This document shows positions 1 to 64,000 of a stretch of DNA of 64,000 nt, one piece after another (within the stretch, counting starts at the first letter, position 1; each line of letters starts with the position of its first letter). The notes under the pieces were generated by a model that saw only the letters and a list, made by a program, of their open reading frames with translations, did not search any database and had not been told where the DNA came from. A program made the position numbers and the translations under genes. The stretch is from Pecten maximus (taxonomy: Eukaryota). The stretch lies in the NCBI RefSeq assembly GCF_902652985.1, contig NC_047030.1, forward strand, positions 6,014,001 through 6,078,000. The letters are read 5' to 3'.

Positions 1-13800: not shown

Positions 13801-16800
13801 TTTTACTAGCTAGCAAGGTGTATTTACTTATCACTGAATACACGACAATCACAGTGGTAACACTCGCGTCAATATTGGTGTAATATACATGGCTTTTTAT
13901 TTTCAAATCACTCTACAGGTAATCGGCTTTCTCTTCAACACAATGTCGATTGCATAACTATTCACCTATGTATGACGTGGATGATTAACTATTGTAAATT
14001 TAAATCACATACGAAACCTTCCACTTACACCTGTATAAATTTAAACATGAAACCTGTTAAGTGAATTCTAAAAGTATGGATTCATATTCTCAGTTACAGT
14101 GTAGGAAGTTGTGACATTAGTTAAGCTTTTACTCGGATCGTTTGTATTTGTCCAAGTTAGATTTATAGTTTGATTCACAGTGCTCACACGGAGGGCCGAT
14201 TTTAATGTGATTATACCATTAATTTTATTATCCACAAGACTATATTCCTTAAGTAATAGCTAAAGTAGAAGTTTTATTGCCGTGTTTCATGGTTTATTTT
14301 ATTGGTTTAAATGTCGTGTCACATCAGCATATTTCACAATGCTTTACTTTCCTTTACAAAAGTTTCACTTCTTTATCTTTAGATATCAGACCACAATGCT
14401 GCAGTTTTATGTAAATTTTATTAATATGCACTTTGAGAAATATGAAATAAATAAAAGGAATAAACAAACATAAATGAGCGCAAAATGGGTTGCATATATT
14501 CAATGTTTAGGGGTTCATCGTCCTCGTAACTGCCAGGGTCATATTAGGAATGGACATATAGTTAAATAACAAACTAATACATAAGGCGACCAAGAATAAA
14601 AAGATAGATAACAGAATTTATAATCATTTAAATAACAACGTATTGATAATATTCTGTAGCCTCTGTCCATCTTTATTATATATTAATATAGTACGAGCCA
14701 TTTAAGGAAAATGGTAAATAATTCAAATCTACTCAAGTCTTCAGTTTGAAGCATTTTCAAATCTTTCAGATCATTTTATTATTTTCCAAAGCAAATACAA
14801 TGTCTCTCGTTTAAAATGTTTCTTACTTTTGCCATGTATAAGCACTATAAATAACAATTTATCATTGTATTAGAACTGAGATAACCGTAATATATTACTA
14901 TAATATGTTACTGTTTTATTACGGTTGTAATATTTCTTTCATAACACATTGAGTTTCATCAACGATCTCTACCGGATTTATTTAGTCCGACAAATGACCA
15001 CTTGTCGTGCCGAGGGACATTTTCTTGATACTTGTAACAACGGACCATTGCTCTCGGACGGGAGACCATCAGATATAATCTTTGTACAAGCTTGTCTGTC
15101 AGATTATCACTGATTTATCTCAAGAGAGACCATATATCACTATATTGCTTTCAAAGGGTCGTCCCAGGATCAGCAAATCTCTGCCGGTGTAGCCCTGTGT
15201 CCGGCCCCTCTTCAGACTGAGGGTCTACCTCGACTATAAGTAACAACCTCAGTTACAGTGTAAATCATACTTTGTGTTATCATAATCCTGACAAATCTTT
15301 CTTTTTATCGAAATAATGATTATTAATACATATCTTGATTTATTCTACTTTTTCCCGAAGGATTGTTCCGCTTCAATGGTTAATGCTATATTTACCATGC
15401 ACGTCATTTACACTTGATTTCTTTAAGACAGATTCATCTTTAATAGCTTTGTGTTTGTACCTACATCTTTACGATACACTGATTTGTTGGGTCATTGTAT
15501 TTGTGTGATCATACATTTTATATGTCTAGTTATATTTCGTACGGACTTTACACATCAGTAAATCATTCAGTGAGTTGTTAATCAATATGTCATTGGATAT
15601 ATACCTGTTGTTCATATTTTGTACGTTTTTTAGTTAGTGTATGCTTAAATGATATGCAAGATTTAAATAATAATTCCTACCTTGGAAGGCAGACAAAAAG
15701 ATTTCAAAAAGAACAGGCATTTTCGAATTAAAAACACGAGACTTAAGGGACTAGAACCTTTTAGGAAGGTTGAAGTAGGCGGAAGGCCTCCATCTTTGTC
15801 ATATTTGGCTGCTTACAAGTATCAATGCAATTATTGTACTTTTAATGCACTGTGTCGTGACGTTATTGTATTGAGTGTTCCCTGTCTCAATTCTAGACAA
15901 GGAATAGCTCACGGCGATATTCGGCCTTTCGTTGATATTAACATACAGCTGTTTAATTGTATTTTCAAATACCAGAGAGCGGTACTTATTTTGTCCAAAT
16001 ATGCCGTTAACACGTGACTTTTTGTGTTGCCAGGTTGCTCCTGAGTTGGGACGATTGTTCGCCACATATCAGTTGATTCCGTCTTTTAAGCTCTCAGAGA
16101 GGCACCACTGCTATGTTGACTCTCTCAATGGAGTTGATGAACTTCCGGAACCAAGGCCGCCATCTTTACTCAAGGACGCCATCTTTGATCCGAAACGGTA
16201 CTCTGATGTAGACAGAAGGGCCGTTCAGGTATAATGAAATTGTTCATGTCCAGTTTGCTCGTATTATTCTTATCAAATTGTTCTATAAATCTGGTTCGTG
16301 TGATGTGTTGTATATCTGGGAGCTTCCATGTTGATCACAATCGTTGATTAACTTCTATAATTCCTTATCTTTATTCCAATATCAGCACTTTGAATACATA
16401 ATCTGGTCAATTCCTTTCTATTATCAAAAACTTGTCTTCTTATCCATAAAATCTACCTCTGTAATGATATGATTTTCAAACATCTGAACGCTTAATTCAA
16501 ATGAATGCGAAACATTGTTGCCAACCAACCAAAACTCTGAACTTTTTTAACGAGATCCATCCAAAAAGGTGAAACGAATGATGTGGTTTATGTCAAATGT
16601 TCTTCATATGTAGAATGCAAGAAACTTCTTAGTTAAGAAGACCATGTCTTCTTCTGCTTCTAATACTATCTTCATTTTTATTTTATTGATTTCAGGCTCC
16701 TTCCAAGTTGCTCAAGCAGCCATTATCTGTGTTGGTTGAATATCTGACAGAAGGATATGAAGACGATATGTCGAAACTACGCGCCATCTACCGGTGGGTG

Positions 16801-19800
16801 ACAGCACAGCCTATCGACCAATTGAGCATAGATAAGAAGGAACCTCCCCACTCACACACACAGTTCCAGCTATGGCGTATAAAACATCGCAAGGGAAACT
16901 ATGCCCAGCTTGTCAGTCTCCTCTGCAGGTAAGAGGCGCAGCATCCACGGGGTACACAACACATAATTTATCTGTCTAACATTGGAGACAATTTGGCTTA
17001 TCTTCATTGGCAGACATGATACATATGAAATAGTAACACAACTGACGAAGAAAGACAACTTTATGACTCGTGCCCTGACCGGGCCTCGAACTCACGATCT
17101 ACGGCACCCAATCGCCTAGCCAGAAATACCCGCAGCTTATACCGCTGCTCTTAAAAAGAACGTTTCAATAGCGCAGTGATGGGCGGCCCGATATCCTGAC
17201 ATGATTATATTGAAAGTCGTTTATTAGATGGTATGAATACCTGGATCGCAATGTATTTACATACATGGATGGATATTATAAATATTAATCACAGTACAAC
17301 TACGACAGGAAATCCAAATCTTTATCCTCGGAACATAGTGCATATGATACATGAAGTTGTCTTCCTTCGTCAGTTGTGTTACTATGTTATATATCAAATA
17401 AATAGCACAATGTATCATATGCACTCTGTGTATATCACGTCACCGAGTATTTGATATTTTAACGTAACTCTCATTTTAACATATTTTCATTGTTTTAAGA
17501 ACATCCAAAACATAATTTAAACAATATTTCAAAACATTGCTACTTTTCTTTTTCAGATTTGCACAAATCCCCTGTGTGATAATTCACGGGAAGTTAAAGG
17601 GGTCTACGTACGAAGTCGGAGAGAAGATGGATGACGAACAGCATTATGGGGAGTGGAATGCCGTTCTCATGAATGGAGATTGGCGATTCATTAACGCTTA
17701 CTGGGGCACGTGCGCTGAGGGTGGAGTCGAGGACACTAAATGGGAAGTGGTTGACAGAGGAGGTGGGGAGGATGTGAAAGGAGATCAAATCAGCAAACAG
17801 CTTTTCTATTCTTGTGACGAAAACTACTTTTTGACAGATCCCGATCAAATGGCAAGTACCCATCTCCCTCAGGATCCAATATGGCAGCTAAAAGATATGC
17901 CAGTGACGGAAGAAAACTTTGAGGAAAGAGCATTTCTAAAGGACAGATATTTCAATTTGAAGCTTAAACTGATATCCCCACAAAAATGTGTTGTGCACGC
18001 GACAGGAGAATTCGAGATCAAATTTGAACTGCCCGAAGATAAATATATGAACATGGATTTTCAGTACCTAATGTTTAGACTGAAACGAACCTCTGCTCAA
18101 GGATCCTTACACAGGTAAGTTGACAAGATACTTATTTCACAAAAGTATGAACCAAGAATACACAATGTCTTATTGACACTCTTACTGGATATAATTATAT
18201 ATATTATTCTACACTGCATTGCTTACACAGTTAAATTGATGCATCTACGACGAGTCAGCGTAAATGTCTTATCTTTAGTGTGTAAATAAAAAAAATCAAT
18301 ATATGAAAACTTTATGTGAGAAGTATTAAGATGGTTAAGTGTGATGTTTTACGAATTTGAATACATCGGAAGAATCCTCGGCACTTTTTGTTATACGTAT
18401 AATATTGATGCGGATGTTTGTTTTAGATATGACCGGTACGTGTTCCTCCATAGAGTCAATGCCACACGTCTCGTCATCCGCATACGTTCTCCAGTCGCCG
18501 ACACCTTCCGGTTTGAATTAGTGGGCAAGGATGTAACGGTAGATGACCCTGCTTACGATTATGATTGGTTGACAATATTTAAAATCATATTCAATAGCGA
18601 GAAAGAGAACTGTGAACCTTTCCCGGAATGTCCAGTCATAGGCTGGGGACCAGGTCGAGACACAATTGAATGTGGACTGGCTCCTATGAGCCACTTTGGC
18701 GGTGAGATCCAGGCCAAAGACACCGGCGCGTTGGAAGTCAAATTCAGTCCAGTCGATGTAAAGGACTGGAGCACAAAGACAGTAAGGGCTGAACTAGTCA
18801 AAGGTGGAAACAACGCTGAAGACTTCTCAGACCATGTCGTACAAAGATACGAAAATGGTGACCTCATCTTCAACGTAAACACTCCACGTCAAGGAGAATA
18901 CGCTTTGAAGTTGTTTACAAAAGAAGATGGTGAGGAAATAGACAAAAACTTTTGCAATTATCTCGTGACGTCTAAACAAATAGGTGAGAATTTTGCATTC
19001 CCTCGTGGTTTCAATGAGAAACTTGGCCCCAAAAAGGGAGCAATGAAGGCAGGGATAAAGGCAATGTCTCATCCCTCGGGATTTATCCATTGTGAAGACG
19101 AAGAAATTGTGCTTGAATTCCAGAACGACAACAACATTGACCTTTCCCTGAATTTGTCGGGGAAAATGGTGCGGCCGGAAGTGGCCAAGAGACTAATTAA
19201 ACAAGAGCAAGATGGCAATGTTTGTCGATTTACTGTCCGTTTCCCCCAGAACGGCAATTACGGTCTAAGGCTCATGGGTAACACGGGAAAAGGTTTCCAA
19301 AGCCTGTACGACTATGTGGTTAAGTACAAGAAAAACCGAACAAAAAAGACACTCGTGGCGCCTGGAACGCAAACCCAGGTAGGCGGAACAACGGTCATCT
19401 CAGAAAGTGATAGACCACAGGCCAGTGGAATAGGAGACAAATCCCTGGGATCTCGTAAGTCCTGATTACTGTTATTAAGTTTAACATTAGATTACAGCAT
19501 GAAAAATTAACACTACGCACAGAGCTTGAATATAGATATATCGAAATGAAACAATGTATGAAACTTGACATGTTCGCTAGCTGCTCGTGGAAGAGCCCTC
19601 CCAAAAATATCGCAAACATGCATGTAGCACAAGCGCAAAATGACTTCGTATGCAGAATATAAGTCATCAGATCGCCATGAAGATCTGGTTGTGGAATTAT
19701 CTCATTCGGGTGTGATGTCTTTCGCCTTTTTCGAGAAGAGCAAAAGAATATAAAAATTCAGTCCTTTTCAAAAATAATCATCTTGATGTTTAGATATTGA

Positions 19801-22800
19801 TATATCCTCAAAAATTAAATTAAATCAAAAGGCACTCATTATCAGTCATTAAAGTAAATAAGAAATATCAACAGCTCGCATGCAAATGACTGCTCATATT
19901 TCAAAATTGTTGACTTCTTCTGAGTCACTTACAAAGTGCAACGTGAAATAACACACAGTTTGACCTTGAACTTCCAGAAAATCACAAGGCATTGTTTTTT
20001 TATTGTCATAGTGTGAGGATTAAACATAATTGTTTCTATTTATATATTATCGACAAAAGTCAATGTACATATGTACTTTATTTGCCTCATAAAAATTGTG
20101 CTAATCTTTCGACCGTTTCGCTCAATTCTTCTCTTTGTACTAACAAAATGTGATTATCAATCTGACATTTTCTCGTCTGTTGAAATTACATGTTTTTTAA
20201 TTTTGTTTTCATTTACTCTACAACAAAATGCATTCTAGCATTACGACTGACGCGTGTGTATACCTGTTTTCCGCGTTTCACTTGACAATAAGTGGTACCT
20301 AGCTGCACTGATGACAAATTAGTACGGCTTGTGTGAATCACTATACTTTTTTTGTGGCAAAACCTCAGACACATGTGGGATTTAAAATGCTCATTATTAG
20401 GAGATCGCATTTTAAACACTAATAGTGTTTTTTAAGATAGTTGGCAAACAAACTTGATTAAATGTTATAATACGAAAATTACACTATGCTGAAATTCCCT
20501 GGAATCTATAATAATGACACAATCCAGAGTGCTCAACTTGAATAGTGAAAATCAAAACTATAAATGTGATGAACTAAGCATAGGTTCAATTGATATAAAT
20601 ATCAAATATCCACGTTTTAAATGAAAAAGGGAATGTTTGCATTTCTAAGAAAACAATGAGAATCTAATTATCAATTCATGTTGACACAATCCCACTTTGT
20701 TGTAACAGCGGATTGAAGGCAAATAAGATTATTCCCAAAACTTCTATAGAAGTAAAGATGAATCTGGCTGCAAAGAGAGACTGACTTCCGTAAAAAATAT
20801 CTTTCAATGTGTATATATTTATCTTTTTTTCTGATAACAAAATGTTTTGTGAAATGGCAAATGTTCAACCAATGATGAAACATCTTTATTTTTTTCAAGA
20901 TGTGCCAAACCAGCTTCGTGAGCGGATCCGGAACGCAATCTATGAGCAGAACGATAAGGACTTGGAACAGGCAGTAATAGAGATGAAGGAACTGGGTCTA
21001 CCTACAACAAAGAATGATATAGAGGTGGCGGAAAAGGAACTGGAGTTCTTAAGATGCCGACGAGGTGAGGGGTCTATCAGGGTTTCACGTATAGCTCTAT
21101 ACAGTCATATTGACTCAATTAATCGCAATTGATTACTACATCAAAATATGCAATTGGTGAATATTTTGTTCTCAGCATCAAATACCACAGTGAATACTAG
21201 ATACATTGACAGTCATATTTCAAACCTCTCAAAATGTATTTGATTCATCTAAAATATTTGTTACAGTATTCCACCACATCACTTATATAGATAGATTGCT
21301 AATATCCAAATCAGCATGACTTCAATCGAAATAAATGTATTCCTTTGTTACATAAAGAGGAAAACGTAAATGCTGAACGACAAATGAATTATTGTAATCG
21401 GTCGTCTGATTTAATGTATTTTTTTACATATTCTGATCGATATTCTGCTTTTCTGCTGACTAAAGCAAATATGAACAATTTATACATAATTTAATAGAAC
21501 TGATTGAGGCGACAAACGAGAAGGACATAAATGTCATACGAGAGGCTCTGAAGAAGGTACGAGAGAAGCAGCTGGAAGACAGACTTGAACGGGAGGTCGT
21601 GAATGCACGCAGCATGCTCGAACGTATACGGAATATCAACAAGTAGTTATTTTTTATGTAGTCTTAGACCTTAAACACTTAATGTCATTTATAAAGACAT
21701 GTACAACCAAATTTTCAGAAGTTGGGTATTTTAATGATGTCAACAAGGAGTATTTTTGAATGAACGTGAAGCGAATCTGTAATTTTGTTTAAATACGACC
21801 TTTCATTCCTACTCTAATTTTTGTCATTACCAACCTCACGTATAATTGAGAACCATGATAAAACGATCTCTCAGTTTTTAACATGACAACAGAAATAAAT
21901 TACGTTAAATGTATTTATTACGTCTTAATTGATAAACTAGATCGTTAACCCGACTACTGCACAAAGACCAAGAAGAAAATCAGCACTACGCGTGTTGCAT
22001 GTCGATTAATTCTGATGAGTTGATATACATGTATTTACAAACCATTCGTCTTATAATAATTACAGACTTATCGTCTAGTAAAGCAGGCACGACCGATTTC
22101 AGTAAAATTCTATCTCTCCATTACATTTCCACGTAAAGTTCGAAGTTGCAATAAGATGTAATGTTTTTTCAGTCAGCTGCCGTTTAAACCTTTAATATGT
22201 AGATCTGTATGAATCAATGATTTAATCATTATGTGCCATTCGTTTTCAGGCTTCTACACGCTGTTCTCACACTTGACCAGAAGACAATTGGGGAAATCCG
22301 TTGCTATAATAATCCGCCTCCTGCAGTTCATAGAGTTATGATGTCAACTCTGCTTCTACTGGGACATTGGGAGGAGGAAACTGAGGTAGCTGATATTGAC
22401 AAAATATAATTTGTCTCGGAAATTAAGTAAAATATATTACTGCTTTGTTTACATATACAAACACTGGAATTAGTCCCTCAGCTGTCTCTGCTTTAAGGGG
22501 GAAACACCTTGAAGAATTGTACAAATTTTACCTTGCGTGATTGTACAAAATTTACCTTGAATAACTGTACACAATTTACATTGAAGGATTGTACAAAATT
22601 TACATTTAATAATTGTCCAAAATTTACATCGAAGAATTGTACAAAATTCACAAAGAAGAATTTTACAAAGTTTACTTTGAAAAATTGTACAAATTTCACC
22701 TGAAAGAATTGTACAAAACATACTTCATTCACGGTTTTTTTCCCCGAAAAAAGTATTCGTGTAATAGCGTCACAGAAGGCACTGTGTGACGTAATTGTGA

Positions 22801-23604
22801 CACAATTTTTAGTAAAATATTCATATGCATTGTTGATATGTCTGGTGTACTAGTGAGATGAAAATAACGCAAATATACATATTTTACTGATTTAATTTAT
22901 ATCATCAAAGGATTGGAAGAATGTACAGATAGCTCTGGGAAAGATGGGGAAAGAGGCTATTAAACGCAGGATACAGGAACTAGATGTGGACACTATCCCA
23001 TTGGATGTCGCCCTTGGGGCACGTGATCTGATACGAGACTTTTCATTGGACCAGGTCCGTATGGTCAGTGCAGGCGGTGCAACCTTCTACGTGTGGGTAA
23101 GTGACTCACTCAAATGGTACACTATTTTAGTAATTGGGGCCTACACTTCTGTAAAATATGTTTTTGCTTTTTGTTTTTTTGTTTTTTTTTTTTGTTTTTT
23201 TTTCTACGACACTTGTCATCTGTATTGATGAAGATTAGTAAGAATTATCAAAATTAGTAGAACTATCTTTGAACTAGTAGCAAGTGCATGTCAAATGTTT
23301 AATAATTCAATACTTTTATTCTCGGATCAGTGTTTCCTTATACTGTATTCATATATGAATGTTGTTGGTTCTATGAGTGATTCAGTATGCAAAATAAAGT
23401 GTATTAGTGATTAACATGCTGAAATGAATATTTAAGGATTCCTTTCAATCAAAGATAATGACGTAGCTGTTCTAACCCCATGGTTTACAGGTGAAAGGAC
23501 TGACGGAGGAGTTGGAGAAGAGGAACGCGGAAGTGATAGATACTGTAAGACCAAGAACATCTAATAGACGAAAACGGGAGCGGACCATGGTTCCGATTGA
23601 TTAA
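1773..23604 (+). CDS. KY/hillarin/LTD-1-like transglutaminase-family protein (probably catalytically inactive) with C-terminal coiled coil and dynein-MTBD-like domain; 10 exons, ~931 aa
   Basis: Exons 1773-1808, 16034-16228, 16696-16928, 17557-18114, 18427-19454, 20900-21064, 21498-21642, 22250-22385, 22911-23096, 23491-23604. All introns are GT-AG with compatible phases; the total is 2796 nt with no internal stop. Family motifs: RAIYRWV, KGNYAQLVSLLCRFAQIPCVIIHGKLKG, WNAVLMNGDWRFINAYWG, DENYFLTDPDQMASTHLP..WQL, then KY-type Ig-like repeats (P..GEYALKLF, FP..GNYGLRL). Exons 2-10 are well supported. Exon 1, across a 14-kb intron, is less certain. Confidence 0.85.
3243..4138. repeat. 30-bp minisatellite (~29 copies) in intron 1
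   Basis: Unit ctgagtactatcgaccatataatac(gaaat/aaaaa/taaag). Confidence 0.95.
5455..5750. repeat. 57-bp tandem repeat (~5 copies)
   Basis: Unit tttctctgtacttatgagacacacgtttgtttttatatttaattgtgtctgtatgag. Confidence 0.85.
6429..6568. repeat. 71-bp direct tandem duplication
   Basis: attgatgggagtgagattttctgtaggacacggataatgctcacgattcacaatagagaggtagtattg occurs twice. Confidence 0.9.
13222..13781. repeat. Diverged ~50-bp tandem repeat (~11 copies)
   Basis: Recurrent ctctacaattcgagtcgatctatggg...ttttactggttagttagctgg. Confidence 0.85.
16960..17150 (-). mobile_element. tRNA-derived SINE-like fragment in intron 3
   Basis: The minus strand shows a tRNA-like head, AGCAGCGGTATAAG...GTGAGTTCGAGGCCCGGTCAGGGCA (A-box-like and B-box GTTCGA), followed by a non-tRNA body. 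There is no full cloverleaf. Confidence 0.5.
17557..18114 (+). CDS. Exon 4 of the KY-like gene: transglutaminase-like core
   Basis: ttttcag acceptor and gtaagt donor; FAQIPCVIIHGKLKG, GEWNAV, WRFINAYWG and DENYFLTDP motifs. Confidence 0.9.
18427..19454 (+). CDS. Exon 5 of the KY-like gene: Ig-like beta repeats
   Basis: Long open frame (ORF 18341..19465) bounded by ttttag and gtaagt; repeated P..G.Y.L.L motifs and FPECPVIGWGP / FPRGFNEKLGP linkers. Confidence 0.9.
22509..22720. repeat. 24-bp minisatellite in intron 8
   Basis: Unit ttgaagaattgtacaaattttacc-like, ~9 copies. Confidence 0.85.
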
Positions 23605-25065
23605 CGTGATACTACCGAGAAGATTGAGCATTCTGAAGTAAAAAAGAGTTATGCCCCTTGGATTAAAACGAACAGTTATAACAATGCAGTGTTATGTCCC
23701 TTGGCGTGGGATTGATGTATCCCTTCATAAGAATATTGTATATGACCTAGAATTATGAAGATCCTGTTGCATAAGGAATCGCATATAAAGTTATATATTT
23801 ATGAGGATGTACAGAAATATTCATTGCACAAACATTTCATGTGATGCCCTGAAAAAAATCGAAATTAAACATCGTTGCTATTGCAATATACCGCACCAAG
23901 GCTGACAATGACGTTTCTAAATGTTATCGTAGCCTGAAATGTTGATTCGAAGCATACAAGAACAAAGTGCAAAAATTACGTGAGGACCGTTTGATTCAAT
24001 GGAAATAGCTGCACCTGTACTAATTACACTTGTTTAACGTGAAACATAGAATAGAGAGTGCACATCCTGACTGATGATGTGTATACCGGTCATCAACCAT
24101 AACATATATTATTTATATCATAGACCTGTAGTGCTTCCTCATTATTCGGGCTAATTACGACAGAGGCCTTCACACTCCTGACTTCAAACAGATACACACA
24201 TATTTATAAGATAAAAATGTTGTCAGGTAAATGTGCATAATATATGTGTTAATAACAATAGTCCTGTAACAAACAAAGCTAAGTAAATATAATAGTATCA
24301 ATAACAGCATTTAGAATTATATCCCTTGTTGTGTACATCCTGTTTAAGATGTCGCCACAGATCGTTCTAATTTCACAGTCATATTACATGACATTAACTG
24401 TGCATTGAAAACTACACTGCTGTGCTTAAGTTCTTTATTCCTTGCATTTTCATGTTTTTATATCTACTTAAGATTCAAAAACATACACCATTTCGTCATT
24501 TTTTTGTCCGTTTACGAAAAGCAAAAGCTAGAAAATCGGATGTTGAATAGAGAAAAGGGGTGGGTTAACATTATCATGGAAGCCAGGCGAATATAAATCC
24601 TTAAAATCCATTGTACGTTAAATTAAGTTAAGTTTCTTAGTGATTATGTAAAATCGAAATGTGTACACTGTGTTTGATAGCTAATTAATGTGATGTGACA
24701 AATGAAAAATGAATAAAATTAAAATGATCAATTTTAATACCATTTTGTGTCATTTCTGTTGCAATGGAGAGATTGTGACGATTGACTTCCTTTATATGCT
24801 GGACGAATGTATCAGTTGTGATGACACCTTTGTTGTTCGTGTTTCATTGTTAAGATGGCATTTTGATTACTTCAGCAGCCTTATATTATTAATCAGAAGT
24901 TGAAGCTGTCACATACAAAGTCATTCTTGTCATTCCGGTTATATGTATGGGGCAAAGAAGTAATTCTAACAGTGTGGACAATGAAAAATGTTTGTCTATA
25001 CAATTTGCCTATTTATCAAGACACAGCGAATACAAATACAATCAAATGATATATAAACAGTACTA

Positions 25066-26049
25066 AACAAGAAATGTCTTTAAAAAAGATAAACGGCATA
25101 GTTTTAATGCTGGTGGTTATAATGTAAAACTACTGGTGAAATAAATTAACGAACTACGATGTAATTAATAAATGCACAGTTTCAGCACGGATAACAAAAT
25201 TATATCAGTTTGAATCATTTTTGGTGATAATAAGACTACAAATGTGTCATTTGAATAGATGCATCCACTTATTCAGCTTGCATTCAATTTAAAAGGGACA
25301 TCACGGTAAAAACGTTGCAATTTTCACTGAATGTACGCGTTTTGTTCCTTTCCGGTTATGTTTCTGTGCTGTTCCAATGTTCACAGTCAATCCCTATGTC
25401 CAGCTTGACCACTCGATTTAGTTGGGAATCCCCCTCTAAATATAGCGAGGAAATTATTTTTAGATCATTACGTGACTGTTTTGAAATCGTGGCAACACAC
25501 ACACACGATAGTTTACAAGGCGATATCTATATTCCATCTGGGTTAGTTGGATAACGATATTATACACAGTGGTTTAAATGTTAAATAACACGTTCTGTAA
25601 ATGTTACGGCACACATATTTATGTGTTAATAAGTGTATAGTATAGTGACAGTAGCGATGTACTGGTACAGACTGTATTTGTGTAAATATTACCGAGATTA
25701 TCATGACCTACTATCAAACAATCAAGCAGAATACGAGCGGCGTCCGTATTACTGCTGTTTTCATGTTTGAACTGTTACAATCTATTGTACTACTTCCCAA
25801 GTTTAATTCTAGGATTGTGTTTGACCCATTTTCCTATTATTCTCTTCATTGCGGAAGCTGTTATAGTTTTCAACCGCAGCCGATTCACATTGGAAGCCAT
25901 TTTTGTTTCCGTATATGTCACAACATTTGCATATTCAGCATTTTGCATTGACCGCTACATTGACCAATCACATACTTCATCTTGACCAGAACGCCACCTG
26001 TCGCGTCATATCCGGGGCCAAAACCAAATTAGACGGCTATGCCGAATAA
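25066..26049 (-). mobile_element. Non-autonomous Helentron/HINE-like element
   Basis: The minus strand begins TTATTCGGCATAG and ends CTATGCCG (asymmetric subterminal inverted repeat), followed by a short hairpin TCTTT-TTT-AAAGA and TTCTTGTT. No ORF. Confidence 0.5.
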
Positions 26050-26196
26050 GTATATGTAACAGCTGCTACATCCTTTTATTTTGTATTATTCGTCTAACTG
26101 CAAATGATATAATGCAAAATATTGTGTTAATGACCCAAAGACATTGACACTGTTCAATACAAATTGAAAGTTAGAGCTAAAATCTTAATTAAACTA

Positions 26197-26238
26197 CATC
26201 ATACAATTGTTTCGTTCTTCTAGGACTCGTCAGTGATG
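26197..26238 (-). ncRNA. Minimal hammerhead ribozyme with intact catalytic core
   Basis: Minus strand reads CAUCA CUGACGA GUCC UAGAA GAAC GAAA C AAUU G UA/UGAUG. Stem I is CAUCA:UGAUG, the core is CUGANGA plus GAAA, stem III is the palindrome ACAAUUGU, and the cleavage triplet is GUA. Stem II has one mismatch. Confidence 0.7.
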
Positions 26239-27440
26239 GTAGGGGAATCATTTAGCTGATTCATCCTTCTAGCACTTGTCGACGATGGTAGGGGAATCAT
26301 TTAGCTGATTCATCCTTCTAGCACTCGTCAGTGATGGTAGGGGAATCATTTAGCTGATTCATCCTTCTAGGACTCGTCAGTGATGGTAGGGGAATCATTT
26401 AGCTGATTCATCCTTCTAGCACTCGTCAGTGATGGTAGGGGAATAATTTAGCTGATTCATCCTTCTAGCACTCGTCAGTGATGCTGATTCATCCTTCTAG
26501 GACTCGTCAGTGATGCTAGGGGAATCATTTAGCTGATTCATCCTTCCAGGACTCGTCAGTGATGGTAGGGGAATCATTTAGCTGATTCATCCTTCTAGGA
26601 CTCGTCAGTGATGGTAGGGGAATCATTTAGCTGATTCATCCTTCTAGGACTCGTCAGTGATGGTAGGGGAATCATTTAGCTGATTCATCCTTCTAGCACT
26701 CGTCAGTGATGGTAGGGGAATCATTTAGCTGATTCATCCTTCTAGCACTCGTCGACGATGGTAGGGGAATCATTTAGCTGATTCATCCTTCTAGGACTCG
26801 TCAGTGATGGTAGGGGAATCATTTAGCTGATTCATCCTTCTAGGACTCATCAGTGATGGTAGGGGAATCATTTAGCTGATTCATCCTTCTAGGACTCGTC
26901 AGTGATGGTAGGGGAATCATTTAGCTGATTCATCCTTCTAGGACTCGTCAGTGATGGTAGGGGAATCATTTAGCTGATTCATCCTTCTAGGACTCGTCAG
27001 TGATGGTAGGGGAATCATTTAGCTGATTCACCCTTCTAGGACTCGTCAGTAATGGTAGGGGAATCATTTAGCCGATTCATCCTTCTAGGACTCGTCAGTA
27101 ATGGTAGAGGAATCATTTAGCTGATTCATCCTTCTAGGACTCGTCAGTAATGGTAGGGGAATCATTTAGCTGATTCATCCTTCTAGCACTCGTCGGCGAT
27201 GCTAGGGATATCATACAGCTGTTTCGTCTTTCTAGGTCGAGACGATAGGGATATCAATCAGTTGTTTCGTCCTTCTAGGACTCGTCCCTGATGATAGGGG
27301 CAGCAGACAGCTCTTTCATCCTACTAGGACTCGTTATTGATGATAAGGACATCATTCAGCTGTTATGTCCGTCTAGGACTCATCAGTGATGGTAGGGACA
27401 TCATACAGCTGTTTCGTCCTTCAAGGACTGGTCAGTGGTG
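26197..27440 (-). repeat. 49-bp tandem satellite (~25 copies) built from minimal type I hammerhead ribozyme motifs
   Basis: Plus-strand unit aggactcgtcagtgatggtaggggaatcatttagctgattcatccttct. The minus-strand consensus of the terminal copies is CAUCA CUGACGA GUCC UAGAA GGAC GAAA C AGCU G UA UGAUG. Confidence 0.85.
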
Positions 27441-28779
27441 GTTATGGTGTGGCTAAAGTGTTGATACCTAGGGAAGGAAGCAGATCAACCTACTGATTTG
27501 CATACTTGATTAGATTTTCATTCTTTAGATAAAGCTGTTTTAAAAGCACAACTTGCATAGTTTTATGGGCTTCAAATATAGAAACTTCAAAAAGGCATTT
27601 GAAAGAGAAGAGGGGGAACCCGTCAACGTTCTACTTACAGACACTGATATAGACATTTAAAGATTTTTACATCAATCTAATAACGGTTTACCAGACTTGC
27701 TAAAGCAAATCATGAATTCCTGTTAACTCTATGTTTACGTGGTGTTTTGTGTAATACACCCTGTGAACAAAATTTTTCGCACTCTAATGTGTATGACTAT
27801 TTCACTTTTTAGTCCCACGTTGTTCAACTGTTATATAATGAAAAATCCATTCAAATCCGCCACAAATCATCTTCTCAAACTATAGTAAACAAATCTATTT
27901 AAAGCTAGTATCAATATAAATCGTTCCATACAAGCATACAAAAACATACAACATAAAAAGTAAATAATGTGTTTAATGTGAAAATATTCAGTAATATTAA
28001 AAGGTAAAACATGTTGTTTACCTGGCGTAGAACAGAAAACGCTCTCACGTGGTTTCCATGTTATCTATTACTATTCTAGTATATTCCACATACAATTGAT
28101 CAAACACTTCACAAAAGAGAGAATCAATGTAGCTAAGAGCGCATTATCCTATCAGTGGGATTTCCTTGGTTTTTCAGACGGGGTTTTCGGATAGATTTCC
28201 ACGGGAATACATTTAACAGCGTAACAGGAGAATATCCATTAAAAATCAATATCACTTACATATATTAACACATTGACAGTCTATATATGGCAATGACCGG
28301 TGACTCGGATTGTTGACACAGTCTATATATAGCAATGACCGGTGACTCGGATTGTTGGTATCGGATGGTTCCATTTTGTCCCCAGGGTATGCCAGGTTCC
28401 TGCTTTATGTGTATATACCATTAATCGATGTTACTTAAATGTACTTTCATCTGCGTCATTTTAATTACCATACTCTAAATACATAAATATAATCCAATCT
28501 ACGGGCCGCGTAGATACTATTTAAATTTACTAAGATGTTGCATATTTCTTAGGTAGACATTTTACTATGAATTAACAGATTAATGAGAGAGTTTGTAGCA
28601 TATTTGATGAAATCTAATTGGAATGATCACGTTTGACACTATTTCTTTCATAAATGTGTTTGATTGAATATTTACTTAGATCATGTAAGAAGTTATTCTG
28701 TAGTTAGTTAATATTCATTTACTACCTATATGGATTTAGACTCGCCTGAACTGAATAGTTAACCCTCATTAAGTAGCAT

Positions 28780-28922
28780 AGCTACGCAAATACACAAAGG
28801 GAATTCCGTACCTCACAGACCGGTTATATATTTATAGATTTTAAATTCCGTCTGCTTCTCAATAAAACGTGTTTGGTGAACAGGTCAGTTTAAATACAGC
28901 ACATTTTCAAAACGCTTTAAAC
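28780..28922 (+). promoter_or_regulatory. Conserved proximal promoter / 5' leader shared by MTBD paralogs 1-3
   Basis: Block taagta(g/a)ca(t/g)agctac...GGAATTCC...c(c/g)gttata(t)att. It recurs at ~37455-37512 (minus strand, paralog 2) and ~39425-39470 (paralog 3), at a similar distance from each ATG, and includes a TATA-like element. Confidence 0.55.
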
Positions 28923-31900
28923 ATGGCTAATCTAAATGCAAACGACATCAGTGAGCTGAAATCTCTGTCAGCTCCTCCGCAGATTGTGAAAGATACACTA
29001 GCTGCTGCAATGATACTGTTAAGGGAGCCTAATCCACGGGTAAGTATACCTATATAAGTACATATTACTCATATATATAAGTATATTCACTACATATATA
29101 ATATAGCACACAATGAGAAATACATTATCAGATCCATGTCTGTACGTCACGCTTATATTTAAATCTCCTGGATGGAAAATGGTTTATCTAAAAAAATAGT
29201 TCACCAGTTTTACGGCGAATACATGTGTTAATGGTTAATACTTTCATCAGTTTCATGGCGATTAAATCTGTTAATGTCTAAGGTTTTCTCCAGTTTCACG
29301 GCCATTACGGCGACTACACGGTGTTTATGTCTCAAACTTTTACCAGTTTCACGAAGATTACATGTGTTGGTGTCTAAAGCTTTCTCCAGTTTCTCGACGA
29401 TGACATGTGTTAATTTGTAAATATTTCACCAGTTTCACGACGATTACATGTGTTTATGCCTACAGTTTTCTCCAGCATTACGACTTTAAATATGTCTATG
29501 TAATTGTAATGTTTTGTAATATAATTTGTTTTATTTACAGTATCTATTGCTTAATTGTATTTATGTCGTTATCCTGTACACTTGATAATTGTTCCTTACT
29601 CGTGCAGGATTTACCTGTAGTCATCTGTGCGTGTCGTATTGTATTGTAGACTGAATTAGATTCACTGACGAAGCACGTGCAATGTAACCATGTGTAGCAT
29701 ACCTGTGGAGTTATACGGGAGTACGACCTTATTGGTCAGGTTACACTCGGGTATATAAGGTCGGGGTACCAGTAATACGGGTCCCTCTCTCTTCTGCTGG
29801 GGTTGAACTGGACAGACGTTCCAAATGGTGAAGATTGGTATAATGACAGAGCATCTTGTAACTCAGTGAGGGGAATGCTACCATCGCTAGAAGTCTGGGA
29901 TCGCCGCTAACAGCAGAACGTGGGTTTGGCGCGGACGCTGGGAAATTGTGGGCGTAAGGGGTGACGCGGACGCCGCGATTTGGCGGAAGGTTGCCAGGGC
30001 GCCGGTGACGGTACTGCGGGACGGGCGAGGGCAGACAGACGACAACGGCGATGTTGGTACCTCCTCACTGAGTTGCGTATTACATTTTATAGCAATATCA
30101 ATTGGCACTGTTATTAACGCCGGCGTAACGCCCGCGAACGCCAATATTACGCCAGTTAGTGCAGGACGCATTTTCGACCAAATATATTTATATTCCCAAG
30201 AGCCGTACTCCCAATATTATTGTAGTGTGTGTCATTGAAATGTCCAAAGAAGTAAATAAATTTATGTGCGTAGACAACTGTTTTTGTTAGATATATAATT
30301 AATTAAGACGCAACTACTAGAAACGCCAACTTGGCAGGGAGACGCCTCGAGGAGCGGCAAAAGACCTCAAAATATCTAACCGGAAACGGAAGGCAATCCT
30401 TTACATAATGAAAAACGGATGAAATTCAACATTACTTCTATATATGAAATGGAAAGTTTATCTGTTCGAAGTTGGTATGTTTTTACACCGAAATACTGAT
30501 CCCGTTTCCAGAGTTGTTTAAATACCTATACAAATAGATATGCAATAGGTGTATTTGATGCAAAGTGTATTCTATTTAAAGTTTATAATATAACACAATA
30601 TGAGCATATCATCGCTTTAGCTTTTGAAAATTAATAGAAATAATACTTATTGGGCCAATATGATTATATTAAGGCATGCAAAATTCCAAATAAATATAGA
30701 AAAGGGATTTAAGAAAGGGCCTGTTTCCAGTAATGTTAATTCTCTATAGGAGCCTGCCCCCGTATAATTTCTTATCTAGCTCAACTACAGTTTTTTTCTT
30801 TTCCGAAGAATAATTTTACACCTTTCCGACACCCAGATTTCATAATGTCAGTGAAAATGTATTTTTATAAAGTTGTCATTTTGAGCATCAAAGACATAAG
30901 GTCGTAAATAAAAGAAGGTTATCTCGAAATTGTAATTCGCAACATAGTATAAATTTCTTTTGATAGATATTTCCAAAACATCGTGTTTATTCATAAAACA
31001 TAAAACAAAAATTTTCTCGGATGAAAATGCACTTGCAGAGACACAATTATGAAGAAAAATGCCATAAAATTGCAATTTTCTCCCGTTATATAGTTTTGGA
31101 TGCAAATTTCCATCACACAATCGGATAGAGCTTTACTTGTTTCATATGTGTACCAAAAATCAGCTAATTCCATGTGGTTGAACGTTCTCATATCGCCGCC
31201 TGAATGTGGTTGTAAATTGAAAGAAAAGGGGAAATGAGTAACAACCTTGTCTGAAACCCTATTATATAGCTTATTATATACAAAATTTTATATTGAATAT
31301 CAGAGCGGATATTTTCATGACAGTTTTATGATATCTAACGACTAAATAAACAGTATCGATATAAAGATTTACACTGAGGACACCCTGATACATGAAAACT
31401 GTTCTATCTCAAGTTGTCCTCTTTTGAATTTTCTGATCGTGTGGCCTTGTACATTTATCCGTATCTTCTTGTCTTTGTCTATACGTTTACGGAATCATTG
31501 AATCGACGCTTGCTATTCTTGTCTCACTTTCCTTGTTTAATTTCCCATCTCCAAAGCGTTGTGGCTCTGTCAGGGTTGGGACCCTGACTTGTCTCACTTT
31601 CTTTGTGCCTGCCGACCACGCCACATCGAATAGATAGATTATCCATATGAAATACTTTATTTTGTTCTAAGTAATCAATCAATTCTGCGCTTCTTGGAAG
31701 TATTGAATGTGATTTATTATATTGTCTTGTTATTTTGTGTAATTAGTTGTTCGTTATTTATCACACATTTTCGCATAATTGTACCAAACTACTAAGTACT
31801 ACTAAGTATTGTCACGGGGACTTGTGAAGTAGCCATCTTGAATTTTTTTTTTACGAAAAAGTGTTTCTCCAACTTTTTTTCATATCTGTGTACATATTCT

Positions 31901-33248
31901 CAACATACCGAGCAAATACTCTCGTGTTTTTGTTAATTATCTAAAGAAAGTCGAAAATCGGCAATTCAACCATAGGCTAATTCAACCCAAGATTTGAAAA
32001 TGTTCCACCACTTACATGTTGATGATGTTTCCTCTCATCAATAGCATATTACGTACTGTTTAATAGGATAAAAATTGGTTTGCATCCAACGCCCATAAAA
32101 GGGTGTATTCTCTAAAAAAACACAGTTTTTGTGTCTAAAATGTTATCATCGAAAATGGAATTTTTGAGATTGTTTCTTCCATAAAACAGCCAAATGGCGC
32201 GATGGAAACATGATTTTTGTCACAATCATGCCATGAATGTATTCTTTACGGTGACCATCACTTGATTAGATTTTCATTAATATTTTACATAACATGCACA
32301 TTTTATCAACACTTAGACAGCTTCTGAAAGGTACAACTTTGAGGAGCCATAAAAAACAAACCAAGTGACCTAAATCTTTATACTTTATAGATTTGTGACC
32401 ACAACGGCATGGGCAATGCACCACCAACAGGAAATTTGAATCAGAGAAGGGGCCATTTTGGAAACAGGCCCTTTGTAGAAATTGTATCGTCTGTCTTTAA
32501 ACTGTTAATAGAGGACTCTCCTAGAGATCTGGAAATACTGTATATGTTTTGAACACATATATGTCTTATTCTATTTTAGAACTTGTTCATCTGTTCAAAG
32601 AACACTCTCCCCGAAGTCTGGAAATTCTTCAGACATTCAGACTTACTCTGCTTTTGATTGCATCCACATTTTATCTTATTTTATTTACTGAATGAGCCTT
32701 TTTGCCGATCTGGAAAATTTTGCCTTTGATCACATCCACTGGTTTTTTTCGTTTTTCATGTAAAAAGTAAATAGTTTGATCACGTTTACCTTAATTTTTT
32801 GTTGTAGGATTTTAAGACAGCTAAAAAAGCATTGGCCAATATTAACTCACTGAAACAAAAACTGTCGGCTGTAAATGTTGATGCTATCTCTAAAGAAGAG
32901 GCTGAGGAAGCACGATGTCTTCTTGGGGACATAACAGTAGGAAAAGTTCGTAGTGTCAGCTCAGCCACGTGCGGCATCTTTAACTGGGTATGTATACTTC
33001 AAGTGAACTACACTTGTACCTGGATAAGAGAATGCCTGGATATAAGTAACAGTTATTGTGCACGGGACATCGTTATTGTTACGTTGTTAATAAGTATAAT
33101 CCGGGCGTTAAACAATGGGGAAAACATCTATCTCTATCGGATTTTCATATTGTTTATTGTTTATATGTTCCAGGTACAGGAAGTGCTATCCAGTGTAGAG
33201 AAGAGGACAGGGAGCCTAAGTACAGCGAAGGACGACATAAAAACCTGA
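28923..33248 (+). CDS. Stand-alone dynein-MTBD-like small protein, paralog 1 (123 aa, 3 exons)
   Basis: Exons 28923-29039, 32808-32987, 33174-33248; GT-AG, phase 0. Protein MANLNANDISELKSLSAPPQIVKDTLAAAMILLREPNPR|DFKTAKKALANINSLKQKLSAVNVDAISKEEAEEARCLLGDITVGKVRSVSSATCGIFNW|VQEVLSSVEKRTGSLSTAKDDIKT*. Confidence 0.85.
29200..29490. repeat. Diverged ~42-bp tandem repeat in intron 1 of paralog 1
   Basis: Recurrent ccagtttcacg(a/g)cgattacatgtgtt... Confidence 0.75.
30717..32471. mobile_element. Non-autonomous DNA transposon-like insertion with short TIRs in intron 1 of paralog 1
   Basis: GGGCCTGTTTCCA at 30717 and its reverse complement TGGAAACAGGCCC ending at 32471. No clean TSD and no transposase. 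Confidence 0.5.
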
Positions 33249-34326
33249 TGTACACCGATAACTGTCCAGTATTTAACTAGATGATCACTACCCGATATCG
33301 AACAACAAATACAATGGCTCATCTATTTGCTCAACCGATTCATCTTGTTGCCATAAGCGCTGTTGCTATAAATCCATGAACTTTTCATGTTTACACATTT
33401 TTTTTTTTTTTTTTTTAATTATCGTTTTGATTATACGTTGTATTAAATGTCCTCTTTATAAATCGCATCGGTGTCATTATTCTTTAAAGAGAACGGGAAA
33501 TTATCTTGTCACGACCTACTTTCACTTTCACTTTCACTATCACTTCCACGTGGTCAGTGTTGCGCCATTTAACTATTTGTTGATTTAATTCAGTTACAAA
33601 TACATTTTAAAACCAATGGTCAAATCTGCGTCAGTTTCAACTGCCGTTATTTATCCATTATGGAATTCTAGTGAGGTTAATGTGGTTTATACAACCTGGC
33701 AGAATATGAAATATTGACCCGGCTTGCTTCTAGAAGGTCGGTAAAACACCATACTGACCGAAACAAAGGTCCATAATCATTATATTAGATATTTGTATCT
33801 GTTAACAGAAAGTTCACATAAATATACCTAAGAAGAAACTTATCTTTTTTTTATTTGATCTTGCTTTTTTCGCATATACGGCACAATTTTGGTAATGTAC
33901 CTTACAAATCGACTTGATCTTAATTGATATCTTTTACTATGTAATATGCTAATTTAAGTCCGCTATTTAGAATAATGGTTTGGTTTTCACGTTGAAATAA
34001 TCTTATTTTGCCGATTATGTACATTTGTAGTTCATATTTCAAGATATAAAATGGCGGAATCGCATTTTTCCATTAATTTCGATGGAACTAGTTATCTCCT
34101 AATAATTTCATCATTTCATATTTAACGCAAGTCGTTTATGTGTAAAAAGTTATTGACGAAATCAGTTTAGCTTGTTTAGATTGGTCATCGCTTCACACGT
34201 TTCCGTTGCAGTGAAAATATTCTCATTGTTTTGGACGTATCTACAATTCCTTCATTTGAACATTTTTTTTATGTTTATTTGTCCCATTCACATCACAGTC
34301 GTTTATGTGAAAAAAGGCATTGATCA

Positions 34327-34523
34327 AGCGGGCTGCAGTTAGCAGCGGATTCGTTATTCGTTATTGGGGATTCGAATAATGAATCCGCTGCCAGATTCGT
34401 TATTTGAATCCAAACGTCAATAAAATGAAATATCATTTAAACAAAAAAAAACTGAATCGCAGCGGATTTGTTATTCGAATCCCCGATAACGAATAACGAA
34501 TCCGCTACTAACTTCAGCCCGCT
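34327..34523. mobile_element. 197-bp MITE with ~65-bp TIRs and 9-bp TSD (Mutator-like signature)
   Basis: TIR agcgggctg(c/a)agttag(c/t)agcggattcgttattcgttat(t/c)ggggattcgaataa...; direct repeat CATTGATCA at 34318-34326 and 34524-34532. Confidence 0.85.
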
Positions 34524-35384
34524 CATTGATCATTGGTCTTTAGGAAAACGTTACCAAGACAACAACAATTATATATAATGGTGTCCAGGCCTGAATATGT
34601 ATGATGAAGTAATATATACTGTTTTTCTAAGTAATAAATATCAATATAAAAAACAGCTAAATCGTATTCCTATGGCCAATCAAGGAAGCCGTGAGTTCCA
34701 AAGTAAAATTATGAAAATAAACAAAATGGTCAGAACAAAGTTTCGATAACAAAGAGGAAGTATTATAAAGATTGAACAAAAGTCACACAGGAGATGAGCA
34801 CATTAGCATATTTAACTTTTTCGTCCCTTAAGGACTCGTCAGTGTTTCCATGCGTCTAAAGTATAGATCATGTATGAGAAGGCTACTATAACTAGAAATA
34901 CGAACCAAGAATACCAATGGCTGGGGAGATGCAAAACCAGTTTTGATGTTGAATTTAATATCAAGAATATTAAGTGCATATTCGTAATTGTTTTATTATT
35001 AAAAACAAAGAAACGCATACCACAATTTGTTTTGTAAATTAGGACAGTGCTTATTTTTAAACAAAATAAAAAAAAAACCGATATGAATCGGCTCGAGAAC
35101 TATTCCCATGCTATCTATCTGTAATTTAGCATTACAGCACAACCCCACGACGGGAAATGATAACGCGCTTCTCCCCAAACTTAAAGACTTTTACGAAACA
35201 CACAAGTGGATATTTCCTTTAAAGTTTAATATTTGTTCCACTTAAACCGTATCATTTTAACGATCCTCAAAGCATCATACTACATTCCCAATGGTTTAAA
35301 TAATTTAGTATCTTATCAGTTAATATCGTTTGGTCCGCAGTTTTGTCAATCTATTTAACGCTCAATTGTTTCATCATTTAACAT

Positions 35385-35622
35385 ATTTGACAGTTCCTTC
35401 AAATTCGGACATATAACATCTTTGACAGTTCCTTCCATTTCGAACGTAGAACATCTTTGACAGTTCCTTCCAGTTCGGACGAAAAACGTCTTTGAGAGTT
35501 TTTTCCAATTCGGACGTAAAACACCTTTGACAGTTCCTTCCAGTTCGGACGTATAATGTCTTTGAGAGTTCCTGTCAATTCGGACGTACAAAATATGTGA
35601 CAATTCCTTCCAATTCGGACGA
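35385..35622. repeat. 35-bp tandem repeat just downstream of the paralog 2 stop codon
   Basis: Unit tttgacagttccttccaattcggacgtataacatc-like, ~7 copies. Confidence 0.85.
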
Positions 35623-35749
35623 ACAGGCGTGCTATCCCTTGAAATTTGGACAACTGTGAAAGAATGAAAAGGGCGCAGGTTTCTTTGGCCTTTTTCAATA
35701 TTGCATAGATAGTCTTTCTGTAAAATACTTGATAGTATAAGTATTAAGA

Positions 35750-37350
35750 TCAGTTGGTTAGGTCTACCTTGTCTGTACTTAGGCTTCCTTTCCTCTCCTC
35801 TACCCGGGATAGCACAGTCTGTACCTGAAACAAATAAACAATAATTAGAATGAATGAGGAAAATGACATGGAATAGATTCATGTCATAAGGTGTTGTCTG
35901 GTTGATTATATCTTTTTCAATAATTTATATGTTTGTCTGTCATGTCACTTTATCGAGTGTTTGATCATTTAACGCCAGAATGTAACGTATATCCCACATA
36001 TATATACATACCCAACAAAAGATGCCGCTAGCAGCTGCACAGACACTTCGAATTCTTTCTTTTGTTATTCCGTTAACAAGTCCTCGTGCTTTCACAGCGT
36101 CCTCCATAGCGATAGTGTCGACATCTAGTGACGACAGTCTATGATTCAGTGACTTGTCAGATTTGTTAGATAGTGCTCTTAGAGCAGTTTTGTAATCCTA
36201 CAACAAAATTAGAAGTGAATGAGACCAGTACTCCATGATTATATCAAAATTTCTTGGCGACTTAATTAAAACCATGTAGGAATCCGTGTGGGCATTTAAA
36301 CATTTTAGGGGAAGTAATCAAGTACTTTAGGGGTTTAATTTGTCATGTGTAAGTAGGATTGATTAATAAAAATGTACATACGAACTAGTCATGACTTTCA
36401 TTGATCTATAGTCAAATGGAACATTTTATCCCCTAGAATATCGATCAATGGCTGAAATTAAGTGAATGGCGGATAATGTTTCCTTATTCACCATTTCATT
36501 CAATCAATGACGGACACAGACATAAATCCTATAACTTCTGGATAAATTATCAATTAAACTATTCTATTGCTTAAAAATTAAAAACAATACTTTGAACCTT
36601 CCATCACAACTTAAAAAGGGTTATAATTGAATGTGATATAATCCAATATACAATGTATATATAGTAATTAATTTGTTACTTTGCCAGCGGTAGTATAAAC
36701 GCGACGGTTTACAGGTACTAAATGCTGCGCGTGTTCGCTTCATAGAACATGTGTGTATCACATCAATTATACTTCATATCACCGTAAGCGGATGAAAACA
36801 TAAATAAATCTCTCAATTAGTATTGGGAAATGGCATGGAATTGAAGCAAACTTCAACATGTCTCGTGGTCTTGAAAGTAGAATATGTAAGCGTTCCTTAA
36901 TCTCATTAAAACCAGAATGTTTTAGGCATAAATGTGCCTTGCATTAAAGAAAGTAGAGAAAGATTTACATTAAGATAGTGGAGAATTTTTTTTTTTTTTT
37001 TTTTTTTTTGAAGCGTAGCCACTGGAGCTTTGATTTGAATTGCGATTTACATATAAACAACTTTGGAAAGTAGCTTCTACAACAGAAATATCTCTGCAGG
37101 AAATTAAGAGTATTCATTCATATAATTTATATCATGGTACATTGAAAATGTGTGCGGATACCATATGTGGTGTTACAAATGTACATGTGTATTCACAAAT
37201 AATCAAATAATCTACTTATGTATATATACTAACCCGTGGATTAGGCTCCCCTATTAGTATCATTACAGCTGCTAGTGTATCTTTGACCAACTGTGGAGGA
37301 GCAGCCAGACATTTCAGCACACGTATGTCCTGTGGTGAAACTTCAGCCAT
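35750..37350 (-). CDS. Stand-alone dynein-MTBD-like small protein, paralog 2 (125 aa, 3 exons)
   Basis: Minus-strand exons 37350-37234, 36197-36012, 35824-35750. Protein MAEVSPQDIRVLKCLAAPPQLVKDTLAAVMILIGEPNPR|DYKTALRALSNKSDKSLNHRLSSLDVDTIAMEDAVKARGLVNGITKERIRSVCAAASGIFCW|VQTVLSRVEERKGSLSTDKVDLTN*. Confidence 0.85.
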
Positions 37351-39546
37351 GTTGAGAGTGTTTTTGTTTACCTACGTATACTTTGTTGTGACCTATTCAC
37401 CAAGCTGAGTCCTATAAAGTAATAGACGTGTTTTCCATCTAGAATTAAAACTTTTAATATATAACGGGTCTGTTAAAAGGGAATTCCAATGTGAGTGTAG
37501 CTATGTTACTTATAAACAATCAAATCGATCCCCTAGTGGGCATTTACGTCTACAAAGACCTGCTATATTGGACTACGATAACATATCCATTACGGACAAG
37601 TCCAACCCATTATAGGGGGTAATGGGTGATTCTTTAGTTTAATCTTCTTAGAATTTCTGAATAACAAAAATCAATTTAATTATATCAAGGTAATAATTAG
37701 TAGAAATAATGATCCACAACAGCATTAGTGTTATTTTTTATTGATATGTCAGCATATGAAGGCAATGTATAACTTGATATTAAATTCAGTATTTTCTTTA
37801 TTATGTATATTCTGTAGAATGAATCATACCCAATGCATTTAAAGAATAATATTTTAAAGGTGAGTACACAATAACCATGTCGGCATACCTCAAGACACAA
37901 TGGAGTCGCCCAATACCGATGATCCTAATGCAAGTGAACACACCGGGTCATTACTATATATAGACACAGATACAAAGGTATGTTTATATTTCATAGGTAT
38001 CAGTTGATTACTTTAACGGATATCCTGTTGTTGCGTCGTGGATATATTCGTGAACATCTTTCTTGGTATTCCTTCTGATGAGCCACGGAAATTCCATTAT
38101 AAGAAAGTAATTGTTAGTACGCCGATTCTCTTGATTTTGGCGAATGCACAAATTATCGGAAGATCTCCCCAGGAGTCCCTACGACTAGTATGGTTATCAA
38201 AACTTGCTCTTTATCAGTGTTATCAATTTTAAATAAAACTGGGTCAAAGTTCGATCGTGCCCGAAAACGGCCGAACCAGCAAAAACTCGCAGTAGAAAAA
38301 GTCTTTTTATTTTTTTTTTTTTTTTTTTTTCATGTTTTTTTTTTTTTTTTTTGTTATTTTTTGTACCGACATGAGTCTGTCTAAACAGTCTGTTACATGT
38401 TAAACGCACGTCGTCCCTACACTGGACTTATTTTGTTGAGACATGACCGTGATAAAATCAGTACCCGGATTTTGAATATCAAGGCCGATGCTTACTAATC
38501 ATCATAAGCTAATTTCATTTGTATTGTTTCAGTATGCCCTATTTGGTCCAAAGATTTAAGGGAAATCTACTTGGCCAAGGGTTATGATTTCCTCCACTCA
38601 TTCCAAGATAAGACAGATTTCATTATTCATTAAATCAAAGATATAGTCAGACGTTCCTCACTGAGCCATTTTTTACTTTTATGACGTCATATTTGTTGAG
38701 ATGTTAAAAACCCAAATATAAATCCTATTATCAGTATATACATTTAACGATTTCTCCCTATTGGAAAGAAGTTTTCTATCTAATAAAAAAAATCTGGGAC
38801 CTTTGATTCGGTTATTATAGTGTTATACCAACCTGGTACAATCTTATCAGCTTCTCACCATGATTGGTTAATATCGTTTAGAGTGTTAATGCTTGTGGAA
38901 TACAGATATCGGACGATATCATCTACACATTATTGTCAACAATATTATATGATTTTGTCCTTAAATATTTCAAAAACGACGTTTATGTTTTAGATAATCA
39001 CGGAATAACATCCTTTTTTAAATTGTCATCACGTACAAAATTATATACCATATCACCACTTTTCTAACATTGACCTGTGACATGTTACCCGACTCGTCCT
39101 GTTAATCTTACATGGACAGATATGTCCTATCCGTGATCAGCGTTGCAAAAATACAATAACAAGGTGATATATACCGGTGAGTATTAATTTAACATTTCAA
39201 ATACCTTTATATAATGTCTTGTAAATGAACATGATATCGAGACCATTGTGTAGTGAAGTTCGCAAGCAGTGATCACTTTTTGTTCAATTCTTACACTATT
39301 CAAAAGGATATATTACAAATCTACCTAAACTTCGACGTCCCTGTAATGAATATGGTATCGTGGTCCAATATAGCAGGTCTTTGTAAAGGTAATGCCCACA
39401 AGGGGATCATTTTTAGATTGTTTTTAAGTAACAGAGCTACACACATTGGAATTCCGTACCGGTTATATTAACGTTTTGATCACAGCCCTAACTATACGTC
39501 TGGTACTGTAGAGGAACGTGTTTCAAATATACAGAACACTCTAAAC

Positions 39547-42500
39547 ATGGCTAAAGTAACACAACAGGAACTTGGTGAGCTGAAATCTCTAGCTGCTCCT
39601 CCGCAGATCATTAAAGATGTACTGGCAGCTGTAATGATATTGATAGGGGAACCTAATCCAAGGGTAAGTATATATATATACTTTTAATATACTAGTAGTA
39701 TATCAATCAATCGTATGTACATATAAAACAAAGTAAAATATATATACGTGAGCACTTGCAATATACCATACGATAAATAGCCTGAATGAAATTTCAACGA
39801 GGATTTCTTTATATCAAAGCTACTTTCTAAAGTTGTATATAAATATATGTAAGTCACACTAACAAGTAAAGCTACAACGATTGTTAAACACGTCAGTATC
39901 AAATATTTTCAAGACATTTACAGCACTTTCTTGACTGTTATATACCATAGCGTTCATACCTCCATAATATACCATAGCGTTCATACCTCCATAATCACAC
40001 TAAAAGTGAATTACTGCATATACCATAGCGTTCATACCTCTATAAACAAACTAAAAGTTAATTACTTTATTTACATCGAATATAATTAAGGTCTATTAGA
40101 GTATATGAACCTATGGGAAATTCAACTTATTTCTATTTTCCTTAACTTCATTGTTTAAACTGTTAATTACATACTACCGAGAGTAAGGTATATTACCGCC
40201 ATACTTTGAATAAAGTTGAATGAAATTAAGAATATGTATTCACAGCTTCCTCTGAATGATATATTATAATCATTAGTTACAATAGCATTGACTTATGGCC
40301 ATAGTTTAACGTCTATCAGTTATATCTGTTAAATAAATTCGACTTAAATTGACAGATAACCATATCCCTGTCATACTTGCGTTTTGTGCCTTGACCTTTA
40401 AAGTAGCTTTGATGCATATACAAATGTATGTGTTTTCAACAGCGCTGCAAGAGAACTCGCCAAAAGGTCTTGAAATAGTAAATATCGTTTGATATCAGTC
40501 CCTTCTAATTCTGTTGTAGGAGTATAAAACAGCTCAAAAAGTATTATCGCAGAGATCATATGACAACTCTATGATAGAAAGACTTTCGACACTAGATGTC
40601 GGCACTATCCCTATGGAGGAAGTTGTGAAAGCACAAGGACTTGTTGACGGAATAACAATAGAAAATGTTCAAAAAGTTAGTTTGGCTGCCTGCGGTATCT
40701 TTTCCTGGGTATGTATATATACATGTTTCATTTCTATATAATTGTTTGCCCAGTGTTTGTACTGTTTGGGTTTTTTTTTCATACCCTAAGGAAAATGAAA
40801 AAATGCTTAAATATATACAACTGTATATATACTGAAACGAAAAAGAAACGCAACTTCAAATTGTAGGTTTAATAAAATAATACTTGTGAGCATTATGTTT
40901 AAATTTCATATGTAATAGTTAATATTGAATATTGATGTAACATCCTTTAAATGTTTAGAGATTTTTAAGAACAGGTCACTTTGCTAGAAGGTCATGATTG
41001 GTAGTACCCTACGTGAATCCAAGTTGAAATGGCAGCAGTTTTGAAACCGTGCCCTAATATCGTGTGTGTCCTCCTCGAACAGTTATCACATCTCTAATTC
41101 TTTGTTGCATTGAGTTCATCAGGGCATTGACTTTCCGTATTGGAATGTTATTCCATTCTTGGACGAGTGCATTTGCTAACTGAGGGAGGGTATTTGGGGG
41201 GTTACGGCGATTTCGAATTCTTCTGTCTAATTCATCCCACAAATGCTCGATTGGGGACAGGTCGGGGCTATATGGAGGCCAATCTATAGGAACAATGTTC
41301 TGTGTCGCAAGAAAGTCTCTACAGACTCTTGCAACGTGTGGTCTCGCGTTATCTTGCTGAAAGGTTAGATGATGCTGCCTAACAAACGGCACAACATGGG
41401 GCCTAAGGATCTCATCCCGATAGCGTACGGCCGTTAAATTCCCATTGACTATCACCAAAGGCGTCTTCAAACCATGGGAGATTCCCGCCCAAACCATAAC
41501 TGATCCACCCCCAAATCGGTCGTGTTCCAAAACACAGGCGTCAGCAAAACGTTCGCCTCGACGCCGGTACACACGTTGACGGCCATCTGCTCGAAATAAC
41601 GTGAATCGAGATTCATCGGTGAAGAGCATAGACCTCCAACGTCTCATAGGAAAACGTCTGGGCATATGTGCCGTTGCCCATTGCATACGACGTGCTCGAC
41701 GTTGCGGTGTTAGTGGTAAACCAACGTACTGTCGCCTTGCACGCAAATTAGCCTCACGCAGTCTGTTGATCACTGTTTGGGGATGAATTCGACGGTTATG
41801 ATTACCAATCGTATTCCTTGTCGTTTCAGCGGCCGTTAATCTCCTGTTACGCAGGTGTGCCAACCTAAGAACCCGGTCTTGACGTCGCGACGTTACGCGT
41901 GGACGTCCTGATCTCGGCTGGTCATCGACTCTTCCTGTTGCGTTAAGACGTGAAACTAATCGACTAATAGTCGATTTGTGAACTCTGAATTGTCGAGCGA
42001 CGTGAAGTTGCGTGTTCCCTGCCAGAAGCATCGCTATAGCACGTCCTCTATCAACCTTTGATAACCGTGGCATAATTGTAAAAGGAATTATTGTTTGCAA
42101 AAGTATTGGCGATGATGTGGCTCAATGTTAGTGATGAATTGATACTGGTTTGAATGAAAAAAGAACGCATATGTTTGTACAGGCACGGTTTTTGATGTTT
42201 TTACCGCGCCGGAAGTGCATAGGTCTCTAGTCACACTTGGGTGATTTTGAAGATTGGTATGGGTGTTAGGCAGGGTGCATGTTTATTTCCGCGATTTTTA
42301 TACAGATATGTATATTTAATACAAAATTAATCACAATTTTCCATGTTGCGTTTCTTTTTCGTTTCAGTATATATTGAAATATCAGGAGATTTATAGAAAA
42401 TAAACAACAAGGCATAAGTATTGGACGCACTTATTTGTTCATCTGTAAATTAATTAAATTCGAAGGCAAACTCATCAACACCACAATAGCGTGACATTAT

Positions 42501-43161
42501 AAATAGATTAATATGACATACATTAGTGAACAAACAAATAGGAAAAGTGCGTTACTATGAAGACAATTGAAAACCTATATGGGTTATAAGACTTGTGTGT
42601 CGGCCTCATTGATAACACTCGCGAATCAATTCTTTGGTCAAATGCAGGTTAGTCTACGTTCTAAAAATAAGAACTTGCTTGTAATAATGACATCACCTTA
42701 CTATTAAAAAATTTGCAATCATGCTGTACTTTACATCTCGTAGATAATTAATCAAATATAAAGACGACCATTGACTTCCTGCAATTTTAATGTTTAACGG
42801 TTGTCTTCAACAGATTGTGGAGTCAAACTATTTGGCGGTAATCCTTTTAAGTCAACCGCGCGAAATTTGATAAATGTTCAACATTCATGCTTTTGATAAT
42901 AGTAGATATAATACCGATAAAAATGTCCGGGGTAAGTCTTGACCTATGTAATTGTTACTATGACACATATAAATTAAATTCCTGTTATGACGTCATTTCC
43001 GGTATTGATGAGTTGTATGGGGGAAGGAAAACCCGGCTCTGTTAGAATGATTACCCCAATTCGTCGATTATTTAATTCAGATTATTATTATAATTATGTT
43101 TCAGTTACAAGATGTACTATCCCGTGTGGGGGAGAGGACAGGAAACCTGAATAAAACCTAG
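39547..43161 (+). CDS. Stand-alone dynein-MTBD-like small protein, paralog 3 (120 aa, 3 exons; Tc1 in intron 2)
   Basis: Exons 39547-39663, 40520-40708, 43105-43161. Protein MAKVTQQELGELKSLAAPPQIIKDVLAAVMILIGEPNPR|EYKTAQKVLSQRSYDNSMIERLSTLDVGTIPMEEVVKAQGLVDGITIENVQKVSLAACGIFSW|LQDVLSRVGERTGNLNKT*. Confidence 0.83.
40830..42369 (-). mobile_element. Intact Tc1-family DNA transposon
   Basis: Perfect 25-bp TIRs TACTGAAACGAAAAAGAAACGCAAC (40830-40854 and 42345-42369) flanked by TA, enclosing an intact transposase ORF. Confidence 0.95.
41054..42073 (-). CDS. Tc1-like DD34E transposase (339 aa from ATG at 42073)
   Basis: Paired-like HTH (QLHVARQFRVHKSTISRL), GRPR linker, FTDESRF, VMVWAGI, FQQDNARPH, WPPYSPDLSPIEHLW. 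The spacing from the second D to the E counts as 34. Confidence 0.96.
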   Translation of the reverse strand: MPRLSKVDRGRAIAMLLAGNTQLHVARQFRVHKSTISRLVSRLNATGRVDDQPRSGRPRVTSRRQDRVLRLAHLRNRRLTAAETTRNTIGNHNRRIHPQTVINRLREANLRARRQYVGLPLTPQRRARRMQWATAHMPRRFPMRRWRSMLFTDESRFTLFRADGRQRVYRRRGERFADACVLEHDRFGGGSVMVWAGISHGLKTPLVIVNGNLTAVRYRDEILRPHVVPFVRQHHLTFQQDNARPHVARVCRDFLATQNIVPIDWPPYSPDLSPIEHLWDELDRRIRNRRNPPNTLPQLANALVQEWNNIPIRKVNALMNSMQQRIRDVITVRGGHTRY

Positions 43162-45118
43162 GTGGACCAAATCGACTGATGTATACGTATACTGTACGGC
43201 CAAGGTGGATTGATAAAGGGCCTTTACCAAAATACTGTCAAGTATCTAAAGGAGAATGAGGGGCTGCTACCTGGTATAAAACTTGACTCCTAACAAGCTT
43301 TTGTAAAGCTGAACTGATTCATCTTGTTCATCCAGCATATACGTCATCATTTCAAATCCATGAACATTTGATTTGCATACGAGGACAATTTCACTTCTGA
43401 ATATGCCAAACATTTCAGCGTTCTGCCCAAGGTAGCCGCTTGTGGCACCTGGTATTTTTGTCACCACATATTTAGATTTATTAATAGCATTGAATAAACA
43501 ACTCGAAATTTAATACCGTGTTCCTTTTTTGTGAGATATTTGGACAGATACATCCTATCACCAACAGTCAATAACAATTTATCAAATAACTTCCAGATTA
43601 GAGTATAAACAAATGTTATATGTCAACCGACCTTTTCCATTTACACCTGGTCACGTTTTATTATCGTTATCAAGGCAGCAATGTGGAAACACGTATACGT
43701 CCATGTACCTGATGCTATAATTTATTTTAAAAACAATAAAGAACATCAACATAATAACGAAACCATATTTAGACTCATATCGATTGGAAGGGGGTTTATT
43801 GTTGATAAGATTGTAGATTTTAAGGAATATTCTTGAAAAAAAATCCAAGGAGAAAGACCAGGTGTTCCGGAAGAGAAAGCGTCTTCTATGTCATCAACAA
43901 CACCCACCATACAAATATAGGTCAATTCCAGGTTCACAATATAAAATAAGAGTTTGATCTAGAGTGGTAACAACAGTCATATCAACGGGCATAAAAACGC
44001 TCAAAAAATAGCTCTGTATAATTTTGAGTGTCGGAAAACCGTTCAACATATCTCAATTGGAATAATCTTAATTAAAAGACACATTTGTTTATTTAGCATA
44101 CTAGCATACAATGCAATATATCATGCAGTAGAATTGTCGTTTGGCTTCATAGAACATTTGAAAATGGTTAGATTTCAGTAAGTCGAACACTGTGACGTCG
44201 GGTTAATAACATGCAAATTCGGTAGTGGTTGCGCCCCTGTCCATCATAATCGCTGATGGGAAATTCTATGTCAAACAGGACATGTCTTAACACTTACATG
44301 TAATCACAATGATGATTCTTTATTTGAAGTTCAGGACTAATCAGATGTAAACACCGTAGGTAGGGTATGCAGGGGTGTTGCTATCTAAAATGGAAAATTA
44401 GGAATTTGAAATCTTAACGCTTATCACATAGCTTAGTTTGAAGCTGTCGATCCTGGTTTCGTTTTTAGTAAAGACAGGTGGCTGGTGTTAAAGAGTCTGT
44501 AGTGTCCTTGATTTCAAATGATACAGGTTATAACTGAACGACATGGAAAATAAAGTGTTTGTTATTCAAAGATTACTCACCGTCAATATACCTATAGGTG
44601 AGATTGAAGGACTTGGCATTGGTTCTAGTAGTCTCATCGATATAGTCAGCTCTGCATTCAAACAAAAAAGGCAACCAAAAGAGAGATATAGTTTGGATAT
44701 GTCAATAGTCTGTTGGAAGATCTTATCAACAAAATATGCTGTCGATAAAAAAAATCAATCACTTTCACGATTTCAAAAAGTTAATGGATGATTGTTTAAA
44801 CTGACGTGTGTATTCTTATAATGTTTTGATATTTTTGTTGAAATTAGACAATTAAATTGAAATAATAGGGACCTATTCATTGTTCGTTGTTAAGTGCATC
44901 GTCTCAGTGTTATGATAATTGAGATGAAGTTATTTTGAAGGTAGATCAAAGGTCATCGATATTGCTGTATATTTGGTCTTCAGAACCAAATAAAATATTT
45001 GGTTTGAGAAGGAATCTGATTAGGAATAAACGGGTGTCTACAGATATAATAATTCAGTAGTAGATAGCTTGACACATCTGAGTTTCTGTTCGATACATGT
45101 AAAAATGTAGTTGATTAA

Positions 45119-45365
45119 AGGAGACACTAAAGATATAAGCAGCTTTCAATATCGGCCTTCAAAAAAATCCAAAACATTTGTAACATGTTATATGCTGAAT
45201 CGTGCCATTCAGATTAAAAACATGGAATGCATACTGTATTTCCATATGAAAATAGAGGACAAGCAAAGGCAAATATTACACTGGGATGATTATCTTATCG
45301 CATGAACTCCATTCGAAAACATTTACGGACAAGATTACAAATCCAGTAATTCCTTGTAGTGTCCT
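45119..45365. mobile_element. Possible Kolobok-like MITE
   Basis: TTAA|AGGAGACACTAAAG ... CCTTGTAGTGTCCT|TTAA; imperfect TIRs with TTAA on both sides. Confidence 0.35.
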
Positions 45366-45967
45366 TTAAGACTTTTACATCTGGTGATAAAGGGGAAAGT
45401 GATTGTGTTTATAATACCGAGACGATGCATCCATAAACGACGAACGAGAACAATCAATAGGTGCCTATTATCTCAATACATTTCCAAACAAAAAAATATT
45501 AACTCCACTAAAAAAAAACACGGGTCATTATTTCTTGACCGTGTCGTATCCCCTTAACAATCATCTTTCAACGATAACTCAAAGACAACTTGCAAATTAC
45601 TATACTAGTAATTCTGCTCTGAATTCACATTAAATACAAGAACATTTTTTGCAATGTTCATCTCGGGGAAAAGGGCACATGAAACATTTCCGTAACGGAA
45701 ATGGACATGTGTTCAAGTTCAATATTCTATAGAGCAAATAGTGAAGTAGTTAATGGTTTTTGAATGTGGTGTATATGCAGGTAGACATACGTTTTAGGCA
45801 ATAAAAAGACATATGACATGCAATGTGAGGTATCTATCAAATATATTGCGCAAGGCATTATGCAGCATCCGTATTGAAACCTTCGTATTTATGTCATTTG
45901 TCATCTTGTATTTTTTAATTACGCAAATACCAGCTTTAACACATAGCCTACTATGAGACTTAATTCA

Positions 45968-46373
45968 ATACACAAATAAACATATACAGTTTTGGGGTCT
46001 ACAAAATGAAATTTACGTCAATACAAAGATAAAAACATAGGTTTGGGGTCTTCAAAATGAAATTTACGTCTATTCAAAGATAAAAACATACAGGCTTGGT
46101 GTCTACAAAATGAGATTTACGTCAAAACACAGATAAAAACATACAGGCTTGGTGTCTACAAAATGAAATTTACGTCAATACACAGATAAAAACATACAGT
46201 TTATGGGTCTTCAAAATGAGATTTACGTCAAAACACAGAATAAAAGCATACAGTTTTGGGGTCTACAAAATGAGATTTACGTCAAAACACAGATAAAAAC
46301 ATACAGGCTTGGTGTCTACAAAATGAAATTTACGTCAATACACAGATAAAAACATGCAGTTTTTTCGGTCTAC
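45968..46373. repeat. ~53-bp tandem repeat (~7.5 copies)
   Basis: Unit gtctacaaaatgaaatttacgtcaatacacagataaaaacatacaggcttggt. Confidence 0.9.
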
Positions 46374-48432
46374 ATGTTATCATTGTTCAAGTTTAAATTA
46401 AGCCGACGACACATATTATGATTGACTGATTTGATGTTTATAGACGTCCAATTATTGGTTGTTACTGTTTCCTCTCTGCAATTGCATCTTATGTCGTATA
46501 TGTTCGAATCCATGTTAACCTCCATGACCGGAATTATTGTTGTAGCCATAATAATTTATCTATATAAAGTATCATGCCAAAGATGGTCAACTGGTTAATA
46601 TCGACTTTCCGAGAAGCCTGGTGGTATCAATTATTTATCAAGCTCAATTGCAGGATTTACAAGTTATCGTACATAGGCTACTTGTAGTCGAATCCAAAAC
46701 ATACCCTCGTACTTTCCAAGTGTGTTATATCCTATACAATTACAGGCAACACGTGTTATATATTTACACTTAGTTTATAAAATAGGTAATTGTTTTATTC
46801 CAATCTGTGCATGTGAAATAAAATCTAGATCTAAATATAGGCCTTGTAAATTTGCGATATCACGTGGAGTTAAATCGAAAATATCGGCTAAGACAGCGTA
46901 CTAGGTTTAGTATATTTCATTTCAAACAAAAGCTTTAAATACTAAGTAACTTTTAAAATCCAAACATGTTTTAAAATTATGCACACAAATAGGTCTCTGC
47001 CATTGTGAAGGCTGATTGTATGACTTCACCGTCGCTTGTGGCTTCAATCAATGACAAATGAACAAAAGAAAACACTGGTCAGTAGCTATAGACTTGTAAT
47101 TAGTCACGGCACGGTGAACTTACCACTCATCGCGTTTGCTTAAAATCGACCATGCATACCTAATACTATTTGAATCAATATAGGCTTAAGTAAATCTGAA
47201 CACAGGTAAACGTTGTAAATTTCACACCTGATTACATTTCACACCTCAGCGAGATATGCGAAGAAAAGAAAATTGGGGAACTCGATAAATCCCCAGTGTT
47301 CCGAGTGCAATTGCATCGAGAATTCCGAACAGAATTTTCCGATTGTGAACGAGGAAAATACATTTCTTAAAAGTAATTCAGGGCGAAATTAAAACGGGGC
47401 GAATATCTTTTGTGTTGCTCAAGGGCGAAAATAACCTGGGGCGAAAAATACCAGGTATACAGTAGTCAATCAAAGGTGTATACCCTTGTTAACATACCCC
47501 CGTATTAAACATATATCTATAAGAAATAACGATACATCTTGAGGAAATGGTGAAATCTCAATTAGAATCAAAGTATTTTGAGTATATCATTTATTCGTAA
47601 GCATAGGTATTGATATTTTGTGTCTTCTTTTTTCTTTGAGATCAATTTGTAGTATTGACTACTGTAAATAACAATCAACAATAATAAAGGACAGAAACGC
47701 TACCTCATATGATACATCCGACAACAAATAAGTGACCGTATTCTATGATTTAATGAAAAATGTCCGTCGGTGTCTCATGTGTATTAACGGTAGCATTTCT
47801 ACAGTTTAATGATTATATTTTTAAACTTCAGATACTCTTAAGATAGCAGGTGAGGCTTTACACTACATGTTTATCGTACACAAAATCAATTCCATGTTGC
47901 TAAGCAGGTATACGGAGCTTCCATTCAAGATGCACTAAAACATTTTCCAGAGTTCGACCATTTCAACCCTTACATACGTTTCCCATTATTTGCGGGTACA
48001 CGCAATATTACCATCTTACAATGAATAACAGAGTAGGGGCTTCGTTGTCTGGAATTTCCGTGGTATAGCTGAAGGTAGTTTCGAGACAAATTTCCTAGGC
48101 ATTTCCAATGACGTAGCCTATATTAGATGTTATATTATCATAAGGTACACATACATCACATTTACCGAATTGATATAACGTTTTGTGGGGCCTGTTTAAG
48201 GTCAGGTAATAGGTCGGCTTAAGTGTTATGTTTTTAAATATCCAGGCAACTACGACACAGTGGATAGTCTAATCGGTCGGTCTATTTCTTAATACTTTGG
48301 GCTTCCCATATAGTGAGTGTGTATATAGAGATCATATACACATACATGGATGTCTACGTGTTACGCTAGTGTATGTGAACAAGTCAGGTAACATTTGAAA
48401 TTTGTCAACTATACAAACCAAAAGTATTGAGC

Positions 48433-51400
48433 ATGGTAAGCAAAGGCGATGTTACTGAGCTGAAGTCTCTCAGTAATCCTCCGCAACACGTCAAACAGGT
48501 CCTTACAGCTACAGTGACACTGCTTGGGGAGGAAAACGCAGAGGTATGAAAACCAAGTAGTACATATTGATTCAGTAGAATCTGAATTATTCTGCATGTT
48601 ATCGGCACTGACCGGAACCGTACTTAACACTACAACTCGTGTTAGCATTAACCTAACTAACTATTTTTCTCTGTCTTTTGAGTTGTAAATTTATTTTAAT
48701 TGTTGCAAACAACAAGAGATAATTATTTTGAAACAATTTTAGATATAATACGTTTTCCAATCATAGAAATTTTAAATTATATTAAGCTAACAATGCAGAT
48801 TATATTACCTAGGGCAGATCACCTGTGTCGCTGATAAGCCAGGTAAAATACTCATGCTGTTTATATTCAATCAGAATTGTTAGCATAATTTGAAAACAGC
48901 TGTCATAACTCTTAACTTTTGATTTCTTTATAGTACAGAAATACTCACATTATCTATCATGTGCGAAATTCAAAGTTGTAAATGTGAAAGATCGTTCTTA
49001 TATTACAAATACTGGTCTACGTATCTGTATTTGTCTGTAGATGATACCCGTCTTAACATTTATATAATATTCAATATCCATACTGATTGAATTAAATCTT
49101 GGGGTAGGTCTACCTCTCTTTCCATTACTTAACAGTGATTTACTTCATCAAATATCCTTAATATATCGAAATAGTTTACATCCTCTATTTTGTGTATCGT
49201 AATTGCAACATAAAAAAGATGTTGATCAAAATCAGAAGAAATGTAGCAATGCCTTGATGTTCACCATTAAAATAACGATGATTTCGTTTCTAATATATTT
49301 GTAGGATTACAGATATGTTAAAAGAGCATTGGGTGACTCCACATTTTTGCAAAGTTTAGCAAAAATAGATGTCGGTTCTATTCCTCCTGAGGTGGCTGCG
49401 AAGGCACGTGGTTACATTGATGGTATCTCAGAGGATCAAATCCGCAATGTTAGTAAGGCGGCATGTTCCCTCTTCCGTTGGGTAAGTTGGTAAACATCTG
49501 ATCTATCAAACCCATGTTTATTTGAAGGAGAAGAATGCTGCAATGAACAAACAAGCATTGCTTTGGTTCGTTAACATTCCATGTAACATTGCTACACCAA
49601 CATAGTACTTCTTTGTTACTCGGCCTCATTTATGCTTAATGTACCTGGTTTATAAAGACCTATATTAAAACTTGTGATAACAAACTTTACTCAACGTGTA
49701 CGTAATTCTGGGTTGAATATTTCTATAATTATTATTGATTATACAGTTCTATGAGCGAGGACATCAATGTACTCCAAGACTTTTATCCTCATTTTTTGAC
49801 AGTTGTAGGAATTGGAAGATAGTTGTCATTTGTAGGAATGGGTAGAGAATAGTCAGTTGTAGGAATGGGTAGGTATTGGTCAGTTGTAGGAACGGGTACA
49901 TATTAGTCAGTTGAAGGAACGGGTACATATTGGTCAGTTGTAGGAATGAGTAGATATTGGTCAGTCGTAGGAATGGGTAGATATTAGTCAGTTGTAGGAA
50001 CGGGTACATATTGGTCAGTTGTAGGAATGGGTACATATTGGTCAGTTGTAGGAATGGGTAGGTATTGGTCAGTTGTAGGAATGGGTAGATATTGGTCAGT
50101 CGTAGGAATGGGTAGGTATTGGTCAGTCGTAGGAATGGGTAGATATTAGTCAGTTGTAGGAATGGGTAGATATTGGTCAGTTGTAGGAATGGGTAGATAT
50201 TGGTCAGTTGTAGGAATGGGTAGGTATTGGTCAGTTGTAGGAATGGGTAGATATTGGTCAGTTTTAGGAATGGGTAGATATTGGTCAGTTGTAGGAATGG
50301 GTAGATACTGGTCAGTTGTAGGAATGGGTAGATATTGGTCAGTTGTAGGAATGGGTAGATATTAGTCAGTTGTAGGAATGGGTAGATATTGGTCAGTTGT
50401 AGGAATGGGTAGATATTGGTCAGTTGTAGGAATGGGTAGGTATTGGTCAGTTGTAGGAACGGGTACATATTGGTCAGTCGTAGGAATGGGTAGATATTGG
50501 TCAGTCGTAGGAATGGGTAGATATTAGTCGATTGTAGGAATGGGTAGATATTGGTCAGTTGTAGGAATGGGTAGGTATTGGTCAGTTGTAGGAACGGGTA
50601 CATATTGGTCAGTCGTAGGAATGGGTAGATATTGGTCAGTCGTAGGAATGGGTAGATATTGGTCAGTTGTAGGAACGGGTAGATATTGGTCAGTTGTAGG
50701 AATGGGTAGATATTGGTCAGTCGTAGGAACGGGTACATATTGGTCAGTTGTAGGAATGGGTACATATTGGTCAGTCGTAGGAACGGGTACATATTGGTCA
50801 GTTGTAGGAATGGGTAGATATTGGTCAGTTGTAGGAACGGGTAGATATTGGTCAGTTGTAGGAATGGGAAGGTAGTTGTCAGTTGTAGGAATGGGTAGAT
50901 ATTGGTCAGTTGTAGGAATGGGAAGGTAGTTGTCAGTTGTAGGAATGGGTAGATATTGTTCAGTCGTAGGAATCGATAGATATTAATCAACTATAAAAAT
51001 CGGTTAATATTAGTCAGCTATAGAAATCGGTAGATATTAGTCAGCTATAGAAATCGGTAGATATTAGCCAGCTATAGAAATCGGTAGATGTTAGTCAGCT
51101 ATAGAAATCGGTAGATATTAGTCAGCTATAAAAATGAGTAGATATTAGTTAGCTATAGAAAGGGGCATACATTAGTCAGCTATTAAAAGGGGTAGATATT
51201 AGTTAAATAATGGGATATATATATATCAATCAGCTATATAATATGATACATATTAGTCAGCTATTAAAAGAGGTAGGTAAATTATTCAGCTATATAACGG
51301 GATATATATTAATCAGCTATATAATAGGATATATATATTTGCCGGCTATTAAAAGGGGTAGAAATTAGTCAGCTATAAAAATCGGTAGATATTAGTCAGC

Positions 51401-51625
51401 TATAGATATGGGAAGATATTAGTCAGCTATAGATATGGGAAGATATTAGTCAGCTATAGATATGGGCATATATTAGCTATAAGGCGTATCTTTTTACATT
51501 TTCATTTCCTTGTTTCACATTATCATAATGTACATCATTTTTACGTGTTTCAGATACATGAAATATTAGCTGCAGTCGAAAAGAGAACAAGCGATCCGAG
51601 CGCGACAGCAAAGCCACAAGCCTGA
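48433..51625 (+). CDS. Stand-alone dynein-MTBD-like small protein, paralog 4 (119 aa, 3 exons)
   Basis: Exons 48433-48543, 49305-49481, 51554-51625; AATAAA at 51826. Protein MVSKGDVTELKSLSNPPQHVKQVLTATVTLLGEENAE|DYRYVKRALGDSTFLQSLAKIDVGSIPPEVAAKARGYIDGISEDQIRNVSKAACSLFRW|IHEILAAVEKRTSDPSATAKPQA*. Confidence 0.85.
49798..51480. repeat. 27-bp minisatellite (~44 homogeneous copies to ~50990, then a diverged variant) in intron 2 of paralog 4
   Basis: Unit ttggtcagttgtaggaatgggtagata, grading into ttagtcagctatagaaatcggtagata. Confidence 0.95.
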
Positions 51626-52781
51626 AGTTGAAATATTGTTAAAGCCCAAACTACTTAAGGTTCTTTAAGAAATCATGAAAAAAAAAATATTCATATGTTG
51701 TGCAATACTTATATCACATCTCAGAGTCATATCTGACTGTTTGCTTCACCGAGACTTCTTGTCTGTGTGTGCTGTGCATCATACAGTCCTTATGTTCGTC
51801 TAGGACTCGTTTGTGATGTTATGGAAATAAAAGGTCAAAAGTGCAGAAATCAAGAATGGAAGTCGGGAAACGTTAAGTGGATCTGTACAAGTGTTAATAT
51901 GTAGAAGTGGAGAAGCATCAACCTCATAATTTATTCAACCATTTCTTTTTAAATTGAAAAAACAATAATGCAGTTCCAGTGTCTATATGTTTACAAAACA
52001 ATAAATATGACACGTCAATTGATGTTTTTATGATTAATTACTGCTGTTTGAACATCCCACTACCCCAACCCCCATTTCCAACCCCTCAAAAGAATCAAGT
52101 TTATATTCTAAGGTAAAGATTATCGGCATGCTTTAATTCATTTACTTGGTTATGTTTACACTACGATCGACATTCACATTGCTTTCAAAGCAGAACCAGG
52201 CCACACCGCAGAGATTTGGTTTTTTATTTAGTTTTTTTCCGAATTCTTCTTTAAGTTACTACATGTACATCATGCTGTGTTTTATGATGTTTTAAAACAA
52301 AACATTAAACAGATAAAAATAGCTTTAAACTTTAAAACACTATTTGGTCTTCCGTTTGTTTTCATATCTCAGTTTGGTTCATCATGGAATTATGAGAAAC
52401 TTTCGTGGAATAGTATGATTTGAAAATATTTTATAGTAAAGAGCATACATATAATATACAGTTATTTTTTGCAACGATTGTGTATCGTTTATCTTAATTT
52501 ATATCTTTAGGCATCTAACTATGTTCTTTGCGTTGTGAATGTATCGATAGTTTCCCCAACACAGTACTTTGTATTCGGTACAGCCTAGGTATGTAAACAT
52601 ATCAAGCAAACTATCTGACTCGCATGATATGCTGAAGATTTTTCCCAAAGTGAAGGATGTCATCACAACATATTACAACGTTACCATTATTACTGACGAC
52701 GTCATAATTATTCGTTGTGTAAACATGTAGGTAATGTATGACGTATGACGACAAAATCAGGTGCCGATTCTTTTCATACGC

Positions 52782-53053
52782 AGGGGGATACTAATTTGGG
52801 GCTTTCTACGGCCAATCAATGATAAGACTAAGGCTAATATTTTGGTGGCCTTGGTGGAGCCCAAAAAGGGTCGCATGGGGCATTTTCAGCTTTAATCAAC
52901 TTCTTACCAATTTGACCCTCCAATTTTCTTTGAGCCCACCAAAAATCGGATGTTCTGAACATAATACAATATGCAGCTGATTTTGAAGTTTCTTCTTCCA
53001 AATTATAAGCCCCACCACTGATTGGCTGCAGAAAGGACAAAATTGTCACCCCT
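52782..53053. mobile_element. Possible MITE with imperfect ~35-bp TIRs
   Basis: Left end AGGGGGATACTAATTTGGGGCTTTCTACGGCCAATCA versus reverse-complemented right end AGGGGTGACAATTTTGTCCTTTCTGCAGCCAATCA. Confidence 0.4.
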
Positions 53054-54959
53054 CTTTTCTTAGTGAATGATTAACTATTTATCTTTAACTATTTATCCTT
53101 TCAGTACTAGAAAGAATGAAAATATCCTCTTTGAGGTACACATGATTTCTTAATGGAAAGCAAAGTATATCACGAATTTCATGTCAACTCAAATATGGCG
53201 TGCTAAACAAAACTTGTCAATTAAGCAGCATGCTATAACAGAGAAACCTGGGTGAATATTGTAGATATTTGGCAAAATGAAGGGGAAAATAAATATCTTT
53301 CTATTGTATGTAGTTTCAATGTACAATCCAGTGAATCATTAATTGATCAAAAGATTTATTGATTTTGAGGTTCATTCGGATACTACGACAAAAGTAAAAC
53401 ATTTAAAATTTAAAAAAAAAAAGCTTATTCAGTTGACATATCCGACGACATCCGCCGATGCTAATGAAATACTCCACATTCTGGTTAATGTATTTGCGCC
53501 AATTTTATAGACACTGATTTCTAAACCTTAAGATACTAAGATTACGAAAAAAGGGGAGATAATGTTAGGTACGTGTGTGTTTGGCGTACACGAATAGGTT
53601 CAGAAAGCTGATTTAAAATCTTAAACATGCAAAAGGTATTTCTTTGGAACACGTGCATCCCATTTGTCCAACTCGCAAAATTAATAGTAACAGGTAAACG
53701 TACTAAGTGAGACTGGCCAGACGCTATTTGACTGATATTCCTGTGGTTTGGTAGATGTGATTTTAAGACATACTTCGACGAGAAAAGTTCGTTGTAAGAT
53801 TTCATGGCTGGCCAGTGTGACGCAGCAGGATCAATACTTTATATCGATCTGATGGCGTTTTGGTAGCGGTAAAAATGAAGCATAGATCCCATTAACTTCG
53901 TGGTTTCAAAATATACACACCTGCTAACGTAGAGGTCTTGTATATTTCATGGAATAATATTTTGGACTTCCAAATATAATTACTGTAACGTGTACCATCT
54001 ATACAACCCAACCTGGTCGACATTAAACATGTATGAAAACAATAAATGTCACGTTTCTTAAATAAACAGTCCTAGTAATCCCCACCACTCGTCGTGCACG
54101 TTCTTTCAAGTACATAGAGGTAGGTCTACGGAGTACTACTTATTATGTATGTGAGTAGAGAATATGAATAGTCAAGTTTGTCATCGGCTCTATTTAAGAA
54201 GGCAACTATGATTTTAGGTTTAATTTTATTGTTTTCTCATTTTTATTTCTTTTGGAGGTGAATATATATATAAGAGAAAGTATCCGTAATGTGAAAATCA
54301 AACCCAAGTAAGCTAACAAGGACAGGAGTAGGTATTACGTCAGATCAAATACATTGTATTTTGATACGGGACAGCAAACACATCTCTCTTACATTCAAAC
54401 AGCATTGTTGACTTACATTTGGTATATCTACCATTATGTTGGACGTTGAAACTTTTTTAAGAAACGTTTTTCTTTTGATAGCATACCTATCAAATACTTC
54501 TGGAAAGTACACCTGCATTCCTTCACTTCTGTACTTAAACATTTGTTTCATCATACGATGACGAGCTCTAAAATAACGAAATAGCAGCGTGGTTCATTCT
54601 ATTACTAAATACTTGGCAGATACATAGTGCATTGTTCATATATATCTTACGTCGTATATACATGCTGAATTAGATTTTCATTTTTTTTTTCTTTTGGATT
54701 TCAACTCTTCAACGATGTGTATTTTGATAGCAAGAAACAGGCTGTAAATGCTGGGTTTGGAATAAATAAATGTATATCAACTCTTATATATCTGTTATAG
54801 CATTATATCTTAACCATTCATGTTATGTCTGTAATAAACCTAGGGAAATTTTACCATGGAGGATAATCTACAAATATCAACATGACGAGTTGTAGCAATA
54901 CGACATACGAGACATTAACAATTTTGTATACATATTGAGAGTTAGTTACAATAAAGCGG

Positions 54960-55320
54960 ACCGTACAGTTGCTTCTTCCTTTTACATGTAAGACACCTCT
55001 GTGATGGTAGGGACACTGTACAGCTTTTTGGTCCTTCTACATGCAGGACTCGTCAGTAATGCTAGGGACATCATATAGCCATTTGGTCATTCTACATGTT
55101 GGACTCGTCAATGAAGCTAGGAACATCATGCAGTTATTTCGTCCTTCAAGTTTTATGACTCGTCAGTGACGTTCTGAACACCATGCAGCTTTTTTGGCAT
55201 TCTGCTTGCTGGACTCGTCAGCGATGTTTGGGACACCATACAATTATTTCGTCCTTCAATTTTTATGACTCGTCAGTGATGTTAGGAACCTAATACAGCT
55301 GTTTGAACCTTCTACATAGA
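54960..55320 (-). repeat. Diverged ~55-bp tandem array (~6 copies) of the same hammerhead-motif family
   Basis: Repeated gactcgtcag...atg(c/t)tagg(g/a)acatcat...tttcgtcc motif matching the 26-27 kb unit, with a longer loop II. Confidence 0.75.
55234..55281 (-). ncRNA. Minimal hammerhead ribozyme with intact core
   Basis: Minus strand reads CAUCA CUGACGA GUC AUAAAAAUUGAAG GAC GAAA U AAUU G UA/UGGUG. Stem I has one G-U pair and stem II is 3 bp. Confidence 0.6.
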
Positions 55321-55748
55321 GAGCTACGTTGAGTATCCTTTAATGTTAACATCCGAATCAAATAAAAATATTCAAGATCCGTCCCACATTGGAAAACAAC
55401 CACTTTTTGTTTGAAATACATTTGAGTTTTTCTATCGTATAAGTAATTGTGGAGTTTATTCCACTCGCTTGGAAGGTCCTTATGATGTTTAAAACTCTAT
55501 ACTCACAACACTTTTCTTTCCATTTTTATTGCTACATTTAAAACAAAAATTTGATTGTCCGTGGAGTTCATTATCTCTATATAAGGAGGTTTCTTGTTTG
55601 ATTTTAGTCACATGGCCATGTAGTTACTCAAACTTCTCGTTTTTGCATTGTCTTCTATTTCCATTGTCTTCTATTTCAATTATTTTCTATTTCAATTATC
55701 TTCTTACTTTGTTCATGGGTACATCATTGTTTATCTGTTACATGAGGT

Positions 55749-55805
55749 GACGAAAAGAGAACATGATTTTTGAGTGCGACAGCAAAGCCGGAATCCCAGA
55801 GCTGA
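55749..55805 (+). pseudogene. Orphan degenerate exon-3 relic of the MTBD-like family (closest to paralog 4)
   Basis: GAC GAA AAG AGA ACA TGA TTT TTG AGT GCG ACA GCA AAG CCG ... TGA aligns with paralog 4 GTC GAA AAG AGA ACA AGC GAT CCG AGC GCG ACA GCA AAG CCA. It has an internal stop, and no exon 1 or 2 was found nearby. Confidence 0.6.
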
Positions 55806-57195
55806 GAAGTTATAAAACATTACGATTCGCATTATGCAATATATAGTGTACAGTATGTCACTCCAGAGAATGAAATATGGGCATTTCAAGAAATAATCTA
55901 AATTAGATATTAGGAAATTGAAATCATCGTGTCAATCATATAGCTATATTGTATGTTGTCCCTGCTGGATATCTTGTATGTGAATGCTCCTTTGAAAGAT
56001 CTTGACACCAAACTCAATAAAGATGTCCATTAATTTCCTCTGGGCCCTAGACGTATGTCAAGAATGAAGGAAAGCTCTCATCATGTCTGAACGAATGAGA
56101 CAATTTTAAAGAGCAGATATTAAGACTGAGTATAGTTTTGTAGAGTTCCTCAAAATCAACATTCATTCAGTCCACTTCCAAAAACGAGTTGGTTCGCATC
56201 CTTGACATTAACTATTGTTTTGATAAATGTTTATACAAAAAAAATGAGTATTTCGTCATAGGAAAACCTGGATAATGTGGATTTAGATCCTTTTACATTT
56301 GATAAAAAAAACATTAAACATTAAATGCAATATTGATCGCAGAGGTCTGGAAAATCAAAAAGGGAAGGTAAAAGAGGGCCGAGATAAATGTTAAAATAAA
56401 TGGTCTACGCTGATATTTAACATATGGTTTAACCAATGTTGGATATTTTGACAATTTATCACGAACATTAAATGCATGTGTGCATGCCTCTAACCAAATG
56501 GTTTACTGTGGCATATTGGAGAGCGTCAACACCGGGGGCCTTTTCTACATAAATCTCAGGTCATCATGTGTCCTTTTTATATTTCTAAAATCCATGAAAT
56601 CCTTGTTTAGTAACGACCTGGTAGGCATCATTTGTGCGTGTTTTAAACATGGATACGTGTACAGGAAGTCTTAGAAGTTTTTTATTAACTGAGATCCTTC
56701 ACGTTACTAAAGAAAGGGCCGAATGACGAGTGATCAACGGGGTAGATCTTTTTTTACTTAAATAATGTTTAAGATGCTACGCACTTGTTTGTTGTTTGTA
56801 CTGTCCTATCAATACAAGTAACATGTTCCTAACAATTCACAGGCTCTATGTTTACACTTCTTAAAGAAGCAATACACTGCAATGTAAAAAAAATGAAGCG
56901 TTATTATAGGGAAGCCATGCCTGCAAACACTCTTTTTTTAGACATTCAAAATTTAGCTCATGGCAGAAATTAAACAGATAATATCAGTTGGAGATTTGTG
57001 CATCCAGAATAATTACCTAAAAAACAACATAAAGTGTGCAATTAGCGTAATTAGTATTCATCGCAATGTCAATTACGATTATCGCTAAAATATGCGCAGT
57101 TAAGGTAATGTTTTAACAAGTTGCTCAAAACATTTCACATCTCCTTGCCGTGACCAAAGAATACCTTTAATATTCGTTTTGATATGTTTGATCAT

Positions 57196-57976
57196 GATAA
57201 CAAAATTGAGACTTTCAGCACACAATCTAGCTATAGAATCAGGAAGGTATAGGAATATTCCCAGGTGTCATAGGTATTGCATTAACTGTAATTCTTTAAA
57301 AGTTGAGGATGAATTTCATTTTTTACTCGTATGTCAAAAATATTCAACTCTTAGAGGAAAATATATAAAGAAATATTTTTGGAAAAAACCTTCAGTCTTC
57401 AAAGTAATAGAATTACTGAACACAAATAGTCATAAAGAATTGAATTTGCTAGGAAGATTTATCAAAGAAGCTTTTAGTTGCAGAATTGTGTAAATATACT
57501 CGGTTTGTGTAGGTGTTGAGTTTTGATGTAACACGTTATTGCATAATAGTGTACTTATAATTGTTGAACCTCCCGGTGTCCGTCTGTCGTGTTTACCAAA
57601 TGGTATTATCTGATACATTTTTCCATGTCTCTCTGACTGACTGTTATAAAAGTTCTCCTATAATCCTTATTCTGTATCAGTGTATTATAATTAGTATCAA
57701 TTCTGTGATTGGGCGCAGCCCTTGTAAGATTAAGTGGAATACAATGTATTTTTTGCTGATGTTGCCAGTAGACAATATGGTTGATTAATATTCCTCATAA
57801 TATAGTACATATGTCGGTTAATCAGTTTCTGTATTTAATTATAATAAGTCAATTACGTTTTGTAATTTTATTATAATACATGTTGTATTCATATATATAT
57901 ATATACATATATAAATACATGTATATTAATTTATGTACTGATGGGTCATAGACCTAAAGTCAATAAATGAATTGAA
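57196..57976 (+). mobile_element. 5'-truncated non-LTR retrotransposon (LINE): ORF2 C-terminus plus 3' UTR
   Basis: ITKLRLSAHNLAIESGRY...CINC...VEDEFHFLLVC..Y..LR.KYI is a typical ORF2 C-terminal Cys/His motif, with stop at 57493. The 3' end has a hairpin ggtc-ata-gacc, AATAAA and a (gaatt)n tail. Candidate TSD ttgatcat at 57188-57195 and 57977-57984. Confidence 0.85.
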
Positions 57977-58635
57977 TTGATCATTTCAATACCTTTTCAG
58001 CTAATAAGCGTCATGTGACTTAACATAATAACAAATAAATGTCTTCGTAATTCACTCTTCGGTTTAGATAACTCTTTTTTTTTCCTTGGAAATAATATTT
58101 TAAACAGTTAAAAAAAACACTTTAAGATGACACCAGAGTTTACAAAGAAAAGATAATTTGATATACCTGATGTTGGGTGTACGACAATAACCGGGTGTTT
58201 AGTTAAAACCATGAGTAGTCAATACACCTATCACTGGTCAAACTCGGTCAATCAATACCGTCATATTATAGTGCTGAGTGAAATGGGCCTGGCCTCACTG
58301 GAATTCCCCATGGTATGACTGTAGGTAATTTCAGACATGGGGAGGTCCCCTGATGGATATCCTCTGACGTAGTAAGAGTCTATATGAGTTAATATTGTTC
58401 TATAGTTGTATATATGTATCTCGTATTAATCAAACTGGTGACGTTTTTGGCACAGGTAAACCCCAAGTATAGACTGGCTTAAAGTCCAGGTAACACCAAC
58501 ACAATGGTTTTATACGTTATATGTATTATAACTTTGGACTTACCCGTACCCTGTATATAAAGTGACCGTGTACACGGGCGGTCAGTATGGTGTATGGAAG
58601 GTGTATAAACAAGTCAGATTTAAATTATATTGAAC

Positions 58636-60229
58636 ATGTATGGGATCAAGAAAGGGGACGTTGCTGAAGTAAAGGCTCTTTGCTCCCCTCCACGTTCCGT
58701 CGTACAAGTCCTTTCAGCTACAATGACACTGCTTGGAGAGGTGAACCCAGGGGTAAGTCTGAATACTGATCCTGTGAAGTAGGGACAATGCGGAATGTCT
58801 TGAACGTTGCGGACACTTTCAAGAAACGTCTAAGATATATTGTTTTCCTGTAGCGCCTTTGATATCCAATATTGAACGTCCTGTAATGTAACGCGTTTCT
58901 GGAAACTCTCCATCAAGATTTTGACATTTCTTTTTTCTTTGGACTAATTTAGTTTCCTCTGATTCCTCAGTTATCCACATTTTAGGTCCCTATCGTCATG
59001 ACAAGGACGAATCAGTTGTTTGATTCAGTTTAATTTAAGTTTGGCTCTATCTTATAATTCTCAATTTATATACAAAGGTGATATTTCCTATGTGTAATCC
59101 TGTTATTACGTAGCTTGAGTAATCATCGTTTTCCTGCTTTTTGAAAAAAATGAAAATACATAACAATGCCGTCGCGTTTCTCTTCAGTATAAAATCCCAA
59201 ACCGATGGCGATGAAGTGTTTTCAATGCTAAACTTTTCCAACATCTGCCTCATATAAGTTTCAATAACATCGCAACCTACAAAACGGATAACTGAATATT
59301 GATATGACGATTCATACAGATAGACTATTTATTATATTATTTTATTTTATTTTTTTTAATTTTAACTCTAATATTATTCTAGAAATGAAATTTATCGTAA
59401 AAAAACGCATTTTCCGTCATTGTTAAATCATCCACCGCCTAGGTGAAAGGCCAATGGGTTACCACTGTGCCACCCGACCATCCTTCATCAACTTGATAGG
59501 GAAAACTGGATTTTTTTTCCTGTTGTGTCTTTCATACTGACAAATGAATTTAACTTTAGGATTTCAGGAATATCAAAAGAGTACTGGCTCATTCGACATT
59601 TTTACAAAGAGTGACAACACTAGATACTGACTCTATTTCCCCTGAGGTGGCTGTGAAGGCGCGTGGGTATGTCGAGGGTATCACAGAGGAGCAAATCACC
59701 AAAGTCTGTTTAGCTTCAACCTCCTTCTTCCGTTGGGTATGTATATTTATTAATCAATGAACAATTTATTTCGGGGAAATCTTTTGATATGATTTAGCTT
59801 TTTTTCCCCAAAGTCTCTTTTATTTAACCATTTATGTCATATGTTTTAACTAAAACATAATTGACATCAATGCTAAAAATAATTTTTTGAAATTGATTTT
59901 TAAAATCAAAACATGTTCTATGTGCAATTTGAATGATCTAATAAGGGATTCTTTTCACAAATCAATACGCAAAGTTTATCGCTGTATTGTCACGTCACAT
60001 TTTTCTGGCAATTTTCGATTTTTTTTATTTTTCTTTCATAGAGGTATGAAAACAAATTTCAACATATTAGAAAGCCGCATTCTGCGTACGAACAATAGAA
60101 AATTAATTATATGAATTTGACACAATCACTATACCTGTGTATTTGCTACAGGTACGTGATGTATTAGCCGCTGTCGCGAAGAGAACAGGAGATCTTCCCG
60201 AAGCGGCAAAGAAGGAACCTGCAAGTTGA
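58636..60229 (+). CDS. Stand-alone dynein-MTBD-like small protein, paralog 5 (123 aa, 3 exons)
   Basis: Exons 58636-58752, 59560-59736, 60152-60229. Protein MYGIKKGDVAEVKALCSPPRSVVQVLSATMTLLGEVNPG|DFRNIKRVLAHSTFLQRVTTLDTDSISPEVAVKARGYVEGITEEQITKVCLASTSFFRW|VRDVLAAVAKRTGDLPEAAKKEPAS*. Confidence 0.85.
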
Positions 60230-61103
60230 GACACTGCAGATAATCTAGCGGTTTCCGTGAATTCAGGGTATAAGACGATTCAGAAGTTGTGCAATATGCG
60301 TCACGTATTTGATTTTTATACCTTTCATGTGCAGACTGAACATTTGATTCATTATTCCCGATATACAACGTCAATATCAACAGTAGGCATGCCACATTCC
60401 ATATAATGGTCATCTTAAAATACCATTGTGATTCATGACAATCGAAACCTACGAATTCGTATAACGATGAAGATTCTTAAGAAAGAATGCTTTAAAACGA
60501 ATATTGGAGAAAGACGGCAGGTTTTGATAATCACTTTTAATAACACCCTGAACGGTTGTAACCAAGAAATCATTTCATTTTTCTTTATATTTGAGCAAAC
60601 ATCTTAAGTGTTAGGCTTGCAAGTTTCTTATGGTTAATTAAAACGTTCTGTATTAATGTTGTTATTTAAGTATTCGGTTTAAAAGTCTTCCTCAATTTAC
60701 TTGAATGGTAAATATTGAAATATTCAAAGCAAATATTAAAATTTCAACACTAGTTTTCATTTTCTTGTATGTCGACGCATTTATTTCTTGTTCATTCATT
60801 CATTCGTCGTATTGTCGATTTCTTGAAGTAGTATCCACTACATTATGTGTAGATCCATTAAGACCAGATATATGTTTTTATGGGAGTTATGTCTTGGTGA
60901 AACATGACGTCAGCATATTTCATTATTCCTTTTATTAATACTGGCAATTCATGGCATGTTGTTTTGTGGAAATGTATTACTCTATATAAAACCCAAATAG
61001 AAGTGTGGCGAGGATGACTGACTAGTACACCCCTTTGTCTAATGTACTCAATGTTGTCCCCTTTCTGCCCCAAACAGTTAATTACGAGTGAAAGGGGGCT
61101 AGC

Positions 61104-62328
61104 AAACATGAGTATAGACATAGGGAAGGGGCATAACTCCCTTAAAAACATGAGTCTAGACATTGGGAAGGGGCATAACTCCCATAAAAACATGAGTCTA
61201 GACATAGGGAAGGGGCATAACTCCCATAAAAACATGAGTATAGACATTGGGAAGGGGCATAACTCCCATAAAAACATGAGTATAGACATAGGGAAGGGGC
61301 ATAACTCCCATAAAAACATGAGTCTAGACATTGGGAAGGGGCATAACTCCCATAAAAACATGAGTATAGACATAGGGAAGGGGCATAACTCCCATAAAAA
61401 CATGAGTCTAGACATTGGGAAGGGGCATAACTCCCATAAAAACATGAGTCTAGACATAGGGAAGGGGCATAACTCCCATAAAAACATGAGTCTAGACATT
61501 GGGAAGGGGCATAACTCCCATAAAAACATGAGTCTAGACATTGGGAAGGGGCATAACTCCCATAAAAACATGAGTCTAGACATAGGGAAGGGGCATAACT
61601 CCCATAAAAACATGAGTCTAGACATTGGGAAGGGCATAACTCCCATAAAAACATGAGTATAGACATTGGGAAGGGGCATAACTCCCATAAAAACATGAGT
61701 CTAGACATAGGGAAGGGGCATAACTCCCATAAAAACATGAGTATAGACATTGGGAAGGGGCATAACTCCCATAAAAACATGAGTATAGACATAGGGAAGG
61801 GGCATAACTCCCATAAAAACATGAGTCTAGACATTGGGAAGGGGCATAACTCCCATAAAAACATGAGTATAGACATAGACAAGGGGCATAACTCCCATAA
61901 AAACATGAGTCTAGACATTGGGAAGGGGCATAACTCCCATAAAAACATGAGTCTAGACATTGGGAAGGGGCATAACTCCCATAAAAACATGAGTATAGAC
62001 ATAGGGAAGGGGCATAACTCCCATAAAAACATGATTCTAGACAAAGGGAAGGGGCATAACTCCCATAAAAACATGAGTCTAGACATTGGGAAGGGGCATA
62101 ACTCCCATAAAAACATGGGTCTAGACATTGGGAAGGGGCATAACTCCCATAAAAACATGAGTCTAGACAAAGGGAAGGGGCATAACTCCCATAAAAACAT
62201 GAGTCTAGACATTGGGAAGGGGCATAACTCCCATAAAAACATGAGTCTAGACATTGGGAAGGGGCATAACTCCCATAAAAACATGAGTCTAGACAAAGGG
62301 AAGGGGCATAACTCCCATAAAAACATGA
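61104..62328. repeat. 42-bp minisatellite (~29 highly similar copies)
   Basis: Unit aaaacatgagt(c/a)tagacat(t/a)gggaaggggcataactcccata; an inverted partial unit lies at ~60872-60891. Confidence 0.95.
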
Positions 62329-64000
62329 GGCTCAATACAAACAGTGTCCAGTTGTTCAAAAGATGGTTAGGGTAATCACAGTTTAACAGCTATTTCCCAA
62401 TCACGATGAAAATAGTTTCTGGTTACATTAAATTGACAAAATTTATCGAAATTCTACATATCTCTACTCTCTTACTGTTACCTTATATAAGATGTACTCA
62501 AGGTTTGCAAGAAATGAGAAACAAATTGTTCGCTTATTAAGTGATTAAGCTAATCATGTTTTAAACAACTTGGGCCATGGGACCAGCTCTTAACCGACAT
62601 TTATGTTCATACTTCTTGGTGTCGACAACAGTTAAGTTTATAATAGTCTGGATAAAAACTGTAGAAGCTTCCGATGCTAAAAATATCCGTTCAATAACAT
62701 CATTGATAATACCGATATAACCAGTACTACACGTCCTTCTTTCGTCAGTATAACGACATTCATTGAACAGTCAAACATCATTTGACATAGAGTCTCATAA
62801 CGACCACGCCGAACACAGGTCGAAATGAAAGTAGAAATGAGTTTGTTCATTCATATTTTATTTAAAACATGTACATATATAGATGAATCTACTATAAAAT
62901 TTCGCATTCCTCTGGGAAACACCAGACTATTTGTAGGCGTATTTTCTAAAAGATTATACAGTAAAATCCTGATATTATAAAAAGATAATTACTGTCGTTA
63001 CCATAGTATTGCATCAACGGTCTAAATGTCTACAGGAGCTCAATCTAACCTGCAACAGTTTCGGTATGGATTCCGTTTTGTAAATAAAGTTTATATAACC
63101 GAAAAACAAAAGCAAAACACAAATGATGATAAGAAGAAGAAGAAGAAGAGGAGGAATTTGACAGAAACCGTGAGTTTTATATTGTCCCATCACCGTAAAT
63201 AAATTATGATCGGGTTGGTAACTCCTTGAAGTAAGTATTCTTGTCAACTTTTCTTATGAAAGTAACCCTTTAACTAGGGTACTTAATTTGAAATACTTAC
63301 TAGATTATTATGTTATCAGTGAATGATAGTAAACAATAAACCGTTGACATTCATATAAATATATCCCCAATAGATACAGATCTAATAAAATTGCTATATC
63401 CTTAAACTAAAAGTTGATATATCGTTGAATTAAAATTTGTTCTGTCGTTAAACTAAACATCAACATATCATCATATTCAAAAATCACATGAATGATGTAC
63501 AAATTCATTATTTTTACAGTGAGTAAAAATATTTAGTTCTAGATAATACTCAAACAATGTAACACATTTAACAATACTAAACTAGCACAACAATTAGCCT
63601 TGGGAAAGAAAAATTCAGACTACAACAGGTGCCCCCGGAATGTTGATGATGCTGCAAACAGAGAATATATTATATGATATAGATAGATCCTATTGTGTTG
63701 TTTGTTTTGTATGTAGATATATTGGTTATGTTGTATTAAAGGACATGTTTCACGTTTACTACAACATAATCAATAGATCGTGACGAGCAAATGGATCCGA
63801 ATAACAGTTCCAAAAATACAAAGAAATTTGGTAACTGTGTCCAAGGAAATTGAGATATAATGATGTATGGCATGTGGTTATAATTTAATCTTAATTGAAA
63901 CAAGTGCTTGAATATGCTAAAATATATGCTATTATCCCATCACATACTTAAGTCACTGCTGTGTGCAAAATTTTGAATGGCACCTGCGTAGCCATTTGTA

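Follow-up and report, generated by a model that had tools for sequence, protein, structure and literature searches.

A 49-nt hammerhead minisatellite of Pecten maximus as the probable decayed copy of a retrozyme-like element

A stretch of 64,000 nucleotides from Pecten maximus (contig NC_047030.1, positions 6,014,001 to 6,078,000; hereafter the window) contains a tandem array that the original prediction, made from the sequence alone, described as satellite DNA built of minimal hammerhead ribozymes. The locus raises the question of what such an array is and how a unit consisting almost entirely of ribozyme came to be repeated. We consider it probable that the array is a decayed and locally expanded copy of a non-coding element of about 390 nt with one type I hammerhead. 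This element is likely a non-LTR retrozyme, whose master copy would have acquired a 49-nt duplication and was likely spread to hundreds of sites by a Penelope-type reverse transcriptase.

The array in the window

The tandem organization was confirmed by TRF, which places a 49-bp repeat at 26196-27441. On the minus strand, which carries the hammerhead motif, the array comprises 25 anchored units and one 43-nt unit without CUGA. It forms the central part of a 5'-truncated copy of a dispersed, retrozyme-like hammerhead element of about 390 nt (26120..27472, minus strand; end coordinates accurate to about 5 nt), in which the hammerhead was expanded. In a BLAST search, the family majority sequence matched 27472-27399 at 85% and 26245-26115 at 76%. 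The copy extends from a 5' break near 27472 to the fixed 3' point of the family near 26120. A remnant of the parent element lies upstream of the hammerhead at 27442..27472, where homology ends by apparent 5' truncation, and the 3' tail of the parent (26120..26195) stops at the fixed 3' end of the family; both are on the minus strand. No obvious target-site duplication was seen at this copy on inspection by eye.

The units between these flanks, all on the minus strand, are of different age and state. Five older heterogeneous edge units (27203..27441; four of 49 nt and one of 43 nt) are close to the family unit, and each has a core lesion. The junction of units 1 and 2 (27357..27411) reads as a type III hammerhead with stem I closed by the linker and a broken GAAA; it matches Rfam Hammerhead_3 with E 0.00018 and 33.8 bits, short of the 48.5 set as gathering score. 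Next to them are 20 homogenized inner units (26240..27202), one of which is shortened to 32 nt at 26516-26485. The last unit (26196..26239) is the only one with the full catalytic core. The original prediction had each unit reading GAAA, the palindrome C-AGCU-G, UA and UGAUG. No window unit matches this description in full, and 20 of the 26 have GAAU, no UH site and no hammerhead fold. GAAA is kept in 4 of the 25 anchored units, and the full core (CUGANGA, GAAA, UH) in 1 of 25. The window units, except the last, fail the hammerhead core test.

For the last unit, the core was correctly predicted to be intact: it has CUGACGA, GAAA and UA, and cleavage is predicted to fall between 26202 and 26201. 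It also has a C-A mismatch in stem II. An Rfam scan with Hammerhead_1 did match this edge copy (E 0.0013, 27.6 bits), at less than the gathering score of 34. No hammerhead fold was predicted for it, either by itself (-3.9 kcal/mol, z 0.38) or together with the neighbouring unit, and in none of 11 folded window dimers were three helices around the core the favoured fold.

The 19 full inner units match their own majority at 97%, and this majority departs from the family unit at 7 of 49 positions. These seven private changes abolish GAAA and the UH site and make a new 6-bp hairpin, which three of them perfect; the hairpin possibly arose by template switching. Fold prediction gives the hammerhead helices probabilities of about zero in the homogenized inner units. 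These 20 units are predicted to be inactive, and the window array as a whole is likely dead, an example of the end state only.

A second copy of the element in the window (54903..55340, minus strand) consists of a 55-nt hammerhead-derived array with the same 3' tail as the first; one of its units, with CUGA at 55276, passes the core scan. Four further decayed copies of the approximately 390-nt element were found at 58858-59095 on the plus strand and at 34936-34806, 9799-9661 and 51938-51775 on the minus strand; the one near 34842 retains CUGACGA, stem II and GAAA. In the 20 kb adjoining the window, no copy was found. Short arrays are frequent in this region, and unrelated minisatellites of 30, 52, 53, 27 and 42 bp occur at 3245-4137, 13311-13753, 45965-46363, 49800-51476 and 61104-62329, respectively. 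The window also encodes a 355-aa open frame with Tc1/mariner transposase domains (DDE_3, HTH_Tnp_Tc3_2) at 41054-42121 on the minus strand. Two long frames with KY-like immunoglobulin-like domains (PF23265) at 17516-19465 on the plus strand, opposite to that of the array and about 7 kb away from it, are probably host-gene exons.

The family unit and its parent element

A search with the edge units, in which 40 of 1438 candidates were scored, gave 225 matches; these lie in arrays distributed over many contigs of the 918-Mb genome. The family unit is a canonical type I hammerhead of 44 nt followed by a 5-nt linker. It includes a 6-bp stem I, CUGACGA, a 4-bp stem II with a 5-nt loop and no bulge, GAAA, and an 8-nt palindrome ending in the GUA site. 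G10.1-C11.1 is present together with the core CUGANGA, GAAA and UH. This layout matches the canonical metazoan type I architecture described in the available text of PMC4209133 and not the minimal pLTR type, so that the minimal Penelope-type architecture originally proposed does not apply; the Penelope-like elements of this genome have different hammerheads. The core with helices II and III is present in 918 exact copies genome-wide and in none in a reversed control, which excludes chance for the hammerhead motif.

Exact junction hairpins of four kinds number 5127 in the genome. The first 100 junction matches represent 32 loci across 54 Mb of one contig; by rough extrapolation, the genome would hold between several hundred and about a thousand arrays. 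Among arrays picked on the junction, size varies from 2 to 41 units, and in 30 of these the full core is kept in 49 of 374 units. Instead of the block satellite that the term satellite DNA suggested, the repeat is a dispersed minisatellite within a mobile element. Shortened array variants also exist, with the junction motif every 44 nt at G000:C4:9222065-9223269 and every 39 nt at G000:C1:53903339-53903511. Two arrays 6 Mb apart on opposite strands (L236, G000:C1:14193000-14199000, plus; L237, G000:C1:20261000-20267000, minus) share the same private dead unit, one having the parent 5' flank only and the other the 3' flank only; they may derive from a single array that an inversion divided, or reflect an assembly error.

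The arrays share diverged flanks. Among 25 loci picked on the upstream flank alone, a single hammerhead-like core is directly downstream in 11, an array in 4, and neither by that anchor in 10; the element occurs in both single-hammerhead and array forms. Flanks and hammerhead together make a non-coding unit of about 390 nt with 37% GC and one hammerhead. The genome-wide search for a parent element was successful, and the proposal of a relic with a nearly pure ribozyme unit (44 of 49 nt) is supported as regards derivation from a retrozyme, but the unit described is the ancestral family unit, not the present content of the window. A BLAST match to the parent, in a few cases overlapping the hammerhead itself, lies beside the array in 24 of 31 junction-picked loci, and the other 7 gave no parent flank by BLAST; by a stricter 30-nt test, neither flank is found in 36 of 64 arrays. 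Single copies are 85% like the majority in the core and 75% in the rest, a comparison that includes copies partly picked on the hammerhead.

The element wraps onto itself and not onto an open reading frame. Copies running through the unit boundary, with the end straight into the start, were found at six loci (L046, L048, L069, L071, L073, L097), and the measured element periods are 392, 420 and 362 nt in three loci. Wrap-around copies contain 1.1-1.6 units and there are a few partial dimers. Full tandem multimers of the 390-nt unit are rare in the sample, where most copies span 0.3-1.3 units and long multimers were not seen. Nor were young copies seen in it, most being 65-85% like the majority. 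The two ends of the copies differ in character. In matches of 100 nt or more, 61 of 134 3' ends share a single boundary, past which the sequence is unrelated, and 31 more are array-junction artefacts, whereas 133 5' ends are spread over every bin. The fixed 3' end lies about 75-80 nt past the cut site.

The parent element is likely a non-LTR retrozyme, as it shows most of the testable features of this class: it is non-coding, falls within about 170-400 nt, has GC below 45% and carries a canonical type I hammerhead. In Mytilus, non-LTR retrozymes are repeats of 350-390 bp, according to the accessible text of PMC7229834. The Pecten element resembles these and other metazoan non-LTR retrozymes of that paper in being non-coding and AT-rich (about 390 nt, 37% GC), in carrying a single canonical type I hammerhead, in the head-to-tail junctions seen in several copies, in the thousands of motifs and in the presence of Penelope-like elements in the same genome. 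It differs from the Mytilus retrozymes as described there in that the hammerhead itself is a 49-nt repeat nested in the monomer, and in that the copies are old and mostly shorter than 1.3 units. Retrozyme circles are reported in the same source to be highly self-paired, and the majority sequence of the element is not unusually so: folded as a circle it gives -81.8 kcal/mol, no stabler than 40 shuffles (-79.4 +/- 4.7 kcal/mol), a value for a majority of old copies in which a blend of aged subfamilies may hide structure.

Predicted folding, decay and local expansion

The proposal that such units act as dimers agrees with the folding of intact genomic dimers, which are predicted to form a double hammerhead. 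In the dimer L020:1695-1792 this fold is both the MFE and the centroid structure (-29.7 kcal/mol, z -4.0; equalled by 0 of 200 shuffles). Its two palindromes are predicted to pair into one 8-bp helix III, and the linker to close the inner stem I; the junction piece alone is predicted to fold as a type III hammerhead and the monomer to misfold. Among four intact-looking dimers, two have all three helices above 0.9. We examined 603 junctions in 61 sampled arrays: the core is kept in 146, and both core and predicted fold in 49, which belong to 17 arrays. At least 17 of the 61 sampled arrays therefore retain a junction that is predicted to be competent.

These folds suggest how an intact array could behave. 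Two adjacent intact units would pair their palindromic helix III into an 8-bp helix, giving a double hammerhead in which the 5-nt linker would close the inner core as a compact type III ribozyme. Because neighbours would be paired and the inner core closed by the linker, a transcript of an intact array would be expected to cut itself into 49-nt pieces without a second 390-nt monomer. Dimer-dependent cleavage of motifs with a palindromic helix III is established and often weak, according to the available portions of PMC4209133 and PMC6765202, and the accessible text of 10.64898/2026.07.22.740005 reports no cleavage for 8 of 9 dimers tested. In sequencing runs, part of an intact array was found in 18 of 23 listed, under two species labels, with one of the runs recorded as RNA. 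For four RNA or presumed-RNA runs, covered at 243-1245 contigs each, all four have contigs with family sequence, some of it inside longer records; as assembled contigs carry neither strand nor ends, this shows presence in the libraries only.

It is conceivable, though we hold it to be rather unlikely, that the retrozyme met its need for a dimer by duplicating the ribozyme 5 nt apart. The nearly all-catalyst 49-nt unit would then make any transcript that crosses an intact array self-shredding, and some arrays would still cut in vivo, releasing 49-nt RNAs that may circularize and seed arrays as the smallest retrozyme known.

Sequence divergence was compared over 30 arrays and 374 units. The arrays were picked on the junction only, a choice that favours an intact linker and slightly understates linker divergence; for the per-position counts, the 32 loci were reduced by L231, where a 49-nt unit was not found, and L232, which has a single unit. 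Divergence is 0.151 in the core, 0.146 in the linker and 0.182 in loop II. The difference between core and linker is 0.005 (95% interval -0.04 to 0.05), and the interval for core minus loop II also spans zero. At two CpG sites, core-killing and harmless changes were found in 12 versus 9 and in 18 versus 7 arrays. The core decays at the background rate after insertion. A lack of genome-wide conservation of the core relative to the spacer was one of the outcomes that the original prediction named as counting against it, and in the array copies this conservation is indeed absent: core and linker diverge equally, with no sign of purifying selection on the core.

No excess of compensated pairs was found in stem I or helix III, either in the 603 junctions or in the 5127 exact junctions. 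Covariation in helix III had been claimed for the edge copy, whose palindrome occurs in none of the 374 units. Some L002 units gave the same impression by eye, and this was rejected: other palindromic variants number 3 of 374 in all, and single changes that break the palindrome are frequent (one in 21 units from 7 arrays, another in 13 from 4). A compensatory change of stem I across the junction, hinted at by L003 and by small counts, was likewise rejected genome-wide, with 40 C-G combinations observed against about 57 expected from independence; among 45 outer 5' bases, 17 are G and 17 are A.

After insertion, each array would have grown and homogenized its own mutations at the DNA level, by slippage and unequal exchange, and catalysis would not have been needed. 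Arrays of half or dead ribozymes also expand, which argues that expansion needs no catalysis. At L087 and L091 (G000:C19 near 18.88 Mb), a 42-nt array of more than 3 kb at one site combines the upstream flank with the hammerhead's first half through a short-microhomology join. Further arrays have units of 40, 74 and 55 nt. In the window, a dead variant appears to have taken over 20 of the 26 units.

The same observations bear on the idea that the 49-nt unit is a minimal replicon of its own, with arrays being transcribed, cut to monomers, circularized and reverse-transcribed by rolling circle into new arrays. The ribozyme share of the unit, the perfect predicted folding of dimers, the 918 exact intact copies, the 7 of 31 arrays with no parent flank and the family sequence in contigs of the RNA or presumed-RNA runs would all suit such a cycle. 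We nevertheless judge it improbable: most arrays are bordered by parent sequence on one side or both, decay of the core runs at the background rate, dead or half-ribozyme arrays (the window array; L087, L091, L098) expand equally well, and no sharp peak of 5' ends was found at the cut site, with pieces below 100 nt filtered out.

Origin, mobilization and relation to known systems

The junction between units bears on the origin of the arrays. In the inner junction, the last base of stem I is T in 4849 of 5127 exact junctions, whereas at the outer end of the element the matching base is C in 38 of 50; the linker of the arrays is likewise unlike the parent context. A duplication of exactly 49 nt would result from a 2-nt microhomology in the parent. 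The shared junction, however, departs from such a product at two positions, and the arrays are most simply read as likely descendants of a single master copy that carried the duplication. The majorities of 25 arrays differ from each other by 5.8 nt on average, against 6.2 expected for independent drift from the family unit, a star-like pattern.

The alternative is that copies with a single hammerhead were duplicated independently and in place by microhomology, with the shared phase due to coincidence or gene conversion and the ribozyme playing no part even in a master. The parental microhomology, which gives exactly 49 nt, the separate 42-, 40-, 55- and 74-nt arrays and the many unrelated minisatellites of the window are in keeping with this. 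The two-position difference between the common junction and a fresh product and the dominance of the 49-nt phase in 10 of 14 arrays examined are not, and they make independent duplication an improbable explanation.

We return to descent from a single master. In it the ribozyme would have been duplicated head to tail at 49 nt, and a Penelope-type reverse transcriptase likely inserted it at hundreds of sites. The genome does contain Penelope-like elements that have long open frames: all 150 scored GIY-YIG candidates matched PF01541, with frames of up to 929 aa, and several families have their own, unrelated hammerheads. A fixed internal start of reverse transcription with a genomic tail is described for a Penelope-like element in the accessible part of PMC11167929, and the fixed 3' end of the present element, away from the ribozyme site, fits such internal initiation. 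Partial tandems truncated at the 5' end are described in the available text of PMC8557442. Among the 50 of 150 GIY-YIG loci that were compared, none held an autonomous partner whose terminal repeat is related to the approximately 390-nt element; L144 has a single 50-nt match at its far edge on the opposite strand, which looks like a separate copy. Because none of these 50 elements shares sequence with the unit, we infer the mobilizer and do not assign it to a particular family. An origin of the unit as the minimal hammerhead of a Penelope pLTR was rejected, as no terminal region matched in those 50 of 150 loci and the unit has a 6-bp stem I, an unbulged 4-bp stem II and an 8-nt palindrome, against the short stem I, long bulged stem II and missing helix III of such motifs.

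The GIY-YIG loci include a young high-copy Penelope-like family (L109-L135, L139, L140, L144, L147) with a C-terminal GIY-YIG domain and an ORF of about 780 aa. Its minimal hammerhead shows a U3-A8 core swap and in most copies follows the stop at a distance of roughly 680 nt. At L149, L152, L154 and L139, other type I hammerheads were observed, in which stem II is bulged and helix III is short and palindromic.

Rolling-circle DNA elements can also yield head-to-tail copies, and this was counted in favour of a Helentron-type or MITE-type DNA element with central repeats, like those that scatter short arrays in oyster genomes, in which the hammerhead would be captured cargo. Short arrays in conserved flanks, dispersed genome-wide, are indeed described for non-autonomous Helentrons in the accessible text of PMC7492417, but the element has one fixed end only (3') with scattered 5' ends, and its unit size, GC and central hammerhead match the retrozymes described in PMC7229834, so that we regard this origin as very improbable.

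Among known systems, the vertebrate and insect retrozymes of 10.64898/2026.07.22.740005 are likewise tandem repeats with a hammerhead per unit, their consensus ranging from 51 to 972 bp in the accessible text, which gives the shortest family (51 bp) as a number only. That preprint proposes an origin from Penelope elements followed by local tandem amplification. Its accessible text describes no nested architecture of the mollusc type, and the link to pLTRs found there was not found for the present element in the 50 GIY-YIG loci compared. As in the dimeric hammerheads and Penelope pLTR motifs treated in the available portions of PMC4209133 and PMC6765202, helix III is palindromic and unstable in the monomer, and pairing between neighbours is predicted. 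The pLTR motifs of PMC4209133 have a long stem II and a short stem I, while the present unit has a 6-bp stem I, an unbulged 4-bp stem II and no ORF. Its partners lie 5 nt apart, which makes the inner core a type III hammerhead, unlike the pLTR motifs in the accessible text of these two papers. Tandem DNA repeats encoding hammerheads are also known as newt satellite 2 and the schistosome and cave-cricket satellites (available text of PMC7229834 and PMC6765202). In the newt, the repeat measures about 330 bp and includes a spacer, and the present one is 49 bp and occurs in dispersed short arrays.

We found no report in the literature of a 49-nt hammerhead array nested in a retrozyme or spread to hundreds of loci, and subscription papers or preprint supplements may hold one. 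The nested 49-nt array is a variant of the non-LTR retrozyme theme, and units of about 50 nt are already on record in the accessible text of 10.64898/2026.07.22.740005 (51 bp).

The interest of these repeats rests on the family and not on the dead copy in the window. One genome here displays the way from a mobile element with a ribozyme to minisatellite DNA, the visible steps being a single hammerhead, a 49-nt duplication held in common, dispersal with a fixed 3' end, homogenization within arrays and death. Intact arrays are predicted to encode a natural and very compact double hammerhead, the 98-nt dimer. If competent junctions cut inside host transcripts, they would act as scattered RNA-destabilizing elements.

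What the first reader, a model, noticed from the sequence alone, without database searches (positions are those of the whole stretch)
28923..60229. Tandem family of five motor-less, stand-alone dynein MTBD-like microproteins
Seen: five intact 3-exon genes (119-125 aa) with canonical splice sites and paralogous proteins, mostly absent from the ORF track. Known: the dynein heavy-chain MTBD at the stalk tip (Pfam MT, PF12777) has the pattern (D/H)xxE(L/V)(K/R)SxxNPPxxVKxxLxxxxxLLGE...D(W/Y)...L.D..FL..L...D...I........Y......E.(V/I)..(V/A)S.A...L..W. I recall this pattern from memory. Paralog 4 (DVTELKSLSNPPQHVKQVLTATVTLLGE...LGDSTFLQSL...IRNVSKAACSLFRWIHEI) fits it closely. The proteins start at helix H1 and end shortly after the conserved Trp, so they have no AAA ring and no stalk CC1. 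Inference: these are free MTBDs that could be microtubule-decorating proteins, competitive dynein/kinesin-site blockers, or a fold repurposed for another role. I know of no description of an expanded free-MTBD gene family, but cannot search to confirm novelty.
Basis: partly seen in the sequence, partly recalled or inferred. Interest (0 to 1): 0.92.

Follow-up and report, generated by a model that had tools for sequence, protein, structure and literature searches.

The report
Stand-alone dynein microtubule-binding-domain genes in scallop
Five neighbouring scallop genes each encode a 14-kDa protein that is only the microtubule-gripping tip of the dynein motor, with no stalk and no engine; they belong to a large, unnamed family of such motor-less tips whose function has never been tested.

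Summary
The window is Pecten maximus C16:6.014-6.078 Mb. It carries five intact 3-exon genes of 119-125 aa, with GT-AG phase-0 introns at the same positions.

- **Annotation:** spliced p1 and p5 equal RefSeq proteins, named 'dynein-1-beta heavy chain-like' and 'uncharacterized LOC117345207'.
- **Transcription:** RNA-derived contigs from several studies show p1 and p2 spliced exactly as predicted. The mRNAs are short (0.65 and 1.2 kb), and p2 has in-frame stops upstream of its ATG.
- **Homology and fold:** p1 passes Pfam MT (34 bits, cut-off 24). A family profile hits only dynein heavy chains in the PDB (best 1.8e-27). AlphaFold models of p1 and p5 superpose on solved dynein MTBDs (TM 0.79-0.80, rmsd 1.4-1.6 A).
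- **Selection:** dN/dS is 0.29-0.64, so purifying selection is weak.

The five are not alone. A sixth, longer copy lies at 20.9-23.6 kb, next to a KY-peptidase-like gene, and at least 16 copies of that longer type are scattered over the genome. Short homologues occur in other molluscs, a tunicate and amphioxus. Protists have proteins with up to nine tandem MTBDs, and fusions with CFAP97, TPR or CLCA domains exist.

Microtubule binding is inferred, not shown. Tubulin-contact residues are only partly kept, and a tubulin docking run gave no verdict. I found no paper describing such proteins.

The parts
28923..29039 (+). p1 exon 1 (ATG, CC1 stub, helix H1)
   Evidence: Equals P0001 residues 1-39. 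RNA contigs in X2, X7 and X8 join it to exon 2. It lay outside the stretch given to read laying, so it was laid on its paralogue, p2 exon 1, and the loose letters match 28914-28943.
32808..32987 (+). p1 exon 2 (H2-H6 up to the conserved Trp)
   Evidence: The joint 32987/33174 (GT..AG) is present in 4 runs.
33174..33248 (+). p1 exon 3 with TGA stop
   Evidence: Contigs continue into the 3' UTR to at least 33386.
37234..37350 (-). p2 exon 1 coding part. The transcribed 5' UTR reaches 37485, or is spliced at 37410.
   Evidence: An in-frame stop lies 8 codons upstream of the ATG.
36012..36197 (-). p2 exon 2
   Evidence: Both flanking joints are present in X1, X2 and X8.
34975..35824 (-). p2 exon 3: coding 35824-35753, TGA at 35752-35750, then about 0.8 kb of 3' UTR holding a 35-nt x 7 tandem repeat
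37888..38010 (-). Optional non-coding upstream exon of p2, spliced to 37410
   Evidence: Joint seen in X8 only. It carries several in-frame stops.
39547..39663 (+). p3 exon 1
   Evidence: No reads were laid here.
40520..40708 (+). p3 exon 2
43105..43161 (+). p3 exon 3 with TAG stop. Intron 2 holds a Tc1/mariner element.
48433..48543 (+). p4 exon 1
49305..49481 (+). p4 exon 2
51554..51625 (+). p4 exon 3 with TGA stop, lying beyond a 1.6-kb minisatellite in intron 2
58636..58752 (+). p5 exon 1
   Evidence: Matches P0009 (XP_033764116.1). An in-frame stop lies 5 codons upstream of the ATG.
59560..59736 (+). p5 exon 2
   Evidence: 100% identical to P0009 residues 40-98.
60152..60229 (+). p5 exon 3 with TGA stop
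20935..23589 (+). Sixth copy, of the longer 'mini-stalk' type. Exons lie at about 20935-21063, 21497-21643, 22251-22385, 22911-23096 and 23491-23589.
   Evidence: Collinear with P0095, a 245-aa transcript ORF, at 31-64% identity per exon (56-64% over the two MTBD exons). Intron positions match p1-p5.
16708..19465 (+). KY (kyphoscoliosis peptidase)-like exons just upstream of the sixth copy
   Evidence: Sub-threshold Transglut_core match (17.9 bits, cut-off 23) and Ig-like_KY hits above cut-off. Whether this gene is fused to the sixth copy is unresolved.
28800..28807 (.). GGAATTCC palindrome 123 nt upstream of the p1 ATG. The same 8-mer occurs at 37480 (p2, -130), 39448 (p3, -99) and 58300 (p5, -336).
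   Evidence: These are the only 4 occurrences in the window (0.78 expected), and all lie upstream of a paralogue start. The 5' flanks of p1-p3 can be aligned.

Best explanation
These are five real genes made by tandem duplication. At least two of them are transcribed. Each encodes a cytosolic protein of about 14 kDa consisting only of the six-helix microtubule-binding domain (MTBD) that normally sits at the tip of the dynein stalk. About 10 residues of each stalk strand remain as stubs, and there is no AAA+ ring.

The five form a truncated, fast-evolving local subgroup of a wider, undescribed family of motor-less MTBD proteins. That family includes a longer 'mini-stalk' type of about 245 aa, with at least 16 loci in this genome, and poly-MTBD or fusion proteins in other eukaryotes.

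Inferred mechanism: the free domain docks as a monomer in the alpha/beta-tubulin intradimer groove used by dynein, through H1, H3 and H6. Without a stalk to switch its affinity, it would act as a passive lattice binder, a tag or a competitor for the motor site, most plausibly on ciliary or flagellar microtubules.

Shown: gene structure, transcription of p1 and p2, homology, fold and selective constraint. Inferred: microtubule binding and its consequence.
For: - **Gene models:**
- **Annotation:** P0001 equals p1 and P0009 equals p5 in RefSeq.
- **Transcripts:** spliced contigs cover p1 in 4 runs and p2 in 3 runs, as mRNAs of 0.65 and 1.2 kb. Stops lie upstream of the p2 and p5 ATGs.
- **Sequence homology:** Pfam MT scores 34 bits against a cut-off of 24, covering profile positions 100-207. 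In the PDB, p1 hits dynein-1-beta at 8.7e-6 and p5 hits DNAH6 at 3.3e-8. The family profile hits 89 dynein chains and nothing else.
- **Fold:** AlphaFold gives pLDDT 81.7 for p1 and 87.8 for p5. The Foldseek top ranks (about 30 for p1, about 45 for p5) are all dynein MTBDs, at TM 0.79-0.80 and rmsd 1.4-1.6 A.
- **Selection:** dN/dS is 0.29-0.64, with 4 of 6 confidence intervals below 1. All five ORFs are intact, whereas the Mizuhopecten locus shows decayed copies beside one intact orthologue.
- **Contact residues (mapped through; roles from PMC4298687, PMC4987762 and PMC6629372):**
  - The glutamate equivalent to Dictyostelium E3390 is kept in 4 of 5.
  - A basic residue equivalent to mouse R3382 is kept in all 5.
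  - The K3298/K3299 pair is kept in p5 and half kept in p4.
- **Relatives:** some carry a ciliary Hemingway/CFAP97 domain or strings of up to nine MTBDs at a 173-174-aa period, as a multivalent microtubule binder would.
Against: - There is no direct evidence of microtubule binding.
- Net charge is only -1 to +3.
- The K3298/K3299 equivalents are lost in p1-p3, and the H1 glutamate is lost in p2.
- Evolution is fast: dN/dS up to 0.64, and 6 non-synonymous against 2 synonymous differences between individuals. That is odd for a surface that reads invariant tubulin.
- From my own knowledge of Gibbons 2005 and McNaughton 2010: isolated MTBDs without a stalk fixed in the high-affinity registry bind weakly.
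- No RNA evidence was obtained for p3-p5.
- The tissue of expression is unknown.
Confidence: 0.58

Rival explanations
1. The MTBD fold is real but has been repurposed. The small proteins bind a fast-changing partner other than the tubulin lattice, for example a host or pathogen protein, and the cluster is an inducible, lineage-specific expansion, possibly immune-related.
For: - dN/dS is high, and non-synonymous polymorphism is high at 6:2.
- The genes show tandem birth-and-death turnover, with pseudogenes in Mizuhopecten.
- Dynein's H1 lysines are lost in p1-p3.
- Net charge is near neutral.
- A kappaB-like GGAATTCC palindrome occurs only upstream of the paralogue starts.
- The domain is fused to very different partners: TPR/AAA_16, CLCA/VWA and Impact_N.
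Against: - Several tubulin-contact positions are retained.
- Relatives are fused to the ciliary CFAP97 domain.
- No partner is known.
- The motif is not exact in Mizuhopecten, and with mismatches allowed it is no more frequent than chance.
Confidence: 0.25
2. The five are transcribed but functionally dispensable duplicates: young, drifting copies of the 3' module of the neighbouring longer gene, on their way to pseudogenisation.
For: - Constraint is weak, and two confidence intervals touch 1.
- Decayed copies exist in Mizuhopecten.
- p3 has a shortened exon 3 and a transposon in intron 2.
Against: - All five ORFs and all ten splice sites are intact despite dS of 0.4-2.0.
- The p4-p5, p4-My and p5-My intervals exclude 1.
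- Intact short orthologues exist in Mizuhopecten and Saccostrea, in gastropods and in a tunicate.
- The duplicated unit carries its own promoter region.
Confidence: 0.12
3. The exons are internal parts of a longer transcript, either a dynein heavy chain or alternative 3' ends of the KY-like gene, and not independent genes.
For: - The sixth copy starts with an acceptor site and has upstream coding exons.
- p2 can carry an extra upstream exon.
- The frame upstream of the p1 and p3 ATGs stays open for 21-25 codons.
Against: - p2 lies on the opposite strand.
- The p1 and p2 contigs are complete short mRNAs with UTRs.
- The extra p2 exon and exon 1 itself hold in-frame stops before the ATG.
- Every exon 3 ends in a stop followed by a UTR.
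- RefSeq models p1 and p5 as 123-aa proteins.
Confidence: 0.04

Closest known systems
Dynein heavy-chain microtubule-binding domain (Pfam MT PF12777; PDB 3ERR, 6RZB, 6RZA, 9FQR chain K2)
   Same: - Same six-helix fold (TM 0.7-0.8).
- Same Pro-Pro at the CC1/H1 junction and the same Trp in H6.
- Partial retention of tubulin-contact residues.
- Even the intron between the 'LLGE' and 'DW' motifs is shared with some canonical dynein genes of this genome.
   Different: - No 15-nm coiled-coil stalk, no AAA+ ring, no linker or tail: 119-125 aa against more than 4000 aa.
- The H4-H5 loop is two residues shorter.
- The Trp of the 'DW' motif is replaced by Phe or Tyr.
- Evolution is much faster.
- With no ATPase there is no way to cycle affinity.
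Longer 'mini-stalk' MTBD proteins (unnamed; P0095-like, about 200-245 aa; the sixth copy in this window)
   Same: - Same intron positions and the same shortened H4-H5 loop.
- Adjacent in the genome.
- Nearest in-genome relatives of exon 2.
   Different: - They carry a helical N-terminal extension of about 90 aa and a C-terminal tail of about 45 aa.
- They are far better conserved: 55-64% identity to amphioxus and to the unidentified-source P0095 transcript.
- There are at least 16 loci in this genome.
- Some database models name them 'kyphoscoliosis peptidase' or attach them to CLCA-like proteins.
Poly-MTBD and fusion proteins of protists and invertebrates (for example P0130, P0002/P0017, P0040)
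   Same: They have the same domain and score higher against p1 than any dynein does (35-180 bits against 29 or less).
   Different: - They hold 3-9 domains per chain at a period of about 173 aa.
- They carry added Hemingway/CFAP97 or TPR/AAA_16 domains.
- The scallop proteins are single domains.

Membership tests
Pfam MT (PF12777), MTBD portion | Profile score above the gathering cut-off (24 bits) | tested here: met
   P0001 (p1) scores 34 bits at E 2.2e-8, covering profile positions 100-207 of 344. Single exons of p1, p4 and p5 score 13.5-19.9 bits, below threshold. P0009 (p5) as a whole gave no Pfam hit at E <= 0.01, but it hits PDB dyneins at 3.3e-8.
Pfam MT (PF12777), MTBD portion | Six-helix bundle H1-H6 that superposes on solved MTBDs | tested here: met
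   AlphaFold models of p1 and p5. Foldseek gives probability 1.00, TM 0.79-0.80 and rmsd 1.4-1.6 A to DNAH10, and only dynein MTBDs occupy the top ranks.
Pfam MT (PF12777), MTBD portion | Conserved Pro-Pro before H1 and Trp in H6 | tested here: met
   Present in all five paralogues and invariant or nearly so in the 49-sequence family alignment.
Dynein heavy chain | AAA+ ring, linker and tail on the same polypeptide | tested here: not met
   ORFs are 119-125 aa. The p1 and p2 mRNAs are 0.65 and 1.2 kb. Stops lie before the ATG and after exon 3.
Dynein heavy chain | Long antiparallel coiled-coil stalk (CC1/CC2) flanking the MTBD | tested here: not met
   Only about 10 residues precede H1 and about 12-25 follow the Trp. 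The models show stub helices at 6-14 and 91-111.
Microtubule-associated proteins (functional class) | Direct binding to the tubulin lattice | not testable with these tools
   This needs co-sedimentation, TIRF or cryo-EM. The one in-silico docking run gave no verdict.
Microtubule-associated proteins (functional class) | Retention of dynein's tubulin-contact residues (mouse K3298/K3299 and R3382; Dictyostelium E3390) | tested here: inconclusive
   Positions were mapped through; their roles come from PMC4298687 and PMC4987762. The glutamate is kept in 4 of 5. A basic residue at Trp-11 or Trp-12 is kept in 5 of 5. The Lys-Lys pair is kept in p5 only, one Lys in p4, and none in p1-p3.
Mini-stalk MTBD proteins (P0095-like) | Helical extension of about 90 aa N-terminal to the MTBD | tested here: not met
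   In p1-p5 the ATG lies about 10 residues before H1. The sixth copy does have the extension.
Mini-stalk MTBD proteins (P0095-like) | Shared derived features: an H4-H5 loop two residues shorter than in dyneins, and the same two intron positions | tested here: met
   Exon alignments of 5 short, 16 long-type and 10 canonical dynein loci.

The most novel reading that the evidence does not exclude
Motor-less MTBDs form an old, widespread and overlooked class of eukaryotic tubulin-lattice readers. They come as single domains, as strings of up to nine, and as targeting modules fused to enzymes and scaffolds such as KY-like transglutaminase-fold proteins, CFAP97, TPR-NTPases and CLCA.

In molluscs the class has expanded. 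The short scallop cluster would be an inducible set, with a kappaB-like promoter element, that occupies the dynein/kinesin site. It would tune ciliary motors or block transport of intracellular parasites and viruses along microtubules.
Probability: 0.12. Interest if true: 0.85.

Novelty: new variant of a known kind. Interest (0 to 1): 0.62.

Why it matters
The dynein MTBD has been studied only as the end of a motor whose stalk switches its affinity for microtubules. This cluster suggests that nature also uses the domain on its own, in tandem strings, and fused to unrelated proteins.

If so, it offers small natural probes or blockers of the motor-binding groove on tubulin. It also offers a test of what the domain does when nothing switches it, and a new class of candidate ciliary or cytoskeletal regulators in invertebrates.

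There is a practical point too. Automatic names such as 'dynein-1-beta heavy chain-like', 'dynein heavy chain 6' and 'kyphoscoliosis peptidase' on proteins of 115-150 aa are misleading and hide the family.

Tried and rejected
- **Tubulin docking.** I ran complex prediction with alpha-tubulin (L056, residues 1-437), beta-tubulin (L122, residues 1-427) and p5 (P0009). The score was 0.21 against a mark of 0.34, so there was no verdict. It counts neither for nor against binding.
- **Earlier findings of this scan.** There were none for this place or these words.
- **Homologue searches by word index.** The search for homologous proteins with p1 found only p1 itself, because the paralogues share too few 5-residue words. 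So I could not tell whether p2-p4 are annotated.
- **Locus look-up.** The look-up of encoding contigs for P0001 returned nothing; the window's own genome is left out of that collection.
- **Pfam on single exons.** Exon 1 gave only sub-threshold MT hits and exon 2 gave none.
- **Literature.** Searches for 'MTBD-like', PF12777, 'stand-alone MTBD' and 'non-dynein proteins' found no description of such proteins.
- **Beta-tubulin in viral contigs.** Nothing useful was found.
- **The kappaB-like motif.** It is not exact in Mizuhopecten, and with mismatches allowed it is not enriched. It stays a lead only.
- **Joined sequences.** I sent no hand-joined spliced protein to any tool. p1 and p5 were studied through the identical database proteins, and p2-p4 exon by exon only. 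dN/dS was computed exon by exon and the counts were summed.
- **Possibly human-derived contigs.** Tubulin contigs 95-99% identical to animal tubulin could be human-derived: L120, L121, L129, L134, L139, L141, L142, and animal-like alpha loci such as L047. I set them aside and did not use or compare them further. I chose contigs that are 88-89% identical to scallop tubulin, hence not human.

Full report
**Where we are.** The window is G000:C16:6014001-6078000 of a 918-Mb genome. The species is Pecten maximus: the database protein P0001, which is 100% identical to the spliced first gene, is an NCBI Pecten maximus entry.

**Observation.** Reading the sequence and running a six-frame comparison confirms five genes, each with three coding exons.
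- p1 (+): 28923-29039 / 32808-32987 / 33174-33245.
- p2 (-): 37350-37234 / 36197-36012 / 35824-35753.
- p3 (+): 39547-39663 / 40520-40708 / 43105-43158.
- p4 (+): 48433-48543 / 49305-49481 / 51554-51622.
- p5 (+): 58636-58752 / 59560-59736 / 60152-60226.

The products are 123, 125, 120, 119 and 123 aa. All ten introns are GT..AG, phase 0 and at homologous positions, and each third exon ends in a stop codon. Pairwise identity is 37-62%, and there are two subgroups, p1-p3 and p4-p5. The roughly 250 nt upstream of the p1, p2 and p3 ATGs can be aligned. So each duplicate took its promoter region with it.

**Are they genes?** P0001 equals p1 and is named 'dynein-1-beta heavy chain, flagellar inner arm I1 complex-like'. 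P0009 (XP_033764116.1, 'uncharacterized protein LOC117345207') equals p5.

I laid contigs from four public runs, from four studies, on 32790-38789.
- The p1 intron-2 junction appears in all four runs.
- In three runs one contig of 520-652 nt carries a 5' UTR, exon 1, exon 2, exon 3 and a 3' UTR. Exon 1 lay outside the stretch, so it was laid on its paralogue, p2 exon 1. The loose letters match 28914-28943 exactly.
- For p2, both junctions appear in three runs, in contigs of about 1.2 kb that run from 37392-37485 down to about 34975.
- One run adds a spliced upstream exon (37888-38010).

Both the contiguous and the spliced p2 leaders have in-frame stops, the nearest 8 codons before the ATG. p5 has a stop 5 codons upstream. 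These are therefore short, independent mRNAs, not pieces of a dynein heavy chain.

**Selection.** Nei-Gojobori counts, made exon by exon and then summed, give dN/dS of 0.27-0.64. Bootstrap intervals are:
- 0.26-0.66 for p4-p5;
- 0.15-0.55 against the Mizuhopecten orthologue;
- 0.33-1.03 for p2-p3 and 0.40-1.07 for p1-p2.

Differences between individuals in the RNA contigs are 6 non-synonymous to 2 synonymous, and none creates a stop. The Mizuhopecten yessoensis locus (L001) has one intact 3-exon orthologue (XP_021375480.1) and three decayed fragments with stops. This shows what dead copies look like, and it points to birth-and-death turnover. Constraint is real but weak.

**What they are.**
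- P0001 passes Pfam MT (PF12777) at 34 bits against a cut-off of 24. It matches profile positions 100-207 of 344, which is the globular tip without the stalk.
- phmmer against the PDB finds only dynein heavy chains: p1 hits dynein-1-beta at 8.7e-6, and p5 hits DNAH6 at 3.3e-8.
- A profile built from 49 short family members hits 89 distinct dynein chains and nothing else, the best at 1.8e-27.
- AlphaFold models of p1 (pLDDT 81.7, pTM 0.71) and p5 (87.8, 0.81) show a short N-terminal helix, six helices and a long last helix.
- In Foldseek the top ranks (about 30 for p1, about 45 for p5) are all dynein MTBDs. The best match is bovine DNAH10, at TM 0.79-0.80 and rmsd 1.4-1.6 A over about 110 residues.

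**The family is much larger than five.** An exhaustive HMMER search with p1 found 129 representatives at E <= 1e-3. None is a 4000-aa dynein; lengths run from 101 to 1945 aa. About 50 are single-domain proteins of 100-170 aa. Named examples come from:
- Mizuhopecten, Saccostrea, Nucella, Elysia, Plakobranchus and Batillaria (molluscs);
- the tunicate Clavelina;
- Branchiostoma (amphioxus).

Their names range from 'dynein heavy chain 6' to 'kyp peptidase'. Others hold 3-9 domains. P0130 has nine at a strict 173-174-aa period. Others combine the domain with Hemingway/CFAP97, TPR/AAA_16 (Cyanophora) or CLCA/VWA (amphioxus). The ESM Atlas lists clusters of 91-160-aa MT-domain proteins that are commonest in Mollusca, a cluster in Foraminifera, and an Impact_N fusion in Oomycota.

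**Inside this genome.** A profile search gave 53 exon-level matches. I fetched 28 of the loci. They sort into two groups:
- canonical dyneins (12 loci);
- a second motor-less type (at least 16 loci), including clusters at C9:7.76-7.84 Mb and C4:27.35-27.38 Mb.

One member of the second type is in the window, at 20935-23589. It is collinear with P0095, a 245-aa transcript ORF. It lies 1.4 kb downstream of exons of a KY-peptidase-like gene. Those exons give Ig-like_KY hits above cut-off and a sub-threshold Transglut_core match.

This longer type has a helical N-terminal extension of about 90 aa, a mini-stalk. Whether it is fused to the KY-like gene is unresolved. The 'kyphoscoliosis peptidase' names on sea-slug homologues suggest that fused models exist.

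The short type, with its ATG just before H1, was found nowhere else in the genome. The short and long types share the two intron positions and an H4-H5 loop two residues shorter than in dyneins. Exon 2 of p1-p5 scores higher against the long type than against canonical dyneins. The first intron position also occurs in canonical dynein genes (L011 and L012). That argues for origin by genomic partial duplication rather than retroposition.

My reading is that p1-p5 are a truncated local offshoot of the long type.

**How it may work.** The literature says H1, H3 and H6 face tubulin. The H2/H3/H4/H6 surface is already primed for binding, and affinity is set by the stalk moving H1 (PMC6629372, PMC4298687).

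One search aligns p5 residues 3-99 with human DYNC1H1 residues 3298-3396. Mouse numbering is two lower; that offset is my own knowledge, but the Lys-Lys match is consistent with it. On that mapping:
- p5 K5/K6 correspond to mouse K3298/K3299.
- E11 corresponds to Dictyostelium E3390.
- K87 corresponds to mouse R3382 (residue roles from PMC4987762 and PMC4298687).

Across the paralogues, the glutamate is kept in four of five. A basic residue at Trp-11 or Trp-12 is kept in all five. The lysine pair is kept only in p5, half kept in p4, and lost in p1-p3. Net charge is -1 to +3.

So a free domain that sits in the intradimer groove without any switch is the most economical mechanism. It fits p4 and p5 better than p1-p3. 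The CFAP97 fusions and the poly-MTBD strings in relatives point the same way. It remains an inference.

The fast evolution keeps open a rival reading of a repurposed, possibly inducible binder. So does a GGAATTCC palindrome whose only four occurrences in 64 kb all lie 99-336 nt upstream of paralogue ATGs (0.78 expected). That motif is not exact in Mizuhopecten, and it is not enriched when mismatches are allowed.

**Docking test.** I assembled a tubulin dimer from non-human environmental contigs (alpha L056, beta L122) and docked p5 against it. The score was 0.21, below the mark of 0.34, so there is no verdict either way.

**Novelty.** Four literature searches found no description of motor-less MTBD proteins. 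The sequences are in public databases under automatic, misleading names. The domain is well known, but the architecture appears undescribed: free, tandem or fused, without a motor. I therefore rate this a new variant of a known kind.

**Handling notes.** I sent no hand-joined spliced sequence to any tool; p2-p4 were analysed exon by exon. Tubulin contigs that could be human-derived were set aside unused.

Noticed in passing
window 16708-19465 (+), with further exons probably upstream: A KY (kyphoscoliosis peptidase)/hillarin-like gene (Ig-like_KY repeats above cut-off, sub-threshold Transglut_core match) lies directly upstream of the sixth MTBD-like unit on the same strand. Sea-slug homologues of the MTBD-like proteins are even named 'kyphoscoliosis peptidase'. 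A KY-MTBD fusion is possible but was not shown.
   Followed up: partly
window 41054-42100 (-): An intact 348-aa Tc1/mariner-type transposase ORF (DDE_3, HTH_Tnp_Tc3_2) lies inside intron 2 of p3.
   Followed up: partly
window 49800-51476 and 61104-62000+: Two large minisatellites. One is 27 nt x about 60 copies, has strong GC skew and fills most of p4 intron 2. The other is 42 nt x more than 21 copies, downstream of p5. Both produce long spurious ORFs.
   Followed up: no
window 35379-35621 (-): A 35-nt x 7 tandem repeat is transcribed within the p2 3' UTR. One individual's contig lacks 25 nt at 35368.
   Followed up: no
window 28800, 37480, 39448, 58300: The palindrome GGAATTCC, the core of a kappaB/Rel-type site, occurs only four times in 64 kb. 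Each occurrence lies 99-336 nt upstream of a paralogue ATG. p4 has a GGAATTTCC-like site at 48050. The motif is not exact in the Mizuhopecten locus.
   Followed up: partly
L021 (G000:C3:30790803-30791006 and 30791357-30791554): The cytoplasmic-dynein-1-like gene holds two adjacent, diverged copies of the exon encoding the CC1 end and H1-H3 of its MTBD. They look like mutually exclusive alternative exons that would give the motor two different microtubule-binding tips.
   Followed up: no
P0130 (1568 aa, ENA contig) and P0002: This protein has nine tandem MTBD-like domains at an exact 173-174-aa period. The 937-aa representative of its 90%-identity cluster (P0002) starts with a Hemingway/CFAP97 domain.
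   Followed up: partly
L001 (Mizuhopecten yessoensis NEDP02005506.1: 2458-2641, 4393-4443, 16487-16564): Decayed fragments of the same gene family, with stops and frame breaks, lie around the single intact orthologue.
   Followed up: partly
L120-L153 (genome contigs): Many 'bacterial' and 'archaeal' assemblies and MAGs of the GTDB set carry short contigs that encode eukaryotic beta-tubulin, which indicates eukaryotic contamination. Those 96-99% identical to animal tubulin may be human-derived and were left alone.
   Followed up: no
window 32988-33173: Intron 2 of p1 (186 nt) is open in frame, so an intron-retaining transcript would encode a 185-aa protein. Contig depth inside the intron is low but not zero.
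   Followed up: no
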